From positions 211,367 to 275,366 of IMG/VR virus record IMGVR_UViG_3300021959_006010: a DNA stretch of 64,000 nucleotides. One strand, given 5' to 3'. Position 1 is the first letter of the stretch. The number at the start of each line of letters is the position of its first letter. The translations under genes and the position numbers were made by a program. This document shows, one piece after another, positions 1-64,000 of this stretch. The notes under the pieces were generated by a model. It did not search any database, was not told where the DNA came from, and saw only the letters and a program-made list of their open reading frames with translations.

Positions 1-59
1 CTTGCAGCATTACTTCTCGTAAACGGATTACATTACGCAGGTGTATTATAAGTATTGCT

Positions 60-242
60 ATGGCAAAACCTAATACAAAATTTAATCTAAACGTAAGAGA
101 CTTAGAGCTGATTGAGTCAGCTCTATTCCTATTTCAAACAAATGCAGATGATGCGAGCAAACGTGAGATACAAGAACTTCGAGCAAAACTGCATCATCAA
201 AAAGTTTGGTATAGACCAAAAAAAGATTATGTTAGTGGTTGA
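60..242 (+). CDS. hypothetical protein
   Basis: 60-aa ORF; TAAGTA-N5-ATG late-promoter-like leader. Confidence 0.7.
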   Translation: MAKPNTKFNLNVRDLELIESALFLFQTNADDASKREIQELRAKLHHQKVWYRPKKDYVSG

Positions 243-267
243 CAAACACTAAATAATACGTTACATT
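239..267 (+). promoter_or_regulatory. sigma70-type promoter with a late-type TAAATA box in its spacer
   Basis: TTGACA 239-244, 17 nt, TACATT 262-267; TAAATA at 250. Confidence 0.6.
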
Positions 268-309
268 AATAATGTAGCCAACTACACACATACACAGAAG
301 GAGAATATT

Positions 310-624
310 ATGAGCGTAGAAACAAAGTACGGCGAAACTATCTTGAAACAAACACAAGAGATTGCAGATATGTTCAAGCAAGCAATGCCAAAAGTCACAA
401 CAAATAAAAATGGATACGAAATCCGCACCAAGGTGCTAGAAATGGCACAAAACAATGTATGGCAAGATTACCACGCCAAACTAGGTGCGTTTGAAACTGC
501 TGTTACTAAGGAAGGTGACGAAGTTGTAACTAAAGTGTCAATGCCAGAAGTACCAGGCGTTGATGCTGTAATGGAAGCAGCTGAGAAGTTTTACGATTTT
601 GTAAACGGCAAAACTAATAAATAA
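310..624 (+). CDS. hypothetical phage protein
   Basis: 104-aa ORF with AAGGAG RBS. Confidence 0.8.
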   Translation: MSVETKYGETILKQTQEIADMFKQAMPKVTTNKNGYEIRTKVLEMAQNNVWQDYHAKLGAFETAVTKEGDEVVTKVSMPEVPGVDAVMEAAEKFYDFVNGKTNK

Positions 625-688
625 AAGTACAATAATAACTATTACCTTTTTAGGGCATAGCCCTTTATTATAATAATTTACAACAAGC

Positions 689-721
689 AGCCCCTCGTTT
701 AGTTCTACTAGGCGGGGGGTT
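689..721. terminator. probable terminator between convergent genes
   Basis: GC-rich imperfect inverted repeat CCCCTCG...CGGGGG. Confidence 0.5.
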
Positions 722-727
722 AATCTT

Positions 728-1489
728 TTAAGGGCCGAGATTGTTAAGTTGGGTTTGATTGTCTTTTTCGTGTAGGATGCCTTCACAAAACACACCAATA
801 AACTGTGTGCCTGCTGATCCTTTTAGTTGGAACTCAATGTCTGTGCATTCATCATATACAAACGGTAACTGTCTGTCAATGATCATCTGCTCAAGGAACT
901 CTGTTTGAGCAACACGAAGGACAACACCAGTCTTTAGTCTAGCAACATTGCGGAAGGCCAGTGTTCTATTGTTGAGTGAGGCGCTGGCACAGAACGCTGA
1001 TATACGAAGCAGAGCAAACTGATAGCCTCTTGGCACGGTGTAGATACTTGCTTGATTCTTGCCTGTGCCTGCTAACATTTTAGCATAGGTAACAGTGTTG
1101 CCTGCGTTGGTTAATGTAATGTCATTGTTTGGATCACCAAACGCTCCTCCTGGTGTAGCAATCGTAACCAAGTCATTTATTCTCAAGTATTGATTAGTTG
1201 TTGTCTGTGTCACAGGAGTTGCTGTTAGTGTGATAGTTTCTTGTATCTCATCATAGTTCTCATCCAACCCTTTGATGAGGACGGTGTAGCCTGCGTCTGC
1301 TGTGTTCCAGCGTAGCGTCATTGTTTCAGCGGCTGTGGGATAGGTGTAGGCTGTTGCGTTCTCCCAGGCTGGGATAAAGGTTGTGCCTATAGAAGCATTG
1401 TAACCAAAGATGTTGCGTACTGAATTACCTTTGCTTTTGCCTAATGCAACAGCACTGTGCCAATCTATATAATTACGATTACTTGCCAA
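728..1489 (-). CDS. hypothetical, probably virion structural protein
   Basis: 253-aa Thr/Ala/Gly-rich, beta-rich ORF; TTG start. Confidence 0.6.
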   Translation of the reverse strand: MASNRNYIDWHSAVALGKSKGNSVRNIFGYNASIGTTFIPAWENATAYTYPTAAETMTLRWNTADAGYTVLIKGLDENYDEIQETITLTATPVTQTTTNQYLRINDLVTIATPGGAFGDPNNDITLTNAGNTVTYAKMLAGTGKNQASIYTVPRGYQFALLRISAFCASASLNNRTLAFRNVARLKTGVVLRVAQTEFLEQMIIDRQLPFVYDECTDIEFQLKGSAGTQFIGVFCEGILHEKDNQTQLNNLGP

Positions 1490-1492
1490 AGG

Positions 1493-2482
1493 TTATAGCC
1501 CCCATTTGTTTGATAGATAGTTTTCAACGTTAGCATATTCTGTTGCACCAAGTACCCTACTAAACATGATAACTTCACCTACAAATCCTGTTAAGTTGCT
1601 TGTGCTTGGATCTCTTGCACCAATATAATAAGTGTCTGCTGTTGCTTGAGTTGATCCGCCTGCTACTGCTGTTGCTTCTTGCGTTTTATCTAATCTATAA
1701 GTTAAACTAGTATTAGCACCGTCGTATACTAGAGTATGGATGTGCCAGTTAGTATCAATCGGTGTCGTACCTGTAGCAGTGCCACCTGATACGTTTGCTG
1801 CAAAGTTAGTACCATTAGAGTAAATGCTTAACCCGCCTTCGTTAGTTGATCCAAAGTATTGTGTTCCTGTGGTTGTTACAAGAGCGCCTACAATAAAGAT
1901 TGTAAATGCGTCAGCACTTGTTATTGCTGTAAATGGATTGATGCTTAGATTGTCGTTGCCGTCAAACTCTAAATAGCCGTAGCCATTTTGCAGTACTGTA
2001 TTTTCGTAACTAGGTTTGGCACTGCCGCCATTAGGATTGGCATTGTGGGCAAAGTTTGATTTATCAGTCCATTGTGTAATCTGTCCTTCGTCTGTAGCAT
2101 TAGGTATATAGGTACTTAGGTCAGCACCGTCATACCAAATCTGTAGGTCAGCAATACTTCCACCGTCAACTGATTCTTCAATACTTGTAGGCTCTGCAAT
2201 AGCACCAACTGCAATCCAAGGACGCTTAGGTAGTAGTCCGCCTGTGTTTGGATTGTCATCTGCACCTGGAACATTTACATTATAGATATCCGGTAAACTT
2301 GTTATATCATATGTATTGTTTGGACGATATGCAATAGCAGTATCATCATCAATTCCATTGTCACTCCAAGTGCCGCCACCTTCAGTAATAACTCTGCCTT
2401 TGCGTTTTGCCGCAGCAAGATCGAGTTTAGCAAGTTGTCTTGCATCTTTAGTTGGGATTGTTGATATACCGTTGGCTGCCAT
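1493..2482 (-). CDS. LamG/concanavalin-like domain virion protein
   Basis: IWYDGAD...WTDKS N-terminal motif, NWHIHTLVYDG, IGA...FVGEVIMFSRVL...VENYLSNKWG typical of phage LamG-like domains. Confidence 0.7.
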   Translation of the reverse strand: MAANGISTIPTKDARQLAKLDLAAAKRKGRVITEGGGTWSDNGIDDDTAIAYRPNNTYDITSLPDIYNVNVPGADDNPNTGGLLPKRPWIAVGAIAEPTSIEESVDGGSIADLQIWYDGADLSTYIPNATDEGQITQWTDKSNFAHNANPNGGSAKPSYENTVLQNGYGYLEFDGNDNLSINPFTAITSADAFTIFIVGALVTTTGTQYFGSTNEGGLSIYSNGTNFAANVSGGTATGTTPIDTNWHIHTLVYDGANTSLTYRLDKTQEATAVAGGSTQATADTYYIGARDPSTSNLTGFVGEVIMFSRVLGATEYANVENYLSNKWGL

Positions 2483-2557
2483 TGTCTATTCCTTAGCACT
2501 TGCAGTTTGAACCGCAGTTGCAATTTTCACATTTACAATTTGTGTTATTACATTTCA

Positions 2558-2839
2558 TTATTCATATCCTCTCGGGTCTTTAATTCTAATATCTGCAGGG
2601 TCCTTAGGACCGTTTACTCCGCCGCCTGCAAGTGTTGTAACTGCGTCAACTGGAGCAACAACCTCATTTGGTGTGTTTGAATACTCGCCAAAACTATTTG
2701 CATCTAGCATTGCTAAGATTTGACGGAATCTATCGTTTGGTTCGTCATTTTGATGTATATGGACATCTGCCTTTACCTTTTGCTCATCTTCAGCATCAAG
2801 TATATCTAGAACAGCTCTTAATAGGTCTCTTGCACTCAT
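2558..2839 (-). CDS. hypothetical protein (possible head-associated)
   Basis: 93-aa ORF; TAAATA box upstream; motif shared with 40403-41020. Confidence 0.65.
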   Translation of the reverse strand: MSARDLLRAVLDILDAEDEQKVKADVHIHQNDEPNDRFRQILAMLDANSFGEYSNTPNEVVAPVDAVTTLAGGGVNGPKDPADIRIKDPRGYE

Positions 2840-2879
2840 ATGTTAAACTCCATTGTTACGTATTTAGTTAAATAGGATT

Positions 2880-4079
2880 ATGATAGATAAAGAACCTTTT
2901 GAACAAGTAATAGAAACTCTAAAACAAGAAGGCAAATATCGAGTGTTTAACGATATACTTCGAGAAAGAGGAGATTTTCCAAAAAGTATATGGTATGGTC
3001 CGTATGCTATTAAAAATATTACTAATTGGTGTTCAAATGACTATCTCGGCATGGGTCAAAACAAAGTTGTTATTGATGCTATGCACACTGCACTTGACCA
3101 AACAGGAAGTGGGTCAGGTGGAACTAGAAACATTGGCGGCACATCACATTATCATGTAGCGTTGGAAAGAGAACTAGCGTCTTTGCATAGCAAGGATGGT
3201 GCGCTTTTATACTCGTCAGCGTATGTTGCCAATGAGTGGTCACTAATCGCTTTAAGCAAGATCATTCCCAACATTGTGTTCTTGAGTGATTCAAAAAATC
3301 ACGCAAGCCTCATACAGGGTATCCGGCACAGTGGTGCTGACAAGTTAATTTGGCAGCACAATGATATGAGCGATTTAGAGGAGAAATTGGTACAGGTTGC
3401 CGCCAGGAATCAAGTCCCCTGCATTGTATTCGAGTCCGTATATAGTATGGATGGCGATGTGAGTCCAATTTCTTCGATCTGCGATCTAGCAGACGCTTAT
3501 GGTGCTATAACCTATATTGACGAAGTCCACGCTGTAGGGTTGTATGGAACAGGTGGAGCAGGGTATCTAGAACATCTAGGTATTCAATCAAGAGTTGATA
3601 TAGTTAATGGTACATTAGGTAAGGCCTTTGGTGTTCAGGGCGGTTATATTGCAAGTAACGGGACCGTCGTAGACGCAATTCGCAGTATAGCAAGTGGATT
3701 TATTTTTACTACCAGTATGAGTCCTGTGATTTGTGCTGGCGCCCTAGCATCAATTAAATATTTACGAGACCATAACGAACTAAGAGAACAACACCAAGAA
3801 AGAGCAGCTACACTAACACGTATGTTAAAAGAAGCTGATATCGAAATACATGCAGATGCATGTACCCATATTGTTCCTGTTATGGTGCGTGATGCTGTAC
3901 GTTGTAAAGCCATGAGTGACTCGTTGCTTAACGACTATGGTATATACATACAACCGATCAACTATCCGACAGTTGCGGTTGGAGAAGAGCGTCTTCGCAT
4001 CGCGCCTACTCCGTTACATACTGATGCGATGATGAGCGACCTAGTTGTCGCACTAAGAAAGGTCTTTAATGCAAATTAA
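2880..4079 (+). CDS. hemA: 5-aminolevulinate synthase (PLP-dependent, class II)
   Basis: [57 protein letters not shown] (PLP Lys), [17 protein letters not shown]. Confidence 0.95.
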
Positions 4080-4485
4080 AAAATACGCTTACATTGCACT
4101 CGGTTTATTTTGTGTAGGGATGGCTTACGTAGGATTCGTAGTGCCTGGCATACCTTTTAGTATTTTCCTTGTTATTGCTGCTTGGGCATTTGCAAAGAGT
4201 TCTCCGAGACTACACGCATGGTTGTACAACCATCCTTGGTTTGGAGAGTTCCTTACAAACTGGACACACAAAAAAGTATTTCCTACCAAAGGAAAATACC
4301 TAATGCTGTTAGTAATGAGTAGCAGTTTAGCATTTCTTTGGTTCTCTACAGGCAACATCAAGGCTGTAGCATGGAGCGGCGGGTTTATGGTATTAGTTGC
4401 TATATGGGCTTGGCGTTACCCGGGTTCAGTTGAAGAACAAGAACGCAGAGTCAAAGAAGGTAAAAAAATTGCATGGCTCAAGTAA
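4069..4485 (+). CDS. ybaN: YbaN/DUF454-family inner membrane protein
   Basis: G.VVPGIP...F...[23 protein letters not shown] pattern; overlaps the hemA stop. Confidence 0.85.
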
Positions 4486-4990
4486 GCCATGTACTCCAAC
4501 TAGGATGTCTTATCTCAAATTCAATCTGCTTACGATTATTTGCTAATTCGTAATAGGTTGGACGATAAGGCATCATTTTTGGTCTTATGTTTGTTTTGTT
4601 ACCTTTTCGTGAGTTACAAGGGTTACAAGCACTGACAATATTTTCCCATGCAGTTTTTCCTCCCTTTGAAATAGGGTGTACATGATCAAGTGTTAGTTCT
4701 TTTTGGGAAAATTTAGAGTTGCAGTATTGGCAGACGAACATATCTCTTAGGTGGACGTTGTATTTGGAAAAACGTGGATTCCGTCGCCGCTTGTACATGT
4801 CTTTCAACATAATTACTGCGGGAACCCGTGTCTCCCAACTGCTACTTCGTACTATCCAATCATCGTACCATTCTAGTACGTGTACTTTCTCTAGCCAAAG
4901 ATATGTGATTGCTTCTTTCCACTGAATAGTGGAGGGTGGTAGTAGTGATACAGGCTGTCCGTCTGCATTGAGTACAAGTGTGTCTGCCAT
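4478..4990 (-). CDS. HNH endonuclease
   Basis: LVLNA...P, RD.F.CQYC, TLDHVHP..KGG...WENIVSAC.PCNSRK. Confidence 0.9.
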   Translation of the reverse strand: MADTLVLNADGQPVSLLPPSTIQWKEAITYLWLEKVHVLEWYDDWIVRSSSWETRVPAVIMLKDMYKRRRNPRFSKYNVHLRDMFVCQYCNSKFSQKELTLDHVHPISKGGKTAWENIVSACNPCNSRKGNKTNIRPKMMPYRPTYYELANNRKQIEFEIRHPSWSTWLT

Positions 4991-5019
4991 TGTGATCCTC
5001 TTGCGCTTTATACTATTAT

Positions 5020-5226
5020 TTATAAATCAATCGAATCGACTGGTATGCAAACGGCCTGTTGATTGGTGTGGAAGTATCCGTCGCCTCGTCCGACTTGTAA
5101 TGAAAGAGCTTCTCGTGCAGAAAAGCATTCGTACATATCTACAAAGGTAACTCCAGGACCCATAGCATTGATTGCTAGCGGTTCGTTTCCACTCACTATT
5201 ATATAAACCAACATCCATTTGATCAT
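5020..5226 (-). CDS. small hypothetical protein with hydrophobic N-terminus and Cys pair
   Basis: 68 aa, translationally coupled to the upstream ORF. Confidence 0.65.
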   Translation of the reverse strand: MIKWMLVYIIVSGNEPLAINAMGPGVTFVDMYECFSAREALSLQVGRGDGYFHTNQQAVCIPVDSIDL

Positions 5227-5477
5227 GTTTCTTGCGCTCCGTCATTGAGCAACAAGAAACGTTTGAGTTTGTCTTCTCTCATGCAGTACACACGGTCAAT
5301 GGACTTTCCGCCAAATTGCACCATCATGTCACGACGAATTCCACTTGCATTAGATTGTACCCACGACTGACAAGTTTCTAAACTTTCGTGTGAGGGTTCA
5401 GTGTAAAGATAAGTGTCTTGTGTTCCGTCTGCATACAAACCTATGAGCAGTACAAACACATACCAGCTGCCTGTCAT
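5223..5477 (-). CDS. small hypothetical membrane/secreted protein
   Basis: hydrophobic N-terminus WYVFVLLIGL; start re-assigned to MTGSW (coupled overlap). Confidence 0.6.
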   Translation of the reverse strand: MTGSWYVFVLLIGLYADGTQDTYLYTEPSHESLETCQSWVQSNASGIRRDMMVQFGGKSIDRVYCMREDKLKRFLLLNDGAQET

Positions 5478-5845
5478 CTTTCCGGCTCCCACAGCATTGG
5501 ACCTGAGTAGGGTTCAAAACGATTTCCTACTGCTTGCATGCATGCTGTTCCGTCTGGGTATAGCACAACAAAACTAAAAGTGCCTGTGTCCGGATTAACA
5601 AACATCATACCACGTCCTTGAAACCATTCTCCACTCACATGCTGACTTATTACTGTGCTTTCGAACAAAGGATTTTCTGTGTACTTTGCAATGTTAGTCA
5701 TCAGTTGTTGAACACTGTCACACTGCTGTTGTACATAAAACAATCTAGGACCAGTCAAGGGCTGTTGGGGTTGTGGTTCTTCTTGGGCTGAGGCGGGCGC
5801 AACAATGCTGAGCAACACCAGACCAAGTGCAAGTTGCTTCCACAT
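5474..5845 (-). CDS. hypothetical secreted protein
   Basis: signal peptide MWKQLALGLVLLSIVAPASA; AGGAG RBS; TAAATA box upstream. Confidence 0.7.
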   Translation of the reverse strand: MWKQLALGLVLLSIVAPASAQEEPQPQQPLTGPRLFYVQQQCDSVQQLMTNIAKYTENPLFESTVISQHVSGEWFQGRGMMFVNPDTGTFSFVVLYPDGTACMQAVGNRFEPYSGPMLWEPER

Positions 5846-5876
5846 TGTAATCTCCTGTTGTAACAAGTATTTATGT

Positions 5877-6434
5877 TTAGGCTAGATAATTGTCAAACAC
5901 TCTTGAGCTGTGAGTTTGTACTGCTGCGCTCCATTGACTGAGACTGTTGGTTTCAAACACTATACTGTCTGTGGCAGCTGTGGGCAACCAAAGTCCCATG
6001 TCTATTTCTTGTTCAAGTTGTCCTGGGCGCCAAGTTGCACAACCTATGATCATTTTCCAATACACAGGTTCTACTTGTGTGGCCATGCGTTCCAACATCC
6101 AACGATCCGAAGTTATCGAATAGTGTTCGCCAACTCGGCGTGTGTTTGCGCTTGACCATTCTGATGAGTGCAGTAGAAATGCTGCTCTAGGATTTGTTGG
6201 ACCTCCGCGATAGACCGATCGATTCTCCAGTAGATCAACAAACTCTCCTGGAAAGCCTTCGTGCAGTGTAGCATTAGGCAATGGTGCGTTTACTATGAGT
6301 CCTTGGGTGACATTTGGTGCGTGTTCGAATACGTATACACATGTTCTCGCAAACTCACTGCCGTCCAGTCGGGGTGTTGCAATAAGTGCAGTGTCAGCCC
6401 AGTCATTAACTCCAATCGGGAAGTGGTCCGCCAT
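5877..6434 (-). CDS. YqgE/AlgH (DUF179) family protein
   Basis: LIATP.L....FAR.CVY..EH....GLIVN.P, YRGGP, LLHS, G.ATW.PGQLEQEI..G.W. Confidence 0.85.
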   Translation of the reverse strand: MADHFPIGVNDWADTALIATPRLDGSEFARTCVYVFEHAPNVTQGLIVNAPLPNATLHEGFPGEFVDLLENRSVYRGGPTNPRAAFLLHSSEWSSANTRRVGEHYSITSDRWMLERMATQVEPVYWKMIIGCATWRPGQLEQEIDMGLWLPTAATDSIVFETNSLSQWSAAVQTHSSRVFDNYLA

Positions 6435-6651
6435 ACTTCTTTCCCTTGATTTTCTTACCACCTACTTTGACACGTTTTTTGCCCAGTTTGTGACTTTTGT
6501 TTCCGTCACGTCGACGATAGCCTTGCGATTTGCATGATGCGAGTGCGCTGGCACCCAGCGCCGAGTCCGGCTTTGATGATGTGCAAAGGCTGCGGCTAGC
6601 TTGCCAATCCTCTAGATCTTGTTCGCTTGTGAATACTTCTTCTACTCTCAT
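6406..6651 (-). CDS. hypothetical basic protein (possible internal head protein)
   Basis: TAAATA-N5-ATG; acidic N-terminus, Lys/Gly-rich C-terminus. Confidence 0.7.
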   Translation of the reverse strand: MRVEEVFTSEQDLEDWQASRSLCTSSKPDSALGASALASCKSQGYRRRDGNKSHKLGKKRVKVGGKKIKGKKYGGPLPDWS

Positions 6652-6665
6652 ACAGTTATTTAGTC

Positions 6666-6881
6666 TCAGCGATAGCGATCCGCAGGATTTTCCAACTGGT
6701 GATCATCATCCGAACTGAGACAGAATGTGAGTGCCTTTCTCGGACCCCTTGTGGTATTGATATTGATCTCCCCTGAACGCTCGTGAAATTCTATTTTGGT
6801 TATTTCTGCGGGCTCTCGATTCTTGCCTACAAGAATGGTTTGGCCTAGTTCTAGATTTAGGCTGATATTGCGTAATGTCAT
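6666..6881 (-). CDS. hypothetical protein
   Basis: 71 aa; AAGGAGA RBS. Confidence 0.65.
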   Translation of the reverse strand: MTLRNISLNLELGQTILVGKNREPAEITKIEFHERSGEININTTRGPRKALTFCLSSDDDHQLENPADRYR

Positions 6882-6939
6882 GGGAGTTCTCCTTGATCAG
6901 TTTTTGAAACGTGTACAAATATTTATACTAAGTATGAGT

Positions 6940-7251
6940 ATGAATATGAAAAGCGAACCCACTGTGGGCAAACTAGAAACAGTCAACAAATACACACCCG
7001 AAACCATCACCTCAGGGCAATCATACGCATGTCTCTACTCAACACGCATACAGTTAACTGAAGATGGTCGCATACCAGAACCAGGCGAAGCTGCACCAAG
7101 ATCAGAACCTCTAACTGGCTTTGCTGTGATACATCAGAGAGATTTAAACAATCGTCGTCTTACAGTAGTAGATGTTAACCTTGCTATTGAACTAGTGGTA
7201 GATTTTGATGATGTGTGGGACATTGACGAAGCTGTATTCCAAGACGCCTGA
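6940..7251 (+). CDS. hypothetical protein
   Basis: start re-assigned to the ATG 5 nt after TAAGTA (6929-6934). Confidence 0.6.
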   Translation: MNMKSEPTVGKLETVNKYTPETITSGQSYACLYSTRIQLTEDGRIPEPGEAAPRSEPLTGFAVIHQRDLNNRRLTVVDVNLAIELVVDFDDVWDIDEAVFQDA

Positions 7252-7300
7252 AAGGCTTTAGCCCAAAACAAAAGACCCCGCTGTACGTGTAAATACTAGT

Positions 7301-7507
7301 ATGAAACTACTACTACACAGAGAACTCACATGGCGAGAAGAATGCTTTGTACACGCTCTTACAGGCGGTGACTATGACATCACACCTAGAGTTACTCATG
7401 ACGAAATCTCACAGTACGAAATGCACATACCAAGTGATGCGCTTAATAGTAGAGACACTACACTACTGTTATTAGCACTAAGTGAATGTGTTACACGTGG
7501 CGAGTAG
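7301..7507 (+). CDS. hypothetical protein
   Basis: TAAATA-N5-ATG. Confidence 0.6.
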   Translation: MKLLLHRELTWREECFVHALTGGDYDITPRVTHDEISQYEMHIPSDALNSRDTTLLLLALSECVTRGE

Positions 7508-7823
7508 TAGAGGCCCCGCTGCTAATGCACGTATAAAGGAAGAAAGCTCAAACCAACCTGAGTCTTATAGTAGTAGTATAGCTATAGAGGCAGGTTGAAC
7601 ACTGTGTAGTAACCCGTTGATGTGTATAGAGAATATAGTAGAGAAATATGAAAAAGTATTTGAACTATGCCTCCATCGTCCTCAGCCAACGGTTTAGAAA
7701 TCCTATATAAATTCTTGAAAAAAGTGAAGAAAAACCATGAACTACCACAATAGGCCCCGCTGCTATGCGTGTGTAAGCGGTCTAAGACGCCATTTTACCA
7801 GGATGGGACTGATTCTGCCCAAA

Positions 7824-8032
7824 GATCAATGACTTATATAGAGAACCTCAACCAGCCCCGCAGGGGCCCCTACACTACTACTACGCATAGACTCTACTAC
7901 TACACTACTAACACTATAGATATCAATGACTTAGACTACTACACTACTATAGTAGTTCAACACTACACTATAAGTCATTGATATTACTACACTACTATAC
8001 ACTACACTACTACTATACAAATCAATCGCTTA
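7824..8032. promoter_or_regulatory. cluster of IHF-consensus sites in a low-complexity (ACT/ACTAC)n tract
   Basis: WATCAANNNNTTR matches at 7921, 7971 (minus), 8020 and a 1-mismatch copy at 7824. Confidence 0.55.
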
Positions 8033-8148
8033 GTGTAGGGTGTTCAAGTTCTGGCGTCTTTTGGTTTCTTTTAAAAAAATGGTTGACAGGTTGTGGTTTT
8101 GATCATATACTATAAAGACAGTTAGGGTAACACACAGAGGGAAATCAC

Positions 8149-8433
8149 ATGTTGAAATATCAGAATCTTGCACAGGTAGGCGACCGTATCAGAGCGTATG
8201 ACTTCCGCGGTGGTCGTGACTACTACATAGAAGGGGTCGTTACTGCCAAAGGTCGTATTGAAACTCCTCGAGGGGTGTTGATGTATACAGGCTACACCGT
8301 TGACATAGATGTGGACACAATGCCTGGTGCTGGCCGTGTGGGAGATGTTGGTTATGTGCCGTTTGAAACAAGCTTGGACTACGATGAGAGAATTGAACTG
8401 GTGGACACGGAGTTTGCATACTGGGGCAGCTGA
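8149..8433 (+). CDS. early hypothetical protein
   Basis: own promoter, GAGGGA leader. Confidence 0.8.
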   Translation: MLKYQNLAQVGDRIRAYDFRGGRDYYIEGVVTAKGRIETPRGVLMYTGYTVDIDVDTMPGAGRVGDVGYVPFETSLDYDERIELVDTEFAYWGS

Positions 8434-8530
8434 TGAAAAGAACACGCGAACACGAGAACAAAAAAACGGTTGACAGGCGTGTGTGTTGAGGCTATACTGT
8501 GTGTATAGTTAAAAACATAGAGGGCACACT

Positions 8531-8698
8531 ATGCAAACGAACACAAACGAATGGACAACACAGCAGAAGCGCAGGTTAGCGGATGCAGTATTTGAAGCAA
8601 TTGCACTAGCAGAAGCACTGCGTTTAGACTACAGGGTGGATGCTGTAGCAGAATTTGCAGAGGACTTGTATGCTGCTGTAGAAGAAGACGCAGTATAA
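8531..8698 (+). CDS. early hypothetical protein (55 aa, not in ORF track)
   Basis: promoter 8470, GAGGGC 8520, MQTNTNEW... Confidence 0.75.
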   Translation: MQTNTNEWTTQQKRRLADAVFEAIALAEALRLDYRVDAVAEFAEDLYAAVEEDAV

Positions 8699-8782
8699 AA
8701 AGTTTAAAAAAACACTTGACAGTGTGCGTGTACTGTGTTATAGTATACGCATACTAAACATTGCAACAAAAGTGAGGGCTTT

Positions 8783-9232
8783 ATGCAAACAATTAACTAC
8801 AGCACTACAGTAGCGGACTACTACGAGCACTTAACAAATGAGTGTGCGGATGAGACACGTTTTACTATGGATGAACAGTGCTTTGTGCTTGAGTTTTTAG
8901 CAGACACACTAAACGCACTTACACAGCTAAACAGTGAAACACTACGTGAGGAGGGCAACTTTGCACGTATGCAAGACTGTGCGGAAGTAGCGGACAACTA
9001 CGTAATGCTATTAAACAAGTGCAACAGTGAGTATGATGGCGAGGACTGCTATACGTTTACGCTAGAAGATGCGGGTGCTGCTATTTGCAGTTATGACACA
9101 GAGTACAGGGAGTGCATATGCGAGCAGTTTGAAGATGCGCTAAACGAGTACTTTGCACTTGTACAGCAAAACAAACTGCAAAAACTTGACATTGCAAACT
9201 GTTTAGCATGGCGTGTGTTTAACAGTTACTAG
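8783..9232 (+). CDS. early acidic hypothetical protein
   Basis: promoter 8716, GAGGGC 8774; no Pro. Confidence 0.8.
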   Translation: MQTINYSTTVADYYEHLTNECADETRFTMDEQCFVLEFLADTLNALTQLNSETLREEGNFARMQDCAEVADNYVMLLNKCNSEYDGEDCYTFTLEDAGAAICSYDTEYRECICEQFEDALNEYFALVQQNKLQKLDIANCLAWRVFNSY

Positions 9233-9306
9233 AAACAAAACACTTGACAAGTACTGTAGCACATGCTATAGTACTTGTACACATTAAATGCATTAGAGGG
9301 CAAACT

Positions 9307-9519
9307 ATGCAAGTACACATACTACAACTACAAGGCACTGGCGACGACGAGTACGCATGGGAAAACGCAAGCGTTTTTGCAAGCTGGGAAGAAGCACAGG
9401 AACGTGCTGCGCAAATGAGCAAAGAAGACATAGCGGAGTACGGCGAAGCGTTTTGGATAATGGGCGAGAACATGCGCATTGAAACGCACGACTTAGTAGA
9501 CAACAACTGGGGCTACTAA
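9307..9519 (+). CDS. early acidic hypothetical protein
   Basis: promoter 9244, GAGGGC 9296; start MQVH. Confidence 0.8.
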   Translation: MQVHILQLQGTGDDEYAWENASVFASWEEAQERAAQMSKEDIAEYGEAFWIMGENMRIETHDLVDNNWGY

Positions 9520-9643
9520 TACGCAGGCCCCGCTGCTATAAGGGCTGCTATACTACAGTATAGGCAAACTATACACAGTTGCACTTGCATTTTGGTGCAA
9601 CTGTGTTATATTGTTAGCATAACGCATATAGGAGGGCAAACAT

Positions 9644-9958
9644 ATGCAAGCAACTGTAATTAAAACACTAGACAGTGCAGTGCGTGTAACACTAGTAGAA
9701 GATGACGCGGAGTGGCGTGCAGAGTTTGAAGAATACGGATACGACACAGACATGTGGGCTGCATACGGAGACGGAGATGTGTGGCGAGACAACGTACAAG
9801 TTACGCATACACTAAACGATGAAGAGTACGGCTTTATTTGCGGCAATAGTAGTGACAGACGTGTGTACGGCTTTACAGTAGATGTACACAGAGCAGAAGA
9901 AGCAGATGGCAACTTTAGCTTTTGGGTAACAGAAGAACAATACGAACAAATAGGATAA
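9644..9958 (+). CDS. early acidic hypothetical protein
   Basis: GAGGGC 9632; no Pro. Confidence 0.8.
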   Translation: MQATVIKTLDSAVRVTLVEDDAEWRAEFEEYGYDTDMWAAYGDGDVWRDNVQVTHTLNDEEYGFICGNSSDRRVYGFTVDVHRAEEADGNFSFWVTEEQYEQIG

Positions 9959-10029
9959 AAAGAGGTTGACAACGTGTGTATGCTATGCTATAGTGTACAC
10001 ACACTAACACAGCATAGAGAGGGCTTTTT

Positions 10030-10299
10030 ATGCAAAACACAAATACAAAAACTGCACGTAGTATTGTACGCAACATCCTAAAGCAAAACAATGTTATGTA
10101 TTCCTCGCAAAGTTATACCGACAAATGTGCTAATCCTGCATTACGTAACTTGTGCTTCCTAACAAAAAACTTAACGCCTGCAGTTGTGCAACAAATTTCC
10201 TCTGCGCTTAACGTTACAAAAGTGCATGCAACAAAGCCTATGTTTTACAATGTGCATCCGGATGCACGTTATTTGCGCATAGTGCATTGCGCAAAATAA
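10030..10299 (+). CDS. early basic hypothetical protein
   Basis: promoter 9966, GAGGGC 10019; no Gly/Glu/Trp. Confidence 0.75.
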   Translation: MQNTNTKTARSIVRNILKQNNVMYSSQSYTDKCANPALRNLCFLTKNLTPAVVQQISSALNVTKVHATKPMFYNVHPDARYLRIVHCAK

Positions 10300-10307
10300 A
10301 ACTCAAT

Positions 10308-10349
10308 AAAAACAAGCACTTAGCAGAAAAATTATAAGTGCTTGTTTTT
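10308..10349 (+). terminator. inverted repeat / probable terminator
   Basis: AAAAACAAGCACTTA ... TAAGTGCTTGTTTTT. Confidence 0.55.
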
Positions 10350-10435
10350 AAACAAAACTTTTTGCTTTACAAATGCATAAACTTGTAGTATATTGTTTGT
10401 ATAAGTTAACAAGCATACATGCAGAGGAGCACATT

Positions 10436-10684
10436 ATGCAAAACACAAACTACGTATTTTTAAACGCACAAAACGCTGCAATTGTTGTAACAGTAAACAA
10501 TGTAGTTGTTGCTACAGACGTACAAACAGCAGACGCACTTGTACAAGTGTTTTTAACACACAACATTAATGTGCTTACAGACACTATTATGTGCAGCAGC
10601 AGCATAGATTTTGCTGAAGAGGAGGGCTTTGCTACAGACGCTTGTGCGCATAATATTATAGAGGACGCTTTAGCACAGTTGTAA
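10436..10684 (+). CDS. early hypothetical protein
   Basis: GAGGAG RBS; start MQNTNY. Confidence 0.8.
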   Translation: MQNTNYVFLNAQNAAIVVTVNNVVVATDVQTADALVQVFLTHNINVLTDTIMCSSSIDFAEEEGFATDACAHNIIEDALAQL

Positions 10685-10698
10685 TATACTAAAGTATT

Positions 10699-10732
10699 GC
10701 AAGCACTATACTACGTAGTGCTTGCTTTTTTT
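10699..10732 (+). terminator. rho-independent terminator
   Basis: GCAAGCACTA...TAGTGCTTGC followed by a T run. Confidence 0.7.
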
Positions 10733-10786
10733 GTAACTTGTGTTATATTGTTTGTATAACGTAACAGCAAATGCGAGGGCCGCAAC

Positions 10787-11137
10787 ATGCAAAACAACAT
10801 TAAGCGTAACAGCGTAGTAGTAGTAAACTATAAAAACACACAGCGTTTAGCACTTGTTAAAAGTGTACGTGCTAACAACATGCTAAACGTAACTATGTAT
10901 TTGTTTGCTAATGCAAGCATAGCTAGCGACTACTTAGTGCATGCAAGTACAGTAACGCTAACAAGTGTTAGTGCTAAACAGTTTACGCATTTAGCTAAAA
11001 GCTATCCCAACTATGCGTGTACTAGTGCTAACAGCAAACTATTGTTTAAGCTACAGCAACAAGCAGACGCAGCTTATCCGCAGTATGCAGCACTACGCAA
11101 CAACTATGCAAAGTATACTAGTGCGTTTGCTGCATAG
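10787..11137 (+). CDS. early hypothetical protein
   Basis: GAGGGC 10775; no Gly/Glu/Trp in 116 aa. Confidence 0.75.
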   Translation: MQNNIKRNSVVVVNYKNTQRLALVKSVRANNMLNVTMYLFANASIASDYLVHASTVTLTSVSAKQFTHLAKSYPNYACTSANSKLLFKLQQQADAAYPQYAALRNNYAKYTSAFAA

Positions 11138-11217
11138 TACGCTTAAAAAACACTTGACAACTGTGTGTATGTGTGCTACTATGTACACATACACTAAAGC
11201 ATAACGGAGGGCAGTTT

Positions 11218-11466
11218 ATGCAAAACACACAGTACGAAAACGCAGTTATTGCTGCAATTGAAAATTTTGCAAACAGCATTGCAAATTGTGCGCACGACAG
11301 CGTAGTAGAAAACAACGACTACGCAATTACAGACAGCATAGACAGCATTAACTTTTTGTTTAGCAACTACACAAAATACGACAGTGTACAAGCACTTGCA
11401 AACGCTGCACTAGACAGCACACTAGACACTGTAGTACGTGAAAGCATACATGCACAATTAACGTAA
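11218..11466 (+). CDS. early hypothetical protein
   Basis: promoter 11154, GAGGGC 11207; start MQNTQY. Confidence 0.8.
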   Translation: MQNTQYENAVIAAIENFANSIANCAHDSVVENNDYAITDSIDSINFLFSNYTKYDSVQALANAALDSTLDTVVRESIHAQLT

Positions 11467-11537
11467 AAAAGTAGTTGACAACTGCGTGTACATATGCTAT
11501 AGTGTATGTACACGTTAACAATGTAAGAGGGCATCTT

Positions 11538-11870
11538 ATGTATTACATTTACGAGAACAGCACAACCTACATTATTGGCAAGCCGGACCGCAATGGTGTA
11601 GCCCGTCCGGATCATCGCCAGTCGTATAAGACTATGGCCGCAGCGAAAGCAGCACTCACACGCATCTGCAAGGCAGAAGGCTTGTTGCCAACCGATCCCA
11701 ACTATGCACTGTATCGCTATTCGATTGCAGAGGCCAGCTACTTCCACAGCATGATTGAAAAGAAAGTACTGCGTAAAGTACTAGAAGGCTTTGGTGGCAA
11801 GGAGTATTACGAACCTGTTAACACTCCTGCCTATATGTCACCTGCAAGCGAAACCTACTGGAGCATGTAA
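11538..11870 (+). CDS. early hypothetical phage protein
   Basis: promoter 11475, GAGGGC 11527; C-terminal NTP.Y.SP.SE.YWSM. Confidence 0.8.
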   Translation: MYYIYENSTTYIIGKPDRNGVARPDHRQSYKTMAAAKAALTRICKAEGLLPTDPNYALYRYSIAEASYFHSMIEKKVLRKVLEGFGGKEYYEPVNTPAYMSPASETYWSM

Positions 11871-11998
11871 GATGGATCTACTCCAACGATACCCGAACGC
11901 ACTCGAGCAGCTAGAAATCCTCAAAAAAGATTATTTAGGGGTTGACAATTCTGTAGAGGAGTGCTATATTAGTAGTATAACAAATGGAGGGCAATCCA

Positions 11999-12163
11999 AT
12001 GCAAGTAGACCGCGAAAGACTGGAACGCATCGTCAAGATGGCAGAGAATCTCTACTCTGACGGTGAGTACCGCGATATGGTGTTCGATATACTGCGCACA
12101 GAACCTGAGCGTAGTGACAGCGACATTGCAAATGAATTAGCTATGCGTTGGTACGCTCCGTAA
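11999..12163 (+). CDS. early hypothetical protein (54 aa, not in ORF track)
   Basis: promoter 11942, GAGGGC 11987, MQVDRERLERIV... Confidence 0.75.
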   Translation: MQVDRERLERIVKMAENLYSDGEYRDMVFDILRTEPERSDSDIANELAMRWYAP

Positions 12164-12231
12164 AAAAGAGGTTGACACTGTAGCACTTCGGTGCTATAGT
12201 GTATGTATAAGTTAACAAAGAGGGCTACACA

Positions 12232-12444
12232 ATGACAGATTATTTGTACAACACTGCTTACAAGCTAGGCTGTTACCAAGCTATTGCAGATATGATGCGC
12301 CGCGAGATCCGCAACCTTGACGCTGCACAAGCAGCAGACGACGAGTTTATGGCTGACTGGGCTATGCGCAACCTGCGCTCGCTTGCTACACAGCTTGACG
12401 AAGCAGAAGAAAAAATGAAAAAAGAGGTTGACACTGTAGCATAG
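12232..12444 (+). CDS. early hypothetical protein
   Basis: promoter 12172, GAGGGC 12220. Confidence 0.8.
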   Translation: MTDYLYNTAYKLGCYQAIADMMRREIRNLDAAQAADDEFMADWAMRNLRSLATQLDEAEEKMKKEVDTVA

Positions 12445-12493
12445 TGGTGCTATAGTATATACATAACGTAACAAAAGCAAGAGGGCTTACAAA

Positions 12494-12937
12494 ATGGGTA
12501 CACGTTCAGCAATCGGTTACAAAACACCAGAAGGCAAAGTTCGCGCAAAATACAGCCACTACGATGGCTACCCTGCCTACACTGGCAAGATGCTGCAAGA
12601 GCACTACCAGGAGGCACGTAAGATTGCACAGATGGTAGAGCTAGGCGACCAGTCGTTTATCGCTCCAAACGTATTTCCAACAGACAAGTCGCACAGTTTT
12701 AACACGCCGCAAGAAGATGTGATTGTGTTTTACGGACGCGACAGAGGCGAGTCTAATGTAGACGCAAAAGACTTTGACACTGTGCAGGAGTTTGTAGACT
12801 ACTACGAAGGCGCAGGCTGCGAGTACTTCTACTTGCACACAGCAAACGGTTGGATCGTACACGACCGCTATGGCGTAGGCAACGATGCTAACGGCTATCC
12901 TGTGTTTGACATGCTAGAAAATAAATTGCCTGCATAG
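12494..12937 (+). CDS. conserved-looking phage early protein
   Basis: MGTRSAIG...YSHYDGYP...G..L motif; GAGGGC 12481. Confidence 0.85.
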   Translation: MGTRSAIGYKTPEGKVRAKYSHYDGYPAYTGKMLQEHYQEARKIAQMVELGDQSFIAPNVFPTDKSHSFNTPQEDVIVFYGRDRGESNVDAKDFDTVQEFVDYYEGAGCEYFYLHTANGWIVHDRYGVGNDANGYPVFDMLENKLPA

Positions 12938-13005
12938 GAAAAAAGATGTTGACAGTATGCGCTTTTGAGTGCATACTGTTTATATAAGTTAGCAAAGAGG
13001 GAACA

Positions 13006-13179
13006 ATGAACGAACTGCTAGAAATGATTGAGGACTTGGAAACAATCCAAACACTCACTATGCACCCGGCGCTAGACGAGACTGTTGAGCGCATCCTTGC
13101 AAAATACGAAGAGCGCCGCGAAGCATGGGAAGCAGAGCTTGAGCGCCAATACGAAATGTTCAAAGAGGAACTTGTATAA
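13006..13179 (+). CDS. early acidic hypothetical protein (57 aa, not in ORF track)
   Basis: promoter 12949, GAGGGA leader. Confidence 0.7.
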   Translation: MNELLEMIEDLETIQTLTMHPALDETVERILAKYEERREAWEAELERQYEMFKEELV

Positions 13180-13186
13180 ATGAATA

Positions 13187-13263
13187 GGGCCTTTAGCTCA
13201 ATCGGTTAGAGCACCGGACTCATAATCCGTAGGTTGCGAGTTCGAGTCTCGCAGGGCCCACCA
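13187..13263 (+). tRNA. tRNA with CAT anticodon, probably tRNA-Ile2 (lysidine type)
   Basis: GGGCCT acceptor stem, CT-CAT-AA loop, TTCGAG T-loop, encoded CCA; body resembles bacterial Ile2 tRNAs more than Met. Confidence 0.85.
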
Positions 13264-13268
13264 AGTAA

Positions 13269-13345
13269 CTGCCCTTAGCTCAGCTGGATAGAGCAACAGC
13301 CTTCTAAGCTGTGGGTCGTAGGTTCGAATCCTACAGGGCAGGCCA
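13269..13345 (+). tRNA. tRNA-Arg(TCT)
   Basis: CTGCCCT/AGGGCAG acceptor, ACAGC-CTTCTAA-GCTGT anticodon arm, CCA. Confidence 0.95.
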
Positions 13346-13349
13346 ATTA

Positions 13350-13433
13350 GCCCGCGTGGTGGAATAGGTAGACACAAGGGACTTAAAATCCCTCGCTTAT
13401 GGCGTGCCAGTTCGAGTCTGGCCGCGGGCACCA
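13350..13433 (+). tRNA. tRNA-Leu(TAA)
   Basis: GCCCGCG/CGCGGGC acceptor, AGGGA-CTTAAAA-TCCCT, long variable arm, CCA. Confidence 0.95.
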
Positions 13434-13452
13434 AACAAAGAGGAACAGGACA

Positions 13453-13608
13453 ATGATGTGTCCAGAATGTAACATGTCGAAACCTTGGACAAGCTCACGC
13501 TGTCCTAACTGCAACCAGAGTGTTGGCATTGTGTTCGGACTATGGTGGAACACACTTCGAGTGGTACTGACTCTTGCACTGTTCGTTTTTATTGTAAGTT
13601 TATTTTAA
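13453..13608 (+). CDS. small zinc-ribbon membrane protein
   Basis: CPEC...CPNC followed by a hydrophobic C-terminal helix. Confidence 0.65.
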   Translation: MMCPECNMSKPWTSSRCPNCNQSVGIVFGLWWNTLRVVLTLALFVFIVSLF

Positions 13609-13680
13609 AAAAGTGGTTGACAAAGGCAACAAAGGCTGTATACTGTACACAGTTAGATAGAAAACACAGAGGGCAACTAG

Positions 13681-14679
13681 ATGAATATCACTATCGTAGA
13701 AGGCACATATAAAATTCGAGGCAACGACACTTCAGTAGCAGGTCAAACGTTTCCTCTAGTAGAAGAGTTTAGAATGGGTAAGAATGGCGGGTACGTAACT
13801 GTTGATGGATCAGCAGTAGCAGGCTTCCCGGATCGTAATATCAAGATCAAGGTTGTAAGCGCCGACAGTTACGTACCCGCGGGGGAAGGCCCCGCTGATA
13901 GACAGCGCGAAGAAAGCGATGAAGAGATCATCGAACGAATTCGCACTCGCTTTGACATGCTAAAAGAAATGACCAAGGCTGTCAAGAAGCAAGATGTCAA
14001 AGCAATGATCGTAAGTGGCCCTCCAGGTGTTGGTAAGAGCCACGGCGTAGAAGAAGTACTTGATCGCTATAACACTATGCAGATGTTAGGCGGAGGCAAG
14101 CAGTTCGAAGTTATCAAAGGTGCTATGTCGCCCATTGGTTTGTACTGCAAGCTTTTCAAGATGGCAGACAAAGGTAAGGTTGTAGTGTTTGACGACTGTG
14201 ACTCGATCTTCCAGGACGAGCTAAGCCTTAACATCCTAAAGGCTGCTCTGGATTCAAAGAAAGATCGTTGGATCCACTGGAACACTGATTCGTTCAAGTT
14301 GCGCAACGAAGGTGTGCCAGACAAGTTCAAGTTCGAAGCAAGTGCGATCTTTATCACGAACCTAAAGTTTGACAAAGTCAAAGGTAAGATGCGTGAGCAC
14401 TTGGAAGCACTAGAGTCACGCTGTCACTACATGGACCTTACCATTGACACAGAACGAGACAAGATGCTCAGAATCAAGCAGGTCATTCGTGACGGTATGC
14501 TAGATAGCTATAAGCTGAGTGATGAGATCAAAGAAGAGATTGTAGACTTCTGCGATATTAATAAGAAGCGACTACGTGAATTGTCCCTAAGAACAGTTTT
14601 GAAAGTCGCCGATTTGGCACTTGCCTTTCCAGATCGTTGGGAAGCATTTGCCGAAAATACCGTGATGCGTCGAGCCTAG
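13681..14679 (+). CDS. P-loop (AAA+-like) ATPase
   Basis: Walker A GPPGVGKS, Walker B VVVFDDCD, sensor IFITN, Arg finger ALESR. Confidence 0.85.
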   Translation: MNITIVEGTYKIRGNDTSVAGQTFPLVEEFRMGKNGGYVTVDGSAVAGFPDRNIKIKVVSADSYVPAGEGPADRQREESDEEIIERIRTRFDMLKEMTKAVKKQDVKAMIVSGPPGVGKSHGVEEVLDRYNTMQMLGGGKQFEVIKGAMSPIGLYCKLFKMADKGKVVVFDDCDSIFQDELSLNILKAALDSKKDRWIHWNTDSFKLRNEGVPDKFKFEASAIFITNLKFDKVKGKMREHLEALESRCHYMDLTIDTERDKMLRIKQVIRDGMLDSYKLSDEIKEEIVDFCDINKKRLRELSLRTVLKVADLALAFPDRWEAFAENTVMRRA

Positions 14680-14697
14680 CTCCGCTGATTGGTAGAC

Positions 14698-14846
14698 ACT
14701 GTGAGCGGGTCCGCCCTCAACTTGCTCACAGTACATTGTGGTTGGACCGCCCTCATCCAACTACAGTAGAGTAGACGAACGCCCTCACGCTCTACTCTAA
14801 TAGTGCCCTCGCAGTGTATGCCCTCACACTGCGGGGGCTTTTTTTT
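14698..14846 (+). ncRNA. four-hairpin RNA presenting GCCCUC loops; the last hairpin is also a terminator
   Basis: stems 14698-14732, 14737-14765, 14767-14799, 14805-14838; loops CCGCCCTCA, CCGCCCTCA, AACGCCCTCA, ATGCCCTC; G-U pairs on + strand; T8 tail. Confidence 0.8.
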
Positions 14847-14923
14847 GAAAAAAATGGTTGACAAGCTATAGGTTCGGTGTTATATTATTAGTATAAGTTG
14901 AAACACTGTAAGAGGGCAAACAG

Positions 14924-15118
14924 ATGATTAAGGTACACAACAGAGGTTACGGAACTGGCGAAGCACGTTACATTCCGTTGAGCGAAGTAAACATCCACAC
15001 ACAAAAGATCTGTGAGTTTACAGGCGCTCCGTACATTATCTTCGAGCACAAAGACTATCCGTTGGGTTCTTTGAGTGCTACATTTGATGGCACCTACTGG
15101 GACTGTGATTTAGACTAA
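14924..15118 (+). CDS. early hypothetical protein
   Basis: promoter 14858, GAGGGC 14912. Confidence 0.75.
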   Translation: MIKVHNRGYGTGEARYIPLSEVNIHTQKICEFTGAPYIIFEHKDYPLGSLSATFDGTYWDCDLD

Positions 15119-15129
15119 GGGAGAATACG

Positions 15130-15300
15130 ATGTACGAAGATGAGAACGAAGATTTGATCATTGCTGTACTGGAGCAGATCCGCGAGGATGTCAGCAACGG
15201 AGACCTCACAGCAATCGAACAGTTGATTGAAATGCAGGCACCTTACGCACTGCTGAACTTCCTACCTGAAGAGAAACAGAAACAATTTATGGAAGATTAG
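15130..15300 (+). CDS. early acidic hypothetical protein (56 aa, not in ORF track)
   Basis: AAGGGAGA RBS, MYEDENEDLIIAVLEQI... Confidence 0.7.
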   Translation: MYEDENEDLIIAVLEQIREDVSNGDLTAIEQLIEMQAPYALLNFLPEEKQKQFMED

Positions 15301-15444
15301 GAGACTATTTTCCGGATGCGTCCGTGTAGAGGACCCGGCCGGCTAAAAGCACCATTGTTAGTTTCAGTCAAGCTAGAGCGGCAACGTCAATAAGGCCGTG
15401 CGGTGCGATTGGAGATACTAGGGGCGTATTCGGAAAATAGTTTC
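15301..15444 (+). ncRNA. structured ncRNA of unknown class
   Basis: 23-bp closing stem 15301-15323/15422-15444 with four G-U pairs; internal hairpins, GCAA tetraloop, possible pseudoknot. Confidence 0.7.
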
Positions 15445-15519
15445 AAATTAGGGGTTGACAAATCCCACAGTAGATCATATACTGTATATAACAGTTAGGA
15501 AATAGCAAGAGGGCAAATC

Positions 15520-15828
15520 ATGCAATTCGTAATTACTACACAGTTCCTGGAAAACTACGGCGCACACTGCGAGGACGGTAAGTTCAAGTCCGGCAATGCA
15601 TATTGGAAGATGAAGGGAGGCACAGACTACTGTGTGTCAGGTCTTGATCGCATCCAAGATGCGGTTGCGTTCGTGGCAGCCAAGGAGATGCATAATAGCA
15701 TCGGCGCTAAGGAGTTTCCAGTAGAGTGGAAGACCTATGCAGAGTGGGAGCGTGATCTTCCGGAAGACGAGGACTACAGAGAGTTCTTGCTCGAGCAACT
15801 GAAACACGTAGACCCGAGGGAGGTGTAA
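15520..15828 (+). CDS. early hypothetical phage protein
   Basis: promoter 15455, GAGGGC 15509; TQ..ENYGAH...YWK.KGG motif. Confidence 0.8.
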   Translation: MQFVITTQFLENYGAHCEDGKFKSGNAYWKMKGGTDYCVSGLDRIQDAVAFVAAKEMHNSIGAKEFPVEWKTYAEWERDLPEDEDYREFLLEQLKHVDPREV

Positions 15829-15829
15829 T

Positions 15830-15991
15830 ATGTTTCGTCAATATTTCGTATACTACGATGGTCGGTTCCAAGGAACTGTAATGGCACTTTCAGAACAGAG
15901 TGCGCTGGACAAAGGTTGCCAGATGGTAGGTGTGAGTGCTAGTGCCTACTCGGGTCGAGCACGCCGTTTGGTAGAAGTAATTCGCAAATAG
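15830..15991 (+). CDS. hypothetical protein (53 aa, not in ORF track)
   Basis: GGAGGT RBS. Confidence 0.65.
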   Translation: MFRQYFVYYDGRFQGTVMALSEQSALDKGCQMVGVSASAYSGRARRLVEVIRK

Positions 15992-16056
15992 AGGTTGACA
16001 AACCGTCAATCCTTTGTTATAGTGTATGTATAAGTTAAACAAACGAGGGCAAAGAT

Positions 16057-16284
16057 ATGTTTAATGCACGAGACGAAGCACTAGAATTGGTAGAGAACGG
16101 CGTAGTGTCAGCAGAGTATTTGCTAACAGCCTGCCTCAAGTATATGTCAACAGACGATGTTGCAGACATGCTAGATGCTAACGAACTTTCCGATCGCTTC
16201 CTAGAAGATGACGAGCCAGACGTAGACGAGGCTCAGGAGTGGGAAGACTTTGGCGAAGTTGGTTACGAACCGGAGTATATCTAA
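16057..16284 (+). CDS. early acidic hypothetical protein
   Basis: promoter 15995, GAGGGC 16045. Confidence 0.8.
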   Translation: MFNARDEALELVENGVVSAEYLLTACLKYMSTDDVADMLDANELSDRFLEDDEPDVDEAQEWEDFGEVGYEPEYI

Positions 16285-16445
16285 TGGCAGGAGCAGACAA
16301 CACTCGTCGCATTTACATCACAGTCGCGCTGGAGATACTGCGTGACGCAAACGAACAGGAAGTAATCGCAGAGTGCGATTACACCTTTGAACATCCCGAC
16401 ATTGTCGATACGGAAATTATGGGAGAGGACGAATACTATGCCTAA
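16284..16445 (+). CDS. hypothetical protein
   Basis: TAATG coupling to upstream ORF. Confidence 0.6.
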   Translation: MAGADNTRRIYITVALEILRDANEQEVIAECDYTFEHPDIVDTEIMGEDEYYA

Positions 16446-16989
16446 TTGGTGCAATAACTCATTTTCAATCACCGGCTCTACTGAGTCAATCAAAGAACTG
16501 TGGGACACAGCACAGACTGCCGACAACGGTGAATTCGGCTTGCTCAATGCTATTATGCCAATGCCCAAAGAGCTAGAAGGCACAACGGCTCCTAGCGAAG
16601 GTGGCGACAACTGGTATAACTGGCGAGTAGAGAACTGGGGCACCAAGTGGGAGGTCTCAGACGAAGGACTCGAGTATACGGATCACGGAGATGGCACTGC
16701 ATCAATCGATGGTTGGTTTGACAGTGCATGGGCTCCACCCATTGGTGTGTATGAGCAATTGGCTGCCGACTTTGACTCGTGTGTGATCGAGTGCTCTTAC
16801 TACGAGCCCGGCATGGACTTCGGAGGCTTTTGGTCAAGTGAGAAAGGAGACATCTACTTTGAAAGCCTAGACGATATGCTAAAAGAAGATCCGGACACTT
16901 GGAGCGACGAGTTCCGAGAATTTGAAGCAGAGTATGATCTGCTGTCAGAAGAGTGGCGCTTCGAAGACGAAGAAGTAGAATTAGATTAA
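16438..16989 (+). CDS. DUF1281/YubB-like protein
   Basis: MPNWCNN, WY.WRVENWGTKW, FDSAWAPP, YYEPGMDFGG. Confidence 0.75.
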   Translation: MPNWCNNSFSITGSTESIKELWDTAQTADNGEFGLLNAIMPMPKELEGTTAPSEGGDNWYNWRVENWGTKWEVSDEGLEYTDHGDGTASIDGWFDSAWAPPIGVYEQLAADFDSCVIECSYYEPGMDFGGFWSSEKGDIYFESLDDMLKEDPDTWSDEFREFEAEYDLLSEEWRFEDEEVELD

Positions 16990-17052
16990 AAAAAGAGGTT
17001 GACACAGTGAGCCATTGGTGCTATAGTATAGATAACAGTTAGGAGGGCACCT

Positions 17053-17313
17053 ATGGCTTACTGGACACACACCGTCAAACCAATTGGTTGTTTCGTAGAG
17101 AAAGAGGTAGGCAACTACTTCGAGTATAGCGTCAACGACGATCCACTCACAGGCTTCAACGAAGACTTCCCACACAAGATTTGGGTAGGAGACGGCTACC
17201 GTTATGGAAATGTCAAGAAGACGGTTGCTGTGATCTGTGTAGACGAAGACGAATACGGCTTGCCTGTAGTAGAGAAGTGGTTCTTGAAAAAGAATACAGC
17301 TTATGCAAATTAG
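17053..17313 (+). CDS. early hypothetical protein
   Basis: promoter 16999, GAGGGC 17043. Confidence 0.8.
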   Translation: MAYWTHTVKPIGCFVEKEVGNYFEYSVNDDPLTGFNEDFPHKIWVGDGYRYGNVKKTVAVICVDEDEYGLPVVEKWFLKKNTAYAN

Positions 17314-17379
17314 GGGTTGACAAAACACTAGACTGAGTGCATACTGTATATATAGTTAGAAATTAGGAGGGCTCCTACA

Positions 17380-17595
17380 ATGGCAACAGAATTAAAAAGC
17401 ACAACAGAAGATGTTAGCTTGACACGCTTTTGGGGCGGCGAAGCTCGCGGCACTTGTGTACAGGTTACAACAACCTACACAGCAGATCCAAAAGACTTCT
17501 TTAAGCATATAAGTTTGACACGCGAAGAGGCTGCAAGTGTAGCAGCCGACTTGATGAAGTTTGCACAAGGCACAGAAGAGGAGCACTGGGCATGA
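17380..17595 (+). CDS. early hypothetical protein
   Basis: promoter 17317, GAGGGC 17367. Confidence 0.8.
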   Translation: MATELKSTTEDVSLTRFWGGEARGTCVQVTTTYTADPKDFFKHISLTREEAASVAADLMKFAQGTEEEHWA

Positions 17596-17798
17596 TTAAG
17601 TCACTATTGGTTGGATTGTTTGTAGGCGGCGCATTGTTTGTTCTTGCAGACTATGCGCTTTCGATTCCAGACGTAAAGATGAGCTATGCTACAAACACCT
17701 GCGTAGAAGTTATCAATTATCCTAGTACGCTGTTTGGCACTACCAACTTCAGCTGTGAGTTGATGCCAACAAAATTTAATCACATTTGGGTAAAATAG
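17592..17798 (+). CDS. small membrane-anchored hypothetical protein
   Basis: ATGA coupling; hydrophobic N-terminus. Confidence 0.7.
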   Translation: MIKSLLVGLFVGGALFVLADYALSIPDVKMSYATNTCVEVINYPSTLFGTTNFSCELMPTKFNHIWVK

Positions 17799-17862
17799 GG
17801 GTTGACAAAACCCCTAGCTGGTGGTATACTGTATATAACAGTTAGGAAACGAGGGTTAGAAA

Positions 17863-18213
17863 ATGAAAAAATTCGCAATCAACACAGCAAGCAATCTAAT
17901 GTCAGCAGCCGTAATTGGCGGCGTATTGTTGTTCGCGGCGGCACCAGCACACGCTTGGGGCGAACGTGAGCAAGGCATTCTTACTGGAGTGATTGGCACA
18001 CTGATCATCCAAGACATCAATCGTGGCAACAACGGTCACACCACACACGGTCATCAGCATCCGCAACAGCCTGTAGTCATCCAGCACACCACTCGCAACT
18101 GCGGCGTTGAAGTTCGCACAGTATACACAGACGGTGGCACACGTTCGATTACCGATACTGTTGATGCGTGTACTGGTCGATTGATTCAACGTGTAGAACG
18201 CAAGAGCTGGTAA
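17863..18213 (+). CDS. early secreted/membrane hypothetical protein
   Basis: signal-like AAAPAHA; promoter 17802, GAGGGT leader. Confidence 0.75.
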   Translation: MKKFAINTASNLMSAAVIGGVLLFAAAPAHAWGEREQGILTGVIGTLIIQDINRGNNGHTTHGHQHPQQPVVIQHTTRNCGVEVRTVYTDGGTRSITDTVDACTGRLIQRVERKSW

Positions 18214-18333
18214 TATGTATATAGTCGAAGACAACGACGGTCGTACGATTGCAATATGCAGTCGGCTAGAAGATGCTCGTGCATACACGGCAACCAACCT
18301 TGATAATGTAACCTATACCATAAAGGAAAACAC

Positions 18334-18603
18334 ATGCAATTCTTCGAAGCAACAGAACAGCAACGAAAGCTCGCAGACATCGGCCGACAAATGATGGACT
18401 GGAGCGAGAACTACGGTCGCACCCAAGGCCTACGAGACGTAACGGACAACGGCCTGCGAACACTGAACGAAATGAGTCACGTGGGCAACATGCTCACTCA
18501 CTACGGTGCTCCTTATGGAACTAGTTCCAAAGACTTCTCAGAAGCAGACCGCAAATTAATTGCTCAGTTCCTACAGAAAGAGGTTGACATCGAGCGCAAG
18601 TGA
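18334..18603 (+). CDS. hypothetical protein
   Basis: AAGGA RBS. Confidence 0.7.
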   Translation: MQFFEATEQQRKLADIGRQMMDWSENYGRTQGLRDVTDNGLRTLNEMSHVGNMLTHYGAPYGTSSKDFSEADRKLIAQFLQKEVDIERK

Positions 18604-18645
18604 TGGTATACTGTATATAACAGTTAAGCAATAGAGGGCAAAACT

Positions 18646-18921
18646 ATGCGTAAACTACAGCAATTCGTCGACGATCAGAACGTGTGGAGATCACTCTTCA
18701 ACACTGCAGAGATCACTTTCCCACTAAGCCAAGCACATGTAAACGACTTAGGCAAGAGCATTGACTCAAAGCTTTCGCCAGAAAACCTACATCAAGACGG
18801 AGAGCGCGACTACAAAGAAGCGATCCGCATTGGCAACTACCTTAACGATGTACTGGACGAGCTGAATGCATACTGCAAACAGAACAGTCTAGTAGAACCA
18901 ACTGTATGGGAGGCATGGTAA
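18646..18921 (+). CDS. early hypothetical protein
   Basis: promoter 18584, GAGGGC 18634; LSPENLH.DGE motif. Confidence 0.8.
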   Translation: MRKLQQFVDDQNVWRSLFNTAEITFPLSQAHVNDLGKSIDSKLSPENLHQDGERDYKEAIRIGNYLNDVLDELNAYCKQNSLVEPTVWEAW

Positions 18922-19166
18922 TGAACCTAGCACAAACATTCTTCCAGGCTGTTAACAAACCTGAGAACTGGTACAAAGAAGACGGCATGAGCCGCATCAA
19001 TTGGAACTTCGTAGACGCTGACTGCTACATGGCATGCGGCAGAGAGTATCCAACAACAGATGCATTCTACGACGAGTGGAACGCATTGTGCGACATCTAT
19101 GTTGCAAGCTATAACAGCCACAGTCTACAAATGAACCAAATACTGGTTGACACAGTACCGGCTTGA
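18921..19166 (+). CDS. hypothetical protein
   Basis: TAATG coupling, GGAGG RBS; INWNFVDAD motif. Confidence 0.7.
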   Translation: MNLAQTFFQAVNKPENWYKEDGMSRINWNFVDADCYMACGREYPTTDAFYDEWNALCDIYVASYNSHSLQMNQILVDTVPA

Positions 19167-19211
19167 AGCTATACTGTAAGAGTAAGTTAAACAAAGCAAG
19201 AGGGCATTGCA

Positions 19212-19556
19212 ATGAACTACACTGTAAACGAAATCCAAAACATCCTAGCAGAAGCAACTGAAGCAGCCTACACTGCCGCGGACGCATTTGAACAGGAATA
19301 CTTTCCGGACAACGGCTGGGGAGCATGTGGCTTTGCTTGGGTAGACATATTCGGCATTAAAGGCAACACCAAGCTGGGCCGTGCGCTTAAGGCAGCAGGC
19401 ATTACTAAGAGCTACAACGGCGCACACCAAATATGGAACCCGTCAAAGTATCCTACACAGAATGTAGACACACTAGAAGCAGGTGCACGAGCGGCAGCAG
19501 ATGTGTTCCGCAAGTATGGCTTTGACAAAACATACGCAGGCAGTCGACTAGACTAA
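19212..19556 (+). CDS. early hypothetical phage protein
   Basis: promoter 19147, GAGGGC 19200; CGFAWV...SRLD. Confidence 0.8.
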   Translation: MNYTVNEIQNILAEATEAAYTAADAFEQEYFPDNGWGACGFAWVDIFGIKGNTKLGRALKAAGITKSYNGAHQIWNPSKYPTQNVDTLEAGARAAADVFRKYGFDKTYAGSRLD

Positions 19557-19580
19557 TACGATCAAACAGTAGAGAGACTA

Positions 19581-19613
19581 GGGGCAAGTTCTAACGCTTG
19601 CCTTTTTTCTTTT
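19581..19613 (+). terminator. terminator ending the early island
   Basis: GGCAAG...CTTGCC plus T run. Confidence 0.7.
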
Positions 19614-19614
19614 C

Positions 19615-20440
19615 AAAATAAAAAAATAAAAAAATTTTTTCTCGAGGGGGGCCGGGGCTTATATAAAAAGTCTTGTAAAAACAAGCACTTAGCTTAATGA
19701 GCAGTTTTAAAAATGGTGTGATGCAAAATCACCACCTCACTTCTATAAGTACTCCACCACAATTTTTTGCGCAGCAGATTTTTTTACCCTGTAGACCCAT
19801 TTCGGACAATGTATATAAAAGCCTCTACACAATAAGCGTATACTCGCGCAACACAATAAGCGTAGGGAGCTCTTGTGTAACAAAGCGAGCTCTGCGTAAC
19901 ACACACGTGAGTGCAAGAGTCGCTTCCTGAAAGGAAAGACTCTCCAACGAGCGTGTTAGTTGTCGCTTTGCGAAGCAAAAGACGACTTTGAGTTTGCTCA
20001 TATATAGCGTGTACTACAGAACCTCTACAGTGTGCGCTATACAGTGATAAGTAATATGGACATTATGTACGAAATAAAACTTATATATACTCCTGAGCCA
20101 TACTCGCTAACTCTAAAAGAGTCAATCACATACTGTGCTACAGTAGAGTTATTCTTGCGCGGCATACACACATCACAGTGCAGTGCCAGTAGAATAGCTT
20201 TTGAGTCAGATAGAGATCGCATGCTAGGTTTGCTTATACTATCAGAGAGTACAAGCTTTACTCCTGTAATTATATAGGTGTCTGTGCGCTAATATAAGCG
20301 TCATACAGCAGGTTTAGGATTGTTTGGCATCGTGTGCAACTAAACGCTGATTTTCTTGCGCAAAAGCGTTTACCGCTTCGCGGCTTGTAGGTTTACCGCA
20401 GCGGCTTCGCCGTTTTTTGGGCTTAAACGCTTCGCGCTTG
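19615..20440. other. structured, mostly non-coding box (A-tracts, direct repeats, GAA-triloop hairpins); possible origin or injection/packaging signal
   Basis: A/T tract 19615-19640; ACACAATAAGCGTA x2 (19827, 19851); GCGAAGC on + at 19970 and on - at 20375, 20404, 20429. Confidence 0.45.
20056..20277 (+). CDS. hypothetical protein
   Basis: TAAGTA box immediately upstream. Confidence 0.5.
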   Translation: MDIMYEIKLIYTPEPYSLTLKESITYCATVELFLRGIHTSQCSASRIAFESDRDRMLGLLILSESTSFTPVII

Positions 20441-20441
20441 T

Positions 20442-20879
20442 TTAGAACTTGTACTCGAAGTTTTGGCAGGTCTTGCCCTTGCGTAGCAACTGTGCTCCGT
20501 TGCGTGTGTGGAAACGTTCTGCCATTTCTGTTAGGGGACTCAGTGTGCAGTAGCGTTGTATGTGTGGATGATCACGCTGTATAACTTCTGCTGTAGAGAA
20601 TATGATGTCTCGTCCTGCGCCTCGCGCATAACTCCATACTGTATAGAACATTGCAGTGTCGGGCCGGGTGTTGTGCGCAAGTTCTTCTTCAGTTAGTGCC
20701 GTGCCCTGTGTATATGCTACACACAGTACAGCAGCTACCACACCGTCCCATTCCAGCGCATATACTTCTCTGCCGTCTCGAAGTCTCCATTCTAGATCAA
20801 TGTGTGGACGAACAGGATCGTCCAGTATATAACTCTTTTTCCAATCTCTAGTGTCAAACTGTACCAGTTGCGTTTCCAT
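20442..20879 (-). CDS. hypothetical protein, possibly GNAT-like fold
   Basis: FYTVWSY..GAGR...TLSP.T..A.RFH..NGA resembles acetyl-CoA-binding motifs. Confidence 0.6.
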   Translation of the reverse strand: METQLVQFDTRDWKKSYILDDPVRPHIDLEWRLRDGREVYALEWDGVVAAVLCVAYTQGTALTEEELAHNTRPDTAMFYTVWSYARGAGRDIIFSTAEVIQRDHPHIQRYCTLSPLTEMAERFHTRNGAQLLRKGKTCQNFEYKF

Positions 20880-22292
20880 TTATTCTCCTAGGTTATTAAG
20901 AAATGCTTTGAGTTTTGAACTGTCTGTTTCAGCTCGTATCTTTCCTACACTTGCGCCTTCGCTTGGATCTTCCTGCGGCTGTGCTTGTGTGCGTTTGATG
21001 TTTGCTACAATTGAACTTGCAGTTGTGTTGCCTGTGCTGGTAGCAGCTTCGTCATCTTCTCCAATGTCAAATATGCGCAGTGTGTCTACATCAAAACCTA
21101 GATCTACTTTTTGTCCTACGCCCGAACTTGATCGTGTCTTCATCAGCTGTATTTGATAGCGTCCACGCTCACGCATTGCTCTACTAGTAAAGATACCAAT
21201 TAGATTGTCTGCTGTGTTAATCTTTGAAATACCACCCGAGATGTGGCTGTGATCAAACTCAATCTCTTCAACACTAGAACGATTCAACTGACTTGCTGTT
21301 ACAAAGATACAGTTTAGTTCCATTGCCAAGTTGCGTAGTTCTTCTGACACATACTTGTCTTTAACAAACAAGTTCTCTGCTGAAATCTTTTGTCCAATTG
21401 GATGCATAAGATCTAGATAGTCTATGAGCAGTACATCCACTTTGCGTCCTGTCTTGATCTCATACTCCTTGAGGTACGCTCTAACATCGTTTGCGTTCTT
21501 GCCTGTGGGCATGTACTTGACTTGAAACGCACCACTCTTCTTGCCAATCATCTTGACTTTCATTTCAACATCATCAAGACTCTTAAAGATATCACGACTT
21601 GGAATCTCTGAAGTCATAGCATCAAGACGCATGCTCACTAGATTCTCTGAAAGCTCAAATGTCAAGTACATCACGTTCATGCCTGCAAGACACCAGTTAA
21701 CACCTAGGTTAGCCATAAACAAACTCTTGCCCGAACCCGAACCACCTGCAAAGATGTTAAGCTCGCCTCTGTTGAATCCGCCAAACAGTTTCTTGTCTAG
21801 TGCGGGCCAGCCTGTGCTTACTTGTCCGTTCTTGTCTTTGATTGCTTCTAGTCGACTGCGCGGATCAGCAAAGTAGTCTGTGCCTAGATCCTTTTGCAGT
21901 CCAATCTGTACTGCTCGCTTAACCAAATCCTCAACCGGGCCGTACTCGCCTTTCTCAAGCAAGTCTGCTGAGTCAAGTATTGCTTTCTCAAGTGCCTTGT
22001 GTCTACTGAACGTTTCGAACTCCTGTAGCAGCCAGTCATAGTGATTCTCCTGTAGGTCACCTGGATCTTTTAGTTGTGCGTCTGTAGCTGCATTGATCAT
22101 ATCAAATGTAGGCAATGCATTATGTTCTTCTACATAGTCCTTTAAAAACTTTGCTGGTTCTACCAAACGTCTGTCAAATGTCTTTGGATCAAACACACCC
22201 TGACAGCGTACAAAGCTCTCAGCGTCTGTCATAAACATTTCTAAATATACTTTTTGGATATCATATCCATAGTCGGTGTTTTGTCTTGTCAT
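20880..22292 (-). CDS. replicative helicase (T4 gp41/DnaB-like)
   Basis: AGGSGSGKS, LIDYLDLM, VTASQLNRS, LMKTR. Confidence 0.9.
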   Translation of the reverse strand: MTRQNTDYGYDIQKVYLEMFMTDAESFVRCQGVFDPKTFDRRLVEPAKFLKDYVEEHNALPTFDMINAATDAQLKDPGDLQENHYDWLLQEFETFSRHKALEKAILDSADLLEKGEYGPVEDLVKRAVQIGLQKDLGTDYFADPRSRLEAIKDKNGQVSTGWPALDKKLFGGFNRGELNIFAGGSGSGKSLFMANLGVNWCLAGMNVMYLTFELSENLVSMRLDAMTSEIPSRDIFKSLDDVEMKVKMIGKKSGAFQVKYMPTGKNANDVRAYLKEYEIKTGRKVDVLLIDYLDLMHPIGQKISAENLFVKDKYVSEELRNLAMELNCIFVTASQLNRSSVEEIEFDHSHISGGISKINTADNLIGIFTSRAMRERGRYQIQLMKTRSSSGVGQKVDLGFDVDTLRIFDIGEDDEAATSTGNTTASSIVANIKRTQAQPQEDPSEGASVGKIRAETDSSKLKAFLNNLGE

Positions 22293-22410
22293 TCTTTTGT
22301 GTGCCTTACGTTAGTTCTTGCTTTTACACTACCACAGTTTTTACAATAAACTATTGTAACATAAAATTTATGTTTGTCAACTTCAAGAGTCTGATTGTGT
22401 TCTGTTATTT

Positions 22411-23880
22411 CTACTTGTTTGCAGCAGCCGTCCAAACCTTAACTCCATATTGTTTTTCAAATGCTTGTGCATCTTCTACAGTGTTAACAATGGGTTTACC
22501 CTTGATGTTAAGTGAGGTATTTAGTAGCACAGGACAGCCTGTAGCTTCGTACCAACGTTCTAGCAGTTTTCTAAAGCCCACGCTTTGCGTTGAAGAAACT
22601 GTCTGTACCCGAGAGGTGCCGTCCCTGTGCGTGATTGCAGGTAGTCCAGGATCCTTGCAAGTTGCAGTGTATTGCATGTAGGGGTTTGCATATCCGTCGA
22701 AATAGGTAGACGCATGTTCCTCCAATACTGCTGGCGCAAAAGGTCTAAACTTCTGTCGTTGTTTGATTTCGTTAACTCTATCTTTAATGTCTGGCCTTCT
22801 GGGGTCTGCAAGGAGGGAGCGGTGTCCAAAAGCTCTGGGCCCGAACTCTGCCCTGCCGTTGGCCACGCCAACAATACCAGTAGTAAGCAACTCGTTAAGT
22901 ACTTCTTCAACAGGATAATCTCCTTCTATGTTATAACCTGTGTACACATGATCCATTTCCATGTGTTGTTTTTTATGGGCTAGTACACAACCTATTGCAC
23001 TGCCTGCATCACCCGGGTTAGGCATGATCCATACGTTATCGAAAAACTTGTATGCTAAATGGTTAGCACTGCAATTTAACGCACATCCTCCCATTAACAC
23101 AAGGTTTTTGCTAGGCGCCATTATGCGGGCTACATTCAAAATACCTTGAAAAATCTTTTCATACAGGTTCTGGGCTGCTGCCGCTATGTCAAAATAGTCT
23201 TGTTCAGTGGTCAAATCCTTGCGCCAGTCTAAGCACCCTCTATGTAAATTGCGTTTAAAAGTAATAGGGTGTCCATAAGGGTCAACAAAATCTTCAACCA
23301 TAGCTTGGTACAAACGATCTGGGTCACCGTATGCAGCCATACCCATAAGAATGTATTCGTCTTCTTGAGGTTTTAATCCAACCCTTTGCGTGATTGCCGA
23401 GTACCATAGTCCCACGGAATGTGGATATTTTTGGGAATAGACCTTTTTGAGTCTTCCTTCTTTACCATGCCAGATAGTAAGTGTATCAAACTCTCCAATG
23501 CTGTCGATACTAATAACGCAGGCTTCTGTAAAAGGACTAGTATAATAACCGGCAGCAGCATGGGAAAGATGATGATCAGTATACCTAATAGGAGCATGTA
23601 TCCCATAAGATCCAAGATACTTACGAATATTGTTTTCACCCAACCGTATTCCTTGCCCTGCTCTAAATTGTCTAACAGTTTTGACAAGGGGTCTTTCATA
23701 CCAAATAATTTCATCTGGTTCTCCCCATTTCCTTGCATATTCAATTAACTCGTTATTTAAGTCGGGGTCGTTTTTTATACCGCTAAAACGTTCGCTATGA
23801 CTCGCAAACTCTAGTCCGTCTTCTGAAAAAACAGCTAGAGCAGCATCATGACTGTTAGCACTTATACCCCATGTAATCAT
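22411..23880 (-). CDS. carbamoyltransferase (NodU/CmcH family)
   Basis: SHDAA, ERFS..KND, HHLSHAAAGYY, MGMAAYG, GGCALNC.AN, GDAGSAIG, EFGPRAFG.RSLLADP, FRPFAP, LLNTSLN. Confidence 0.92.
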   Translation of the reverse strand: MITWGISANSHDAALAVFSEDGLEFASHSERFSGIKNDPDLNNELIEYARKWGEPDEIIWYERPLVKTVRQFRAGQGIRLGENNIRKYLGSYGIHAPIRYTDHHLSHAAAGYYTSPFTEACVISIDSIGEFDTLTIWHGKEGRLKKVYSQKYPHSVGLWYSAITQRVGLKPQEDEYILMGMAAYGDPDRLYQAMVEDFVDPYGHPITFKRNLHRGCLDWRKDLTTEQDYFDIAAAAQNLYEKIFQGILNVARIMAPSKNLVLMGGCALNCSANHLAYKFFDNVWIMPNPGDAGSAIGCVLAHKKQHMEMDHVYTGYNIEGDYPVEEVLNELLTTGIVGVANGRAEFGPRAFGHRSLLADPRRPDIKDRVNEIKQRQKFRPFAPAVLEEHASTYFDGYANPYMQYTATCKDPGLPAITHRDGTSRVQTVSSTQSVGFRKLLERWYEATGCPVLLNTSLNIKGKPIVNTVEDAQAFEKQYGVKVWTAAANK

Positions 23881-24089
23881 ACAGTTATATCTACTTTACT
23901 TCCTTGCTGTACAGGATACACAACTTCTCCTTTTGCATTATAAGTTGTATAAACTACTTCGGATATTTTTGACGAGCCGCCGTCTTTTTGTGTATGTTGA
24001 ACGTGCGTTACAGTTTCAACAGGTCCAGATGTTTGAACTCTAGTATAAGCACTTATTACGTTAATTGGGCTAATAGGATCGATACTCAT
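23877..24089 (-). CDS. hypothetical protein
   Basis: 70 aa, coupled at both ends. Confidence 0.6.
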   Translation of the reverse strand: MSIDPISPINVISAYTRVQTSGPVETVTHVQHTQKDGGSSKISEVVYTTYNAKGEVVYPVQQGSKVDITV

Positions 24090-24208
24090 TTGTAAATAAA
24101 AGGGTCCTTTTCTCTAAGTTCTTTTAATCGTTTCCTTATTTTAATTTCTTCTTTAATTTTATCATATGGCCAGCGTATCCAAGACCAAATCGTTTTTAAC
24201 CAAACCAT
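24086..24208 (-). CDS. 40-aa peptide ending ...LKELREKDPFIYK (not in ORF track)
   Basis: MVWLKTIWSWIRWPYDKIKEEIKIRKRLKELREKDPFIYK; overlaps the primase stop and the next ATG. Confidence 0.7.
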   Translation of the reverse strand: MVWLKTIWSWIRWPYDKIKEEIKIRKRLKELREKDPFIYK

Positions 24209-25179
24209 TTTTTTGCTCCTAGTCTAATTTTAAGAGGTGACTCTTCTGCACTTGTTGCAATACTATGCAATGTGTATAGTCTACCGTACTTATCTACTGC
24301 ATCACCTATGTCATTAATGTCTTGTGTCCAGTTTGGCATACTAACGCTAAATCCTAGTTCAATTGCACGTTCAACAAGTTTGCTACCAGCCTTGTCTCTA
24401 TCTGGTACAACAATAATCTGCTTCTGCAATCTATTCAACAGCATTGCTTGTTGATCGCTTATTTCTGATCCGCCTAATGCACAACCTTCTACATGTATAG
24501 CATCAATCTGTCCTTCGCACACAATAGCAAATACTTTGTTATAACCTTGTTCGTCTAATCCGTATACAAAGCCAGGCTGTACTTCTGTAAGGTATTTTGG
24601 CTTTTTATCTGGTACAACACTTCGAGCAGTCCAGCCTACGATGCGTCCTTCAAAGTAGAAGGGAATAATAAGACGATCACGATAACCTAAACTAGGTGAC
24701 CAGTAGTAGTCTGTATCATCTACGTTTAGATTACGTGACGCCATATATTCAAGTACAGACATACTAAACTTGTTAAAATCTGTAATGTCTGTAATTTTAA
24801 CAGCATCATCTGGTAACGGAACAGTATTGAAGGTAGGCAACTCTGCTATGCGAGTTTTAGCCTCAACACCCTCGTTTTCTCTCATTACTTCTAGTGCTAC
24901 CTTGTTGATTATATCGTCAGGTGCTCCTGTCCACTGTAAGAGCTTACGCAGTTTATGAGAAAAGTTTCTGCCCGGTTGCCAGGATGCTTTGAAGCCGCAG
25001 TTAAAGCAATGATAACTTACGCCTCCATCGGGGTTGCTTATTAAGCCACCGCGTCCACGAGTGTCTGCCGTATGTCCATTATGATGGCAACACGGCGCAT
25101 TAAAGGATAGCCAGCCACTAGGAGTTTGTTTCCTTTTAGCAGGCAAGTATGTCAGAACTGTATCGTTAACTACACTCAT
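24196..25179 (-). CDS. DNA primase (gp61/DnaG-like)
   Basis: Zn finger CC..H...HCFNCG, RLIIPF, GWTAR, TOPRIM CEGQIDA...PDRD.AG, DIGD. Confidence 0.88.
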   Translation of the reverse strand: MSVVNDTVLTYLPAKRKQTPSGWLSFNAPCCHHNGHTADTRGRGGLISNPDGGVSYHCFNCGFKASWQPGRNFSHKLRKLLQWTGAPDDIINKVALEVMRENEGVEAKTRIAELPTFNTVPLPDDAVKITDITDFNKFSMSVLEYMASRNLNVDDTDYYWSPSLGYRDRLIIPFYFEGRIVGWTARSVVPDKKPKYLTEVQPGFVYGLDEQGYNKVFAIVCEGQIDAIHVEGCALGGSEISDQQAMLLNRLQKQIIVVPDRDKAGSKLVERAIELGFSVSMPNWTQDINDIGDAVDKYGRLYTLHSIATSAEESPLKIRLGAKKWFG

Positions 25180-25214
25180 ACTATTATTATAGCGTGGTTA
25201 GTTTAAAATGTCAA

Positions 25215-25991
25215 TCAGTTTCTAACTAAAATTTTCTCAATTGTGTTAACAGGAGTTACACTTGTTCTAAATCTCAAGTAACTAAAAACACCATTAAAGT
25301 TTACAGCAACTGGTTCAGTTTCTGCACCAGTAAATGTTACAGTACTAATGTCAGTCCAAATGTCTGTATTATTTCCTGTTATTTGATTTTGTAACGTTGC
25401 TTGTACTGTAACCGTTCCTGCGTAACCACTAGAATAAATGGCAGCAGTATGTAGTGCTTCGTTTCCATTAATACCGGGCTGTGCTTCAAGTGTTTCTGAA
25501 ATAAATTCAGGTTCGTTAATTGTTTCTCTTTGAAATTGCGATACTTGATATGTATCTCTAGGTCCAGGAAATGCTTCGCTGCTAACAAATATCGATCCTG
25601 AATTTCCATAATGTACATCTGTGTATGTTAACTTTTTATCATTGTTACTGTCAACTAGATAAATGTTATAACTAAGATACTGTTGTTTTACATTTAGTAA
25701 ATCATTATCTCCAACAATTACTTTACAAAGACCTTTATTAGAAATAAGAACTTCAGCGTCCTTTTCTAAAATAAGATTTTTATCTTCGTCGAACGCAATA
25801 AACTTAATTTCGTATCCACTAAGACTTACAGGTTTTTGATCTCTATTTAATATTTGAAATTCAAGGTCATTATCAATGCCTTTATAAACGGAAATTGTTC
25901 TTTTATACACAGGTCTATACTCCACGGCGAAACCAACATCATTAGCAATGATGGCAGTTCTGTTTGAGACTAAATATCTAGCAGTTAACAT
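25215..25991 (-). CDS. hypothetical, probably virion protein
   Basis: 258 aa beta-rich; TAAATA box upstream. Confidence 0.6.
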   Translation of the reverse strand: MLTARYLVSNRTAIIANDVGFAVEYRPVYKRTISVYKGIDNDLEFQILNRDQKPVSLSGYEIKFIAFDEDKNLILEKDAEVLISNKGLCKVIVGDNDLLNVKQQYLSYNIYLVDSNNDKKLTYTDVHYGNSGSIFVSSEAFPGPRDTYQVSQFQRETINEPEFISETLEAQPGINGNEALHTAAIYSSGYAGTVTVQATLQNQITGNNTDIWTDISTVTFTGAETEPVAVNFNGVFSYLRFRTSVTPVNTIEKILVRN

Positions 25992-26025
25992 AGTAATTGT
26001 ATTTATTGGATTTATTAAATAAAAA

Positions 26026-26397
26026 ATGTTATTAAAAGATATACAAGAGAACTTTCCTTTTATTAGTGTTATAAGTTACGGCGGCGCAGAGTATGTCGGG
26101 ATTATAATTAATCAAGACCAATGGGTAACTTCTATGTACATCTATACAGATTTGAGATCCGAAATCGATAAGATCGAATTTTTAGAACTAGGAGATGTAT
26201 GGTGGTGGGAGTCAAATAGGATGTTACCTATTAATATTTTTCTTAAAGAAGAAATGGAAAAATTTGTTTATGCAATTACAACAATGAACTCAAAAAACGT
26301 AGTTGTAAAAGCAGGGCCGTGTGTTAATTTAAACAATCTTAACATTAAGAGAGTTAAAAGAAAAAATGTACAACTTGTAAGAAAGCCTAAGGACTAA
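26026..26397 (+). CDS. hypothetical phage protein
   Basis: TAAATA-N4-ATG; WWWESNR..PINIFL. Confidence 0.75.
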   Translation: MLLKDIQENFPFISVISYGGAEYVGIIINQDQWVTSMYIYTDLRSEIDKIEFLELGDVWWWESNRMLPINIFLKEEMEKFVYAITTMNSKNVVVKAGPCVNLNNLNIKRVKRKNVQLVRKPKD

Positions 26398-26947
26398 ACT
26401 GTTCGCATAGTAAGTTTATATGTACTACTACTGCGAAAGCATAACTCATAGCATGTGCTTTTTTAAAGTAGTACTCATCACCTTCGGGTTTTAACCAAAC
26501 TTCTTTTTCTATCGTTTGCCAAGTTTCGTTGACAAGATGCCTCTTTGCAGGCCGTATTATCGCCAGTACTGCTGCTAACTGCTCCACTGACTTTGGCTGC
26601 AACTTCCGCAATATGTCTCCATGTCCGCTGACGTGGAATAGTAAGTTGCTGAAGTCTTCGTGCTCCAATAGTTCCCATTGTGGTTCCCTTTCCATTAGTT
26701 GTTGTAGGTGAGCTTCGTCTTTAACATCTTTATAGATACTTACATTAAGAAAATCTAATTTAAAATATCCTCTGTCTTCTGCTGTTTTGTGATCAATAGT
26801 AGATAGGTTATCTATTGGGTTATGAGGTATTTCAGTTGTGTAAACTCCAGTATTATGTTTTTTGCCCGTTTCGAGTTTAGCTACACGATGCCGTAACTTT
26901 GACAAAAGAATATCTCGATCTGCAAAATCTATATCAATATCAGGCAT
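26387..26947 (-). CDS. compact DNA polymerase III alpha (DnaE)-like catalytic fragment
   Basis: PDIDIDF, H.TGVY, KLDFL, LA.IRP, Y.FKKAHA.SY. Confidence 0.8.
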   Translation of the reverse strand: MPDIDIDFADRDILLSKLRHRVAKLETGKKHNTGVYTTEIPHNPIDNLSTIDHKTAEDRGYFKLDFLNVSIYKDVKDEAHLQQLMEREPQWELLEHEDFSNLLFHVSGHGDILRKLQPKSVEQLAAVLAIIRPAKRHLVNETWQTIEKEVWLKPEGDEYYFKKAHAMSYAFAVVVHINLLCEQFSP

Positions 26948-27345
26948 TACAGTTTACCTTCTTCTCTCATTTTTGCTCTAATCTTAGTTGCACTAATGTC
27001 GTGTACATCTTCGCCTAGGTCATGCTCAGTAAAAGTATACCCGACACCCCTACCATAACTAATGTCCACAATGTTAGGCACTTCCAAAATAATATATTTC
27101 TCGCCATATAAAAATCCCTCTCTAAACAGTGCTACTCTAATATTCTTCTTTACTTCGTATACATCAAACGGATTATCATTATTGCCCATGCCTGCGTCAA
27201 CACCCTGAACGTCACGTATCATTATACATACTTGTCCAGTTTCTGCAAGTGCCTTTTTAAATAATGCAGTGTGGCCATCATGCCACGGTTGCCACCGTCC
27301 TAGCATTTGTGCTGTAGGTTTTTTTGAATCAAACTTTATTTCCAT
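26947..27345 (-). CDS. HxGH nucleotidyltransferase (cytidyltransferase-like)
   Basis: GRWQPWHDGH, ISATKIR. Confidence 0.8.
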   Translation of the reverse strand: MEIKFDSKKPTAQMLGRWQPWHDGHTALFKKALAETGQVCIMIRDVQGVDAGMGNNDNPFDVYEVKKNIRVALFREGFLYGEKYIILEVPNIVDISYGRGVGYTFTEHDLGEDVHDISATKIRAKMREEGKL

Positions 27346-27602
27346 TATTCGAATCCTAATGATGATAAAAACAAAATAACTAATACTACTATTATTTTTG
27401 TTAATAACATTTTTCCTGCTTCTTTGCCAACTTCTTTAGGTGCAGGTTTCCAAGTTTCCCACTTACCTAGTTTGGCCCATTCTTCTTTACTTGTCCACAA
27501 ACTGCCAACATGTTTTAACCATTCTTTAAAAGATTTGTCACTATGACGTTTACGTTCTCTTCGCCATTCTGATAATATATCAAATATATCTTTAAACGTC
27601 AT
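27345..27602 (-). CDS. hypothetical protein with C-terminal TM helix
   Basis: start re-assigned to MTFKDIF; IIVVLVILFL. Confidence 0.55.
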   Translation of the reverse strand: MTFKDIFDILSEWRRERKRHSDKSFKEWLKHVGSLWTSKEEWAKLGKWETWKPAPKEVGKEAGKMLLTKIIVVLVILFLSSLGFE

Positions 27603-28026
27603 CTTTAAATTCCATATAGCGTTGTACAACTTTAAACAATTGCTGGTGTGTATCATCAAACCACTGTGCTACATGATAATTAACATATGCCTTATAAGGA
27701 CGTTCAAATATTTTATTTGTATCATCATACTCGCTTTTGTTAACAGTATCCATCCAGATAGCAAAATCAGCATCAAATACTTTGCGTATTTCGTCCGTTG
27801 GTGCTACAAAGTCTGCTATGGCAATTTTGCCTGCCATAGTAACACCGTCGGCTAAATGCCGCATTCGTTCTGCTTGACGCATTCGCCCGGACGGGCTAAA
27901 ATCCCAATCGTTATATTGTTCTCTTATATTGTCAGCATTAAGATGCACTCCGCCAAGTAACTCTGCAAACGGTTTAGCAAGAGTTGTTTTTCCTGATCCT
28001 GGCAATCCAAAAATTAATATTCTCAT
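27592..28026 (-). CDS. adenylylsulfate-kinase-like P-loop kinase
   Basis: GLPGSGKTT, NAD.IR, DFS..GR.RQ, ADFVAP, FERP. Confidence 0.8.
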   Translation of the reverse strand: MRILIFGLPGSGKTTLAKPFAELLGGVHLNADNIREQYNDWDFSPSGRMRQAERMRHLADGVTMAGKIAIADFVAPTDEIRKVFDADFAIWMDTVNKSEYDDTNKIFERPYKAYVNYHVAQWFDDTHQQLFKVVQRYMEFKDDV

Positions 28027-28721
28027 AGTTTAGATTCCTTTGCAACTTCTTTAACTAGTTGCACATCGCTCGTTTGTCTATTAAAACGCATTGCCCAGTG
28101 TTGAGGATTAATAACATGATACACCATACTCAACTGCTCGTCGTTAAACTTGCCTAACATTTCTTTACCAGACTTACAATTAAGAATGAGCCAAGGACTA
28201 ATCTTTCCATCTTTAATATCCCATACTGCTCGATTAAGACTTACATAAAGAAAGTAATGATTCCACGGAGCACTTTTATCTTCTGCCCAACTAACCATAT
28301 TATTAATACTACGTTCTAATGCTGTATGCACATCTTCTTTAAGAATTAATTCTAATGCATACTTTTCGTACAATTCTTCTTTGCACCAGTGGTCTAGTTT
28401 AACTCCGCTAGTAACTACATAGTCGATATATTTTTCTGGGTATAAAGGTTTAACATTGCTAAGAAAACTACCAAACTTTACAAAAGCATTATAATATTGA
28501 CTGTTACAAAAATCTTCGTAGGTCTTTTCCTTTTTAGTGCCTGCACTTAATTTGTAAAATCTTTGGAATGCATAAAAGCCATGCCGTACACGTTTTTCGT
28601 CTTTTTGTAATGCTCTACGTTTTTTCTCACACATATGAGCAGCAAGAGTTTTTTCTCTTACATAACCACTACCACAGTATTCGCAAACATATGGTTTATT
28701 AGAGTTTGACGTCGACGCCAT
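28023..28721 (-). CDS. hypothetical protein with N-terminal C2H2-like Zn finger
   Basis: Y.CEYCG..Y.RE.TL..H.C. Confidence 0.7.
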   Translation of the reverse strand: MASTSNSNKPYVCEYCGSGYVREKTLAAHMCEKKRRALQKDEKRVRHGFYAFQRFYKLSAGTKKEKTYEDFCNSQYYNAFVKFGSFLSNVKPLYPEKYIDYVVTSGVKLDHWCKEELYEKYALELILKEDVHTALERSINNMVSWAEDKSAPWNHYFLYVSLNRAVWDIKDGKISPWLILNCKSGKEMLGKFNDEQLSMVYHVINPQHWAMRFNRQTSDVQLVKEVAKESKL

Positions 28722-29163
28722 GTTCTTCAGCCAATTCTCTGAGTTCTTTTTTTGTAGATAATCTAGCAAGTAACTCTACCTCGTCTTGTTTCATATTCGG
28801 ATAAACTTCTTGTAAAAGCTTAATTGCTTTTGAATTAGAATCACCTTTTTTCTTAAATCCTATATATGGGTGGAATTCTATTTTACCTGTATTACTACTC
28901 ATACATAAAAGTTGCCACATCAGTTCTTGATGTCCGTTTTCTTTGCCGACACCAATAGTATTGAAATGTTTATTGTAATATTCGTTAGTTTTAAAAACAG
29001 CAAGTTCTTGTTTTTCTCTCGATCCTTGAACATTACTAACATACCTATTTAGTAACCAAAAGCCGACTTGCTTTTTTTGGTCAGAACTAAGTTCTTTCCA
29101 AACACTCTTTGCTCCCATATCTACAGCAGCTAATATATCTTTAAGTGGAATTTTATCTGTCAT
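28699..29163 (-). CDS. possible clamp-loader small subunit (gp62-like)
   Basis: F.LLNRYVS...N...H..L.WQL pattern and size; replication context. Confidence 0.45.
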   Translation of the reverse strand: MTDKIPLKDILAAVDMGAKSVWKELSSDQKKQVGFWLLNRYVSNVQGSREKQELAVFKTNEYYNKHFNTIGVGKENGHQELMWQLLCMSSNTGKIEFHPYIGFKKKGDSNSKAIKLLQEVYPNMKQDEVELLARLSTKKELRELAEEHGVDVKL

Positions 29164-29428
29164 CTTTAATAATATAATATGTTTGAACTAATCTGTCAAG
29201 TTGTTTTTTAAGAGTAGAGTTAACTTGTGCAAGTTCGCATAATGTCTTCCACTCTCCGTAATCGAGTAATTCGCCTTGTGCTCTTGCTACACTAGCCGGG
29301 TCCCCGCCTATTATCCATCTTGGTTTACTACTATGCGGAGGATCTCGATAACGAGCATAAACAACACCATCGCTACGTTCGTATATTAATGCTTCGCCTG
29401 GAATAAGTTTATCTTGCATCTGTTTCAT
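29153..29428 (-). CDS. hypothetical protein
   Basis: IYER.DGVVYAR. Confidence 0.7.
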   Translation of the reverse strand: MKQMQDKLIPGEALIYERSDGVVYARYRDPPHSSKPRWIIGGDPASVARAQGELLDYGEWKTLCELAQVNSTLKKQLDRLVQTYYIIKDDR

Positions 29429-30040
29429 TTAGATTACCTTTAAATTTCCTGATACCGACAAACGTGTAGTATCTGTTTTGAATGGATTAGTGTAATGATC
29501 TAAATTAGCTGGAAAAATTATAAAATCTCTATTAGACGGATAATATGCTAGATAATCTGTTGACTTAAAAATATCCTTGTGTTGGTCTGTACTAAAATAT
29601 CTAAACACAATATTTCCCGGACAATATTGCATGTCTACATCTTTTAAATTATTAATTTCTTTAGATAGATCAGGAATGTCAAGATAAAGTACAAACGAAG
29701 CATCGCAATCACTATGATAGTGGGGCGGTCTCCATTCGTTTTGTTTTTGTATATTAATCCATGCATTAACTAATGTTAATTTTTTGTTGCCGATATTATT
29801 AGAACTCCAGTTTCTTTCGTATACATTAACATACATATCAAAATAAGGCTGAAGTGCAGTTTTTAAAAAATTTACACTGTCGTCATCAAAATTATACTCT
29901 TCTTCAAGATTTGATAATCTATGATCTAACGGTTGATTAAGACCTTTAGATCTTTCTAATATATTCAATCTTAAATCTTCCGTTATTTCTGTTTTTAACA
30001 GCAACGGTCCCCATTGGGCAAGTGTATAATTTAAATTCAT
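29429..30040 (-). CDS. putative 2OG-Fe(II) oxygenase
   Basis: WIN.Q......PH.H, S.VLY, IIFPA.L.H...P, R.SVS.N. Confidence 0.75.
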   Translation of the reverse strand: MNLNYTLAQWGPLLLKTEITEDLRLNILERSKGLNQPLDHRLSNLEEEYNFDDDSVNFLKTALQPYFDMYVNVYERNWSSNNIGNKKLTLVNAWINIQKQNEWRPPHYHSDCDASFVLYLDIPDLSKEINNLKDVDMQYCPGNIVFRYFSTDQHKDIFKSTDYLAYYPSNRDFIIFPANLDHYTNPFKTDTTRLSVSGNLKVI

Positions 30041-30547
30041 TTACAACAACTTATCATATTCTATAACTTCGCATTGTCTGCTGATATCTTTTACAAAGTA
30101 AGCACACAACGGTTTTTCACCTTCTGTAATAGGAACACTTAACAACTGTCCGTTTTTCATTTTAGGAAAATACCATTTGACATCATTGTAAAAATTAACA
30201 ATCTCAATATCAGCAAATTCAGTCTTATAACTACTCAAAGGATTAAACAAAAATGCTTCGAAGCCTCTATTGTTTAAACTTGTAAGTGGAAGTATTTCTA
30301 AGTCGTTTCCGCTTTCAGAACAACCTACTGCAATACTCCAATCAACCGGCATTGTAATCTCATGCCCACCTATTCTTAAAACCATTGCCGGAGCACTAAA
30401 GGATTCTAAAAAAATTAAAGGTATAAAAAAGAAATCTGGTTCTTTTGGGTCACTATTGTCTAATACGCTAAATCGTATATCTTCGTCTATTTCTTCAGGC
30501 AATTTATCTAATAAAAAGCACTCATTATCTAATGTTAATATTCTCAT
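30041..30547 (-). CDS. hypothetical phage protein
   Basis: 168-aa ORF in operon. Confidence 0.7.
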   Translation of the reverse strand: MRILTLDNECFLLDKLPEEIDEDIRFSVLDNSDPKEPDFFFIPLIFLESFSAPAMVLRIGGHEITMPVDWSIAVGCSESGNDLEILPLTSLNNRGFEAFLFNPLSSYKTEFADIEIVNFYNDVKWYFPKMKNGQLLSVPITEGEKPLCAYFVKDISRQCEVIEYDKLL

Positions 30548-32011
30548 TTATTTCCAATCCACTTTTTCTATTGTAAAGGGATATTGGGCTTCCTTGTAAA
30601 ATTTCTTTCTTTGGGTAAGGTGCCGCTTCGCAAACTTACAAGTACTTGTAAGATCCCATATTTGAACGAAGTCTTTGTCCTTTGCCTTTCTTACGCCTCT
30701 ACCAATACTTTGAATAACCCTAACAAAAGACTTGCCAGGCTCAATAAGAACAAGATTAAAGATACGCGGTATATTAATCCCAACGGCTGCGACTCCATAG
30801 GTTGCGATAACAACATGATTAGTCCCTTCATTAATTTCATCGTAAGCTTCCTTCCTGTCTTTTAATTTAACATCGCCTTTGACAAAGGTCGATCCTGGTA
30901 TAAGTTCTTGTAGCATTTCGCCTGCACTAATACGGTCTACAAGTATTAGAGTATTGCCTGATTCTTTTACATTGTTTAATATTTTGCCTAAGTATTCTAC
31001 TCGTTCTTTATTTGTAACTAGATATTTTAATTCTTCTTGATAATTAGTATGTGCTACTGTATCCATTAACTGTACAATATTAACATGGCATTGAGATAAC
31101 ACACCTTTGTCTTGTAATTCCTTAGCACTAATCTGTCCTATAACAGGACCTAAACTAGCATGTATACTTTCAAATTCAAACTTTTCTTTAGGTACTGTGC
31201 CAGTTAGTCCCCAACGTATAGGAGCGTTGCGTAGGTTGCGTGTAAGCAGATTCTTTAGCACCTCTGCCTTTGCTTGGTGTACTTCGTCGACAATAATAGT
31301 GCTGACACCGTCTAAGAACTCTGCGAGACTTAGTACTGCACTGCCGTCTTTGAACTTCTTGTCTAGAATGTTCAAGCTCTGCCATGTACAGATAGTGTGA
31401 GTCTTACCTAACTCTTTTCTGTCTCCGAAGTACACCCCTACGTCTAACCCACAATTGATGTAGTCTTCTTCTGTTTGTGTAACAAGTGACTTGTTAGGCA
31501 CAATTACAAGACTACGTCCGTACGGCTCACTTATGTGTGACAGTGTGGCTGTGGTAATTGTTTTACCTGCACCTGTTGCAATCTCTTGCAAGCTCTGTGG
31601 GTTTTGTAAAAAGTTGTTGATTGCTGTAACTTGATAGTCACGCAACATGATCAGTTCACCCTCTGCCGGGTGTCCTTTGGGCCAACGCACATCCATGTCA
31701 GCCCAATAGCTTTCTGTAATAGGCTGAAAGTCTAATTTAATAGGATGTCGTCTGTCTTCAATGTCTACAATATTTACTTTGTTCTTTTCAAGAACATCAA
31801 CAATGACATCAAGATGATTAACGTAGCCTGTGCCGCCAATACCAAAGAAAGCAACTTTACCGTCCCATCTTCCCAATTTATACTGGGGCATGTATCGAGC
31901 ATAAGGCACTTCAAACTTAAGAGCATTGGAGAGTTTTCGTCTGACATCTACATCTAATCCTTCTAGTTTGATGTTTACTTCATCTTCGATTATTAGTTTG
32001 CAACTACTCAT
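30548..32011 (-). CDS. uvsW: UvsW-like SF2 helicase
   Basis: LRDYQ, ATGAGKT, DEVH, GLTGT, GINIP, QSIGRG.R. Confidence 0.88.
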   Translation of the reverse strand: MSSCKLIIEDEVNIKLEGLDVDVRRKLSNALKFEVPYARYMPQYKLGRWDGKVAFFGIGGTGYVNHLDVIVDVLEKNKVNIVDIEDRRHPIKLDFQPITESYWADMDVRWPKGHPAEGELIMLRDYQVTAINNFLQNPQSLQEIATGAGKTITTATLSHISEPYGRSLVIVPNKSLVTQTEEDYINCGLDVGVYFGDRKELGKTHTICTWQSLNILDKKFKDGSAVLSLAEFLDGVSTIIVDEVHQAKAEVLKNLLTRNLRNAPIRWGLTGTVPKEKFEFESIHASLGPVIGQISAKELQDKGVLSQCHVNIVQLMDTVAHTNYQEELKYLVTNKERVEYLGKILNNVKESGNTLILVDRISAGEMLQELIPGSTFVKGDVKLKDRKEAYDEINEGTNHVVIATYGVAAVGINIPRIFNLVLIEPGKSFVRVIQSIGRGVRKAKDKDFVQIWDLTSTCKFAKRHLTQRKKFYKEAQYPFTIEKVDWK

Positions 32012-33282
32012 ACAATTTTATCCATTGAATAATATGGCTTTCTTAAAAAAGAAAAATTTGATTCTTTTTCGTCGTGTATCAAAACTAAGTCAGTTCCTTC
32101 TAGCCAAGATTCAAATTTCGAACTAGTTCTATAACTCGAAAGTAATAATACAGACTTAAAATTCCAGTCTGCTTTTAAAAGAGGCTTTGACATTTTACTT
32201 TTACTAGTATAAACTACTTTAGTATTTTTGTCAACATAATTGTTTAATTGCTTGTCTTTAACATAATAATTAAAATCGGTTTCGCCGTCTAATCTAAACA
32301 TTACGCTTATTTCTTGAGACATTAGTCTATTACGTAATATCTCGTAAGTGTTTAATAATTGAGATTCTGCTTGATACTCATCGCATACTATTAAAAGAGG
32401 AAACCGTTCTAATTCAAAAAACGAATCTAATACTGATTGTAAATTTCTAGAATTACGATCAACAAACACAGAACCTGTTGATCTATTTGCGATTCTAACT
32501 GAAAGGTCACTAAACTTTTTAGAACTTTTGTTTAAGGCGTCTTCGTCAAAATATCGAAGTCCATACATTAAACTCCTGTCTTTATAAAGTAGTAAATTAT
32601 CTTCGTCTGGTTTTCCTAATTCAGAATTTAATGTGTTATTTGCATTTTCTGAAATGTTACATAAATTATAATTATAAACTCCGGGTATGTACGAATCTCT
32701 ATTATCGTTAAAAGTTTCTATTTCTTTGTAAATGTCTAATACTTCTTGAGAAATTACAAAGTTAGAATTAGAAAATAGTTTAACTAAATTATAAAGATTA
32801 TTTTCTTTTAATAAAAAGAAATGTTCATGAGATCCTTTTTCGTGATGATAGGACCTATCCATTCTTGCTTTATTCACTATGATTTGTAATTTAGATATAT
32901 CCTTTTTCGAGAACGGAAAACGAACTTTAATCCATTTCCAATTTTGCTTGTATGATTCGTATACGTTGTTAGGACCTACCATTTCTGCATGACTAACAAT
33001 TTTAATATATTTGCTACGATCTATTTCTCGCAATGGCTGTCTTAGATTATCGATTGCTGAATCAAAATCATAACCGTTTTCGATAAATTGATCGCGATAA
33101 TCTAAAAGCTTTGATTGCATTAACGCATGTTGTCTATCAGTTAATGCTGTGCCTCTAAACGATTGCCTTGCTATGCTTTGCATAATAGTTGCATCGTTTT
33201 GATTAAGTTTTAGATTGTTGCTTCTATGCAATCCAGCAATTAATTCTAAGAGATCTTCAATTGTAGTAATATCATTTTTCAT
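32008..33282 (-). CDS. hypothetical protein
   Basis: 424 aa; TTGACT-N17-TATAAT directly upstream. Confidence 0.75.
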   Translation of the reverse strand: MKNDITTIEDLLELIAGLHRSNNLKLNQNDATIMQSIARQSFRGTALTDRQHALMQSKLLDYRDQFIENGYDFDSAIDNLRQPLREIDRSKYIKIVSHAEMVGPNNVYESYKQNWKWIKVRFPFSKKDISKLQIIVNKARMDRSYHHEKGSHEHFFLLKENNLYNLVKLFSNSNFVISQEVLDIYKEIETFNDNRDSYIPGVYNYNLCNISENANNTLNSELGKPDEDNLLLYKDRSLMYGLRYFDEDALNKSSKKFSDLSVRIANRSTGSVFVDRNSRNLQSVLDSFFELERFPLLIVCDEYQAESQLLNTYEILRNRLMSQEISVMFRLDGETDFNYYVKDKQLNNYVDKNTKVVYTSKSKMSKPLLKADWNFKSVLLLSSYRTSSKFESWLEGTDLVLIHDEKESNFSFLRKPYYSMDKIV

Positions 33283-33313
33283 AAGTTAATTATAACTTAA
33301 GATTAAGAAAAAG

Positions 33314-34072
33314 TCAAGATCTTTCTATATCTTCTTCAGTGCAGTCAGTACCATATTGAATTTCTACTAACTTTAAAGGTTCAGAAGATTCGTTAGCAAG
33401 CTGATGCCATGTGTTTGCAGGAATATGCAAATTTTGGTGCTTTGTGTAAACGCCGTAAAGTTCTACATCAGTTGCAGTATTTAAAGTATAAACTGTTGCA
33501 GTTCCTTGATCAACAAACCAGTGCTCGCTTCGTTTTTGATGGCGTTGCATTGATAGATGTTGTCCTGGTTCTACTGTTAATTCTTTCACTTTTACTTCCT
33601 TTCCTGATCTATGCAAGACTCGATAATATCCCCACGGCCTTTCAGTCTTGTCAGTTTTCCAGTCTTCTAATAACCAACTGCTTGAATTCTTTTTATTTTC
33701 GCCGCCGACGCCAAACACAAACTCTACATCTGTAAATTTCATTTCCGGTATATTAGAGCGTGATCGATCACCGCCATTTGCGAATACAACTTTTGTCCGA
33801 CTGCCCTTTGTAGATAGTACTTGAAATATTGCATTATTAGCAGTATCATCTTCGTCTCGAAAACCAATAACTTCGTCTACACATGCAAGTTCTTTTATAA
33901 TTGCACAACGTTCTTCAAAGGGCATAAAAGGCCTGCCTTTTTTACGAGCAAGCCATTCGTCTGAATTAACACCTACCACAAGATGATCGCCTAATTCTTT
34001 TGCTGATTTAAAATATTCTATATGTCCACTATGCAGTGGATCAAAACCACCAGTAACTAAAACTACCTTCAT
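33314..34072 (-). CDS. cytidylyltransferase-like + mannose-6-phosphate-isomerase-type cupin fusion
   Basis: GGFDPLHSGH, GVNSD..L.RKKG, ANGGDR, NSSS; ERPWG.Y, LS.QRH..RSEHW, EIQYG....EEDIER. Confidence 0.85.
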   Translation of the reverse strand: MKVVLVTGGFDPLHSGHIEYFKSAKELGDHLVVGVNSDEWLARKKGRPFMPFEERCAIIKELACVDEVIGFRDEDDTANNAIFQVLSTKGSRTKVVFANGGDRSRSNIPEMKFTDVEFVFGVGGENKKNSSSWLLEDWKTDKTERPWGYYRVLHRSGKEVKVKELTVEPGQHLSMQRHQKRSEHWFVDQGTATVYTLNTATDVELYGVYTKHQNLHIPANTWHQLANESSEPLKLVEIQYGTDCTEEDIERS

Positions 34073-34527
34073 TATAGAGTTGCATCTTCCATTCCTGCTA
34101 CACGTAGTTTAACTACGTTAGTAATTTGCCATTGTTTTTGATCAAGTGCTTTGAGTACACCTAACCATTTGTTACGCATTAGTGCAAATTCGTTGATAAT
34201 CTTTTCATAGTCAACAACGTCTGCCTCACCGTCGACATATTTTTCAACGTCACGGCTTGACAGAGCTCGTTGATAATTTTCAAGATATTTTTTGAAATAC
34301 GAGCTACGCAATCTACGTAGCTCGATATTTAGATAATTTAGGATTGCTTCAATTTCTTGAAGCTGATTAAATCGATGTTCGACAATACCAGGCATAGCGG
34401 CTGCACTTTTTTCAACATTGCCCACAAGTTTGCATTCTGCTTTAGCTTGTGTAAGTTCAGTTTCGTAATATGCAACAGCTTGTGGTATTTTACTAACATC
34501 ACGAGAAATCTCGCTATACCAGCCCAT
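34072..34527 (-). CDS. uvsY: UvsY-like recombination mediator
   Basis: helical 151 aa, KYVDGE, K.WQ..N.VKLR..G; near UvsX. Confidence 0.65.
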   Translation of the reverse strand: MGWYSEISRDVSKIPQAVAYYETELTQAKAECKLVGNVEKSAAAMPGIVEHRFNQLQEIEAILNYLNIELRRLRSSYFKKYLENYQRALSSRDVEKYVDGEADVVDYEKIINEFALMRNKWLGVLKALDQKQWQITNVVKLRVAGMEDATL

Positions 34528-34769
34528 TACTCATCCCATTCGTTATAATCATCGTCGCTTTCGTCATCCATATAAGATCCAACATCTAGATAATAATTAA
34601 TTGCTACATCTAAAAATGCATCGTGACCGAGTAAACTTAAAAATGTTTCGTCGTCAACACCATAGTCAGCAAGCAAATCAATATATTTTTCAGTAATTAT
34701 ATCAATTTGCTTTTTATCTAAATATTCTTTAAAAAGACTCCATACATCCAGGATTTGTTCTTCATTCAT
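34527..34769 (-). CDS. acidic hypothetical protein
   Basis: 80 aa, coupled. Confidence 0.7.
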   Translation of the reverse strand: MNEEQILDVWSLFKEYLDKKQIDIITEKYIDLLADYGVDDETFLSLLGHDAFLDVAINYYLDVGSYMDDESDDDYNEWDE

Positions 34770-35853
34770 TAGTTAGTGCTTCCTCAACAAAGGTATCAGT
34801 TGCTTCTTCGTCAACTTCAGGGGTATTTACCACAGAAGCTTCTCTAATTAAGTAATCTGACATTACCTTGTCAAGTAAATCACCATTCCAATTTTTACGG
34901 TATTCAAGTAGTTCTTCGCCTTCTACAGTTTCATACTTTAGACGATTGCCTTGCTTAACAATAACGCCTTTTGCTTCAAACAGTTCGAGCAAGCCGCTAT
35001 ATGGATTCATACCTGTTTCATATGGAATCTTAACTTGTACACCTTCAAACGGTTTAGCATAACGTGTTTTCATAACCTTACAGGCTGCACGAATACCACG
35101 TACTTCACTAATCTTGTTACCGTCTTCATCTTCTTTTAGTTTCAACTTCTTCATTGCAACTACAATAGATGATGCATAGATAAAGCCTTGACCGCCGCTA
35201 ATCTTATCGTCTGGGTCAAACATATCTTGCGATGCATAAGTGTGGTTAGTTGCTACAAGTCCTACATTATGCGAACCAAACATATTAACAGTGTTACGAA
35301 CAAGTGATGTTAGTGCTTTAGGCTTACGACCCATATCACCTTTCATATCACCCTTGTTAAACTGGTCTACGTCTGTAGGTGTTAGTAACATACCTAGTGA
35401 GTCAACTACAAACAGTACCTTAGGGCGATCTTCTTCCGCCATTACTTTGTAGTCTGCCATAAACGTACTAATAGTCTTAGCAACATCATCAATCATTGAC
35501 ATATTAAGTTTTAGTAGTTTATCTTCTGATGTATCTACATCAAGTGCTTGTAGCCAAGCTTCGTCAAGTGCGTTCTCTGAGTCAATAAGAACTACAAAGA
35601 TACCTTGGTCTTGTGCTGACTTTACAATGTTACCAGAACAGATATATGATTTACCTGCACCTGATTCGCCAGCAAACACACTAACTTTACCTAGTGGAAT
35701 ACCTTTATTCCAATCACCTGAAATAAGATAGTTGAGTGCATAATTGCCTGTACTAATCCAATCAGTGGGATCATTAAATCCTGCACTCATACCTGAAATA
35801 GATTTAGTTAAAGAAGTTCGAAACTTAGTAGGATCGAATGCTTTATTAGCCAT
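34762..35853 (-). CDS. uvsX: UvsX/RecA-like recombinase
   Basis: STG...LN..ISG, AGESGAGKS, DSENAL, VVDSLG, TNHTY, SGG.G. Confidence 0.92.
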   Translation of the reverse strand: MANKAFDPTKFRTSLTKSISGMSAGFNDPTDWISTGNYALNYLISGDWNKGIPLGKVSVFAGESGAGKSYICSGNIVKSAQDQGIFVVLIDSENALDEAWLQALDVDTSEDKLLKLNMSMIDDVAKTISTFMADYKVMAEEDRPKVLFVVDSLGMLLTPTDVDQFNKGDMKGDMGRKPKALTSLVRNTVNMFGSHNVGLVATNHTYASQDMFDPDDKISGGQGFIYASSIVVAMKKLKLKEDEDGNKISEVRGIRAACKVMKTRYAKPFEGVQVKIPYETGMNPYSGLLELFEAKGVIVKQGNRLKYETVEGEELLEYRKNWNGDLLDKVMSDYLIREASVVNTPEVDEEATDTFVEEALTNE

Positions 35854-35879
35854 ATTAATCTCCTAATCTAAAAAGCAAA

Positions 35880-35911
35880 ATGGGTTGCAATCTTCAGACT
35901 GCAACCCTTTT
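35880..35911 (-). terminator. terminator after the ssb gene
   Basis: GGGTTGCA...TGCAACCC stem with a U run on the minus strand. Confidence 0.7.
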
Positions 35912-35915
35912 AGTA

Positions 35916-36893
35916 TTACTGTCCTTGACGAGCACGGATCATTGCAAGAATGTCTTGTGCGCCGCCTGCATCACCTGCTGGTGCAGATTCTTGCGCAGGC
36001 GCTGCTACTGGAGCAGGTTCTTGCGCAACTTCCTGCGCAGGTGCGCTCTGGCTAGTAGCAGTTGCTTGTGCGCTAGGTGCTGTGTTTGGATCACCTGTAC
36101 GTGCTTGCATACCTGCTGGACGGAAGTAATTACTCCAACGATCTGCATCATATGCTTCGCCGTCTACTGACGCTTCAAACATTTCCTGCATCACCTTAAC
36201 AGCCGTTTCGTCTGGCTTTTTAGGTAGGAAGTCATTTAGATTAAACAATCCATGTGTGTTGACTGCATTCATCTCTGCATCACCGAGTGGACGATCTCTA
36301 CGTGCCCAGTTAGATGTTGAATAGTCTGCATATCCGCCTTTTGAAGTTTTATTAAGACGGAAGTCTACACCTGCTGTGTAATCTGTTGGCAATTCTTCCA
36401 TATCGGGATCCATAAGAGCCTGTTTAATGATCTGGAAGATTTGAGGACCAATAATAAATCTACGGATTGGATTTTCCGGAGTAGTGTCCTCTGCTAGTGG
36501 ATTATCCACAACAAAGCCTTGGAAGATATACGAACGCTTTTTCCAATACTTACGACCCATATCTTCTAGACTTGGATCTTTAAACCAGCCACGTACTTCG
36601 TTAAGAATGTTACATGTCTCGCCGTACATTTCCATACACGGAATTTGTACTTGTACTGGACGTGAGTCAGTTTCACCTTTGATGCCAGCAAATGGAAGTT
36701 TAATAACAAGACGCTCTGTCCAGAAAAAAGTATTGTCTGGATTGCCGTCAGGAAGGAAACGAAGTGTTGCACTTTCGCCTTCTTTCATATTCCAAAATGG
36801 GTAAATTCCGTTATCGCCACCGCCGCTATTGTTGCCGCTTGTACGATTTTCTTGTTCTTTGAGCTTTGCTCGGATTTCTGCTAATGATGCCAT
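35916..36893 (-). CDS. single-stranded DNA-binding protein (gp32-like)
   Basis: LRFLPD, KYWKKRSY, G.DF.L.K..KGGYADY.TS; next to uvsX. Confidence 0.85.
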   Translation of the reverse strand: MASLAEIRAKLKEQENRTSGNNSGGGDNGIYPFWNMKEGESATLRFLPDGNPDNTFFWTERLVIKLPFAGIKGETDSRPVQVQIPCMEMYGETCNILNEVRGWFKDPSLEDMGRKYWKKRSYIFQGFVVDNPLAEDTTPENPIRRFIIGPQIFQIIKQALMDPDMEELPTDYTAGVDFRLNKTSKGGYADYSTSNWARRDRPLGDAEMNAVNTHGLFNLNDFLPKKPDETAVKVMQEMFEASVDGEAYDADRWSNYFRPAGMQARTGDPNTAPSAQATATSQSAPAQEVAQEPAPVAAPAQESAPAGDAGGAQDILAMIRARQGQ

Positions 36894-37020
36894 AGTTAGT
36901 GCCTCCTAAATGTTATGCCTATGTGCTTGTGCCTAATTCGTATAGCACAGTTAATACTATACGATAGTATTTATCAAAAGTCAACCACTTTTTAATAAAT
37001 TTTTTCAAAGAATTAGCGGA

Positions 37021-38751
37021 TTATCTTAAACCCGCTAACTCTCTCATTCTGTTGTATTCAAAGTCTTGTTCTGGTTCTTTATAACCAAATTTTTCTGAGA
37101 CTAGGTTATTAATTTGTTCAATAAACGCCTTAGCTGGTTCTATAAACTCTTCGCCATAATCTTTCTCTACCATGGTAAGAACTGCTGTTTCTCCCTTAGG
37201 GAATTGTCCGGTGTGCCTATCAAAGTAACTTAGTATAAACTCGCCTAATGGAGTCTTTTGATCCTTTTCTAGTGTAATTTCATCACCGTCTGGACCTTGT
37301 ACCTTGTCGCCTTTTTTCTTGCCATCCATTTTAGCCTTGCGTATTGCGTGTGCATATGCATTGCCTTCACCCATGCCGTAATCGTCTATAATGTGGTCGT
37401 GCATACGTTGTTCGATTTCGTCGTGATCATCATCTGGATGCCATCCATTATCAACGGCTACATCATCATACATATCTTGTAGATAGTTTTGTATGTCCGG
37501 ACCCATTTTGCCTCTTAATGCATCTGATAGAAGCTCTCCACTGTCATCAGCTGCAATCTTTTCCATTGCTTGGATAAGCTGATCTTTCATTGAGCCTTCA
37601 GCAAACTGTCCTAATGATTGATCAAATAGCTCTTCTAAATCATCTTCTTCTTTTACACATGAGCCTTTTTCGCCACGCTTTTTACCAGGAACTTTTTTGT
37701 ATCCATCCCAGCACTTGTCATACATTTTATCGTTACCGTGACGTTCGCCTTCGTCTACTAAATCCTCTGGACCTAGTTCTTTTGCTTTATTTGCTTCGCC
37801 TACTAGATTGTAAATGTATGGAAATACATCTTTTAATTCTTCGTTAAACTGACGAATTGTAAGTTGGTCAACCCAAGAATCTTGTATGTCTTGTGGTACG
37901 TCTTCAAATACTGGAGATTCAAAATTTGCAATAGCATCTTCATAAAAACTTTTCTTTTGGAGACTTTCAATAGTTTTCTTTACAGTGCTAATGCGTTCTT
38001 TAACTACATCCATATATTCGCTTAGACTTTCTGCCATTACAGCAGAACGACCCATATAAGTTTTAAACTTACGTAGTTTGCTCATTTCTTCTGACATGCT
38101 TACAATATGTTTGCCAAAATCATCGTAAGCATTTCCGCCTTCGCTTACATGACGAGCCATTGCTCTTGCACCACTTAAATGTTTAAACGGATATTTAAAA
38201 CGTTCACCTTCGGCACTTTCGATGTAAATAGCGCCTACTTTTTGTGTACGTCCAGTAGCACTTTCTTGGTTAATATTTTCTGTGTGCTTAATAATTAAAC
38301 GTGCATTGTCTATATCTTGATAACTTACACGGCCTGTTCCGTATAGCTTCGACTCGTTCATTTGTTCGTCTCCAAAAGTATTTTTTGCAAGGTATTGATA
38401 ATCTCTTTTTTCTAAATTTGATTTATTAATATTTCTTGTATTAAAATTTAACATACGTTTTTTACTAAATTTACGCAATTCTTTTAAGAAGTTATACCAA
38501 TCTTTTTTTGATAATTCAGTTTCTCCTTCAACAACGTCGGTGGAGTACATAACTGTAATACCATTTTTTTCATCTAAACTTACACTAATTTTTCCTAAGT
38601 CAGCATCTTTGCCTTTATAAGGAAATTCAAAAAAACGAGCTTCAGTTGGTTCTGTAGTTACGTTGCCTTGCTCGTTGCCGATTGTAACTTCAGGAAACCT
38701 TCCTCGTATTTTTGAAAATAATTCTTCTGCTATGTTATTTAGATCCATCAT
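37021..38751 (-). CDS. hypothetical head/core-associated protein
   Basis: TAAATA-N4-ATG; Glu-ending segments, KCWDGYKKVPGK..SCVK, C-terminal RMRELAGL. Confidence 0.65.
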   Translation of the reverse strand: MMDLNNIAEELFSKIRGRFPEVTIGNEQGNVTTEPTEARFFEFPYKGKDADLGKISVSLDEKNGITVMYSTDVVEGETELSKKDWYNFLKELRKFSKKRMLNFNTRNINKSNLEKRDYQYLAKNTFGDEQMNESKLYGTGRVSYQDIDNARLIIKHTENINQESATGRTQKVGAIYIESAEGERFKYPFKHLSGARAMARHVSEGGNAYDDFGKHIVSMSEEMSKLRKFKTYMGRSAVMAESLSEYMDVVKERISTVKKTIESLQKKSFYEDAIANFESPVFEDVPQDIQDSWVDQLTIRQFNEELKDVFPYIYNLVGEANKAKELGPEDLVDEGERHGNDKMYDKCWDGYKKVPGKKRGEKGSCVKEEDDLEELFDQSLGQFAEGSMKDQLIQAMEKIAADDSGELLSDALRGKMGPDIQNYLQDMYDDVAVDNGWHPDDDHDEIEQRMHDHIIDDYGMGEGNAYAHAIRKAKMDGKKKGDKVQGPDGDEITLEKDQKTPLGEFILSYFDRHTGQFPKGETAVLTMVEKDYGEEFIEPAKAFIEQINNLVSEKFGYKEPEQDFEYNRMRELAGLR

Positions 38752-38761
38752 AATGTATTTA

Positions 38762-40342
38762 TCAATAGTTGCTGCTAACGAAGATAGGCATAGGTGCCTC
38801 ATAATCTTCTAAATCTTCTGCTTGATTAAATGTATTATAAACTCTAGGATCCCAGTCCTTTAATACATCCATCATTCTAATTGCTAAAAGTGTTGCACTA
38901 ACTAAATCGTCAGTTAATCCAGGCTTTGCCTGATAACTAGATCCAGTTGCTACAAATCCTTTTAATTCTGATATAAAAGGTTTTGAGTGTATAACCATTT
39001 TATCGTTTTCTACCATAGTCTTTAATCGACTGCATGCTGTAACTTTAGTGCTATGCGTTGTATTAAATCCTTTACGGAACTTACGCACATGTCCTTTTCG
39101 AATAGGTTCAGACACAAATAGTCCTGGTATATTCTCTTCCCCAAAATCGTTTATAACGATTAAGCATGCTTCTCCTATGCCGTTATTTTCTACACTCCAA
39201 TATATGCCTGTAGGATTACGTGTTTCTTGTTCTATATATTTGCATATATCTGCAAGTACACGTATCTGTCCAGGTATAGCAGTTTGATTGTGTTGCCATT
39301 CTGCTACTTGTTCGTATGTAGGCAATTCAAATACTTGTATAGCAGCATAATCACCGCCTGTACCCATACTAGGATCTAAAGCAATAGCATATGTGTATTG
39401 GCTGGTAGGTTTTTTATACCAACGTGTTTGACCCATATTTAATGTAGGTGAGTCGCCTTCCATTGCTGCTAGTTTGATACTGTTAATAAGTGTTTCGTCG
39501 AATACTAGGAACTCGCATCCATATTCACGACGGAATTTTTCTTCACCAATACGTCCAATCTCTGCTGCTTTCCATTCTTCATCACGGTCTGGATGTTCGT
39601 CCCACTTTGATACAAACGATCTAAATCCATTGACACCTAGATCGTTTTCGTTTCCGTGATCATCAAAACGTTGTTCTGCTTGTTTCCAAATAGTAGCAAA
39701 TGTATCTTCGTCTGAGTTAGGTGTGCTAGTAATAATTGCTTGACCACCTGTTGCTAGTGTAGGTGATATTGAAGTCCAAAACTCTTCCGCAATGTTAGGC
39801 TGCACAAATGCAAACTCGTCACAGTATAGTAGCGAGATAGACAAACCACGTCCTGTGTTGCCTGTTGTTGTTTGACTTATAATACGCGAACCGTTTTCAA
39901 ACTCAATGCTGCCCTTGTTGTAACTTGTAACACCTGCTCTAATATGGTCTGGACAAGTTTCGTATACATAACGAATACGTGCCATAATCTCTTGCGCACC
40001 TGTGTATTTGTGTGCAGCAACAAGAATAGTCTGATCTGGATTAAACATTGCATACCAAGCAAGATAGATAGCAGCACAAGTAGTTTTACCTGTCTGTCTT
40101 GGCATCATATTAATATTAAATCGATATTTGTGATATGTTTCCATTAAACCTAACTGATACTCGTAAGGTTCAAAAAGTAATTTACCTTTTACTGGGTGTT
40201 GAATGTATGCAAAGTTTTTAGCAAAATACAAATAGCCGTCATTAGGATCCATGCAAGCAGCAAGTTCTTCAATTTGTGCATTTGTATATGTTTCTTTAGT
40301 ATTAGCTTTTTTAGTTAATACGCCATCTAATGATTTCGACAT
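38762..40342 (-). CDS. terminase large subunit (gp17-like)
   Basis: PRQTGKTT, LYCDEFAF, ITSTPN, FRREY.CEF, ALDPS.G.GGDY, ENN..G, DDLV. Confidence 0.95.
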   Translation of the reverse strand: MSKSLDGVLTKKANTKETYTNAQIEELAACMDPNDGYLYFAKNFAYIQHPVKGKLLFEPYEYQLGLMETYHKYRFNINMMPRQTGKTTCAAIYLAWYAMFNPDQTILVAAHKYTGAQEIMARIRYVYETCPDHIRAGVTSYNKGSIEFENGSRIISQTTTGNTGRGLSISLLYCDEFAFVQPNIAEEFWTSISPTLATGGQAIITSTPNSDEDTFATIWKQAEQRFDDHGNENDLGVNGFRSFVSKWDEHPDRDEEWKAAEIGRIGEEKFRREYGCEFLVFDETLINSIKLAAMEGDSPTLNMGQTRWYKKPTSQYTYAIALDPSMGTGGDYAAIQVFELPTYEQVAEWQHNQTAIPGQIRVLADICKYIEQETRNPTGIYWSVENNGIGEACLIVINDFGEENIPGLFVSEPIRKGHVRKFRKGFNTTHSTKVTACSRLKTMVENDKMVIHSKPFISELKGFVATGSSYQAKPGLTDDLVSATLLAIRMMDVLKDWDPRVYNTFNQAEDLEDYEAPMPIFVSSNY

Positions 40343-40354
40343 ATTGTATTTACT

Positions 40355-40382
40355 CAAAAAAATAGCGTCCGAAGACGCTATT
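40355..40382 (-). terminator. UUCG-loop terminator
   Basis: AATAGCGTC-TTCG-GACGCTATT then a T run on minus. Confidence 0.8.
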
Positions 40383-40402
40383 GAATCATCTGGGGGGATG
40401 TA

Positions 40403-41020
40403 TTATTTTTTAAACTGTGGAGGTACTTCACCTTTTTTAGGCTTGCTACCTTTTTTCTTACCTGCGTGATCGTCTTCGCCTGGCTTCTTGTCTGCCCAGT
40501 CTGGAACACCGTCACCGTCTGCATCTGGTTTTTTCTTTTCTGCTAGTGCAGCATAAAGCTCTTTTGCGATAGCTTCTACAGCCATTGCATTGTCGCCATC
40601 TTGTGCTTTTGCATATGCTTTCTTTTCTCTATTAAGGCCGCCACTTAGATCTTTTGTCATTAGTTTATGATCTGAATATTCTTCTTCTGGTTCGTTTTCG
40701 TATTCTTCAAGATCGTCTTCGGCTGCATCGGCATATACTTCGTCTGCTTCCATTTCTGGCTCGTCTACAATATCACGTAGTCTTTCCATGTCCATACGCA
40801 TTGGCATCATCTCAGCAGACGCAGGTTTTGCATCTCCTAATCCTGCTTGTTGCATCATACGCATTAGATCTGCAACGTGTTCTTTACCACTTGCGTTCAT
40901 GCTTACATTTACTGTTACAGGATTACCTTGATCCATTGGTGCCGGAGCAGCCATAGGACCTTCATCCATTCCGCACTCTTCAATGTAGTCCATTGATTCG
41001 ATTAGTTTCTTCATTTCCAT
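40403..41020 (-). CDS. acidic hypothetical protein (possible internal head protein)
   Basis: GGAGG RBS; Glu-rich; DADGDGVPDWAD motif. Confidence 0.7.
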   Translation of the reverse strand: MEMKKLIESMDYIEECGMDEGPMAAPAPMDQGNPVTVNVSMNASGKEHVADLMRMMQQAGLGDAKPASAEMMPMRMDMERLRDIVDEPEMEADEVYADAAEDDLEEYENEPEEEYSDHKLMTKDLSGGLNREKKAYAKAQDGDNAMAVEAIAKELYAALAEKKKPDADGDGVPDWADKKPGEDDHAGKKKGSKPKKGEVPPQFKK

Positions 41021-41024
41021 AGTA

Positions 41025-41582
41025 TTAACCTCCTACTACCGCTTTTGAGTTTTCGCTAGCGTCAATATCCTTGCTCTCACCAGTCGGTGCTGCGGCAGCG
41101 GGATCGTGCTCATTTTCTTTTCTAGCTTTTTCTAATTCTTTAAGAAGCTCCATAACTCTGTTACCAGCTACTGATTCTTGCGCACTCTCATCTTTTAACT
41201 CTTCAGTAGTTAGCATTGCTTCGTATGGTTGATCGTCTTTAGCTTCTTGATATTCTTCTTGTGGTTCGTTTGGACTTCTTACAATAATGTGTGACTGATC
41301 AACTAAACAACATTTACCTACATATTCTTGTAATACTTGAGTTGTTGTTGGATAGTTTAATTCAAACTCAAAATATGTTACTTCCATATTTTGTAACTGT
41401 GGAAAGTCTAACGGACGTTCTTGTATAGGAGTCTTTTTACCAGCAGTTATATTAGACACTTTATATTTTTCTAAGCATGTTTTAAGATGCTCTTGAAAAT
41501 TTTCTGGTAATTCTCCTGCTACACCTACTTTGAATGGGTAGGTTTTCTTTGATTCTGTTATGTATTCTTTTAAAGATTTCAT
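41025..41582 (-). CDS. hypothetical protein with CTS-like N-terminus
   Basis: MKSLKEYITE resembles the T4 internal-protein capsid targeting sequence. Confidence 0.7.
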   Translation of the reverse strand: MKSLKEYITESKKTYPFKVGVAGELPENFQEHLKTCLEKYKVSNITAGKKTPIQERPLDFPQLQNMEVTYFEFELNYPTTTQVLQEYVGKCCLVDQSHIIVRSPNEPQEEYQEAKDDQPYEAMLTTEELKDESAQESVAGNRVMELLKELEKARKENEHDPAAAAPTGESKDIDASENSKAVVGG

Positions 41583-41607
41583 TGCGCAATTATCCTGATC
41601 TTATATA

Positions 41608-42282
41608 CTATTTATCTTTATCAATAATGTTTTCTTTCAAATATTTATATATTATACGGTGTGCATCCCTGTTAGGATGATAACCGTCTTCTTTAAAATA
41701 GTCTGATGCTTGTATAGATTCCCATATTTTGTTTTGTTCCCACATCCAATTTACTGTTTCTTTGTCTATAGTTAAAGGATATTTATTTCCTAAATGGAAG
41801 AAAAACTCGTACTCTTTTGCTATATCCGGAAGTAGTAATTTTAAAATACTTGGTATTGCAACACATAAATTATCATAATTAATTACAGGAATGTTTGACA
41901 AGCCGCCTAATAGATATATTTTTTTATCAAGTGTATTAAGTTTAGTAAAAAAATTATTAAGAATATCGGTGTGTCTTTGTATAATGGTTTCTTTACAAAA
42001 AGGCGATAGGTTAAAAAAATTTTCTTGTTGTGTATATTTGTTAGTTACAGACCTATTAGTACAGGTTACAAATACAAAAATAAAATCGTAAAAATCTAAA
42101 TTTTCTTTTTTTATATTCTCTAATATTTCTTCTAAAGATCCGCCTGCTTTTGAAATGTTTTTTACATTACTTCCTGAATCGTCTAAATATTGTTCTAAGC
42201 CGTAATGTGTAACTTCTAGCTTTTTATTCCACTCTCCTCTTCCCCAACTATCGCCGGCAATAAGAATGTTATGAGCCATCAC
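41608..42282 (-). CDS. SGNH-hydrolase-like protein
   Basis: GDSW, N.S..G, D.YHPN..AH. Confidence 0.7.
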   Translation of the reverse strand: MMAHNILIAGDSWGRGEWNKKLEVTHYGLEQYLDDSGSNVKNISKAGGSLEEILENIKKENLDFYDFIFVFVTCTNRSVTNKYTQQENFFNLSPFCKETIIQRHTDILNNFFTKLNTLDKKIYLLGGLSNIPVINYDNLCVAIPSILKLLLPDIAKEYEFFFHLGNKYPLTIDKETVNWMWEQNKIWESIQASDYFKEDGYHPNRDAHRIIYKYLKENIIDKDK

Positions 42283-42772
42283 CTTTTAAACCTTTAAGTT
42301 TTTCTAAAAGGCTATTACGGTCAGTAACAACGTATCCTTCTCCGTTTACTATACCATTATCAGATGTAGCGTTGTCGTTGTCTAATTTTTCTTTTTTAAG
42401 TTGCAGTTCTACCATTTTAAGTTTTTTGTCTAGTTTAGCAACTTTGGCATCTAAGTTAGTTTTTAGCATATTGCCAGCTACTTCAAACACACGCCCGGAA
42501 TATCGACTTTCAACATTCATACCGAGGTCCATTAAATCTTCGTATGCTGCCATAGCTTTATCGGCAACCTCATTTAATTCTTTATCAGCTAATTCACCTA
42601 AGCCTTTTACTTGCGGAAGTGCAGCATTAATTTTATCTAACTCTGCAATATCTCGAAATGCTTCTGCACGTTCTAGATCATGTTTTTCTTGTTCAGCTTC
42701 TTGTGCTTCGGCTTGTTCTATAATTTCTTTAGAATCAGGTAGGTTTAATAAATCTTCTAATTTTTTAGTCAT
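42269..42772 (-). CDS. hypothetical coiled-coil protein (possible terminase small subunit)
   Basis: helical 167 aa; R.FEVAG.ML pattern; near gp4 and gp17. Confidence 0.5.
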   Translation of the reverse strand: MTKKLEDLLNLPDSKEIIEQAEAQEAEQEKHDLERAEAFRDIAELDKINAALPQVKGLGELADKELNEVADKAMAAYEDLMDLGMNVESRYSGRVFEVAGNMLKTNLDAKVAKLDKKLKMVELQLKKEKLDNDNATSDNGIVNGEGYVVTDRNSLLEKLKGLKGDGS

Positions 42773-42801
42773 AGTAGCTTTCCATTATATGCTACTATTA
42801 T

Positions 42802-43239
42802 TTATCTACGTTTACCTTGATGGAATATATCTCCTTCAGTTACGATACGAAAGAATATTCCTTTTTGTTTGCACCAGGCTCTTGCTGCTTCCCATTTTGC
42901 TTGGTTAACAACCCAGTGTGCTTGATTTGCTCTACTTCGGCCTAGTTTTTCTTTTACTGTTTGATTAGTTGGTTTAACTTCTATAAGTTCTACTCTCTGT
43001 TTTCCGTTTTTATCACTATATGCAATAAAAAAATCAGGAACATAAATTGTTTGCTTTCCGCTTAGTGGATTTCTATATGGTATTCGTATTGCTTCTGACG
43101 CCCACTGACTAACACTGGGATGCTCGTCACAAAAGCGCATAAAGGCAAATTCCCAACTAGATCGATAAGTCGGTGTTTTATTACCTATATATTTTTCTGG
43201 ATTTTTAAAATTAAATTTACCACTAGCAAATCTTGACAT
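42802..43239 (-). CDS. head completion nuclease (gp4-like, TnsA-like fold)
   Basis: NPEKY.G...YRSSWE..FM.FCD, W.SE...IPY, Y.PDF, IEVKP, NQAKW.AA. Confidence 0.9.
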   Translation of the reverse strand: MSRFASGKFNFKNPEKYIGNKTPTYRSSWEFAFMRFCDEHPSVSQWASEAIRIPYRNPLSGKQTIYVPDFFIAYSDKNGKQRVELIEVKPTNQTVKEKLGRSRANQAHWVVNQAKWEAARAWCKQKGIFFRIVTEGDIFHQGKRR

Positions 43240-43595
43240 TAAACTGCAATATTCCGTGCTTCGTAGACTGCTTGACTTTCGTCTACTCTATATCCTACTG
43301 CACTAATTTTTTCTCTGTTTACATTAAGTATTTCAGTAACTAATGCACTTAATTTTATTTCGTCTAAACCTTCTAAAGTATCCAACACTTCGAATACCTT
43401 TAATCCGTCTCGTTTTGCTTGTTCTAATATAATTGTGCTTACACTAGTTGATCCGCTTAAATCAAAACCTCTTTTTTCAAAAAATTGTAAGACTGCATCT
43501 ACTTCATTAGAAGTAAATTCTAGTTTTTTGTCGTAATAACTTTGAAAAAATTGTCTAGTGTTATTAGAACTATTTGATTTTGGTAAGTTTCCCAT
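43239..43595 (-). CDS. hypothetical virion protein
   Basis: 118 aa in tail operon. Confidence 0.65.
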   Translation of the reverse strand: MGNLPKSNSSNNTRQFFQSYYDKKLEFTSNEVDAVLQFFEKRGFDLSGSTSVSTIILEQAKRDGLKVFEVLDTLEGLDEIKLSALVTEILNVNREKISAVGYRVDESQAVYEARNIAV

Positions 43596-44635
43596 TATAC
43601 ATTGACTCCTGTTTGTGCAACAAATGCATCAACTAAAGCAGAAGGTACGTTTGCTCCTGATGCAATTGCCGTAGCAATTATGTCTGTATCTTGCTCTGAT
43701 AGAGAAACACCTGGTACAAGTTCTGGCAAATTCGCTGCTGCGGCTTGTGTTATATTCTGTACTGTTGACAGTTGTGGTCCGCCTGCTGCTGTTGCTGTTG
43801 TTACTAGTGTGTTTATTGTAGGAGTAAATGCTCCTGACGGAGAAGTGGTTAAGTTCGGATTAAATGCTGTTGGAGTATTATCTACCGGTGCACCAATAAC
43901 ATTCCATGCTTCTGATACGCTAAATCCGGAATATTCGTTGCCGCCTAGTGGGCTATCAACTACGTCATATCTTCTAGTAGCAAATGTTGCAGGATTATCT
44001 ACATCAATAGTGCCTCTTGAATAGAATACACTTTCGTAGTTAATTTCTAAGTTGTTTTCAACTATTCCAGTCCCGTCTGACTGATCCATAGTGTCATGTC
44101 CCCATCTTTCTATTACAGGATTAACTAATGTAAATTCTGTAAACTGTTGACGAGAAAGTTGAAATAACTTTATATTTTCAAAAAACGGTTCTTTAATAGG
44201 ACTTTCTAAACCATAAGTTTTTCCGTCATCGCCTTTATAAACGTTATCTTTTCTAAAAGCAGTTGGATCTCCAGCATGTAATCCGTCTCTAAAATAAAAT
44301 TTATAGTAAGATTCTAACAATAGTGTTGTTACTCCTAAATTATCATCGTGCATTGATATTTTTACTGGAGTATAAGTTATTTTTGTTTGTGTAATTTTCT
44401 TTCGATTGTATTGATTTTTAACCTGTAGTTCTGCATTATACTGCGGAAGATCTACAGTTTTACATAGCATGTTAATTTCTGCTTGATACTTATTAGCTAA
44501 TTCCGGAGCAAGTTGTCTTGCCGAATTTGAAAGATTAAAATTCACAAAATAGAGAAATTTATTCTTAGGAGCCAATGCATATGCATTGTCTATATAAAGT
44601 CGTGCAGCGTGTTGAAAATCTCTTAATACAGTCAT
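43595..44635 (-). CDS. tail-tube-like baseplate protein (gp48/gp54-like)
   Basis: K.VDLP...NQYNRK...Y.P...HDD gp19-like signature; downstream of tube. Confidence 0.6.
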   Translation of the reverse strand: MTVLRDFQHAARLYIDNAYALAPKNKFLYFVNFNLSNSARQLAPELANKYQAEINMLCKTVDLPQYNAELQVKNQYNRKKITQTKITYTPVKISMHDDNLGVTTLLLESYYKFYFRDGLHAGDPTAFRKDNVYKGDDGKTYGLESPIKEPFFENIKLFQLSRQQFTEFTLVNPVIERWGHDTMDQSDGTGIVENNLEINYESVFYSRGTIDVDNPATFATRRYDVVDSPLGGNEYSGFSVSEAWNVIGAPVDNTPTAFNPNLTTSPSGAFTPTINTLVTTATAAGGPQLSTVQNITQAAAANLPELVPGVSLSEQDTDIIATAIASGANVPSALVDAFVAQTGVNV

Positions 44636-44673
44636 ACTAATATTTATCTGTTACTATTAACTGCGTATATAAT

Positions 44674-44699
44674 TAAAAAGGCCGCAGAGCGACCTTTTT
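44674..44699 (-). terminator. terminator after tail tube
   Basis: AAAAGGTCGC-TCT-GCGGCCTTTT on minus. Confidence 0.6.
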
Positions 44700-44721
44700 A
44701 GTATCTTATAAATTAAGATTA

Positions 44722-45363
44722 TTAACCAGTTACCTGATCTGTATCTCTTAACTGTACTCCGTTAGGATCACCAACGCCTTCGTTGTTACCAATTCCGCCA
44801 TTGCCAAACTGGATGGCGTTATCGTAACGAATGCTTAGTGTAACTGTTGCTGGATCATTAGTTGCATATGCTAAACTGTTGTAGTTAGCATTTTCAACGT
44901 AGCAACCGTAAACTTCCCATGCTTCAAGTACAGTTGGTGCATTTGTTCCGTTACCGCCGTCTAGCATTTCGATAATTGTTCTAAACTTATAGTCTGCACC
45001 TGATGCTGCACTTGCTTGCTCCATAAAGTCGAATTGCTTTTGTAGCTGCTCGCCAACTTTACGTTGCACATTGTTGTTAACATCGTCGCGCATTGTTAGT
45101 GTAATTGGTTCCCAAGTATGTTTACCTGCTAGGTAACTTCTTGAGTTATAAACATCTAATGTAATTTGCTCAAAAGTTACATTAGGTCTAGTAACATCCA
45201 CTACCTGCTTAGTTAATTCAACAAGCTCAGTGCCCCCTGTTCCAAAACCGTCTAGTGTCACTCTAAAGCGATACTGTAGTTTTGGCATCAACAGACCCTG
45301 GCTAGAAGAACTTTGATCGCTAGCTAGTGGAACTGTGATTTTTGATAATGATGAGATTGACAT
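44722..45363 (-). CDS. tail tube protein (gp19-like)
   Basis: YRFRV, V.RP.V.F, YLAGK.TW.PITL..RDD, LSIRYD; follows sheath. Confidence 0.85.
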   Translation of the reverse strand: MSISSLSKITVPLASDQSSSSQGLLMPKLQYRFRVTLDGFGTGGTELVELTKQVVDVTRPNVTFEQITLDVYNSRSYLAGKHTWEPITLTMRDDVNNNVQRKVGEQLQKQFDFMEQASAASGADYKFRTIIEMLDGGNGTNAPTVLEAWEVYGCYVENANYNSLAYATNDPATVTLSIRYDNAIQFGNGGIGNNEGVGDPNGVQLRDTDQVTG

Positions 45364-45432
45364 TTAATTTTTCTCCTGCTCACTAGTATTTATCAATGTG
45401 TGGGCCTTCGAAAAGACCCACACTATAATACA

Positions 45433-48400
45433 TTATAAACTAGCTATTTCTCCTGTGTTTTTAATACGTAGTGGTATGTAGATAAATTCAATTGCCTTAA
45501 CTGGCTCAATCGCAATATCTAAATACAACTCGTTACGATCAATTCTAGCAGGTGTGTTGTTTGATTCGTCACATACTACTAAGAAATCGTATAAAGCACG
45601 TTGTCCAACAAGTTCTAAACATAGTGCTTCGGCTGCTGTTTTGATTTGATCACGTGTGATCTTATCATTTGGCTCAAATAGATATGGACGAGCTAGTGCA
45701 TCCAATCTACCACGCATGTACACAATCAAACGTGCAACATTTACACGATCTAGAGCACTTGCATTTCTAGCACGAGTTTTCTGTCCAAATACAACTAGCC
45801 CTGCTCCGTTTAGGAATGTAATTGGGTTAATTTTGTTTTCGTACAGTGTATCACGCTGTCCTTCGTTTAATGCTACTGCAACAAATTCGCCTTCGTTATT
45901 TACATAACCTGAGCTAGTTGCGTTTGTAACACCGCCACGTCTTGTACCTGCTGGTGCAAACCATGGGTAAGCAACTTGGTCATTTAGTGCAATAGTACGT
46001 AGCGCCATATGACTTGGTGGAACAACAACATTGTTTCCTGCGTTGTCGCTTGTAAAGCCCCATGGGTAATACATACCTACATATTCGTCAAAGCTTACTG
46101 CTCCAACATCGTTATCTTCTACTGCTCCACGGACGTTAGTTGCCCAATCGTTTAAGCTAGTTGCATCAGGTGTTAGTCTTGCAGGTGTATCTGCAACAAC
46201 AAATGCACTTAACTTACGATCGTAGTTCAAGCTAATCATTTCTCCAATTAGTTCTGGATAACCTGGTGTTGCCATTAAGTTAAACACTCTTGACTCATCA
46301 TCGCGGATTTCGTCATTGTTATTAACTGCTGCTTGAAGTTGCTTAACAACAACTGAACGCTGTGCTAGTCTACCAAAGCTGCCTTTACCGTCTGGCTGGT
46401 TCGGTGAGTCAGTAACCCAACGGTGTGGATAATATGCATCCATTGCTTCGTCGTTTTGACGAATATTATCACCATTTACGTCAATGTAGTTACGCTCAAA
46501 ACGCTTAACGTTAAATCCGCTTCTACGTAGGTTCCATAGTAGCATACCTTTTGGATATAGTGCTGGATCTGGAGCATCTGGATCTAAGTAATCGCTTTCA
46601 GCTAGTTCAGCAATGCTACCTGCTTCATCACTATTTGCGCCTGCTGTGTTGTAACGTGCATCTGCAAATAATACCCCGTTTGGTGTAGTTTGATCAGTTG
46701 CATCACGTAGTTTCCAACCAGCTGCTGCTGTACCTGCGTTTTCATAAACATATACAGTTGGATAGTTTTCAAGATCTGAAGTATCAATCCAAATGTCACC
46801 GTCTACAAGTGGTGTTCCATCTGTTTGTTGTGTAGGTGCACCGCTTGCAACCATTGGTCCTGCTGTGTTTGTATCAGGATTTACTACTCTATAGCCTTTC
46901 CAATCAGTACCGTTATGTACCATCATGTCTACTTCGTCAACGATTGAGTTGTACCATAGTTCGCCTTGTGCTGCTAGTGTACCTGGCTCATCGTCTGCTG
47001 CTGTATACTCTAGTGCTTTCCAAAGTGTAGCAACATATGTATTTGCTGCTGTTGGATGAGCATATAAGTTTACAGTTGAAGCTGCAATGTTTGGATCATA
47101 AGCTTGGAAACCAATTTGTGCTAAGATAGTGCTTGCACCGTCATCTACTAATTGGATTTCGCCGCCTTGGCTATGGCTAATAACAACTCTGTTTTGGCTG
47201 TCAACATCTGCTGTTACATTTTGTAGCCCTGCACTTGCAATTGCTCCTGCAATTGTTTCTGCATCATTAACACTTGAGTCAGTAGTAAATGTAACACTTA
47301 CTGGTGTGCTCATTGTGTCACTGCCGTTATCTGATTCAGATATTGTAATTGTATGACTACCGACTGTTGCTGTGTTTAGTATAATTTTAGCACTAGTTAC
47401 AGTAGTTGCTCCTGTAGTAACACGGCTGTAAAGTCTAAATCCTGCTGTTGCTGGACTATTACCTTCTGTATTCCATTGTACATATACTGAGTTAGTTGTT
47501 AAGTTTGCGCCGCCGCCTGCTCTATCTAAGTTGTACAATGCTTTTACATTGCTTTCGTATAGACTAATTTCTTTAGTATTCCAAAGTTTAGTTGAATCAT
47601 TCCACTGCTTTAGTCTATAATCAGCACCTGAGTTTGGTGTAGTTGTTTTGATCCAAATTGAGCCAGTTGGTGCATCTAAATCATCTGGACCAAACTCTGG
47701 AACTGCTGTATGTGGTGCAATTACTAGACTTGGTGCATTATATGTTCCTGGTACTATACCTAAACGTGCTGCAAAATCGCCGCCGCCTTCATTGATAGTT
47801 ACAACACCACCGTTTGAGTAAATTTCAACAATGCCATTAACTAGTGCTGCGCTTACGCCGTCTGCTGCTAATAATGTGTTAAATGCTGCAACTTGATCAG
47901 CTGCTGTTCCTACTACTTCTGCAACTGGTACTGCTGCGCCACCGTCAATTGAAACACTAAAGTCTTCGCCCGATGCAGTAAATGATGCATCTGGTCCTGA
48001 ACCTGTGTGTGCTGGCCAACTTGCTTTCCAGTTTTCAGAACCTACTTCTACCCACTGTCCTGCTGTTAAACCTGCTGCGTTTCCTGCTGATTTGTAGTAT
48101 AATCTAATTACATTAGAAACAGCAACAACTGCATAATCGCCTACTGATCCTACACTTGCTTTTGGTGTATATGGTGCAGAACCAATTGTTTTAGTTTCGT
48201 CTGTAATTACAATTGGGGCCTGTAATCCAAATGTTTGTCCGCCTGTAGTTGTTACAGGTGCTGCATTCCATTCAAATGCACCCCATTTTGTTACTTGTGT
48301 ATCTAACCAGTATGCTCCGTTTGCTGGATCATCTTGTGGAGCTTCTGATTGTGGATTTAACTTGCTTAGGTCAACATCAGCACGTACAACCCATGCTCGG

Positions 48401-48714
48401 TTGCTTACACCTAAGAATGAGTATGCTGCTTGAAGTCCGTATTCGTTAAGTTCGCCTGCGTTAATTGGGTTATTATTAGCATCAGTATAAAATACCGGAT
48501 CGCCAAATAAGTCTGCCAAATCACGCTGTGAGGTAAGTAGATATGGCTTACCTGCATTAGCTTTTATTGTACCTGCTGCGGTACCTGTTCCGCTACCGTT
48601 TGTTTTATTTTCGGCAGACGCAACAAAAATCATTGGTACGGTGCCTGGGGCCGCTGGTGTATAGAACGATTCGTCTATTACATTAACCTCAACACCTGGT
48701 GATACTAGTGCCAT
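45433..48714 (-). CDS. contractile tail sheath protein (gp18-like) with large insertions
   Basis: LVSPGVEV..IDES, PWFAPAG.RRG, RD.LY..KINPI, GQKT, ALDRVNVARL, FEPND, CDESNNTP, P.KAIEFI. Confidence 0.95.
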   Translation of the reverse strand: MALVSPGVEVNVIDESFYTPAAPGTVPMIFVASAENKTNGSGTGTAAGTIKANAGKPYLLTSQRDLADLFGDPVFYTDANNNPINAGELNEYGLQAAYSFLGVSNRAWVVRADVDLSKLNPQSEAPQDDPANGAYWLDTQVTKWGAFEWNAAPVTTTGGQTFGLQAPIVITDETKTIGSAPYTPKASVGSVGDYAVVAVSNVIRLYYKSAGNAAGLTAGQWVEVGSENWKASWPAHTGSGPDASFTASGEDFSVSIDGGAAVPVAEVVGTAADQVAAFNTLLAADGVSAALVNGIVEIYSNGGVVTINEGGGDFAARLGIVPGTYNAPSLVIAPHTAVPEFGPDDLDAPTGSIWIKTTTPNSGADYRLKQWNDSTKLWNTKEISLYESNVKALYNLDRAGGGANLTTNSVYVQWNTEGNSPATAGFRLYSRVTTGATTVTSAKIILNTATVGSHTITISESDNGSDTMSTPVSVTFTTDSSVNDAETIAGAIASAGLQNVTADVDSQNRVVISHSQGGEIQLVDDGASTILAQIGFQAYDPNIAASTVNLYAHPTAANTYVATLWKALEYTAADDEPGTLAAQGELWYNSIVDEVDMMVHNGTDWKGYRVVNPDTNTAGPMVASGAPTQQTDGTPLVDGDIWIDTSDLENYPTVYVYENAGTAAAGWKLRDATDQTTPNGVLFADARYNTAGANSDEAGSIAELAESDYLDPDAPDPALYPKGMLLWNLRRSGFNVKRFERNYIDVNGDNIRQNDEAMDAYYPHRWVTDSPNQPDGKGSFGRLAQRSVVVKQLQAAVNNNDEIRDDESRVFNLMATPGYPELIGEMISLNYDRKLSAFVVADTPARLTPDATSLNDWATNVRGAVEDNDVGAVSFDEYVGMYYPWGFTSDNAGNNVVVPPSHMALRTIALNDQVAYPWFAPAGTRRGGVTNATSSGYVNNEGEFVAVALNEGQRDTLYENKINPITFLNGAGLVVFGQKTRARNASALDRVNVARLIVYMRGRLDALARPYLFEPNDKITRDQIKTAAEALCLELVGQRALYDFLVVCDESNNTPARIDRNELYLDIAIEPVKAIEFIYIPLRIKNTGEIASL

Positions 48715-48827
48715 GTTTTCTTTCTCCTATCGAGTTGGTCTTTGTTAGTAGTATTTAGCGTATATAGATAAAAATGCATAGGTAAACAGCTATAAAAAGG
48801 GACCGAAAAGGGCAGCTAAATATAACT

Positions 48828-49169
48828 ATGAGACCACTATGTGTAAATTGCAGACAAAAACCAGCTGCTATAAATTATTATAAACAAGGCAAGCCTTATT
48901 ACCGAAAGAAATGCGAATCTTGCACTAGATACGGAGGCAAAGGAAAGCAGCCTCCTAAGTGGCATTTGTATGGTTACACAAAAAAATCACATTGCGAAAA
49001 GTGTGGATTTGATTCAAAACATCTTGAACAGTTTGATGTTTATCATGTAGACGGAGATTTAAATAATTGTCGTCCGAGCAATCTTAAAACTATTTGTGCT
49101 AATTGTCAAAGATTAATACAAAAAGAAGGTTATAAATGGAGACAAGGAAATTTAATTCCTGATATGTAA
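48828..49169 (+). CDS. HNH-like Zn-binding protein
   Basis: CEKCG...V.HVDGDLNN...NL..ICANC. Confidence 0.7.
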   Translation: MRPLCVNCRQKPAAINYYKQGKPYYRKKCESCTRYGGKGKQPPKWHLYGYTKKSHCEKCGFDSKHLEQFDVYHVDGDLNNCRPSNLKTICANCQRLIQKEGYKWRQGNLIPDM

Positions 49170-49685
49170 ACTTCTTTTTGCCATTGAATTTCTAAAAATA
49201 GTATGCATTAAAATGTCTACGTTTCTTCTTAATCTGTTTAAATCAGCATTATTATCAATAGTGTAATCACACATCCATTGTTCAATACTCATTGAGCTTG
49301 GATCTTCTGTAGGTAAATGATCTGAACGATCTACCCAAATAGCATAATCAAAGATTTCTTCGTTTTGCATTGCAAAAAACTCACGTTTATTTCGCAACCC
49401 ACAATATATATCATGCTCGGCAAATAAGTTACGGCCTAATTTTGCTAAATCATCTTTGCAATAATCGTGTATCATATTGTACCATTCGGTGCGATGATTA
49501 TGACGATCATTATAACATTCTTCTTCGTTAGTATAACCGTACTTGTCTTTTAATTCTTCGAAGATAAAAAGCTCTGAACAAAATTTAGAACTAGATTGGA
49601 ATTTGTAACCATAGTCTTGTAGTATTTCGCAAACAGTATCTTTGCCGTGACGGCCGTGTCCAACAACAAGTAACTTTGGTAACAT
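49152..49685 (-). CDS. deoxynucleoside monophosphate kinase-like protein
   Basis: G.GRHGKDT P-loop, D.TIDNN. Confidence 0.7.
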   Translation of the reverse strand: MLPKLLVVGHGRHGKDTVCEILQDYGYKFQSSSKFCSELFIFEELKDKYGYTNEEECYNDRHNHRTEWYNMIHDYCKDDLAKLGRNLFAEHDIYCGLRNKREFFAMQNEEIFDYAIWVDRSDHLPTEDPSSMSIEQWMCDYTIDNNADLNRLRRNVDILMHTIFRNSMAKRSLHIRN

Positions 49686-49744
49686 ATATTAATCTCCGTA
49701 AAATATTCTTATATTATACGAGAAAAATGTATTGTTGTCAACCG

Positions 49745-50014
49745 TTAATCGTAATGTCCGCCTAAAATAGCAACTTTTTCTATTTCTTCGTTAAACATTT
49801 CAGCTTCTCTAACTTTCCATGCTTGTTCGAAACCTTGCTCGTGCAAATAGTTTTCGTTATTGCCCCAAAGTCTTTTTATGTATGAGTTATAAGTTGCTTC
49901 GACATCTCTGTCGCTCCAGGATTTATCAATAAGTTTACCTTTGACAATCCAATTTAACCGATTGGCTTCTTTACGTACAAATGGGCTACACACTGTGAAC
50001 CTCCTATACTGCAA
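49745..50014 (-). CDS. hypothetical protein
   Basis: 89-aa ORF; start uncertain. Confidence 0.55.
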   Translation of the reverse strand: MQYRRFTVCSPFVRKEANRLNWIVKGKLIDKSWSDRDVEATYNSYIKRLWGNNENYLHEQGFEQAWKVREAEMFNEEIEKVAILGGHYD

Positions 50015-50057
50015 TTTGTAATTGTATTTACAGTATAGTTAATTTATAGCGTTAACA

Positions 50058-50840
50058 TTAACCTATTAGGAATCCGTAGCCTGTACCGCCTGCTACTGCC
50101 ATTGAAACATCTTGCTCAAGTTTTTCCATTTCAGATTGTGCTTCAGCTTTTAACGTGTCGCCATTTAAACTAGTACCACCTTGAGGGCCTGCAATAGTAG
50201 CAAACTTTGAACGTGCTTCGCCTAGCATATATTTACAACTTGCAAGTGTATAATCTTTAATCCACTGGCTTGCAAGATAATCATCAAGTAACTGCAATGT
50301 AGGACGATAGTTATAAGCAAAAATTAAAATTTCTTCGTCGCCTCGAGGTCTTTGCAAAATTGTTAATTTTTTGTTAGTGTTGTTCCAGGTAAATTCCATA
50401 AAGCTACCAAACATACGTCCTACAAGTTCTTGATATCCTGCAAACATATCATATGTTGCTAATCCGCCCATTTGTGTAGATCCTGCTAAAAGGTATGTAT
50501 TAGTAAATGCTAAATTGAATGGTTCAAAAAGAGATCCGCCACCGCCGTTGCCAGTACGAGATCCAATTGATCTTCTGTATAATTTTCTTACTTCGATAAC
50601 TTCGTTTGGAAGTATATATTCGTTTTGATCTTCTATCATAGATAAAAACAAATAACTTTCTTCAACAGAGTGATCTGATCTCTGTCGATATTTTGAAAGT
50701 GCTTTGTTAAGTGCAGTTTCGTAATGTACAGGGTCAAGTTCGACATCTATCATGCCGCCGCCTAGAAATGCATTAACATAATCATAGACTTCTTGTTTCT
50801 TAGTTATTAGCTGTTGTTTTTGTAGTTCAATATCTGACAT
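50058..50840 (-). CDS. neck protein (gp13-like)
   Basis: LG...IDVEL, W.KDY.LA..K..LG.ARSKF....GP.GG..LNG. Confidence 0.8.
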   Translation of the reverse strand: MSDIELQKQQLITKKQEVYDYVNAFLGGGMIDVELDPVHYETALNKALSKYRQRSDHSVEESYLFLSMIEDQNEYILPNEVIEVRKLYRRSIGSRTGNGGGGSLFEPFNLAFTNTYLLAGSTQMGGLATYDMFAGYQELVGRMFGSFMEFTWNNTNKKLTILQRPRGDEEILIFAYNYRPTLQLLDDYLASQWIKDYTLASCKYMLGEARSKFATIAGPQGGTSLNGDTLKAEAQSEMEKLEQDVSMAVAGGTGYGFLIG

Positions 50841-50881
50841 ATAGAAGTTCTCCGTATAGTATTTATCGAATAAATATGTAT

Positions 50882-52141
50882 ATGCCAAGACTTAGTTTAT
50901 ACAGACCAGAAAAAGGCAACGATTACGATTTTATAGATAAGCAAATCTATGAGATGTTTTCTGTTGGCGGAACAGATTTATACATCCACAAGTACATCGG
51001 TACTGACGACGGAACAACCGTCAAGGATGAGACACAAATTCAAGATCTAATGTTTCTTGAAAATAGAGACAGAAAATACGATCCTGACATTTATACAATA
51101 CGAGGTGTGTATAATGTACAAGACATTGATTTTGATCTAAGTCAATTTGGATTGTTTTTAAGCAATGACACACTTTTTCTTACTGTGCATATTAATAGCA
51201 GTGTAAAAAGTATCGGAAGAAAAATTATGTCAGGAGATGTAATTGAACTTCCTCATTTAAAAGACGAGTATGCATTAAATGATTTCGGAAGTGCATTAAA
51301 AAGATTTTATGTAGTTGAGGATATAAATCGTGCAGCAGAAGGTTTTAGTCCTACTTGGTATCCTCATTTGTATAGATTAAAACTTAAACAAATTGTTGAT
51401 AGTCAAGAATTTGCCGATATTTTAGAAAGACCAGAGAACGAAGATAATTTCGAAGGCGATTATGATCCTGCAACAACATATGCTGTTGGCCAAGTAGTTA
51501 AATATAAAGGCGATCTGTACGAAGTTACTAACGAAACTACTGGTAATTTACCTACAGATACTAACTTTTGGAAACCGTTTGAAGAAAACACATTAAGAGA
51601 TTTGTTAAGTACATACGAAAAAGAAATGCAAATAAACAATGCAGTTGTATCTGAGGCAGAAGCTGCGGCTTCTAAGTCAGGTTACGATGTTAGTCATTTT
51701 TACACTGTAGCAGTTGACGAAGACGGTCAAGTCGAATTACAAACAGTAGACGAGACAGAAATAGATGCTAGTGCAAGCACTTATTTTGCCGACGGCGTAT
51801 ATGGAAGACCGGATAGACACGGCTACGATGGCTATTTAATTGGTGATAATAATGCACCAAACGGAGAATTATTTGGCAGCGGAATACAATTTCCTATGGA
51901 CAATATGCCAGGAGATTATTTTTTAAGAACAGATTTTTTACCGAATAGATTATTTAAATTTGATGGGAATAGATGGGTGAAGGTACATGACGCAGTAAGA
52001 CACAATATGTCTAATACTGATACTAGACAAACGCAAAAAACATCGTTTATCAATAATACTAATACTAATACAATCGGCGGCGAAACTGTGGAAGAACGTC
52101 AGAGCTTGTCAAAAGCACTTAGACCAAAGGCGGATAATTAA
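50882..52141 (+). CDS. neck protein (gp14-like) with inserted carbohydrate-binding-like module
   Basis: LS.FGL...D.LF, G..GD.I.LP; insert YDPATTYAVGQVVKYKG..Y. Confidence 0.65.
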   Translation: MPRLSLYRPEKGNDYDFIDKQIYEMFSVGGTDLYIHKYIGTDDGTTVKDETQIQDLMFLENRDRKYDPDIYTIRGVYNVQDIDFDLSQFGLFLSNDTLFLTVHINSSVKSIGRKIMSGDVIELPHLKDEYALNDFGSALKRFYVVEDINRAAEGFSPTWYPHLYRLKLKQIVDSQEFADILERPENEDNFEGDYDPATTYAVGQVVKYKGDLYEVTNETTGNLPTDTNFWKPFEENTLRDLLSTYEKEMQINNAVVSEAEAAASKSGYDVSHFYTVAVDEDGQVELQTVDETEIDASASTYFADGVYGRPDRHGYDGYLIGDNNAPNGELFGSGIQFPMDNMPGDYFLRTDFLPNRLFKFDGNRWVKVHDAVRHNMSNTDTRQTQKTSFINNTNTNTIGGETVEERQSLSKALRPKADN

Positions 52142-53607
52142 TGCAACATTTTTATGACGCACAGATAAGAAGATATATCACTCAAATGATTCGCATGATG
52201 AGTGGTTTTAGTTATAAAGACGGACAAGGTCGGCTTAAAACTGTTCCAGTAATGTATGGAGATCTTACAAGACAGGCTGCAAATATTATTCGAGATAACT
52301 CTGAAAATAAAATTCCAAGTGCTCCTAGAATGAGCGTATACATTACAGGCCTTGAGATGGATAGAACTAGGACTGGTGACAGCACACTAGTTAGCAAAAT
52401 GCACATTAGAGAACGTGCATACGATGCTAACGGTCAAGAATATCTAAACGAAGAAGGAAAGAACTACACTGTAGAGCGTTTAATGCCTAGTCCTTATATA
52501 TTAAGAATGAATGTAGATATTTGGGCTTCAAATACTGACCAAAAACTTCAAATAGTGGAACAAATATTAACATTGTTTAATCCAAGTCTTGAAATACAAA
52601 CAACTGATAACTATATTGATTGGACAAGTTTAAGTGTAGTTGACCTTGACGGGATTACATGGAGTACTAGAAGTATTCCAGTAGGTGTTGATTCAGAAAT
52701 AGACGTAGCACAACTTCAGTTTAGTACTCCAATATACATTAGTCCTCCAGTAAAAGTAAAAAGACTTGGCGTAATTACAAATATTATTACTAGAGTGTTT
52801 GACGAACGCACAGGTGATATTAATTTAGGTCTAAGTGGTCCAGAAATGTTAGCATATAGCGAAAATCAATTACCTATGGATTTTGAAACAGAAACACAAG
52901 TAAATGAAAACGGAGAGATTGATATAGTTACTAAAAACACAATAGATTATACTTTTGCAAATCAATCTAACCTGTCGACTACATTCCGAGACTACGGTGT
53001 TTATGTGTTAGGAAACGAGGCGCAAATTATATACGACGGTAAAGTAGGCGAAGTTGACTGGGACAGAGTTATACTGGCTTATCCAGGAACATATCAAGCA
53101 GGATTAAGTAAAATAGTTCTTAAAAACAGTTCTGATCCTGATAGTAATATTATAGGATATATTACAGTTAATTCTTTAGATAACACGAAAGTCCTTGTTA
53201 GTTGGGATCAAGACACTCTACCAAGTGACACTATTATACAAGGTCCAATAAGAAATAACGGTAGCATTGATTATATCATTGATACTACTAGATTTGATCC
53301 ATCACAGGATAAAACAGCAGGTGTTAGATTACTTCTTATTACAAGCATAGGCGACACTGTTAATATAGACGGTCCAGATGCATGGAAAAATAACGACGTT
53401 ACTGACTTTGTTGCAGACGAAAATGATATAGTCGAATGGGATGGAGCAAATTGGAATATTATTTTTGATGCATCAGAAACTACTGATGTAACATATGTTA
53501 GTAATCTTAACACAGGAGTTCAATACAAATGGACTGGCTCTCTCTGGATACAATCTTACGAAGGTGAGTATTCAGAAGGTGCTTGGATGCTATATCTCGA
53601 AAGCTAA
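52141..53607 (+). CDS. tail sheath stabilizer/terminator (gp15-like)
   Basis: HFYD.QIRRY, VP.MYG, PRMS...G...D..R, P.PY, QIVEQIL..FNP. Confidence 0.8.
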   Translation: MQHFYDAQIRRYITQMIRMMSGFSYKDGQGRLKTVPVMYGDLTRQAANIIRDNSENKIPSAPRMSVYITGLEMDRTRTGDSTLVSKMHIRERAYDANGQEYLNEEGKNYTVERLMPSPYILRMNVDIWASNTDQKLQIVEQILTLFNPSLEIQTTDNYIDWTSLSVVDLDGITWSTRSIPVGVDSEIDVAQLQFSTPIYISPPVKVKRLGVITNIITRVFDERTGDINLGLSGPEMLAYSENQLPMDFETETQVNENGEIDIVTKNTIDYTFANQSNLSTTFRDYGVYVLGNEAQIIYDGKVGEVDWDRVILAYPGTYQAGLSKIVLKNSSDPDSNIIGYITVNSLDNTKVLVSWDQDTLPSDTIIQGPIRNNGSIDYIIDTTRFDPSQDKTAGVRLLLITSIGDTVNIDGPDAWKNNDVTDFVADENDIVEWDGANWNIIFDASETTDVTYVSNLNTGVQYKWTGSLWIQSYEGEYSEGAWMLYLES

Positions 53608-53615
53608 TTATTAGT

Positions 53616-54050
53616 ATGGAAGATGTAATAGTATGTAGTGGTGCTTTATTCTATTCTAGAAAATCTAATAGAATTTTGTTAATTCAGAAAGCAGAAGGAA
53701 AACACAAAAATACTTGGGGTCTTGTTGGCGGAACTACTGAAAACGGCGAAACTCCTTGGCAGGGGTTACAAAGAGAAATTAAAGAAGAAATAGGATTTTT
53801 GCCAACAATTATAAAAACACTTCCTTTAGAAAGTTTTGTAAGTAATGATCATAAGTTTAACTTTTACACATATCTTTGTGTTATTGAAGAAGAGTTTATT
53901 CCAAAATTAAGTAAAGAACATAAAGGTTGGGCATGGTGTGTTATAGAAAATTGTCCTAAACCTTTGCATCAAGGGTTGCGTAGTAGTTTTGGTAATCGAT
54001 CAATTAGAAATAAACTTAATACAGTATTCGAAATTATGGATTTATTATAA
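53616..54050 (+). CDS. NUDIX hydrolase
   Basis: GG..E.GET...L.RE..EE.G Nudix box. Confidence 0.9.
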   Translation: MEDVIVCSGALFYSRKSNRILLIQKAEGKHKNTWGLVGGTTENGETPWQGLQREIKEEIGFLPTIIKTLPLESFVSNDHKFNFYTYLCVIEEEFIPKLSKEHKGWAWCVIENCPKPLHQGLRSSFGNRSIRNKLNTVFEIMDLL

Positions 54051-54298
54051 TGGATGACTTAGTAATGTTAGGAAATAATCTAGACAGTAGTTTAGAAGAA
54101 GAAATTGTAAAAATTATATTTAAGGGTGATATTAAAAGAGAGTGTATATACACTCGTAGTAAAGATCTAACTCCTGAGATGGATATTGAAGAAGAAAATA
54201 TTCCCAACACAGTAATAGCTTACAACCTAATAAGGCAACGTTGGGAATATTTAAATTTAGCTAACATCGAAACCGCTGAAGCAATTATTAACGATTAG
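54050..54298 (+). CDS. hypothetical protein
   Basis: 82 aa, coupled. Confidence 0.6.
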   Translation: MDDLVMLGNNLDSSLEEEIVKIIFKGDIKRECIYTRSKDLTPEMDIEEENIPNTVIAYNLIRQRWEYLNLANIETAEAIIND

Positions 54299-54543
54299 CT
54301 ATTTTCAGAAATAATTGCTTCTATAGCAGCTTTAGTTTCAACAAAATTTTCTTGTATTTCAGTTAAATCAATACCACGTTCTTCTCTTCTAGCTGCTTTT
54401 AAAGACAAGTTGTGATATTCAGCTGCGTACTGCCTTAAATTACTAATATGTGTCCACATTTCTTCTGACCCAAGTTCGTCTGCTTTTGTCATAAAATCGT
54501 CTACCATAGTGTAAAATTCTTTTGTTTTGTACCATATTGCCAT
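54295..54543 (-). CDS. hypothetical protein
   Basis: AAGGA RBS; start MAIWY. Confidence 0.6.
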   Translation of the reverse strand: MAIWYKTKEFYTMVDDFMTKADELGSEEMWTHISNLRQYAAEYHNLSLKAARREERGIDLTEIQENFVETKAAIEAIISENS

Positions 54544-54553
54544 AATATTTTCC

Positions 54554-57500
54554 TTAACCCTGACTTTCTGTCCAGCTAATACGTGCAAGAACTTGTTCGT
54601 TTCTAGTACCTAGGTTACGTGCATTAATAGTTAGGATGTCTGGTCCATCTGGATAAACGTTTCCGCCACCTAAAATACTATTACCTAGTTCTCGAATCTG
54701 GGTAATGTTTTTCTCTGTAACGGAGAATTTACTATCACCCTGTTCAGTATAGAATGTAAGCACAGTATCACCTGCATCCGGTGCTGGTGATGTACCAACA
54801 ATTGAGTGATCTAGATATTGACTAATACTACCGTTACCTACTGGTTCCCAGTTAGCGTCGCTATTAAAAAGAGTCGTTTCTGAGTTAATTTTAACTGTAA
54901 TTTCAAAAATACCAGTTGTAACAACCCCGATTTCTTTCAAGATAATCGCTGATCTGTTAATTAGATTACGTACACCGAACGGACGTCCAATACCGTTGTC
55001 CACTGATGGTGCAAGTCTAATACTAACTAGAGGCGCACTTCCTGACTGCGAAACAGTTAACGATGAGTTATTTGAACCTGTAAATAGGTATGATTTGTCT
55101 TCGTCAAATCTACCATCCATAATAACCGAAACACCCCAGTGGCTAAGTGACGGACCACAGTTGTTATTAAAACTAAACACTGTATCACCAGCATCCGCTG
55201 TTGCATTCGAAGTTCTGCCGTATTCGTTTCTTTGGTCGATATCAAATGTTGTATTGCCGCCTGATTGAATACCTTTAGTATATTTTATAACTTCGTAGTT
55301 TATCATTACTCGACCCTTTGCTGGGAATTTTGCAGCATCTTCGTTTGTCATTTCAAAGGTAGTAGCTGTGCTACCCATGTTTGCTGTAAGAAGACCTTGC
55401 TTAGGAGTAGTTGCAATTTCAAATCTACCAGGTAAGTTACCTGAACGCATATACGCTTCGGTGTTTACGTTGTTGTTTGGCAGTTCGTGACAGTAAATAA
55501 TAGTACCATCTAATCCACGCATACCCCAACGAATTTTACCCGCACCATACCATGAGTAATCAATAAAGATCATCTGCATTCTATTAGGGTTAAACACAAA
55601 GCCGCTTGGGCCGCTGCCGTCCATAGGATCGATTAAGAAGTCGTCAATTGCTGTAATAGTATCTTCAACTTTGTTAAATTTAATATTTGTTTCAGTTTCT
55701 GTTCTAATGTCCGGTTGTACAGTCATACTAGTATTACTGTTAATGGCTGTGACTTTATACGTACAACCTTTAATAGATATATAGTTACCAACTGCAATTT
55801 GTGTTAAAAACTTAGTGTTTGTTCCAGTAACTGCCGAACTGTCTTGTGTTACGTTGATTGTACCTGTTAGCTGCTGTGTACTTGCACGTTTAACTGCATA
55901 CAATGTAGTGCCGTCATATTCATAAAAAATACCGTTTTGATCGTCAAACATACCATCTCGAACAACAGCATCTCTATAATTAATTACACCTACTTTTCCT
56001 AGGCCGCCTGGAGCAAAGTCTGTTATAGTAGGATCTATTTGGATTGCAAAGCCTTTAGGACCTACTACTTGTTTTACCCTGTAAATACCGTTGTATAAAT
56101 CAGGTCCTGATGCAGCAGATAATCCGCTAATTTCGATTAAGGCACCTTCTCTATATTCATCCGGTTGTGCAAAGCCGTGGTCAGTTTCACAAACTATGTT
56201 TAGATCATAGTAAGGATAGTTTACTGGGTCATACACGTTTGTTGTAACACTTAGACTTAAGATTTCGTAAGTCGGACTAAACAGAACACCAGTGGAGAAC
56301 TGGATACCTTTACCTGACTGATAACGGAAGTATTTACGTGTCTGTCTAATAATTTGTGTGTTAGGCGCTGTTGTACCTGGCCTAATTTGAACACCACCGT
56401 CTACATATCTATGTAGACCAACTGCTTCTGAACGAACAAAAACGTTTGTTGTAGCTGTACTCAATGTAGTAGTTGATGTATACAATGTATCGGCAGTTGT
56501 TCTGTACTCAACTGCTGTTTCTGATTGAATAGCAACAACCTCAAAAGAACCGATGTGATCTTGTCCGCTTTGGTTGTCATCAACTACATAAAGTCTTTGT
56601 CCTGGGAAGAAACTGTGTGGACTTGTAAAGTTAATTACAGCATTAGTTGTTCCATTTACTGACTGAATAGAGTTGATCGGAATAGCCGCGCCTGTAAAGA
56701 ATCCGCCTGTATATATTGTTGTATACTGCGTATTATACGATTGTCCTGTTTGTACTTCTTGACTTGCAGTAACAATAACAGTTTGCACGTCTTCTACTGT
56801 TTTTACAAGGAAAGAACCATCAACGATTGAGTTAAAGCTTTCTCTAATAACAACAGGTTGTCCAACATAAAATGGTACAAGCGGAGTTGAGCTAACAGCA
56901 ATTCTAATGTCTCTTGACGCACCAGTTGAAGTAATAACTCTAAATGCTTCTCCCGTCTGGGGATTAGATCCTTCTGAAGCAACATATGCATTGTTTGTAC
57001 CGTCACCTAGTACAGGTGCGCTACTTCCACTAACAGTACCTGTTACTTGTACATAGTGTATGTCGATAATATTACTGTTAGATCTAAAGTGTGCTTCTAC
57101 AATATGTTCTGTGATAGTTCTGTTTGCATATGTACTACCTTCCCAACGTATAATAAAAATGTTTCCTACTGTACCAGTATACAATCTTCTCAACATTCTG
57201 TCGCCTGGTAAAAAGTTAATGTGCGGGAACGGCGGGTTGTTACCGTCTAAACTAGAATACGTACTTGATCCGCCTCCAAATGTAAGATAACCGTTTGTAC
57301 CTACATATACACTAGAATAAAACTGTCCTAAGAATTCAATATTAAACGGCAAGTTAACAATATAGTTAGAGTCATCTGAGTTACTATTAAAATCTCTATC
57401 TAGTGTTAGACCACTTGTACCATTTGGGTTATATGTGAGTGTGCTAATACTACCTGTAGCTTGTCCTCCACTAACTGGAGTAATGTTACTAATTTCGTCT

Positions 57501-58456
57501 GCTGTAAATGCAGGTTCGTTTGCTTTAGAATACACACTTGGAATGTTGTTAATAAGTTCTACAGTTTCCCATTTAGTACCTTGTAACGAGTATTCAAAGT
57601 CAGTATCAATAAGTGCTTGTGGTTGCGATACACGCATTTTTTCAACTGGATCCTGATAAGTTGGATGCGGTTGTACGTAAATGTTATCATCTTCCCAGAA
57701 TATTTGAATCTTGTCAGTCGGGTTCATTCTGGTTGTATCGTAATCTAACTTAATTGTAGTTTTGTCTACTGGCTGCTGCTGATAGATAACTTTAATAGTT
57801 TTAGATGTATCAGCAAATGTATATAAAATCTCACCACGTGTTTGGTTTGTAATAACCAAAAGCTTTTTAGCATCATAGTTACCAGTAACTTCAAGTTTAC
57901 CTTTATAACCTTGTGGCGCAACTTCTGCTGGAAGTGCTGTTAACCCGCCGTCGATAACATCAGTTAAGTTTGTTAACAGTGCAGTAATACGAGAATCAGC
58001 GCCAGCTTCTGCTGCAAATCCTACAATTTTAACTTGTGCGATTTCAGTTTGATAAACCGGAGTAACTGTAGTATTAGTAAAAATATAATTGTTTATAAGA
58101 CTAGTAACATAGTTATAAACTGCTACTTCAGGCGCTCTATCGCCGTCAACTTGCGGTACGTTTCCTACCCAATAAAAACTAGAAATCTGTCTAATATTTG
58201 GATTTCCGCCATATCTTACATCGTCAATTAATGCATCTAAAACATAACCAGCATCTCTTTCACACTTGTTTGAATTATATGTATAGTTCTGGAATGGTGC
58301 AATGTTATTTGCAACTTGGTTTGCTATATAACCTACTATGTTTTTTCGAATATATTCTTTGTTTTGGAGTAATAATTCTACAGCATTTGGATATGCATTA
58401 TAATCTTGATTTACTCCTGGTGTAAATGTGTACTTAAATATCTGTTTCTTTGCCAT
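54554..58456 (-). CDS. large virion structural / fibre protein
   Basis: 1300 aa; KCERD.GY..DA...D..YGGN, RVS.PQ.LIDTDFEY, RQTR.YFRYQSGK, WYGAG motifs seen in large-phage structural proteins. Confidence 0.75.
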   Translation of the reverse strand: MAKKQIFKYTFTPGVNQDYNAYPNAVELLLQNKEYIRKNIVGYIANQVANNIAPFQNYTYNSNKCERDAGYVLDALIDDVRYGGNPNIRQISSFYWVGNVPQVDGDRAPEVAVYNYVTSLINNYIFTNTTVTPVYQTEIAQVKIVGFAAEAGADSRITALLTNLTDVIDGGLTALPAEVAPQGYKGKLEVTGNYDAKKLLVITNQTRGEILYTFADTSKTIKVIYQQQPVDKTTIKLDYDTTRMNPTDKIQIFWEDDNIYVQPHPTYQDPVEKMRVSQPQALIDTDFEYSLQGTKWETVELINNIPSVYSKANEPAFTADEISNITPVSGGQATGSISTLTYNPNGTSGLTLDRDFNSNSDDSNYIVNLPFNIEFLGQFYSSVYVGTNGYLTFGGGSSTYSSLDGNNPPFPHINFLPGDRMLRRLYTGTVGNIFIIRWEGSTYANRTITEHIVEAHFRSNSNIIDIHYVQVTGTVSGSSAPVLGDGTNNAYVASEGSNPQTGEAFRVITSTGASRDIRIAVSSTPLVPFYVGQPVVIRESFNSIVDGSFLVKTVEDVQTVIVTASQEVQTGQSYNTQYTTIYTGGFFTGAAIPINSIQSVNGTTNAVINFTSPHSFFPGQRLYVVDDNQSGQDHIGSFEVVAIQSETAVEYRTTADTLYTSTTTLSTATTNVFVRSEAVGLHRYVDGGVQIRPGTTAPNTQIIRQTRKYFRYQSGKGIQFSTGVLFSPTYEILSLSVTTNVYDPVNYPYYDLNIVCETDHGFAQPDEYREGALIEISGLSAASGPDLYNGIYRVKQVVGPKGFAIQIDPTITDFAPGGLGKVGVINYRDAVVRDGMFDDQNGIFYEYDGTTLYAVKRASTQQLTGTINVTQDSSAVTGTNTKFLTQIAVGNYISIKGCTYKVTAINSNTSMTVQPDIRTETETNIKFNKVEDTITAIDDFLIDPMDGSGPSGFVFNPNRMQMIFIDYSWYGAGKIRWGMRGLDGTIIYCHELPNNNVNTEAYMRSGNLPGRFEIATTPKQGLLTANMGSTATTFEMTNEDAAKFPAKGRVMINYEVIKYTKGIQSGGNTTFDIDQRNEYGRTSNATADAGDTVFSFNNNCGPSLSHWGVSVIMDGRFDEDKSYLFTGSNNSSLTVSQSGSAPLVSIRLAPSVDNGIGRPFGVRNLINRSAIILKEIGVVTTGIFEITVKINSETTLFNSDANWEPVGNGSISQYLDHSIVGTSPAPDAGDTVLTFYTEQGDSKFSVTEKNITQIRELGNSILGGGNVYPDGPDILTINARNLGTRNEQVLARISWTESQG

Positions 58457-58466
58457 TTATAATTCC

Positions 58467-58979
58467 TTACGCTCCAAATGCAACTGCAAATACTATAGCT
58501 GCATTTGTTGCGCCGCCTGCGCCTGCAACTAGCTCTCCGTTTGAGTATAGATCGCCAGCATAAACATCACCTGAGATACCTACGCCGCCTCTTACTACAA
58601 GTGTTCCTGATACTTGGCTTATTGCAGCAACATTACCGTTAACCTGTAGCGTACTTGATTCATTATCAACTCCGGCTCCCATGATAGCTCTACCACCGTA
58701 TTCTACAATTCTAACATTGCCGTCTGCATCAACTTCTAATTTTGGAATACCTGCAATATCGTTTACTGTAAAAATTGTATTCGATGTATCGTTAGTTACA
58801 CTTAACAATTGCCCTGACGATGCTTCAAAGCTTACAGTACCCGATTCAAAAGGATATGCACTAAGACTTACATCTCGGGCAGTAGTAGCTGAATCTGCTC
58901 CGCTAAAAACAATTTTAGGGTCGTCAGTTGAACTACCTACGTTAGGTGTGATAACAATATTTTTATCAGAATTAGCCAT
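58467..58979 (-). CDS. tail fibre-associated protein
   Basis: G.LVVRGGVGISGD.Y, C-terminal A.VFAVAFG. Confidence 0.7.
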   Translation of the reverse strand: MANSDKNIVITPNVGSSTDDPKIVFSGADSATTARDVSLSAYPFESGTVSFEASSGQLLSVTNDTSNTIFTVNDIAGIPKLEVDADGNVRIVEYGGRAIMGAGVDNESSTLQVNGNVAAISQVSGTLVVRGGVGISGDVYAGDLYSNGELVAGAGGATNAAIVFAVAFGA

Positions 58980-59012
58980 TATGATTTCCTATTATATACA
59001 TCTATTTATCAT

Positions 59013-62000
59013 TTATATGTTACGTATTCTAATATAGCCGAAATCGTTACTAATGTTCTGCGATAAGGTTACAGTTGCGTTAGCATCAGCATAACTGCCT
59101 CCGCCACCTCCGTGACCTCCGCAACCATTTGTATATCCGCCAGTTCCGCCGCCTGAGTATCCACCAGCGCCTCCGCCGTATCCGCAGTTGTTGGCACCAC
59201 CGCCACCGCCGCCAAAGCCTCCGGTACCAGTGCCGCCTTGATTAAGTCCTCCAGTTGCGCCGTTTACAAATCCTAAGCCGTTTGATCCTCCTGAACGAAT
59301 AGTAGTACCAAACTGACCATCACCAAAGAAGCCACCGCCGTTCCATGCAGCAATATTAACCCCGTCGTTAGGGTTAGCAATTCCACCAAATCCTACAGGC
59401 CAACCTGGATCTGCGTTGTAACCAGATCTATCGCCTGCTCTACCAGGTTGGTTAAGGTTTGCATATCCTCTAGCGTTGTCTTGTCCGTTGCGGTTTTGAC
59501 ACGATCCGCCGCCGCCACCTGCAATTACTAGTGGTTGAGCTGTAGCTACGCTAGAACCTGTAGCTACAAATGTTCCGCCTCCGCCGCCGGCACCATTGCT
59601 GTCGCTAGTTACAGTGTCAACAGATTGTCCTGCTAGTAATATTAAATCAGTTCCTTGTGCAAGTTCTAATTCTGCTACAATTTCTGCTCCAAAATTTTCC
59701 GGAGTAAAGTTATTACCGTTATCGTGTCCTCCACTACAACCTCTAACAGTTATTTCGTATAATGCAGTAGCAGGTACTGTTATTTTATAATACCCAGTAA
59801 AATCATGGTCTGCTACATAATTTGAACTAGTATATACATCTGTAACAGCAAATGTACCTGCGTTTTGTCCTTTTGATTGTGCTTCAAGTGTAAAATCTAA
59901 CGGCGAACCTTGTTGAGTTACACTTAGAGTAAACGTATTACTTGCAGTTGCATTTGTAATATCAGTTATAGTTACAGTATATTGCGCTATTGCTACTTCA
60001 ACCGCAGACGAACCAGTTATAAAGCCGGTGCTTGTATCAAAACTAAATCCTGCAGGTAAGCTAGGAGAAATACTATAAGTAACGCCGCCGAAGCCGCCTG
60101 TACGAGTTACTGGTTTAATATTAATAGCAGTGTTAGGCTCTACATCAATCGAAGGCTCAGATGTAACTGCACCTAAGGGCTGAATACTAACTTCTAGTGC
60201 AAATTGTCCTGTTTCTACTTGATTAGTTGGTGACAATTGATCTGTAACTGTTACAGTATGTTCTACAGGACCATATGGAATATTCGGTGTTCCTGTAATT
60301 TGTCCTGTACTAGTGTTAAATGTAAGACTATCCGGTACTGCTTGCACCGAAATTATACCTGACATATCTGGTTCAAATTCCGAAATATAATAATAAGTTC
60401 CTGGAGTAACACTAGAAGTATCCCATGTTATTGTTCCAAAATCTGTACCATTGTTTGTTATTCCAGTAGTTACAGCGTTACCAGTTCCGTCTACTCGTAC
60501 AGTCTTAATCCAAAACGGATGTCCTTGAGCTGAAGATGTTATATCTTGAGTATTAGTCGAAGGAAAGCTTCTTCCTGCTCCCCAGATAATACGGACGCCG
60601 CCATCAGCACCGTTTCCGCCGAATGAGCCACTACTAGTATCGTGGCCAGATCCGCCGCCACCGCCAGGCCAGCCTCCTACGCCGCCGCGCCCAGTTGTAG
60701 ATTCTTGTGCTAAGTTACCACGGCTTCCGCCTGAACCGCCGCCTCCAGCAACGTTTGTGCTAACCTGCGTTGTAGTTCCTGTACTAGTGTCATTAGTACC
60801 AGCAACACCATTACTACCTTCGCCTAATAATCCGGTGCCGCCGCCACCGGCGCCACCATAAGAGTTACCTGTTGTTACACCACGGCCGCCTGCGCCGCCG
60901 CCGGCACCGCCTGCGCCTGCTGTAGCATTGACAATTGTATTAAATCCGCCAGTTGATCCTGCTCCAGTGCCTCCATTGCCCGAATAACCGCCAGCACCAC
61001 CGCCGCCTGACGATAGATAAGGTTGGCCACCACTAGAATAGTTACCTACACAAGGTCCGCCATTTCCGCCGCCATCAAATGTGCCTGCTGGGGAACCACC
61101 TTGTTGGTTTTGGAATCCACCGCTATAACTTAATCCGCCGCCGTGTTGTCCGCCAGTAGCAGTAACAGTTATTGTTCCGTTACTAAAAGACGAGTCTCCG
61201 CCATTACAACTTGCAATAGTGCCGGGTGCAGCAGTATTTGCACTATTTGTTGTATAACCTGTTCCTACGCCGCCTGCGCCAACAGTTACGTTATAACTTT
61301 GTCCTGGTGTAACTGATATTGCGTTTTTATAAGCTAAGCCACCGCCTGCCCCTGCTTGTCCGAAATATGCTGCACCTGCTCCTCCAGCGCCTACACATAC
61401 AACACTTACCTCAGTTACACCGACAGGAGCAGTCCATTGATAAGATCCTGCGGTGTTATAAACTTGTTGACCACTTTGGAGACCTTGAGCATCTACATTA
61501 AATTCTAATGTAGTTCCTTGTATAACCGAAATATTAATATTATTTCCACTAGTAGGACCCGAAAATATATAACGTTGATCGTTATCGTCGATTACAGAAT
61601 AAGAAAACGTGTCGTTTGGTTGAGAGTTTGTTGGCAATGCAGGACTAATAGAATAAGATATAGTTCCAAATCCGCCGGAGCCGGCTACTGGTATTCCGCT
61701 AAATGGAGAATTTATCGGTCCTGTAAAGTTGGGTATATTAACGCTCGCCACTAACGGTTCTGCACTAATATTTAGAGTAAAGCTAGCCGAAGCTAATTGA
61801 TTTAACTGATCTCTTACTTCAATAGTATAATTGTTAGATCCTATAGAATTTACAATACCTGTTATTTCTCCTGTAGCATCGTTTATTGTGACGCCGGGCG
61901 GGGCTGATGTAAAGCTGTAAAAATACTCTCCATTGCCTCCTGATCCACTAACTGGAGTTGCTGTAATATTTCTGCCTACAATTCCTTCGACAAATGTATT

Positions 62001-62720
62001 GTTTAAAATAGCAGTTAGTGTTCTAGCAACTACAGGAGTATATGTTCGCTGTCTAAATGCTATATAGTTTGATCTTATTTCTTCGTCGCTTAGAGCATTA
62101 TCATAAACTCTTACAGCTCTAATTTTACACGGAGCATAATTACCACTACCTCCGTTGCGTATGTTTAATACATCATCACCAATAAAATTGTTTGTAAAGC
62201 CGGTTTTTGTTCCTACTAATAATCCATCTTTATATGCATAGAACACACTATTTAATCGTTTAAACGCAATACAATTCCATTGATTTAATGTTAAATCCCA
62301 ATTTGTAATGTCTGCTGCTGTATTAAATGATCCGGCATTTACTGATATTTCGCCACTTGTATTAGCACGTAAATCAAGTGTGCTTGAATCAGGAAAACTA
62401 GTCATATGTAATGTAGTACTAAAACTAGTAGGATAAACCCAAATTTCTACAGTAAAATCGCTAGTTAAAAATCCAGCATCGGGTCCAGTATTAGTATCAT
62501 AAATTCCCGGAACATTAACACTTTCAGCTTGTCCATTTGCAAAAGAAATATCACCGTCAACATTACTAATTGTAGGAGTACCTAACAAATAACCAGTATT
62601 TTCTCTGCCACTTAGGTCATACCATTCTTGGCGTCCGATATTCCAAGAATCATTTTTCATAATGTCTAAGTTAACTAATAAACCTGTTATCTTTAGTTTT
62701 GGTCCATTATATGCTGCCAT
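59013..62720 (-). CDS. glycine-rich fibre protein with LamG, putative Ig and ALK/LTK-like Gly-rich domains
   Basis: WYDLSG..N, VYDNALS.EEI..NY; LP.G.SF...TG.ITG Ig repeats; W.AP.GV..V.VVCVGAGG and poly-Gly tracts. Confidence 0.8.
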   Translation of the reverse strand: MAAYNGPKLKITGLLVNLDIMKNDSWNIGRQEWYDLSGRENTGYLLGTPTISNVDGDISFANGQAESVNVPGIYDTNTGPDAGFLTSDFTVEIWVYPTSFSTTLHMTSFPDSSTLDLRANTSGEISVNAGSFNTAADITNWDLTLNQWNCIAFKRLNSVFYAYKDGLLVGTKTGFTNNFIGDDVLNIRNGGSGNYAPCKIRAVRVYDNALSDEEIRSNYIAFRQRTYTPVVARTLTAILNNTFVEGIVGRNITATPVSGSGGNGEYFYSFTSAPPGVTINDATGEITGIVNSIGSNNYTIEVRDQLNQLASASFTLNISAEPLVASVNIPNFTGPINSPFSGIPVAGSGGFGTISYSISPALPTNSQPNDTFSYSVIDDNDQRYIFSGPTSGNNINISVIQGTTLEFNVDAQGLQSGQQVYNTAGSYQWTAPVGVTEVSVVCVGAGGAGAAYFGQAGAGGGLAYKNAISVTPGQSYNVTVGAGGVGTGYTTNSANTAAPGTIASCNGGDSSFSNGTITVTATGGQHGGGLSYSGGFQNQQGGSPAGTFDGGGNGGPCVGNYSSGGQPYLSSGGGGAGGYSGNGGTGAGSTGGFNTIVNATAGAGGAGGGAGGRGVTTGNSYGGAGGGGTGLLGEGSNGVAGTNDTSTGTTTQVSTNVAGGGGSGGSRGNLAQESTTGRGGVGGWPGGGGGSGHDTSSGSFGGNGADGGVRIIWGAGRSFPSTNTQDITSSAQGHPFWIKTVRVDGTGNAVTTGITNNGTDFGTITWDTSSVTPGTYYYISEFEPDMSGIISVQAVPDSLTFNTSTGQITGTPNIPYGPVEHTVTVTDQLSPTNQVETGQFALEVSIQPLGAVTSEPSIDVEPNTAINIKPVTRTGGFGGVTYSISPSLPAGFSFDTSTGFITGSSAVEVAIAQYTVTITDITNATASNTFTLSVTQQGSPLDFTLEAQSKGQNAGTFAVTDVYTSSNYVADHDFTGYYKITVPATALYEITVRGCSGGHDNGNNFTPENFGAEIVAELELAQGTDLILLAGQSVDTVTSDSNGAGGGGGTFVATGSSVATAQPLVIAGGGGGSCQNRNGQDNARGYANLNQPGRAGDRSGYNADPGWPVGFGGIANPNDGVNIAAWNGGGFFGDGQFGTTIRSGGSNGLGFVNGATGGLNQGGTGTGGFGGGGGGANNCGYGGGAGGYSGGGTGGYTNGCGGHGGGGGSYADANATVTLSQNISNDFGYIRIRNI

Positions 62721-62740
62721 TTATAACCCTTTTAATTTAT

Positions 62741-64000
62741 TTATAATTTCTCTATAAGTAGAGATCCATTTCGTGTATCTGCATAGTTAATACCACTTGC
62801 ACCTACTGTTATTGTAGTATTTTGAGCGCCAGTAGCTTGTACTATTGATCCGCCGCCTGCGCCTGCACCCCAAGAAGTACCTGTTCCAGGGTTTGTATAG
62901 CCGTCGCCAGCGCCACCACCAGTGTATCCGCCACCGCCACCAGCTGCGTTACCGTTACCACCAGCGCCGCCGCCACCGCCAAAGCCGCCTGCCATTGCAA
63001 CTCCGTCTTCTGATGATCCACCTACCCAACGTGTTCCACCTTGGCCGTTGCTTGGGTGGCTGTCTCCATCTGAGAACCAGCCTGCACCACCACCTGAACC
63101 GTTATATTGTTGTGTGTTACCACCTGTTGAAGTAGACTTACCACCTTGTCCTAAGCCGTTATTACCGCATGATCTGTTAGCTGCTCTAGTGTTTACTCCA
63201 AATGTTTCGCCTGCTGTTGCTTCGTTACTTGTAGCTTGATCACTACCGCCTTTGCCGTTGCCGCCTGTTGAGCTGTTACTTCCGTGGCCTGTTCCGCCAC
63301 CACCTCCGGCTACTAGTATTAATCCTGTTCCTCCTATAGTACCTTCGTATACCCAAGTACCTCCGCCACCACCAGCGCCATTACCGCTGCTAGATGTAAT
63401 AGAGCTTGGTTTTTGTCCGACTACAATATTTAGAACTTGTCCTGAAGTTAAAGGAATCTCAGATACAACAGTAGCACCTGCTCCAGGGAATGCAGGGTTA
63501 AAAGATCCACCATGGATGCCACCTGTTGCACCTAATGCAGTAAATCTATATGTTCCTGTTGCTGGAACAGTCCATTGCTGAACACCTTGTGTTACTACAT
63601 TAAAGTAGTTAGTGTCAAGTAACCAAGGATTGCTAGCAGTATCATAACTGTTTGTTAATTCAGTTAATGTTGGACCAGACGGACCGTTAATAGGAGAAGT
63701 AAATTCAAAACTATTAAATGCATATAGTGCTGGTGTACCACCGCCTCCACCGCCACCAGTAATTGAAGTTTGGGTGATTGTAACATAACCGTCAGCATTA
63801 CTGTTGTACGCACTTAGATTTTCAACAGTTCCTGTATATGCAGTGTGTGGTTCGGTGCCTGTTATAGTAAATGATCCGTCACTTGTTTTAGCAGTGCCTG
63901 CTTCAGCTGTGTCAGATATAAAGCCGCCGCCGCCACCTGAGTAGTTACCATTAGAACAGTTACCGCCACCCGAGTAGCCACCACCGCCTCCAGAGCCGCC
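62741..64000 (-). CDS. glycine-rich (ALK/LTK GRD-like) fibre protein, 5'-truncated by the window edge
   Basis: frame open from 64000: GVQQWTVPATGTY.F.A.GA.GG...L..GQ.L.IVVGQ, many GGGG tracts. Confidence 0.8.
   Translation of the reverse strand, partial: GGSGGGGGYSGGGNCSNGNYSGGGGGFISDTAEAGTAKTSDGSFTITGTEPHTAYTGTVENLSAYNSNADGYVTITQTSITGGGGGGGTPALYAFNSFEFTSPINGPSGPTLTELTNSYDTASNPWLLDTNYFNVVTQGVQQWTVPATGTYRFTALGATGGIHGGSFNPAFPGAGATVVSEIPLTSGQVLNIVVGQKPSSITSSSGNGAGGGGGTWVYEGTIGGTGLILVAGGGGGTGHGSNSSTGGNGKGGSDQATSNEATAGETFGVNTRAANRSCGNNGLGQGGKSTSTGGNTQQYNGSGGGAGWFSDGDSHPSNGQGGTRWVGGSSEDGVAMAGGFGGGGGAGGNGNAAGGGGGYTGGGAGDGYTNPGTGTSWGAGAGGGSIVQATGAQNTTITVGASGINYADTRNGSLLIEKL

What the first reader, a model, noticed from the sequence alone, without database searches (positions are those of the whole stretch)
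49..53618. Many late genes appear leaderless: TAA(A/G/T)TA box 4-5 nt before the ATG
Seen: TAAATA-N5-ATG at 2880 (hemA), 7301, 48828, 50882 and minus-strand 6651, 44635. N4 spacing at 26026, 38751 and 40342 (terminase). TAAGTA-N5-ATG at 60 and 6940, and TAATTA-N5-ATG at 53616. Primase (25179) and 33282 have TTGAC-N17-TATAAT-N6-ATG. Established knowledge: T4 late promoters are TATAAATA with +1 a few nt downstream. Inference: these mRNAs start at or next to the AUG, so they need no SD and would be immune to the anti-RBS RNA, giving a three-tier initiation code (GAGGGC early, AGGAG high-copy, leaderless).
Basis: partly seen in the sequence, partly recalled or inferred. Interest (0 to 1): 0.6.

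Follow-up and report, generated by a model that had tools for sequence, protein, structure and literature searches.

The report
Leaderless genes behind phage late promoters
In this uncultured jumbo phage and hundreds of its environmental relatives, a T4-like late promoter box (GATAAATA) or a classical sigma-70 promoter sits exactly where transcription would begin on the A of the ATG of certain genes, so these genes are very probably read from leaderless mRNAs without a ribosome-binding site, although no RNA data could be found to prove it.

Summary
All 14 patterns are in the sequence as described. TAAATA-N5-ATG occurs 6 times in the window (1.5 expected; 0 of 100 shuffles reach 6), and all 6 open an ORF.

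In the 275-kb record, the distance from TAAATA to the next long-ORF ATG falls into two groups: N4-5, or N17-37 with a Shine-Dalgarno (SD) sequence between. Both groups share the consensus G-A-TAAATA-Y. The N4-5 genes have no SD and use ATG almost exclusively.

In 240 related IMG/VR loci the layout is kept gene by gene while the N4-5 letters vary:
- tail tube: 47 of 50
- terminase: 24 of 26, directly behind a covarying terminator
- the gene after terminase, a virion protein (50882), an HNH-like ORF and an 81-aa ORF
- sheath: always leadered (49 of 49)

Primase and a 424-aa gene keep TTGAC-N17-TATAAT-N6-ATG (65 of 68; 7 of 7).

A gp55-family sigma is absent from this 77%-complete record but present in four relatives.

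Sites 26026, 60, 6940, 7301 and 53616 are unsupported or ambiguous. The "three-tier code" and "anti-RBS immunity" ideas are untested. No RNA runs were listed, so the transcription start sites remain inferred.

Verdict: a real feature, and a new variant of known kinds (T4-type late promoters; leaderless late mRNAs as in phage phiYS40).

The parts
44633..44646 (-). Late promoter box TAAATA (44646-44641), N5, then the ATG (44635) of the tail tube gene 43595-44635. Leaderless type.
   Evidence: 47 of 50 unique orthologue upstreams keep TAA[AG]TA-N4/5-ATG; the other 3 have TAAATA, an SD leader and GTG. SD energy +0.4 kcal/mol.
40340..40352 (-). TAAATA (40352-40347), N4, then the ATG (40342) of the large terminase gene 38762-40342. 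Leaderless type.
   Evidence: 24 of 26 unique relatives keep it. Orthologue alignments start at this Met, not at the TTG at 40357.
40354..40382 (-). Intrinsic terminator directly upstream of the terminase promoter box: 9-bp stem, 4-nt loop, run of seven T.
   Evidence: One search finds it. In one search, 5 of 9 pairs show compensatory changes in 21 sequences. It leaves at most about 11 nt, with no SD, for any terminase leader unless there is read-through.
38749..38761 (-). TGA stop of terminase, then TAAATA (38761-38756), N4, then the ATG (38751) of the 576-aa virion structural gene 37021-38751. Leaderless type.
   Evidence: 25 of 25 relatives have GATAAATA 4-7 nt before the aligned Met; 13 of 23 unique ones at N4-5 and the rest at N7. 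PHROG virion structural protein.
48817..48830 (+). TAAATA, N5, then the ATG (48828) of a 113-aa ORF with a weak HNH_3 match below Pfam's cut-off. Leaderless type.
   Evidence: 20 of 21 unique relatives.
50871..50884 (+). TAAATA, N5, then the ATG (50882) of the 419-aa virion structural gene 50882-52141. Leaderless type. The ATG at 50876 overlaps the box and is not the start.
   Evidence: All 54 orthologue alignments start at this Met. 30 of 35 unique upstreams keep the arrangement while the N5 letters vary.
50838..50867 (-). Divergent partner of the previous part: GATAAATA (50867-50860), a 19-nt leader with GGAG, then ATG (50840). A leadered late promoter 1 nt away from the leaderless one.
   Evidence: One search gives the sequence. 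Relatives show the same back-to-back pair (vsp_50882 rows).
6649..6662 (-). TAAATA, N5, then the ATG (6651) of the 81-aa ORF 6406-6651. Leaderless type.
   Evidence: 18 of 26 unique relatives.
2869..2882 (+). TAAATA, N5, then the ATG (2880) of the class I/II aminotransferase gene 2880-4079. Leaderless type in this genome, variable in relatives.
   Evidence: 17 of 57 unique relatives keep it; the others have longer leaders or no box.
25177..25214 (-). TTGACA, N17, TATAAT, N6, then the ATG (25179) of the primase gene 24196-25179. Sigma-70-type leaderless geometry.
   Evidence: 65 of 68 unique relatives (55-91% identity) keep the exact spacing while the spacer and the N6 letters vary.
33280..33317 (-). 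TTGACT, N17, TATAAT, N6, then the ATG (33282) of the 424-aa gene 32008-33282. Sigma-70-type leaderless geometry.
   Evidence: 7 of 7 unique relatives with an alignable N-terminus.
25989..26005 (-). TAAATA (26005-26000), N8, then the ATG (25991) of the 258-aa gene. Near-leaderless here, N4/5 in most relatives.
   Evidence: 51 of 67 unique relatives have GATAAATA-N4/5-ATG.
48712..48757 (-). Comparator: a leadered late promoter. TAAATA (48757-48752), N37 with AGGAG, then the ATG (48714) of the tail sheath gene.
   Evidence: 49 of 49 unique relatives are leadered-late.
45361..45392 (-). Comparator: GATAAATA, N23 with AGGAG, then the ATG (45363) of the 213-aa gene.
   Evidence: 41 of 43 relatives are leadered-late.
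7290..7303 (+). TAAATA, N5, then the ATG (7301) of a 68-aa ORF. The motif is present but could not be tested.
   Evidence: No homologue in 80 related loci.
26016..26028 (+). TAAATA, N4, then the ATG (26026). Probably coincidental.
   Evidence: 0 of 68 relatives have it. What is conserved there is TATTTAT, the reverse complement of the promoter of the divergent gene that starts at 25991.
53605..53618 (+). TAATTA, N5, then the ATG (53616) of a NUDIX gene. Ambiguous: the TAA is the stop codon of gene 52141-53607.
   Evidence: Relatives have TAA(T/C/G)TA at a fixed distance, and sometimes a second in-frame TAA. TAATTA is not enriched genome-wide.
49..62 (+). TAAGTA, N5, then the ATG (60) of a 60-aa ORF. 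Unsupported.
   Evidence: Few homologues, and none with the motif.
6929..6942 (+). TAAGTA, N5, then an ATG (6940) inside the longer ORF 6796-7251. Unsupported.
   Evidence: 16 homologues, none with an N-terminal alignment at this Met. The frame is open for 51 codons upstream.

Best explanation
The phage has two working promoter classes.

- **Late class.** A T4-type late promoter with consensus G-A-TAAATA-Y and no visible -35 element. It is presumably read by host RNA polymerase carrying a phage gp55-family sigma.
- **Early/middle class.** A consensus sigma-70 promoter, TTGAC(A/T)-N17-TATAAT.

Each class comes in two layouts.

- **Leadered layout.** The box is followed by a 12-32-nt leader with an AGGAG-like SD.
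- **Leaderless layout.** The box ends exactly one promoter-to-start distance before the ATG: N4-5 after TAAATA, N6 after TATAAT. Transcription then begins on, or within 1-2 nt of, the A of AUG. The mRNA has no SD and must be translated by 5'-AUG recognition, the 70S/IF2-dependent route.

Which layout a gene uses is gene-specific and conserved.
- Leaderless: tail tube, large terminase, the virion gene after terminase, virion gene 50882, an HNH-like ORF, an 81-aa ORF, primase and a 424-aa gene.
- Leadered: sheath and its neighbour.

Shown here: motif, spacing, absence of SD, start-codon bias, conservation, the terminator in front of terminase, and a sigma gene in relatives.

Inferred: that the box is a promoter, that +1 is the A of ATG, and the mode of translation.
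For: 1. **Spacing.** It is bimodal, with an almost empty gap.
   - Genome: N4 = 5 and N5 = 14, N6-16 about 0-3 each, then a broad hump at N17-37.
   - 80 relatives: N4 = 78 and N5 = 106, almost nothing at N6-13 apart from 13 sites at N7, then a hump at N14-36.
2. **Position.** 72 of 274 TAAATA copies lie within 60 nt upstream of a co-directional ORF start.
3. **Same element in both layouts.** In the relatives, the leaderless and leadered sets share G at -2 (81% and 77%), A at -1 (68% and 70%) and a mostly pyrimidine base after the box, 86% and 55%.
4. **No SD.** Mean anti-SD duplex energy is -1.0 kcal/mol for 24 candidates, -4.5 for 268 other genes (p = 2e-7) and -1.8 for internal ATGs.
5. **Start codon.** Leaderless sites are 248 ATG and 10 non-ATG. 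Leadered sites are 246 ATG and 31 non-ATG (Fisher p = 0.0017). In orthologues of gene 4990, most leadered forms shown start with GTG or TTG, and all leaderless forms start with ATG.
6. **Gene-specific conservation, with the N4-5 letters varying.**
   - Leaderless: tube 47/50, terminase 24/26, ORF 48828 20/21, gene 50882 30/35, primase 65/68, 424-aa gene 7/7.
   - Leadered: sheath 49/49, 213-aa gene 41/43.
   - Some genes switch between layouts among relatives while keeping the box.
7. **Terminator.** A covarying terminator ends 8 nt before the terminase box.
8. **Two spacings, one start.** N6 after TATAAT and N4-5 after TAAATA each place +1 on the A of ATG. T4 late promoters lie about one helical turn upstream of the start, at the -10 position, with no -35 conservation (PMC2988020).
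9. **Sigma.** Four relatives encode a 279-283-aa sigma matching phrog_12791 (E 1e-79 to 1e-83) and the T4 gp55 family phrog_234 (E about 1e-23).
10. **Literature on related late promoters.** ATAAATA or NATAAATA late promoters are predicted in Rak2-like phages and in cyanomyoviruses (PMC5259590; PMC2984593).
Against: - No transcription start site was observed. No RNA run holding this sequence was listed.
- No gp55-like gene is in this 275-kb record. This is explained by incompleteness: the neighbours of the relatives' sigma gene also have no match here.
- The T4 co-factors gp33 and gp45 were not detected in any of five records with T4-family profiles.
- Several leaderless-type genes sit inside co-directional gene strings, so read-through transcripts that carry these ATGs internally must also exist.
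- The host is unknown, so how well it translates leaderless mRNA is unknown.
Confidence: 0.75

Rival explanations
1. The A/T-rich box next to the ATG is a translation signal, not a promoter. It would act as an SD-independent enhancer (for example a binding site for ribosomal protein S1), or as part of a termination-reinitiation junction, on longer polycistronic mRNAs that start further upstream.
For: - Several sites lie directly after a co-directional gene. At 38751 the box follows the TGA of terminase. At 53616 the TAA of the box is the stop codon of the upstream gene. In relatives of 6651 a stop codon lies 3-4 nt before the box.
- Read-through transcripts must exist in these gene strings.
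Against: - The same 8-9-nt consensus occurs 17-37 nt upstream of genes that have their own SD.
- Many leaderless sites have no upstream co-directional gene at all: 2880, 44635, 48828 and 50882 stand in divergent or intergenic positions. Terminase stands behind a terminator.
- The sigma-70-type cases have a full -35/-10 pair at exact promoter spacing.
- The empty gap at N6-13 fits a start-site constraint, not an enhancer.
Confidence: 0.12
2. The box is a late promoter, but transcription starts a few nucleotides further away than assumed or at scattered positions. The mRNAs would then have very short leaders (3-10 nt), or would be trimmed by an RNase, rather than being strictly leaderless.
For: - Spacings of N7 (the gene after terminase in 10 of 23 relatives) and N8 (25991 in the window) occur.
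- N4 and N5 both occur, so +1 cannot be the A of ATG by one fixed distance.
Against: - The start site cannot lie upstream of the box's downstream edge by more than promoter geometry allows.
- The peak at N4-5 is sharp: 184 of about 200 sites at or below N8 in relatives.
- Functionally, leaders of 5 nt or less behave as leaderless (established knowledge).
Confidence: 0.1
3. The pattern is chance in an A/T-rich genome, together with biased choice of start codons.
For: - The genome is 37% G+C.
- The N4 class alone is not significant in the window.
- Five of the 14 listed sites have no comparative support.
Against: - 0 of 100 shuffles reach the N5 count.
- Control hexamers show no such peak.
- T4 has 10 TAAATA-N5-ATG sites, and none is at an annotated start.
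- Conservation is gene-specific in hundreds of diverged relatives.
Confidence: 0.03

Closest known systems
T4 late transcription (TATAAATA promoters read by host RNA polymerase with gp55, co-activated by gp33 and the gp45 clamp)
   Same: - An 8-bp A/T box at the -10 position with no -35 element.
- It stands in front of structural and packaging genes.
- A gp55-family sigma is present in relatives of this phage.
   Different: - The first position is G/N, not T.
- About half of the boxes sampled in relatives abut the start codon. In T4, none of the 10 TAAATA-N5-ATG sites is an annotated start.
- gp33 and gp45 were not detected with T4 profiles.
Predicted ATAAATA / NATAAATA late promoters of Rak2-like jumbo phages (CBB, GAP32) and T4-like cyanophages (S-PM2, Syn9)
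   Same: - The same motif, in front of structural genes.
- A gp55-like sigma is present. gp33 and gp45 were not found in CBB either (PMC5259590; PMC2984593).
- The nearest cultured relatives by sheath sequence are Atu_ph07, PA5oct and Rak2-like phages.
   Different: - Those papers do not report leaderless genes.
- In the 42-kb structural region of PA5oct, all GATAAATA-like boxes are followed by SD leaders, with none at N4-5.
Thermus phage phiYS40 (most middle/late mRNAs leaderless; IF2 raised and IF3 lowered during infection)
   Same: A large myovirus whose later genes are expressed from leaderless mRNAs starting at the AUG (PMC3594737).
   Different: - A different phage lineage, host phylum and promoter type.
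- Its host belongs to Deinococcus-Thermus, where a -10 box next to the ORF is common (PMC12340547).
- The phiYS40 start sites were mapped experimentally; here they are inferred.
Cellular leaderless genes recognised by a -10 box 5-7 nt before the start codon (Deinococcus-Thermus, Actinobacteria; the signal modelled by GeneMarkS-2)
   Same: The same computational signature: a -10 element at a fixed short distance from the ATG, no SD, and ATG preferred.
   Different: Here it appears in a phage, with two different promoter classes. The layout is conserved per gene across a viral family.

Membership tests
T4-type (gp55-dependent) late promoter | Conserved 8-bp A/T-rich box (T/N)ATAAATA upstream of late genes | tested here: met
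   - Consensus G-A-TAAATA-Y in both layouts.
- 72 of 274 copies lie within 60 nt upstream of co-directional starts.
- The box stands before sheath, tube, terminase and virion genes.
- It is almost absent from the early cluster at window 8000-20000: 1 copy in 12 kb.
T4-type (gp55-dependent) late promoter | No conserved -35 element | tested here: met
   - No conserved column in the 18 positions upstream of GA-TAAATA.
- At terminase, that space is taken by a terminator hairpin.
- Only 20 nt upstream were tabulated, so a far-upstream element is not excluded.
T4-type (gp55-dependent) late promoter | Phage encodes a gp55-family sigma factor | tested here: inconclusive
   - Not found in this 77%-complete record with phrog_234, phrog_12791, T4 gp55 or Atu_ph07 gp694.
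- Found in 4 of 5 related records.
- The sigma gene's neighbours also have no match in this record, so that region is missing.
T4-type (gp55-dependent) late promoter | gp33 co-activator and gp45 sliding clamp | tested here: not met
   - phrog_254 and phrog_223 give no match in this record or in 4 relatives, one of them 100% complete.
- The profiles are T4-centred and rang in no control genome, so divergent homologues are not excluded.
- The same absence is reported for phage CBB.
T4-type (gp55-dependent) late promoter | Transcription starts about one helical turn downstream of the start of the box, late in infection | not testable with these tools
   No RNA run was listed.
Leaderless mRNA | Primary 5' end on, or within a few nt of, the A of the AUG | not testable with these tools
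   No RNA run was listed. Looking for contig ends at start codons gave no signal.
Leaderless mRNA | -10 element at a fixed distance of 4-7 nt from the start codon | tested here: met
   TAAATA-N4/5-ATG and TATAAT-N6-ATG show sharp peaks in the genome and in 240 related loci.
Leaderless mRNA | No Shine-Dalgarno sequence | tested here: met
   none of 24 candidates reaches -6 kcal/mol, against 38% of other genes. A canonical anti-SD was assumed, because the host is unknown.
Leaderless mRNA | Strong preference for AUG over GUG/UUG | tested here: met
   3.9% non-ATG at leaderless sites against 11.2% at leadered sites (p = 0.0017). Seen within orthologue groups.
Translational coupling (termination-reinitiation) | Upstream co-directional ORF stops at or within a few nt of the start codon | tested here: not met
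   - This holds only for 53616 (stop inside the box) and loosely for 38751 and 6651 (stop 10-15 nt upstream).
- It is absent at 2880, 40342, 44635, 48828, 50882, 25179 and 33282.

The most novel reading that the evidence does not exclude
A cosmopolitan, uncultured family of about 350-kb jumbo phages would use the choice between leaderless and SD-led initiation as a conserved, gene-specific layer of late-gene control. For example, tube, terminase and the gene after terminase are leaderless, while the sheath is SD-led. The phage might couple this to remodelling of the host ribosome, perhaps through its own bS21 homologue or changes in initiation factors, so that the two mRNA classes are translated at different times or ratios. 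That would extend the phiYS40 idea to T4-type late transcription.
Probability: 0.15. Interest if true: 0.8.

Novelty: new variant of a known kind. Interest (0 to 1): 0.55.

Why it matters
- **Gene calling.** Longest-ORF or SD-based callers misplace starts in this phage family. In this window, 38802, 40357 and 50876 are called instead of 38751, 40342 and 50882. A promoter-aware leaderless model would correct hundreds of environmental contigs.
- **Biology.** T4-type late promoters can be fused directly to start codons. A widespread environmental jumbo-phage family keeps this for specific genes (tube, terminase, primase), while the sheath keeps a strong SD. This points to deliberate control of translation mode, or to a host with efficient leaderless translation.
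- **Testability.** The result gives defined promoter fragments and a candidate sigma (279 aa in a relative) for in vitro transcription and for reporter tests.

Tried and rejected
- **RNA evidence.** The look-up of sequencing runs (kind rna) on window 40001-50000 listed no run.
- **Contig ends.** I looked for related contigs that begin exactly on a start codon, as transcript-derived assemblies might. There was no signal.
- **gp55 in this record.** Negative with phrog_234, phrog_12791, Pfam Sigma70_r2 and r4, and phmmer with T4 gp55 and Atu_ph07 gp694. I do not read this as absence: the gp47-like neighbour and the other neighbours of the relatives' sigma gene also have no match.
- **gp33 and gp45.** T4-family profiles gave no match in five records.
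- **Near-identical phage.** Megablast against cultured phages gave no match.
- **PA5oct.** No leaderless late genes in its 42-kb structural region, so the trait is not general in the wider clade.
- **'Three-tier by copy number'.** Rejected, because tube and sheath differ in layout although the virion contains similar numbers of each.
- **Site 26026.** Rejected as a conserved site (0 of 68).
- **Sites 60, 6940 and 7301.** Left unsupported.

Full report
**Where the window lies.** The window is the last 64 kb (211367-275366) of a 275,366-bp IMG/VR virus record. The record is estimated 77% complete and has 37% G+C. No cultured phage is near-identical. By tail-sheath protein, the nearest cultured relatives are Agrobacterium phage Atu_ph07 (44% identity), Pseudomonas phage PA5oct and the Rak2-like jumbo phages. 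This is the "group 2.2" clade, described as lacking its own RNA polymerase but encoding sigma factors (PMC7824862).

- TAAATA-N5-ATG occurs 6 times in the window against 1.48 expected, and no shuffle out of 100 reaches 6.
- The N4 form occurs 3 times against 1.40 expected, which is not significant alone.
- Every one of these nine ATGs opens an ORF.
- I also counted, without any gene calls, the ATGs that open at least 80 codons at each distance after TAAATA. The whole record gives 5 at N4 and 14 at N5, 0-3 at each of N6-N16, and a broad hump at N17-37. Control hexamers show no such peak.
- TAAGTA shows a smaller N5 peak (5). TAATTA shows none.

**What the box is.**
- 72 of the 274 TAAATA copies in the record lie within 60 nt upstream of a co-directional ORF start.
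- They fall into two layouts. In one, ATG follows after 4-5 nt. In the other, it follows after 17-37 nt with an AGGAG-like SD between.
- Both layouts share the extended consensus G-A-TAAATA-Y in the 80 relatives: G at -2 in 81% and 77%, A at -1 in 68% and 70%. So this is one element used in two ways.
- It matches the T4 late promoter TATAAATA, which sits at the -10 position about one helical turn before the start and has no -35 element (PMC2988020).
- It also matches the NATAAATA / ATAAATA late promoters predicted in cyanomyoviruses (PMC2984593) and in the Rak2-like phages CBB and GAP32 (PMC5259590).
- The box is nearly absent from the early-gene cluster, with 1 copy in window 8000-20000.

**Why the N4-5 genes look leaderless.**
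- *No SD.* The 24 candidates in the record have a mean anti-SD pairing energy of -1.0 kcal/mol. The 268 other genes average -4.5 (p = 2e-7) and internal ATGs -1.8.
- *Start codon.* They start almost only with ATG. In 240 related loci (2.9 Mb), unique leaderless-type sites are 248 ATG and 10 non-ATG. Leadered sites are 246 ATG and 31 non-ATG (p = 0.0017).
- *Empty gap.* Spacings between N6 and about N13 are nearly absent. This is expected if the mRNA starts 5-6 nt after the box, because a leader must then be either absent or long enough to hold an SD.
- *Two spacings, one start.* The two promoter classes use different spacings, each the canonical one for its class. TATAAT-N6-ATG (primase, 424-aa gene) and TAAATA-N4/5-ATG both place +1 on the A of ATG.

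**Comparative evidence.** Three scans of IMG/VR each returned about 580-600 related stretches. I kept 240 loci at 55-91% protein identity. The table gives counts per orthologue group, using unique upstream sequences.

| Gene (window start) | Layout among relatives |
|---|---|
| tail tube (44635) | 47 of 50 leaderless-late; the other 3 have the box, an SD leader and GTG |
| terminase (40342) | 24 of 26 leaderless-late |
| 113-aa ORF (48828) | 20 of 21 leaderless-late |
| virion gene (50882) | 30 of 35 leaderless-late |
| gene after terminase (38751) | 13 of 23 at N4-5, the rest at N7 |
| 81-aa ORF (6651) | 18 of 26 leaderless-late |
| aminotransferase (2880) | 17 of 57 leaderless-late |
| 258-aa gene (25991; N8 in the window) | 51 of 67 leaderless-late |
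| primase (25179) | 65 of 68 keep TTGAC-N17-TATAAT-N6-ATG |
| 424-aa gene (33282) | 7 of 7 keep TTGAC-N17-TATAAT-N6-ATG |
| sheath (48714) | 49 of 49 leadered-late |
| 213-aa gene (45363) | 41 of 43 leadered-late |
| 185-aa gene (41582) | 32 of 40 leadered-late |

- The letters between the box and the ATG vary freely, so it is the spacing that is conserved.
- Genes 4990 and 2839 switch layout among relatives. The leadered forms shown often use GTG or TTG, and the leaderless forms always use ATG.

**The terminase case.** A 9-bp hairpin with a run of seven T lies directly upstream of the box. Five of its nine pairs show compensatory changes in 21 sequences. Transcripts from upstream should end there. 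The terminase mRNA can then only begin within the 11 nt that hold the box, and these contain no SD.

**Divergent pairs.** At 50860-50876 two boxes stand back to back, 1 nt apart. The minus-strand box has a 19-nt leader with GGAG before its ATG at 50840. The plus-strand box has 5 nt before the ATG at 50882. Similar pairs occur at 2861-2874 and 26000-26021.

**The sigma factor.** No gp55-like gene is found in this record. Four related records, one of them 357.5 kb and rated 100% complete, each carry a 279-283-aa gene. It matches phrog_12791 (E 1e-79 to 1e-83) and the T4 gp55 family phrog_234 (E about 1e-23). That gene's neighbours, including a gp47-like nuclease, also have no match in this record. 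The whole region therefore lies in the missing 23%. T4-family profiles for gp33 and gp45 matched nothing in any of the five records. The same was reported for phage CBB.

**Sites that do not hold up.**
- 26026: 0 of 68 relatives. The conserved sequence there is the reverse complement of the promoter of the divergent gene.
- 60 and 6940: no orthologue support. 6940 lies inside a longer open frame.
- 7301: no homologues, so it could not be tested.
- 53616: the TAA is the stop codon of the preceding gene, and the motif is degenerate in relatives. Coupling and a weak promoter cannot be told apart.

**Comparison with known systems.**
- T4 itself has 10 TAAATA-N5-ATG sites, and none is at an annotated start.
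- PA5oct has GATAAATA-like boxes in its structural region, all with SD leaders. Its published promoter set lists only sigma-70-like promoters (PMC7318152).
- Leaderless middle and late mRNAs are known from Thermus phage phiYS40, with IF2 raised and IF3 lowered during infection (PMC3594737).
- A -10 box next to the ORF is a common expression mode in Deinococcus-Thermus (PMC12340547).
- In the held library I found no paper describing leaderless genes behind T4-type late promoters.
- I therefore rate this as a new variant of known kinds.

**Limits.**
- No RNA run was listed, so promoter activity, the start sites and the mode of translation are inferences.
- The host is unknown, and a canonical anti-SD sequence was assumed.
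The three-tier code is contradicted in part, because the tube is leaderless and the sheath SD-led. Immunity to an anti-RBS RNA was not examined.

Noticed in passing
G000:C1:181826-181981 (-), outside the window; also in relatives G001 and G002: The phage encodes a ribosomal protein bS21 homologue (Pfam Ribosomal_S21, E 7e-19, above the cut-off). It has its own sigma-70-like promoter and SD, and a GMP-reductase-like ORF follows. It may bear on how the phage handles translation initiation.
   Followed up: partly
window 8500-19300 (+): A cluster of 19 small ORFs. Each appears to have its own promoter-like TATA(C/G)T element (not analysed further) and the unusual SD-like GAGGGC 3-7 nt before the start. 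TAAATA is almost absent here, which fits an early-gene block.
   Followed up: partly
window 48795-48816 (+), upstream of the box of the 113-aa ORF: An A/G-rich element of the form AAAAGGG-N5-AAAAGG is conserved in nearly all relatives, just upstream of the late promoter, in the sheath/ORF-113 divergent intergenic region. Its function is unknown.
   Followed up: no
window 49685 (-) and promoter at 49741-49713: The 177-aa gene has a perfect TTGACA-N17-TATAAT promoter with a 27-nt SD leader here. In 19 of 31 relatives the same gene has the sigma-70-type leaderless layout.
   Followed up: partly
window 38802, 40357, 50876, 50888, 53583: Longest-ORF start codons are wrong for these genes. Orthologue alignments and promoter layout place the starts at 38751, 40342, 50882 and 50840, and probably 53616.
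   Followed up: yes
end of the window / record (window 64000 = record end): The record is a fragment. The module holding the late sigma gene, a gp47-like nuclease and adjacent genes, present in relatives, has no match here. A complete relative is 357,559 bp.
   Followed up: yes
That family includes 5-aminolevulinate synthase, but the specific function was not established.
   Followed up: partly
loci L050/L049 and L062/L070 (orthologues of gene 50882): In a few relatives, the codon aligned with Met1 is ATT or ATC behind an AGGAG leader. In L062/L070 an in-frame ATG overlaps the box further upstream. These may be unusual start codons or N-terminal extensions.
   Followed up: no

Follow-up and report, generated by a model that had tools for sequence, protein, structure and literature searches.

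Why should almost every early promoter in this uncultured marine jumbo phage be followed by a ribosome-binding site spelled GAGGGC, when the GC at the end of that motif cannot pair with a canonical anti-SD? We addressed this question in a 64,000-nt stretch (hereafter the window; positions 211,367 to 275,366 of the 275-kb contig IMGVR_UViG_3300021959_006010), which is the only part of the contig that could be checked. GAGGGC occurs 28 times in the window against 10.2 +/- 3.2 expected, with 20 copies in the largest shuffle. Twenty-one copies are on the + strand between 8520 and 19205, and one is at 50183, whereas six are on the - strand, at 14018 and five at 14713-14825. An earlier note had listed 19 of these copies as leaders, and we confirmed that all 19 have an ATG 3-7 nt after the motif that opens an ORF of 54-332 aa and is the first start after a sigma-70-type early promoter. 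The four variant sites that it described are likewise correct, but it missed two intragenic copies (8951 and 10622) that have no start codon at ribosome-binding-site distance. The early units, all on the + strand, are as follows.

8083..8151 (+), early unit 1: -35 TTGACA at 8083, -10 TATACT at 8106-8111, tag GAGGGA at 8137-8142, ATG at 8149 (94 aa)
8470..8533 (+), early unit 2: TTGACA at 8470, TATACT at 8493-8498, tag GAGGGC at 8520-8525, ATG at 8531 (55 aa)
8716..8785 (+), early unit 3: TTGACA at 8716, TATAGT at 8739-8744, tag GAGGGC at 8774-8779, ATG at 8783 (149 aa)
9244..9309 (+), early unit 4: TTGACA at 9244, TATAGT at 9267-9272, tag GAGGGC at 9296-9301, ATG at 9307 (70 aa)
9585..9646 (+), early unit 5: weaker -35 TTGCAT at 9585, extended -10 TGT-TATATT at 9604-9612 (overlapping terminator hairpin 9573-9606), tag GAGGGC at 9632-9637, ATG at 9644 (104 aa)
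9966..10032 (+), early unit 6: TTGACA at 9966, TATAGT at 9989-9994, tag GAGGGC at 10019-10024, ATG at 10030 (89 aa)
10366..10438 (+), early unit 7: TTTACA at 10366, TATATT at 10389-10394, canonical GAGGAG at 10424-10429 (the only untagged promoter-proximal leader), ATG at 10436 (82 aa)
10722..10789 (+), early unit 8: weaker -35 TTGCTT at 10722, extended -10 TGT-TATATT at 10741-10749 (just after terminator 10699-10725), tag GAGGGC at 10775-10780, ATG at 10787 (116 aa)
11154..11220 (+), early unit 9: TTGACA at 11154, TACTAT at 11177-11182, tag GAGGGC at 11207-11212, ATG at 11218 (82 aa)
11475..11540 (+), early unit 10: TTGACA at 11475, TATAGT at 11498-11503, tag GAGGGC at 11527-11532, ATG at 11538 (110 aa)
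11942..12001 (+), early unit 11: TTGACA at 11942, TATATT at 11965-11970, tag GAGGGC at 11987-11992, ATG at 11999 (54 aa)
12172..12234 (+), early unit 12: TTGACA at 12172, TATAGT at 12195-12200, tag GAGGGC at 12220-12225, ATG at 12232 (70 aa)
12428..12496 (+), early unit 13: TTGACA at 12428, TATAGT at 12451-12456, tag GAGGGC at 12481-12486, ATG at 12494 (147 aa)
12949..13008 (+), early unit 14: TTGACA at 12949, CATACT at 12972-12977, tag GAGGGA at 12997-13002, ATG at 13006 (57 aa)
13617..14679 (+), early unit 15: TTGACA at 13617, TATACT at 13639-13644, tag GAGGGC at 13669-13674, ATG at 13681, AAA-type ATPase of 332 aa (T4 NrdC.10-like, PHROG 1250) with its stop at 14679; the carrier gene of the predicted RNA described below
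14858..14926 (+), early unit 16: TTGACA at 14858, TATATT at 14881-14886, tag GAGGGC at 14912-14917, ATG at 14924 (64 aa)
15455..15522 (+), early unit 17: TTGACA at 15455, TATACT at 15478-15483, tag GAGGGC at 15509-15514, ATG at 15520 (102 aa)
15995..16059 (+), early unit 18: TTGACA at 15995, TATAGT at 16018-16023, tag GAGGGC at 16045-16050, ATG at 16057 (75 aa)
16999..17055 (+), early unit 19: TTGACA at 16999, TATAGT at 17022-17027, tag GAGGGC at 17043-17048, ATG at 17053 (86 aa)
17317..17382 (+), early unit 20: TTGACA at 17317, CATACT at 17340-17345, tag GAGGGC at 17367-17372, ATG at 17380 (71 aa)
17802..17865 (+), early unit 21: TTGACA at 17802, TATACT at 17825-17830, tag GAGGGT at 17851-17856, ATG at 17863 (116 aa)
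18584..18648 (+), early unit 22: TTGACA at 18584, TATACT at 18607-18612, tag GAGGGC at 18634-18639, ATG at 18646 (91 aa)
19147..19214 (+), early unit 23: TTGACA at 19147, TATACT at 19170-19175, tag GAGGGC at 19200-19205, ATG at 19212 (114 aa); the early region ends at terminator 19580-19605

Each of the 23 tagged starts follows a promoter-like site, of which twenty are TTGACA-N16/17-(T/C)AnnnT, one has TTTACA (10366) and two have weaker -35 boxes with an extended -10 (9585, 10722). The tag is placed relative to the ATG (5.4 +/- 1.0 nt) and not relative to the -10 box (22.5 +/- 3.5 nt). By contrast, none of the 9 promoter-distal early genes, which start between 8 nt of overlap and an 11-nt gap from the upstream stop, has GAGGGC (19/23 against 0/9, Fisher p = 2.5e-5; against 0/46 with late genes included, p = 1.9e-13). 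Late genes in the window use AGGAG, AGGAGGT or TAAGGA, or nothing, and GAGGGC is absent from the sense strand of the late region (0 observed against 5.2 expected). The AGGAGGT-type sites argue that the host anti-SD is canonical.

The earlier note had proposed that the fixed GC is an address tag, read either by the hairpin RNA at 14698 or by a phage protein. To explore the first possibility, we examined the 168 nt between the stop of the ATPase gene and a strong terminator, which fold into four hairpins whose loops carry GCCCUC, the exact complement of the tag.

14680..14847 (+), predicted non-coding RNA (3' UTR of the ATPase transcript) with five GCCCUC copies at 14713, 14749, 14781, 14805 and 14820; no Rfam family
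14698..14732 (+), hairpin 1, the one singled out in the note: 13-bp stem, loop CCGCCCUCA at 14711-14719
14735..14767 (+), hairpin 2: 12-bp stem, loop CCGCCCUCA at 14747-14755
14768..14798 (+), hairpin 3: loop AACGCCCUCA at 14778-14787
14805..14847 (+), hairpin 4, an intrinsic terminator: 13-bp stem (9 G-C pairs), loop AUGCCCUC at 14818-14825, T8 tail at 14839-14846, with a further GCCCUC copy (14805-14810) forming the 5' arm of the stem

Five GCCCTC copies in 168 nt compare with 0.013 expected (Poisson 3.5e-12), and across 16 loci of the clade of relatives that we term clade A the density is 8.4 per kb in the 300 nt after the ATPase stop, against 0.087 per kb elsewhere. Of 43 GCCCU(C/U) copies, 32 sit in hairpin loops. 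Promoter-proximal leaders match a loop over 5-8 contiguous nt (mean 6.8), compared to 4.8 for distal genes and 4.4 for late genes, although four of the 23 leaders in the window deviate and their best match to any loop is only 5 nt. The hairpins are real RNA structures with covarying stems and invariant loops, although that the RNA is made and accumulates remains our inference. For the terminator hairpin in 15 relatives, 80% of cells are paired against 52.7% in shuffles (0 of 500 reach it), eleven of 12 pairs change on both sides, the covariation score is 0.69 against 0.24, and the UGCCCU loop is invariant.

We next asked whether tag and loop change together in relatives from IMG/VR. Clade A pairs GAGGGCA leaders with UGCCCUC loops. 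Clade B pairs GGAGCGAA leaders with an invariant AUUCGCUCC loop and has an invariant CCGAUUCGCUCCCGG core on variable outer stems, and clade C pairs GGAGUGAGAA leaders with UUCUCACU and UCUCACUC loops. Clades without a tag lack the loops. The cross-clade complementarity matrix is diagonal, with values of 2.21, 1.59 and 3.13 on the diagonal against 0.36-0.79 off it, and on the ATPase tree tag and loop states agree, with 23 + 12 + 9 matched loci and 15 with neither, albeit with only three independent tag/anti-tag types and with states shared among relatives by descent. In 112 loci fetched by the clade B loop core alone, GGAGCG-N3-10-ATG occurs 577 times on the RNA's strand and 4 times on the opposite strand. 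Interestingly, one relative (L011) has lost GAGG, its leaders reading AAGGGCA, but keeps AGGGCA:UGCCCU. Together, these data support the RNA option of the earlier note. No evidence for a protein reader was found, but one is not excluded.

Based on these findings, we consider it probable, with moderate confidence, that GAGGGC(A) is a ribosome-binding site with two jobs, its GAGG core pairing with a canonical 16S anti-SD and the full GAGGGCA serving as a class-specific address that pairs with the (U)GCCCUC loops of a phage-encoded structured RNA. That RNA (14680-14847) is the terminator-proximal 3' end of the early ATPase transcript as well as the end point of read-through from the promoters upstream of it, and it displays four anti-tag loops plus a fifth copy inside the terminator stem. 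We propose that as this stable RNA accumulates it occupies the ribosome-binding site of the first gene of each early transcript, including its own, where it would out-compete the 30S subunit (about -14 against -6 kcal/mol by duplex energies) even though the pairing is short (6-8 nt). Early translation would then be shut off or capped and the tightly coupled downstream genes would follow, which would be an RNA counterpart of T4 RegB/RegA early shut-off. Repression and pairing in cells are inferred in the absence of expression or interaction data: only DNA metagenome runs hold the sequence, and the one RNA run covered only the conserved ATPase part of relatives. Moreover, the RNA is transcribed together with its targets, such that a delay has to come from stability or read-through dosage, which we assume.

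The direction of the effect is the point on which the proposal is most open to an alternative, since all the complementarity and covariation evidence fits equally well with a pairing that activates or protects, in which the RNA shields early leaders from a nuclease or stabilizes or localizes early mRNAs, and an RNA made at the same time as its targets suits a helper as well as a repressor. We nonetheless consider this unlikely because the pairing covers the ribosome-binding-site core itself, which in studied sRNAs blocks 30S binding (PMC4132741, PMC2790875), and the leaders are short and A-rich with no inhibitory structure for the RNA to open. A mainly cis-acting interaction, in which the 3' UTR loops fold back on the tagged 5' leader of the ATPase mRNA to autoregulate that gene and the tags elsewhere are by-products, seems less likely still. 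The ATPase gene's own leader is tagged in all three clades, and in clade C only 1-2 promoter-proximal leaders per locus, the ATPase leader among them, carry the full tag. However, in clades A and B most promoter-proximal leaders are tagged (113 of 155 in clade A, and 494 of 987 promoter-like sites in clade B loci), and copy-and-drift alone would not keep these invariant.

We hold similar doubts about a phage or host protein reader, such as a RegB-like nuclease or a RegA-like repressor, to which the complementary RNA is unrelated or whose access it only modulates. T4 uses exactly this logic, as RegB cuts GGAG in early ribosome-binding sites (PMC3014915), and most early ORFs here have no known function, yet a protein reader does not predict that an RNA's loops carry the exact complement or that they switch together with the tag in three clades, and no RNA-binding or nuclease domain was found in the 10 largest early ORFs. 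It is also possible, though disfavored, that GAGGGC is simply the ribosome-binding site of an ancestral promoter-leader-start module that spread by duplication and that the GC has no function, given that the whole module is stereotyped (TTGACA, TATAnT, AGTTA, an A-rich spacer, the tag, and often ATGCAA). Flanking leader positions carry 0.2-0.5 bit, but AGGGC is by construction the anchor of that 123-leader alignment and its invariance there shows nothing. The independent evidence is that its neighbors are conserved (G 0.85 before it, A 0.82 after it) and that the 113 of 155 promoter-proximal leaders noted above carry AGGGC in phages whose ATPases are only 65-80% identical, and a frozen cassette cannot explain the anti-tag loops or the linked switches. 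Finally, the location of the motif in a fixed zone downstream of the promoters and the dense cluster of sites at 14713-14825 could suggest a DNA-level operator, with the cluster acting as a sink or strong operator. This appears very improbable, as the sites are strictly strand-specific and positioned relative to the ATG and not the promoter, and the cluster copies sit in loops of hairpins whose stems covary, which is an RNA-level constraint.

No Rfam family or paper describing this RNA was found. The nearest cultured relative, the Pseudomonas jumbo phage PA5oct (Arenbergviridae), is likewise a jumbo myovirus that depends on host RNA polymerase for early genes (PMC7318152), with a large terminase subunit that is 54% identical and an ATPase that is 49% identical, but it has no gap after the ATPase gene and neither the tag nor anti-tag hairpins in the homologous region. 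The architecture of CsrB/RsmZ-type sponge RNAs is alike in that a string of hairpins each presents the same short loop motif, but those loops carry GGA and copy the mRNA site in order to titrate the CsrA protein, whereas here the loops are the complement of the mRNA site and lack GGA. The P1/P7 c4 antisense RNA (Citron and Schuster 1990) appears comparable as a phage-encoded structured RNA, cut from an operon transcript, whose loops pair with short complementary sites that cover a ribosome-binding site on phage mRNA. It seems to control one operon (icd-ant) for immunity, while here about 20 transcription units carry the site, and there is no match to the Rfam C4 model. As with the T4 RegB endoribonuclease and its GGAG sites and the RegA repressor (PMC3014915), a motif inside the ribosome-binding sites of early mRNAs would here mark that temporal class for coordinated post-transcriptional shut-off and the regulator's own mRNA would also be a target, except that the predicted reader here is an RNA and not a protein, the motif differs, and no RegB/RegA-like domain was found among the early ORFs examined. 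Lastly, in the C-rich-loop sRNAs Listeria LhrC, S. aureus Rsa RNAs (UCCC motif), M. tuberculosis 6C and Xanthomonas sX13 (PMC4132741, PMC2790875, PMC6486639, PMC3771888), several stem-loops, including the terminator loop, display the same C-rich motif, which is complementary to G-rich ribosome-binding regions of multiple mRNAs, and the seeds are short. There is no sequence or Rfam relationship to these sRNAs, and the RNA described here is phage-encoded, sits in the 3' UTR of an early operon, and has as its predicted targets the phage's own early class, marked by an extended private tag and not the generic ribosome-binding site, with tag and anti-tag co-diversifying between clades.

To place the tagged early region in its genomic context, we first examined the coding content of the last 64 kb of the IMG/VR contig IMGVR_UViG_3300021959_006010 (275,366 bp), which belongs to an uncultured jumbo myovirus. 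This sequence encodes a T4-type large terminase subunit, a 1093-aa tail sheath, a gp15-like sheath stabiliser, DnaB-type and other helicases, and a carbamoyltransferase, and it occurs in DNA runs from marine and estuary metagenomes. The nearest cultured relatives are the Pseudomonas PA5oct group, to which the terminase and the ATPase are 54% and 49% identical, respectively, although the homologous region of PA5oct has no tag and no hairpin array. No close genome was present in a collection of 50,697 phage records, in which only tRNA hits appeared.

We next asked whether GAGGGC marks the first gene after each early promoter, as proposed in an earlier note made from the sequence alone. GAGGGC occurs 28 times against 10.2 +/- 3.2 expected, and 21 of these copies are on the + strand between 8520 and 19205. 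Nineteen of the 21 lie 3-7 nt before an ATG that opens an ORF of 54-332 aa, and the other two are intragenic. The early region in which they fall, and the elements within and around it, are as follows.

7300-8025: dense direct and inverted repeats of the ACTACTACACTACTA type and TAAGTCATTGATAT palindromes just upstream of the early promoter array, which could be a boundary or an origin-like region
7511, 7752 and 9525: three copies of AGGCCCCGCTGCTA(T/A), two of them in the non-coding stretch upstream of the first early promoter
8083-19556: array of 23 promoter-leader-start units
8951 and 10622 (+): the two intragenic GAGGGC copies
9573-9606, 10699-10725, 14805-14838 and 19580-19605 (+): the only four + strand terminators in 11.5 kb that holds 23 promoters
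13187-13433: tRNA-Met, tRNA-Arg and tRNA-Leu cluster
14713-14825 (+): five copies of GCCCTC
15300-15445 (+): intergenic element of about 145 nt between ORF 15130-15300 and the promoter at 15455, closed by a long terminal helix, with a minimum free energy of -58.1 kcal/mol (z = -4.3 against shuffles) and no Rfam match; it may be a second non-coding RNA of the early region

Twenty of the 23 units have TTGACA-N16/17-(T/C)AnnnT promoters, one has TTTACA, and two have weaker -35 boxes with an extended -10. The first gene of every unit has a GAGG-based ribosome-binding site, of which 19 are GAGGGC, 2 are GAGGGA, 1 is GAGGGT and 1 is GAGGAG, and the coordinates and classes in the earlier note are therefore correct. 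The tag keeps its distance to the ATG (5.4 +/- 1.0 nt) far better than its distance to the -10 box (22.5 +/- 3.5 nt), so it is a translation-level signal. None of nine promoter-distal early genes, which start between 8 nt of overlap and an 11-nt gap from the upstream stop, carries it (p = 2.5e-5), and within the window the tag is confined to early promoter-proximal leaders. By contrast, late genes use AGGAG, AGGAGGT or TAAGGA, or nothing, which argues that the host anti-SD is canonical. GAGGGC is also absent from the sense strand of the late region (0 observed against 5.2 expected, P = 0.006), a weak hint that late mRNAs avoid the tag. Interestingly, the stereotyped module extends into the first codons, as many early ORFs (among those at 8531-11999, 15520 and 18334) begin ATGCAA(A/G), and ORF 8783-9232 contains an in-frame internal GAGGGC-N12-ATGCAAG (8951-8971) that looks like two small genes fused. 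A conserved (A)AGTTA(A/G) element of unknown role lies about 7-12 nt after the -10 box, near the predicted transcription start of most early leaders between 8100 and 19200, and is shared by all three clades of relatives described below whatever their tag.

As a ribosome-binding site, the tag has the expected properties of a Shine-Dalgarno element but is not fully explained as one. Its GAGG ends 5-9 nt before the ATG and would pair with CCUC of an E. coli-type 16S tail at -6.3 kcal/mol, assuming that the host tail is of this canonical type, as inferred from the late-gene sites of the AGGAGGT type only. Positions 5-7 of the tag (G, C and A), however, do not pair with the canonical tail, yet 113 of 155 promoter-proximal leaders in clade A, the closest group of relatives, carry AGGGC, and in the alignment anchored on AGGGC the base that follows it is A in 82% of leaders. 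Moreover, within clade A, the locus L011 has replaced GAGGGC with AAGGGCA, thereby keeping GGGCA while losing GAGG, and its loops stay UGCCCU. The conserved core is therefore the pairing AGGGCA:UGCCCU and not the anti-SD match.

The earlier note had also suggested that the fixed GC of the tag is an address for a hairpin RNA or for a phage protein. Five of the six minus-strand copies of the motif are the GCCCTC copies on the + strand within 14713-14825, which fall in the 168 nt between the stop of a 332-aa AAA-type ATPase gene (T4 NrdC.10-like) and a strong intrinsic terminator, where the expected count is 0.013 (Poisson 3.5e-12). This stretch folds at -70.6 kcal/mol into four hairpins with loops CCGCCCUCA, CCGCCCUCA, AACGCCCUCA and AUGCCCUC. 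The last hairpin is the terminator, which has a 13-bp stem followed by T8 and is conserved in relatives, and a fifth copy of the motif forms the 5' arm of its stem. No separate promoter precedes the stretch, so it is the 3' UTR of the ATPase transcript. Because no + strand terminator was found between 10725 and 14805, we infer that read-through from up to eight promoters also ends there, with the tRNA cluster and the sRNA lying at the end of this read-through unit. With respect to expression, no RNA run was listed for 12400-16400, and the one RNA run found covers only the conserved ATPase part of relatives, at 90-95% identity.

To assess complementarity between the leaders and this predicted RNA, we first computed duplexes between the whole RNA and the leaders, but this approach ignores intramolecular structure and gives unrealistically long duplexes, and we replaced it with loop-only contiguous matches and short-duplex energies. 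Promoter-proximal leaders match a loop over 5-8 contiguous Watson-Crick nt (mean 6.8), and in 22 of 23 the match runs through the tag, whereas distal genes average 4.8 and late genes 4.4. A leader-loop duplex is worth about -14 kcal/mol, against -6.3 kcal/mol for the leader with a canonical 16S tail.

We next used the ATPase gene as an anchor to fetch 85 related IMG/VR loci. All loci with 65% or more ATPase identity (clade A) keep both the tagged leaders and 1-5 GCCCU(C/U) copies right after the ATPase stop, where the density of GCCCTC is 8.4 per kb against 0.087 per kb elsewhere. Of 43 copies, 32 sit in hairpin loops, and most of the rest form a single-stranded UAA(C)UGCCCUCA at the stop codon. 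In 15 relatives the terminator hairpin has an invariant UGCCCU loop, and 11 of its 12 stem pairs change on both sides. In that hairpin 80% of cells are paired against 52.7% in shuffles (0 of 500 reach it), and the covariation score is 0.69, against 0.24 for shuffles and 0.30 or less for slid controls. These data indicate that this is a real RNA structure and that selection acts on the loop sequence.

More distant relatives allowed us to examine whether tag and anti-tag change together. Clade B, whose ATPases are 52-60% identical, has the same one-promoter-per-gene layout, but its leaders read aGGAGCGAA, and at the syntenic terminator, usually one ORF further downstream, sits an invariant CCGAUUCGCUCCCGG. 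Alignment of the clade B RNAs with MAFFT followed by RNAalifold recovered only the 3-bp inner stem because indels misalign the outer stem, and we therefore turned to anchored and per-sequence folding. In 23 of 25 distinct units the element folds as a 9-nt AUUCGCUCC loop on variable outer stems, and each left arm forms 6.96 of 8 possible pairs with its own right arm, against 5.92 +/- 0.15 when the arms are shuffled among units. In three clade B loci, a second copy of the CCGAUUCGCUCCCGG hairpin plus terminator lies 7-9 kb downstream of the first (L020 at 19169, L023 at 18059 and L039 at 20280). In these same loci the ORF directly after the ATPase gene, between it and the sRNA, encodes a protein with a Cys/Trp-rich motif (CQW.GP...YC..HY) that, by eye, recalls the C-terminal domain of GcrA-like regulators. 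Clade C, whose ATPases are 49-52% identical, has GGAGUGAGAA leaders, including the ATPase's own, and directly after the ATPase gene come loops containing UUCUCACU and UCUCACUC. Neither clade B nor clade C has a cultured member.

In line with linked change, the complementarity matrix between RNA regions and leader sets is diagonal, and on an ATPase tree the tag and loop states agree, with 23, 12 and 9 matched loci and 15 with neither; four apparent exceptions are artefacts of our simple classifier. As an independent test, we searched IMG/VR for the clade B loop core alone, which returned at least 120 stretches. The 112 new loci carry GGAGCG-N3-10-ATG 577 times on the RNA's strand and 4 times on the other, and 494 of 987 promoter-like sites are followed by it. 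One clade A phage (L015, 590-8900) mixes GAGGGC-tagged leaders with clade-B-like AAGGAGC leaders and may be an intermediate or a recombinant between tag types. By contrast, a sister clade (loci L041, L045, L053, L057, L064, L066, L067 and L072) has 2-3 tandem AGGCAAA repeats in the ATPase leader in place of a ribosome-binding-site tag. No antisense cluster was found there, and the TTGCCT pairs that we did find lie in coding sequence, so this is a different and unexplained leader device.

Collectively, this comparative evidence supports the RNA-address interpretation, and the best-supported reading is direct RNA-RNA pairing between the loops and the ribosome-binding region of the first gene of each early transcript. 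We propose that the outcome is repression, as pairing covers the ribosome-binding-site core, is predicted to be stronger than 16S binding, and would spread to the translationally coupled distal genes. The stable, terminator-ended, multivalent RNA would accumulate relative to short-lived mRNAs and give early translation a pulse shape. That the RNA is expressed, that it pairs in cells and that the effect is negative are all inferences, and both activation or protection and a mainly cis 5'-3' interaction on the ATPase mRNA remain possible. A protein reader, a frozen promoter cassette and a DNA operator, on the other hand, each fail to explain the linked switches of complementary motifs, or the placement of the anti-tag in the loops of covarying hairpins. 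No informative domain for a protein reader turned up among the 10 largest early ORFs, and the ATPase has no PDB relative by sequence.

A more far-reaching possibility, which we put forward only tentatively, is that a large, wholly uncultured family of aquatic jumbo phages runs a private, co-evolving RNA code in which an extension of the ribosome-binding site marks a whole temporal gene class and a multivalent phage RNA reads that mark to time or cap early translation. Under this scenario the tag/anti-tag pair has been re-coded at least three times while keeping a duplex strength of about -12 to -14 kcal/mol, and the re-coding may keep co-infecting relatives or host countermeasures from cross-talking. 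If so, this would be the first RNA-based, regulon-wide early shut-off system in a lytic phage. The three natural tag/anti-tag pairs have similar strength and no predicted cross-talk, so they are ready-made orthogonal parts for translation control.

The system is common in environmental jumbo phages, yet it is absent from Rfam and from the papers we searched. Searches of Rfam at both gathering and E-value thresholds gave no match for the clade A, B or C RNAs, the only hit being a sub-threshold NsiR1 match (26.5 bits against a gathering score of 39), and we found no hit to the C4 RNA family. Temporal shut-off of early genes in lytic phages is understood mainly through proteins such as T4 RegB, RegA and Alc, and an RNA that addresses a whole gene class through a dedicated extension of the ribosome-binding site would be a new solution to that problem. 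In its proposed action the RNA would work like the C-rich-loop sRNAs that occlude ribosome-binding sites, namely LhrC, the Rsa RNAs, 6C and sX13, with which it shares a structured RNA exposing the motif in hairpin loops, an intrinsic terminator with a U-tail at the 3' end, and complementarity to the translation initiation regions of several mRNAs, but not homology. In logic it resembles the P1 c4 RNA and T4 RegB, which marks early mRNAs by GGAG in their ribosome-binding sites (PMC3014915), although no RegB/RegA-like domain was found among the 10 largest early ORFs, and it is not a member of any of these RNA families. Finally, whereas the loops of the CsrB/RsmZ protein-sponge RNAs carry the GGA CsrA-binding motif, identical to the site on the mRNA, the loops here read CCGCCCUCA or AUGCCCUC, which is the complement of the mRNA site and not a copy of it.

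Follow-up and report, generated by a model that had tools for sequence, protein, structure and literature searches.

The question raised by this locus is why the + strand of a short run of early genes should lack one class of dinucleotides, and so thoroughly that the encoded proteins lack the matching amino acids. The source is a giant, uncultured marine phage recovered from marine and estuary metagenomes, and the coordinates below are those of the window, that is, the whole stretch of 64,000 nt that was analysed. Here YC denotes TC plus CC, GR denotes the reverse-complement class (GA and GG), and the message strand means the mRNA together with the identical non-template DNA strand, which is exposed in transcription. 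The features are collected in Table 1. Within the exclusion zone the YC-free runs reach 1168, 545, 476, 224 and 455 nt, whereas those of the genome average 11.8 nt and have a 99.9th percentile of 125 nt, and a scan of the entire 275,366-bp contig shows this zone to be the only one of its kind. The dinucleotide exclusion is confirmed to be genuine and lies far past chance expectation; the same sequence is present in independent metagenome runs, which excludes an assembly artefact. The + strand YC that are left in the zone are confined to 9528-30, to g5, to position 10780 and to two Pro codons of g7. The surviving YC sites lean weakly towards YCS contexts, in a tally that counts homologous sites twice. 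A published description of such a zone was not found.

Table 1. Features of the exclusion zone and its flank (window coordinates)
Feature	Coordinates	Strand	Properties
Whole exclusion zone (about 3 kb, small early genes)	8360..11533	+	27 YC against about 290 expected
Zone A, with acidic proteins g1-g4	8360..10022	+	TC 0 against 66 expected, CC 3 against 54 expected; GR normal
g1, 55 aa	8531..8698	+	YC 0; no Pro
g2, 149 aa, acidic	8783..9232	+	YC 0, as in the homologues of L004 and L063; no Pro
g3, 70 aa	9307..9519	+	YC 0
GGCCCCGCTGCTAT motif	9526..9539	+	YC at 9528-30 (the conserved GGCCCCGC); sole YC cluster of zone A
Intrinsic-terminator-like hairpin	9573..9606	+	All steps free of YC and GR
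g4, 104 aa, strongly acidic	9644..9958	+	YC 0
g5 promoter, sigma-70-type consensus	9966..9994	+	TTGACA, 17 nt, TG, TATAGT
g5, 89 aa, basic	10030..10299	+	GR 3 (forced 2), YC 17
Two-way terminator-like hairpin 3' of g5	10311..10349		A-run, stem AACAAGCACTTA / TAAGTGCTTGTT, T-run; read from the sequence, absent from the terminator scan
g6, 82 aa	10436..10684	+	YC 0, GR 14 (forced 11)
Terminator-like hairpin 3' of g6	10699..10725	+	
g7, 116 aa, basic	10787..11137	+	YC 5 (confined to two conserved Pro codons), GR 2 (two invariant Asp codons; forced 2)
g8, 82 aa	11218..11466	+	YC 0, GR 11 (equal to the forced minimum)
g9, first gene of normal composition	11538..11870	+	YC 31, GR 31

We then consider the cassettes individually, against a null of 2000 rounds of synonymous-codon resampling, drawn from the codon usage of the early genes nearby. 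For g1-g4, g6 and g8 the resampled means are 9-22 YC (minimum 2-8) where none is observed, and the absence extends to the untranslated regions. These six genes encode 542 aa without any Pro, while control genes have 3.6%; their Ser codons are 23 AGY and no TCN, and TTC, ATC, ACC and GCC are unused. By the same resampling, unforced GR show no reduction in g1-g4, and GR lie at or near the forced minimum in g6 and g8. A search of zone A for a longer hidden motif finds no unusual trinucleotides except those containing YC. Further copies of the GGCCCCGCTGCTAT motif are located at 7512 and 7753, with similar ones in the related contigs L004 and L012. The cassette shared most widely across metagenomes is g6.

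The two basic genes behave differently, as a sequence-only reading of this DNA had claimed: the exclusion flips to GR in g5 and is two-sided in g7. Both statements are borne out. The g5 protein has four Pro, two Asp and no Gly, Glu or Trp, and its GR count compares with a resampled mean of 12.4 (minimum 5). The g7 protein has two Pro, two Asp and again no Gly, Glu or Trp, and its resampled means are 25.9 for YC (minimum 14) and 13.4 for GR (minimum 4). The sites surviving in g7 are those of the invariant D48, D94 and P98 and the nearly invariant P74, and no others are retained in the g7 clade to which this phage belongs. Distant g7 homologues carry as many as seven Pro, seven Asp, four Glu, three Gly and two Trp, and their regaining of these residues shows that the nucleotide rule sets the amino-acid content, as that reading held. 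It had also named a shared composition in homologues outside such zones as grounds for giving up its case; what we find is that the g8 homologue of L063, just beyond the zone, has 10 YC, with Pro and TCN Ser restored, so that the case is not refuted on these grounds. Both g5 (GAGAGGGC) and g7 (CGAGGGCC) retain GAGG in their ribosome-binding sites.

Both g5 and g7 are genuine, folded and conserved proteins. A ferredoxin-like alpha/beta fold is predicted for g5 with confidence, and for g7 the model suggests an SH3/Tudor-like barrel followed by helices, while fold searches give only weak generic matches (ferredoxin-like and SH3/Tudor/KOW-like, respectively). Pfam and PHROGs searches of g0-g9 return no matches, the protein atlas gives no function for g5 or g7, and Rfam reports three tRNAs and nothing else. 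The flip in g5 is genuine and family-wide: in five phages (this one, L008, L129, L130 and L131) the family is GR-free and co-oriented with its neighbours, for which reason we rejected a recently inverted cassette. In L131 the gene stands alone and has the GR-free trait in weakened form. An antisense promoter 3' of g5, which would make a minus-strand RNA the functional product, is absent in five phages. We likewise rejected the idea that g5 and g7 arose from antisense strands of YC-free genes, as there is no similarity in support.

Comparison with relatives shows how the pattern is maintained. It is kept in at least nine related metagenomic contigs at saturated synonymous divergence; the zone homologues have pS of 0.27-0.70 and dN/dS of 0.16-0.36, with 0-1 YC in most. 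In natural population variants YC stays at 0, in g4 despite 29 differences over 187 nt. The exclusion is therefore kept by ongoing selection. As to strand, about 45 genes in 10 contigs have their own message strand as the clean one, and in a two-gene segment inverted between L004 and L012 the coding strand is YC-free in both orientations. The trait is also found in isolated clean genes of 250-350 bp embedded in normal DNA, namely g7 in L124-L126 and a g8 homologue with no YC in L124. In L124-L126 the g7 homologues run convergent to the early genes and still have no more GR than the forced minimum. Both YC and GR abound in the 70 bp that separate divergent promoters in L004, showing that untranscribed DNA tolerates either motif. 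A two-sided gene of L004 (6912-7163) has a GR-free leader without a GAGG-type ribosome-binding site. On the whole, our analysis shows that the exclusion is gene-autonomous, is relaxed gene by gene and follows each gene's own message strand.

This result bears directly on the mechanism that the sequence-only reading had proposed. Seeing all the genes on the + strand, it took the rule to be unrelated to the template strand, and supposed a DNA-level agent that needs close YC on both strands, through restriction at two sites or double-strand breaks from opposed lesions such as nicks or deaminations. One clean strand per segment would then be enough, and clearing would mostly fall on the coding strand, where Pro alone is lost. 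Such a model gives one account for the reverse-complement classes, for g5 with its other strand clean and for g7 with both clean. The asymmetry of cost is genuine, since clearing YC removes Pro whereas clearing GR removes Gly, Asp, Glu and Trp. In the two-sided part the exclusion spans promoters as well: upstream of their own transcription starts, g6 and g7 have promoter regions without GR and YC, whose -35 hexamers (TTTACA, TTGCTT) are off consensus. The prediction that YC should not meet on both strands holds at the scale of cassettes, where 5-6 of 63-105 windows in the zone have them, compared with 83-99% of control windows, but fails as a rule of spacing. Of the 27 YC on the + strand, seven face a site on the other strand at a distance of 5 nt or less (9526-30, 10118-20, 10257-61 and 10778-80), the opposed sites being 2-4 nt apart at four places; close pairs in g5 are not depleted (3 observed, null 1.33, P=0.2), and the normal level of unforced GR in g1-g4 also speaks against it. 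The supposed indifference to the template strand finds no support in the approximately 45 genes above, in which the clean strand moves with an inverted gene. That the trait belongs to each gene and is tied to its own message strand argues against the proposed opposed-site or restriction mechanism, and clean genes lying as islands in normal DNA would be useless against double-strand breaks or two-site cuts, breaks elsewhere being equally lethal. The remaining genome is unprotected, and the zone lies at no consistent contig end, whereas a T5-like first-step-transfer region would occupy a fixed physical end of the genome: both this contig and L012 have the zone in their interior, and L001 has it close to the contig start, the contigs being incomplete and the terminase of the T4/PA5oct type. 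Evasion of palindromic restriction, suggested in the same reading, is opposed by the enrichment of palindromes without YC/GR steps in the zone relative to control (4-mers 68 against 44 per kb, 6-mers 20.8 against 8.4 per kb). Taken together, we consider an agent that needs opposed sites improbable.

Strand-biased or missing restriction sites are known in phage early regions, as for T7 with EcoP15I and for the T5 pre-early region. The zone resembles these cases in that sequence-level evasion is concentrated in early DNA with orientation-dependent sites, but differs in having a motif of 2 nt rather than 4-6 nt, a gene-autonomous trait, isolated genes and an enrichment of other palindromes. A type III-like dependence on site orientation in one strand was rejected, because the motif is a degenerate dinucleotide, too short for a restriction site, flips at g5 and has opposed sites 2-4 nt apart. 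Selection against RNA structure was also discarded, as two-sided sequence forms perfect hairpins, for example terminators.

The pattern might instead be a mutational footprint that needs no selection, left where early genes are heavily transcribed and an APOBEC-like YC deaminase, or UV damage with transcription-coupled repair, repeatedly changes YC into YT on their exposed non-template strand, so that essential sites alone survive. The survivors in g7 are exactly the conserved residues named above, the phage encodes a second small deaminase-fold ORF, and YC is the APOBEC3 target class, with TC-depleted footprints known in human viruses (PMC7449416). The composition does not have the signature of such an enzyme, an excess of YT together with fewer C and more T. 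C falls to 18% from 21-22% in controls while T is the same, and AC and GC rise to 1.6-1.7 times expectation, TT and CT to only about 1.2 times. With C lowered, T unchanged and the lost C replaced in AC and GC contexts, this composition shows no C-to-T flux. Moreover, the early genes g9-g13, whose promoter module is identical in kind to that of the cassettes, are of normal composition and unaffected, and the GR-free coding strands of the co-oriented g5 genes are left unexplained. The UV form fares no better, as TT should then be avoided most and is not. YC is the hot spot for (6-4) photoproducts; UV hardening was rejected all the same, because the zone does not avoid TT and in most cases keeps the non-template strand clean. 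To our knowledge, no bacterial antiphage deaminase with a YC preference has been described. APOBEC3 footprints share with the zone a strand-dependent depletion of YC type by a host agent acting on single-stranded nucleic acid, but they are partial and belong to eukaryotic viruses, and the zone lacks the C-to-T compositional signature (PMC7449416). We give this explanation little credence.

Some phages are known to replace bases in particular sequence contexts, and the DNA of this one could be modified at YC or GR, the genes read by host RNA polymerase from incoming DNA then keeping one strand unmodified. A carbamoyltransferase lies beside the replication genes, where the related L124 and L126 have a 2OG-Fe(II) oxygenase. 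Against this, the phage encodes a canonical thymidylate synthase and a dCMP deaminase, the clean strand varies from gene to gene, and further early genes that share these promoters lack a clean strand. Genes for DpdA/TGT and for C5 or N4/N6 methyltransferases were not found in the contig, which is only about 77% complete, so that gene absence is weak evidence. The same lack counts against the agent needing opposed sites (DNA methyltransferase, DpdA) and led us to reject a 7-deazaguanine or methylation account. Exclusion of modification sites appears very improbable.

A more serious candidate is the termination factor Rho. Early messages free of YC could not load Rho, and would avoid the premature termination of foreign, poorly coupled transcripts, the GR-avoidance of g5 and g7 being a separate matter. 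The specificity of Rho is an exact match, namely CC or UC dinucleotides held in YC-binding clefts, and its avoidance shapes coding-strand composition and codon choice and forms a barrier against foreign genes (PMC13323073, PMC12360218). The coding strands of the entire phage hold half as many YC as GR (5.5 and 11.2 per 100 nt, respectively), the constraint acts on the message strand with untranslated regions included, a few isolated YC are tolerated, and g1-g4, g6 and g8 have transcripts without YC. However, Rho binding is cooperative and involves several YC within a stretch of about 80 nt, so that a density reduced from 5.5 to 1-2 per 100 nt ought to suffice and isolated residual YC ought to be neutral. 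The density over 19 kb of zones is instead about 0.3 per 100 nt, compared with 5.5 genome-wide, with 0 within most genes and every Pro lost; this fits a cost per site and not a density threshold. The cassettes are short, with strong ribosome-binding sites and in some cases intrinsic terminators, and total C is still 18%, merely shifted behind purines. The g5 message, C-rich and G-poor, would be a good Rho target, and the forced-minimum GR in g5, g6, g7 and g8 remain unexplained. The likeness to Rho avoidance thus lies in a YC-specific reader of nascent RNA that constrains the coding strand, and the difference in degree and kind: known avoidance is a mild genome-wide skew, while here it is absolute, is limited to a few cassettes, costs the proteins an entire amino acid and has GR-avoidance added. 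Escape from Rho alone is unlikely to account for the zone.

We therefore tentatively favour, at somewhat less than an even chance, that the transcripts are freed of a motif in order to evade a dinucleotide-specific attack on single-stranded RNA or DNA. The zone would be a series of cassettes for small accessory early genes, all of them provided with a promoter and a ribosome-binding site and many also with a terminator, and selection would clear a two-letter motif from the message strand of each: 5'-YC-3' in most cassettes, 5'-GR-3' in the g5 and g7 families, and both in the g7 of this phage and partly in g6 and g8. The purpose would be escape from host effectors, possibly phage shut-off effectors, that read a dinucleotide on single-stranded nucleic acid. 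Every remaining site would then be a separate liability, so that the purge may run to zero and leave only the codons of indispensable residues. Evasion as the cause, like the identity of the reader or readers, is what we infer from these patterns. Candidate GR readers are mRNA ADP-ribosyltransferases like CmdT of the CmdTAC system (Vassallo et al., Nature 2024), which modifies the adenine of GA, and faintly targets GG and AG, in single-stranded mRNA and so blocks translation; its authors considered escape through site loss implausible (PMC11618068). GA and GG, two of the dinucleotides that CmdT targets, are precisely those missing from the g5 and g7 messages, and messages without unforced GA or GG are found for g5 (3, forced 2), g7 and g8 here, for the g5 family in L129, L130 and L008, and for the g7 family in L124-L126. 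Unlike what CmdT would lead one to expect, neither g5 nor g7 has a GA-free ribosome-binding site, most cassettes avoid YC and not GA, and no CmdT homologue is known here. Candidate YC readers are an ADP-ribosyltransferase, RNase or deaminase not yet described, or else Rho.

Several observations weigh against this evasion by transcripts. YC and GR are exact reverse complements, which looks symmetric between DNA strands, and a transcript model needs two readers. The GAGG of the GR-free genes, a CmdT-type target, is kept; the promoter DNA upstream of the g6 and g7 transcription starts is also cleared; and g5 tolerates its many YC. As g9-g13 share the promoter module yet have normal composition, why these cassettes are singled out is again something that we infer. 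The first of these, g9, is conserved in relatives with and without a zone. No close relative is found among isolated phages, the nearest being Pseudomonas phage PA5oct, whose terminase is 54% identical and whose syntenic 40 kb is without the zone.

The cassettes are variable orphan genes that may have a counter-defence role. A further-reaching possibility, which we regard as doubtful, is that the motif-free genes are counter-defence cassettes translated despite effector activation, that the YC purge points to an undiscovered YC effector widespread in marine bacteria, and that the GR-free genes answer CmdT-like enzymes. The zone would then be the first natural case of escape from a CmdT-like reader by site loss, and, if true, avoidance of a motif would be effective down to a dinucleotide, contrary to the view of the discoverers of CmdT. 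If Rho is the reader, this would be the most extreme known shaping of coding sequence by Rho and a new antitermination strategy by sequence alone. The proteins are natural examples of a reduced alphabet with confidently predicted folds, including the six without any Pro and an SH3-like protein without Gly, Glu or Trp, and are relevant to protein evolution and design. For uncultured phages in general, YC-free or GR-free runs longer than 300 nt provide a search signature for candidate counter-defence genes, and such runs could predict the specificity of host effectors not yet described.

Overall, YC dinucleotides (TC or CC) vanish from the + strand over positions 8360-11533, a zone of eight small + strand genes (g1-g8) where 27 sites are left. 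The YC-free runs there measure 1168, 545, 476, 224 and 455 nt, against a genome-wide mean of 11.8 nt and a 99.9th percentile of 125 nt, and a scan of the whole contig finds no other 500-nt window that comes close. Zones totalling 19 kb average about 0.3 YC per 100 nt, versus 5.5 genome-wide. On the coding strands of the whole contig, YC is half as frequent as GR (GA or GG; 5.5 versus 11.2 per 100 nt), evenly across gene blocks. In the upstream part of the zone TC occurs 0 times against 66 expected and CC 3 times against 54, with no other dinucleotide or trinucleotide unusual there, therefore the constraint is purely on YC. Since g5-g8 have GR at or near the minimum forced by their amino-acid sequences and g1-g4 show no such reduction, the zone has two parts.

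Parts of the zone, residual YC sites and the two exceptional genes
Feature	Position	Strand	Description
Upstream part	8360-10022	+	YC-only exclusion
Downstream part	10023-11533	+	GR minimised too
Residual YC	9528-30	+	conserved GGCCCCGC motif
Residual YC (n=18)	10076-10303	+	within or directly after g5
Residual YC	10780	+	single position
Residual YC	two Pro codons of g7	+	within g7
g5	10030-10299	+	89 aa; P4, G0, E0, W0, D2; YC 17, GR 3
g7	10787-11137	+	116 aa; P2, D2, G0, E0, W0; YC 5, GR 2

We then resampled synonymous codons 2000 times with the codon usage of the flanking early genes. The coding sequences of g1-g4, g6 and g8 lack YC altogether (0 each, with 9-22 expected and lowest resamples of 2-8). 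These six genes contain no proline in 542 residues (3.6% in control genes), write serine with 23 AGY and 0 TCN codons, and make no use of TTC, ATC, ACC and GCC. The sequence-only reading had described g5 as flipped and g7 as two-sided, and its coordinates and compositions hold exactly. For g5, GR is below even the lowest resample (5; expected 12.4, forced 2), while g7 falls short of expectation in both classes (25.9 for YC, 13.4 for GR), each of its residual sites being a Pro or Asp codon or the junction with the preceding codon. In g8 GR equals the forced minimum (11 of 11), in g6 it is 14 with 11 forced, and in g1-g4 the resampling shows no reduction.

Families of homologues show that the exclusion dictates amino-acid content, as had been proposed. 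In the g7 family (44 clusters), the window's clade keeps only D48, D94 and P98, which are invariant, and the nearly invariant P74, whereas distant homologues have up to 7 Pro, 7 Asp, 4 Glu, 3 Gly and 2 Trp. The g8 homologue in the related contig L063, just beyond that phage's zone edge, has 10 YC, one Pro and TCN serines. Composition therefore depends on the nucleotide regime, rather than on which protein family a gene belongs to. The g7 genes of L124-L126, phages that have no zone, are convergent with the early genes and surrounded by normal DNA; their coding strands have near-normal YC (3.7-6.1 per 100 nt) and a GR count no more than two above the forced minimum. Both classes are relaxed in L127-L128. 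The g5 family (54 clusters) has essentially no Gly or Trp, few Asp or Glu, and 0-6 Pro. Its members in L129, L130 and L008 share the orientation of the early genes and have 2-5 YC per 100 nt, and their GR counts equal the forced minimum or exceed it by one. The L131 member is more relaxed, with GR 11 where 7 are forced. The strand flip is thus a stable family trait, neither a local accident nor left over from a recent inversion. Confident predicted structures give g7 an SH3/Tudor-like barrel followed by helices (pLDDT 87.9) and g5 a ferredoxin-like alpha/beta fold (pLDDT 93.8); fold searches with both models returned no informative matches.

In nearly every case the strand kept clean is the one identical to the gene's own message, and it moves with the gene: a two-gene segment lies on + in L012 and inverted in L004, with the coding strand YC-free in both. 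The trait is gene-autonomous, being found in isolated clean genes amid normal DNA (L124-L126) and lost at the zone edge by the L063 homologue. In L004, the untranscribed spacer between two divergent promoters inside the zone contains an insert of about 70 bp in which YC and GR are both abundant. This segment (L004 6727-6830) lies between 13-bp direct repeats (ACTTAACATGTTAA); it may have arisen as a small insertion or be a scar left by recombination. It had been proposed that YC is kept from occurring on both strands close together, evading two-site restriction or opposed breaks. Coarsely this stands, as few zone windows have both. Two features still speak for a DNA-level cause: the excluded classes are exact reverse complements, and in the two-sided stretch the exclusion extends into the promoter DNA of g6 and g7. 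At close range, however, there is no spacing rule: of the 27 YC sites on the + strand, 7 lie no more than 5 nt from an opposed one, close opposed pairs are not depleted within g5, and palindromes without YC/GR steps are enriched in the zone. Such mechanisms therefore fit poorly, and we consider this DNA-level cause improbable, ranking it after evasion of Rho alone.

Most of g1-g8 have a sigma-70-type consensus promoter (TTGACA, 17 nt, TATAGT), some a hairpin terminator, and all an ATGCAA start and a GAGGGC-type ribosome-binding site (GAGGAGC in g6). The neighbouring early genes g9-g13 have the same promoter and leader module, yet their composition is normal. We consider it very unlikely that the pattern is a purely mutational footprint, whether APOBEC-like or due to UV combined with transcription-coupled repair, since genes under identical promoters are spared and no C-to-T signature is present. 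The g6 and g7 promoters (10366-10394 and 10726-10765) form a second class (TGTGTTATATTGTTTGTATAAC), whose -35 hexamers depart from TTGACA so that GA is lost. The motif AGGCCCCGCTGCTA, the sole YC cluster tolerated in the upstream part, has three copies in the genome (7512-7524, 7753-7765 and 9526-9538), all in or beside the early region. Similar copies occur in L012 and in L004 (about 5356 and 5800), one L004 copy lying 3' of a consensus promoter and 5' of a T-run, so the motif may be part of a small RNA or a protein-binding site. Shortly before the first early promoter (8083), the stretch 7860-8030 consists of low-complexity ACTAC/CTACTA repeats nearly without G. L004 also has a two-sided gene (6845-7163; 83 aa, starting MQKIQNTQ) whose leader is without any GR or recognisable ribosome-binding site.

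Related metagenomic contigs were recovered by anchoring on neighbouring conserved genes and the start-region pattern. Zones of the same kind are present in L001/L006, L004, L012 (L049 being nearly the same sequence), L063, L073, L009, L008, L056, L129 and L130, and absent from the relatives L007, L010, L011 and PA5oct. In about 45 genes of these zones the coding strand is free of YC and the protein nearly devoid of Pro. Homologous pairs are near synonymous saturation (pS 0.27-0.70), most still with 0-1 YC, and their dN/dS is 0.16-0.36, g5 and g7 included; the zone genes are real coding genes under ongoing constraint. A natural g4 variant keeps 0 YC despite 29 differences over 187 nt. Insertions and deletions of cassettes are numerous in the metagenomes; their joints fall at the promoter and terminator modules that the cassettes share, and it is there that the cassettes appear to be shuffled. 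In runs X2, X3, X4 and X6, same-sample contigs (8300-11900) join the zone at many alternative points, such as 9519 to 11145 and 10355 to 11489, and the coverage of g6 is about 5-10 times that of its neighbours.

The phage is a giant myovirus with a tail sheath, T4-type large terminase, DnaB helicase and NrdC.10-like ATPase, represented by a single IMG/VR viral contig of 275,366 bp (estimated completeness 77%) that ends with the 64 kb studied here. Its closest isolated relative is Pseudomonas phage PA5oct, with a terminase identity of only 54%. Several independent metagenome runs (2018 to 2025) from marine, estuary and sediment sources contain near-identical DNA, therefore the sequence is not an assembly artefact. 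The early region includes a cluster of three tRNA genes at 13187-13433: Met(CAT), Arg(TCT) and Leu(TAA). A NolO-like carbamoyltransferase (22411-23880, minus strand) adjoins the DnaB helicase; a 2OG-Fe(II) oxygenase, seen only in the related loci L124 (4003-4611) and L126 (1866-2468), is next to that helicase there. This neighbourhood, kept in related phages, could represent auxiliary metabolic or DNA-modification genes; searches of the contig, at 77% estimated completeness, found no DNA-modification genes. Elsewhere in the contig, beyond the window, a radical-SAM protein is adjoined by a second, minimal zinc-deaminase-fold ORF (105 aa, HAE...PCxxC; G000:C1:157808-158125, minus strand). This ORF is separate from the pair at 110-112 kb formed by dCMP deaminase and thymidylate synthase.

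Literature searches found no published description of YC-free or GR-free phage genes, and the nearest known phenomena are milder or act on longer motifs. Two mRNA readers have specificities matching exactly the two excluded classes. CmdT ADP-ribosylates the adenine in GA (faintly GG and AG) of single-stranded mRNA, blocking translation, and its authors thought escape through site loss implausible (PMC11618068). Rho binds 5'-YC on nascent RNA through its primary binding clefts (PMC13323073, PMC12360218). Evasion of Rho alone, which we rank second and consider unlikely, agrees with the YC class and with the coding-strand YC deficit, two-fold across the genome. Because Rho binding is cooperative, however, removal of the last remaining sites should make no difference, and GR avoidance is left unexplained. 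A purge to about 0.3 YC per 100 nt at the cost of a whole amino acid argues that each YC site would be a separate liability, as with an enzyme cutting or modifying single-stranded nucleic acid at a short motif. We therefore tentatively favour the reading that the accessory early cassettes of the zones, which may be counter-defence genes, produce motif-null transcripts.

Follow-up and report, generated by a model that had tools for sequence, protein, structure and literature searches.

The DNA analysed here (the window) is a 64,000-nt stretch that forms the last 64 kb of a 275-kb IMG/VR contig, IMGVR_UViG_3300021959_006010, from an uncultivated jumbo phage. It encodes a 1093-aa tail sheath, a T4-type large terminase and helicases, and also a NodU/CmcH-type carbamoyltransferase (22411-23880, minus strand) and a class I/II aminotransferase (2880-4079, + strand), which are candidate auxiliary or modification enzymes. 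The closest cultured relatives are the Pseudomonas jumbo phage PA5oct group, and these are distant (terminase 54%, ATPase 49% identity); PA5oct depends on the host RNA polymerase (PMC7318152). Between 8.0 and 19.3 kb the + strand carries about 22 near-consensus sigma-70-type promoters (8083-19175; TTGACA-N17-TATAGT or TATACT, often with an extended -10 TG), most of them in front of a small ORF of unknown function, but only three good terminators. G+C is higher here (0.44-0.47) than in the structural and replication region (0.32-0.42). These are the characteristics of a typical early, host-takeover region. A 13-bp hairpin at 9573-9606 overlaps the -35 to -10 spacer of one of these promoters, in front of the leader motif at 9632.

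Within this region lies a gene for a NrdC.10-like AAA ATPase (13681-14679, + strand; 332 aa, phrog_1250), which is preceded by a promoter at 13617-13644 (TTGACA-N16-TATACT), the nearest promoter that would transcribe the sequences described below. The hexamer GAGGGC is found at 13669-13674, 6 nt before the ATPase ATG at 13681. A cluster of three tRNA genes, Met(CAT), Arg(TCT) and Leu(TAA), lies just upstream of the ATPase unit at 13187-13433, and the same tRNAs sit upstream of the ATPase in loci of the second clade described below, so that this synteny of tRNA genes, ATPase and hairpins is old. Immediately beyond the ATPase 3'UTR is the next early promoter (14858-14886; TTGACA-N17-TATATT), followed by the GAGGGC leader (14912-14917) of the next early gene, with its ATG at 14924.

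Predicted structure of the ATPase 3'UTR

The ATPase 3'UTR begins at 14680-14697, with CUCCGC at 14680-14685. Folding of the segment from 14680 to 14850 (+) with RNAfold predicted four consecutive hairpins. H1 (14698-14732) has 13 bp, including 2 G-U pairs, and the loop CCGCCCUCA at 14711-14719, with GCCCUC at 14713-14718. H2 (14735-14767) has 12 bp in the minimum free energy (MFE) structure, where the initial annotation had given 10 bp at 14737-14765, and the same loop CCGCCCUCA at 14747-14755, with GCCCUC at 14749-14754. H3 (14768-14798) has 10 bp plus one bulge and the loop AACGCCCUCA at 14778-14787, with GCCCUC at 14781-14786. H4 (14805-14838) has 13 bp, 9 of them G-C, and the loop AUGCCCUC at 14818-14825, and it is followed directly by U8 (14839-14846), as expected of an intrinsic terminator. 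It is the top-listed terminator-like site, with the most G-C pairs, in the segment from 7500 to 20500. Loops of 8-10 nt are oversized for plain terminators; the other two good terminators of the early region have loops of 5-6 nt. The MFE of the array is -70.6 kcal/mol, compared with -46.6 +/- 4.2 for shuffled sequences (z -5.7, 0 of 200 as good).

GCCCTC occurs 6 times on the + strand of the window, and 5 of these copies lie within 113 nt, at 14713-14825 for the loops and 14805-14810 for the remaining copy; about 9.6 are expected for both strands together. By our own Poisson estimate from the shuffle mean, such a cluster is expected about once in 10^9 windows. The four loop copies have a predicted P(unpaired) of 0.90-0.99, whereas the fifth copy (14805-14810) is fully paired in the H4 stem, as the initial annotation stated. 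These observations confirm the initial description of four hairpins with near-identical loops complementary to an early-leader motif. However, its argument that the G-U pairs identify the + strand is weak. The minus strand also folds well (-66.1 kcal/mol, z -3.6), and across relatives the + strand is the more stable in only 11 of 16 and 17 of 29 cases, so that folding energies do not decide the strand. We assign the element to the + strand on the basis of gene orientation, the + strand promoters and the U-tract.

The early leader motif

GAGGGC occurs 21 times on the + strand between 8520 and 19205. We observed that 19 of these copies lie 3-7 nt before an ATG and about 10-29 nt after a TTGACA-N17-TATAGT-type promoter; the motifs start at 8520, 8774, 9296, 9632, 10019, 10775, 11207, 11527, 11987, 12220, 12481, 13669, 14912, 15509, 16045, 17043, 17367, 18634 and 19200. 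Four further promoter-driven early leaders carry variants: GAGGGA at 8137-8142 (ATG at 8149), GAGGAGC at 10424-10430 (ATG at 10436), GAGGGA at 12997-13002 (ATG at 13006) and GAGGGT at 17851-17856 (ATG at 17863). In contrast, none of 38 other long ORFs in the window has the motif at its RBS; genes outside the early block use AGGAG, GGAGG, or nothing recognizable.

The hexamer is invariant in the 19 leaders while their flanks vary, and it lies 5.5 +/- 1.0 nt from the ATG but 21.5 +/- 4.4 nt from the -10 hexamer, so that it is a feature of the ribosome site and not of the promoter. GAGG is an ordinary Shine-Dalgarno core, but the trailing GC would face A and C in the canonical 16S tail, and its invariance therefore needs another reader. 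The leaders are predicted to be largely unstructured (mean P(unpaired) 0.70), and duplexes between loops and leaders are predicted at -13 to -17.5 kcal/mol, against a mean of -6.2 for 33 non-early RBS regions. By our own estimate, these duplexes are also stronger than a four-base GAGG:CCUC contact with 16S rRNA.

Conservation in related loci

Megablast and blastn searches of 50,697 phage records detected no relative of this region, nor of the corresponding elements of the second and third clades described below, and the PA5oct group lacks both motifs. We therefore used the ATPase protein as an anchor and retrieved 85 loci from IMG/VR (denoted here by L numbers). All 16 loci whose ATPase is at least 65% identical have both a GAGGGC-rich + strand and 1-5 copies of GCCCUC within 260 nt after the ATPase stop, whereas none of the loci at 63% or below has either feature. 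Across the 16 loci, 41 of the 59 + strand copies fall in predicted hairpin loops, in 15 of the 16 loci. The hairpins number two to five and their stems are unrelated in sequence, yet most of the loops keep GCCCUC, very often as uguGCCCUCg in the terminator hairpin, and an extra unpaired copy often directly follows the stop codon. The GCCCUCACGCU core of H3 recurs in L123-L126, L242 and L249. The fifth GCCCUC of the window, in the H4 stem, is not conserved in relatives.

On a gap-free alignment of 11 such terminal hairpins, 85% of cells are paired, against 55% in shuffles; 11 of 13 pairs have changes on both sides, 0 of 500 shuffles reach the observed value, and sliding the partner by one to three columns collapses the signal. 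So the stems exist to present the loop. A low-GC sister group of this first clade lacks the array in the DNA retrieved and has instead 2-3 tandem AGGCAA copies in the ATPase leader, which no explanation considered here covers, and a search of the retrieved DNA for a complementary loop found none. AAGGCA(A) repeats accompany the ATPase promoter or leader in many lineages (the leaders of L243, L244, L246 and L250, and of L274, L278, L286, L297 and L305), and in the window two copies lie in the spacer of the ATPase promoter.

Co-variation of loop and leader motifs

A second clade (27 loci, ATPase 52-63% identical) uses the leader AGGAGCGAA and displays UUCGCUCC in a conserved hairpin loop. Its leaders read A-GGAGCG-A-A, 3-7 nt before the ATG (157 distinct leaders), and match the loop UUCGCUCC over 8 nt. 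The hairpin, with the loop AUUCGCUCC, is followed by a terminator and the next promoter, and lies either directly after the ATPase (L254, L307, L314) or after two or three small genes of the same unit; in most of these loci a conserved ORF of about 90 aa (9567-9839 in L253) lies immediately upstream of it. RNAalifold applied to a gap-free alignment of these elements was uninformative, because the outer stems carry indels and the inner stem never varies. A third clade (10 loci, 49-52% identical) has three hairpins after the ATPase, whose loops contain UUCUCACU, ACUCCU and UCUCACUC, and the ATPase leader and a few others read AGGAGUGAGAA. Thus, in both of these clades the leader and loop motifs have changed and remain complementary (GGAGCGAA/UUCGCUCC and AGUGAGAA/UUCUCACU, respectively), which is the comparative test that the initial annotation had proposed.

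In counts, the first clade has GAGGGC before an ATG in 104 of 389 ORFs and 41 GCCCUC copies in predicted hairpin loops; the second has GGAGCG in 131 of 676 ORFs and 21 CGCUCC loops; and the third has GUGAGA in 13 of 206 ORFs and 11 UCUCAC loops. Wrong combinations number 0-2 for leaders and 0-7 for loops, and 32 other loci have none. An unbiased scan for hairpin loops complementary to the commonest leader hexamers of each locus recovered the same elements. Within a locus, the ATPase leader matches the loops of its own 3'UTR over 6.3 nt (first clade) or 8.0 nt (third clade), against about 3 nt for mismatched locus pairs. On the ATPase tree the motif states need 5 changes, against 40.5 when shuffled; the first and second clades share a well-supported clade and the third is distant. 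It should be noted that only two or three independent motif switches support the co-variation, and that the top of the second-clade hairpin is invariant and so is uninformative.

Two further lineages give suggestive extra pairs. In L306 (7920-9050) and L312 (1332-2470), a sister lineage of the third clade, AAUGAGAAC is found near the 5' end of the ATPase leader, not at the SD, and the leader sequence AAUGAGA is matched by UCUCAUU in a terminator loop after the ATPase; compared with GUGAGA/UCUCAC of the third clade, this looks like a one-base compensatory change. In L325-L327 (ATPase at 6001-6987 and the following 50 nt), another distant lineage, the ATPase leader carries UAAGGAAU, UAAGGAAU and UAAGGAGCC, with AGGAAU and AGGAGC, and the first 3'UTR hairpin has a 20-nt loop, AUUCCUCCUAGCUCCUAAAG, containing AUUCCU and GCUCCU, the complements of two of these.

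Discussion

In the aggregate, these observations support the core of the initial interpretation, that of an RNA whose hairpin loops are presented to pair with the RBS motif of early leaders. The explanation that we favor, with a probability of about 0.6 and resting entirely on sequence comparison of metagenomic contigs, is that the roughly 167-nt stretch after the ATPase stop is a structured, multivalent anti-leader RNA, made by host sigma-70 RNA polymerase as the 3' end of the early ATPase transcript and terminated by its own last hairpin. Its four apical loops each expose GCCCUC (UGCCCUC in H4), complementary to the GAGGGC(A) of about 19 early mRNAs, including the ATPase mRNA itself. While pairing is supported by comparison, transcription and release of the RNA, action in trans, repression and its timing are inferred. 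Loop-leader pairing would cover the Shine-Dalgarno core, compete with the 16S anti-SD and so lower initiation on early mRNAs, probably also speeding their decay. Because the array is made from early promoters and is likely more stable than the AU-rich mRNAs, it would act as delayed negative feedback or early shut-off, much as the proteins RegA and RegB do in T4. Yet, pairing is only 6-7 nt per loop, and H1-H3 have C, not U, to the 5' side of GCCCUC, so that they cannot extend the pairing to the common A that follows GAGGGC. Also, one locus with 4 sites faces about 20 strongly promoted targets, so that stoichiometric repression needs accumulation or catalytic turnover.

The most substantial alternative, although we consider it unlikely, is that pairing occurs only in cis, with the loops folding back on the leader of the same ATPase (operon) transcript to autoregulate that gene, as in icaR (PMC3868564), and with the motif on other early leaders kept for another reason. 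The array is always at the 3' end of the ATPase transcription unit and the ATPase leader always carries the motif, and in the third clade, L306/L312 and L325-L327, the complementary motif is found mainly in the ATPase gene's own leader, which fits a cis role at least as well; possibly, this is the ancestral mode. However, a purely cis interaction does not explain an invariant hexamer with variable flanks on 19 leaders here, or on 104 and 131 leaders in the first and second clades, nor why one mRNA with a single site needs 2-5 loops. The two modes are not exclusive.

It is doubtful that pairing has the opposite sign, such that the loops shield early leaders from a nuclease that targets the SD region (RegB-like or host), or otherwise stabilize or activate them. 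The same complementarity evidence applies, and T4 RegB targets an SD plus extension and is blocked by secondary structure (PMC3014915). However, pairing over GAGG should also block 30S binding, the leaders, predicted to be mostly open, offer no inhibitory fold to open, and Pfam and PHROGs scans of ten early ORFs recognized no RegB-like protein and gave no RNA chaperone or nuclease. We regard as similarly improbable a protein sponge or operator array whose complementarity to the leaders is incidental. A repeated motif in the loops of unrelated stems is the architecture of protein sponges, and the top of the second-clade hairpin is invariant over about 17 nt, more than pairing needs, but loop and leader change together in three clades and stay complementary, which a protein reading one strand's sequence would not explain, and the loops contain no GGA. 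Ordinary tandem terminator and stabilizer hairpins, alike through local duplication or chance, are disfavored: H4 is a bona fide terminator-like site and 3' hairpins do protect mRNAs, but the loops are oversized, they are conserved across 16 loci on unrelated stems with compensatory changes, and they co-vary with the leaders. Least likely is a DNA-level element, for although GAGGGC/GCCCTC is the same site on duplex DNA and folding energies do not discriminate the strands, the leader motif is used in only one orientation and is spaced relative to the ATG, and the array copies are embedded in hairpins with compensatory changes, which duplex recognition does not need.

Comparisons with known systems indicate a new RNA family, with precedents for its putative mode of action. 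Rfam gave only three tRNAs in the window at the gathering threshold, and in a 501-nt search a sub-threshold resemblance to NsiR1 (RF02399) at 14769-14846 (26.5 bits, E 0.0038, against a gathering score of 39 bits), which is generic to two hairpins plus a terminator. The second-clade element is not a tRNA and matches no Rfam family. We found no description of such an element in the literature searched; reviews and transcriptome papers list c4, 3'UTR-derived ncRNAs of unknown function and prophage sRNAs (PMC12197685, PMC10914365, PMC7318152).

Functionally, the element is nearest to the c4 antisense RNA of phages P1 and P7, whose loops pair around an RBS and whose loop and target specificity appears to differ between related phages, giving heteroimmunity (PMC12197685; Citron and Schuster 1990), and to staphylococcal RNAs with C-rich loops. 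But c4 lies upstream of its target, is cut out of the precursor, controls one operon (icd/ant) of a temperate phage and uses two different loop sequences, whereas here 2-5 loops with one motif lie in a 3'UTR of a lytic-type jumbo phage with about 20 potential targets, and Rfam C4 was not among the hits at E up to 10 in 14500-15000. RNAIII and RsaE-type sRNAs of Staphylococcus and Bacillus, the former noted in the initial annotation, likewise seem to use several hairpin loops with the same C-rich motif to pair with the SD of multiple mRNAs, although these are probably independent bacterial genes with a UCCC motif that reads generic G-rich SDs, without a private extension. In the icaR mRNA of Staphylococcus aureus, a C-rich anti-SD motif in the 3'UTR pairs with the Shine-Dalgarno region and represses translation (PMC3868564), but it is a single motif acting on its own mRNA; here the motif is multivalent and shared with many other leaders, and its specificity lies in an SD extension. 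In regulatory logic the proposed RNA is nearest to T4 RegB and RegA, early-encoded factors that recognize the initiation region of early mRNAs, for RegB GGAG plus a 3' extension (PMC3014915), and shut them down; these are proteins, with no sequence relation to the element. CsrB/RsmZ-type sponges have a similar row of hairpins with a repeated loop motif, but their loops carry GGA and titrate CsrA/RsmA, while here the loop motif is the complement, not a copy, of the mRNA motif, and there was no Rfam match. The PAK_P3 ncRNA1/2 are abundant small RNAs processed from the 3'UTR of a phage gene (PMC10914365), but no anti-leader loops are described for them and the phages are unrelated.

Known mechanisms for shutting off phage early genes after transcription rely on proteins such as T4 RegA and RegB, and known phage antisense RNAs control single genes, mostly in temperate phages. 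Here, a widespread group of uncultivated jumbo phages (at least 53 contigs in three clades) appears to mark its early mRNAs with a clade-specific extension of the Shine-Dalgarno sequence and to encode in a 3'UTR a multivalent RNA that reads that mark. If confirmed, this would be the first RNA regulator of a whole early regulon in a virulent-type phage, a clear case of regulator-target co-evolution, and a natural set of mutually orthogonal leader/anti-leader pairs useful for synthetic translational control.

More speculatively, the SD extension and its matching loops could form a private, co-evolving address code, whereby an infecting phage floods the cell with an anti-leader RNA that first times its own early genes and then silences those of any superinfecting phage using the same code. 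Escape from such RNA-level superinfection exclusion would drive the motif switches seen between clades, a heteroimmunity like that of P1/P7 c4 but acting on a whole early regulon of lytic jumbo phages. This remains an unlikely possibility on present evidence. With regard to the switches themselves, some first-clade 3'UTRs still begin with CUCCGC (the window, L124-L126) or CGCUCC (L241 and L244, just after the ATPase stop), which resembles the second-clade anti-leader motif although first-clade leaders do not use GGAGCG, and which may be a relic of a motif switch.
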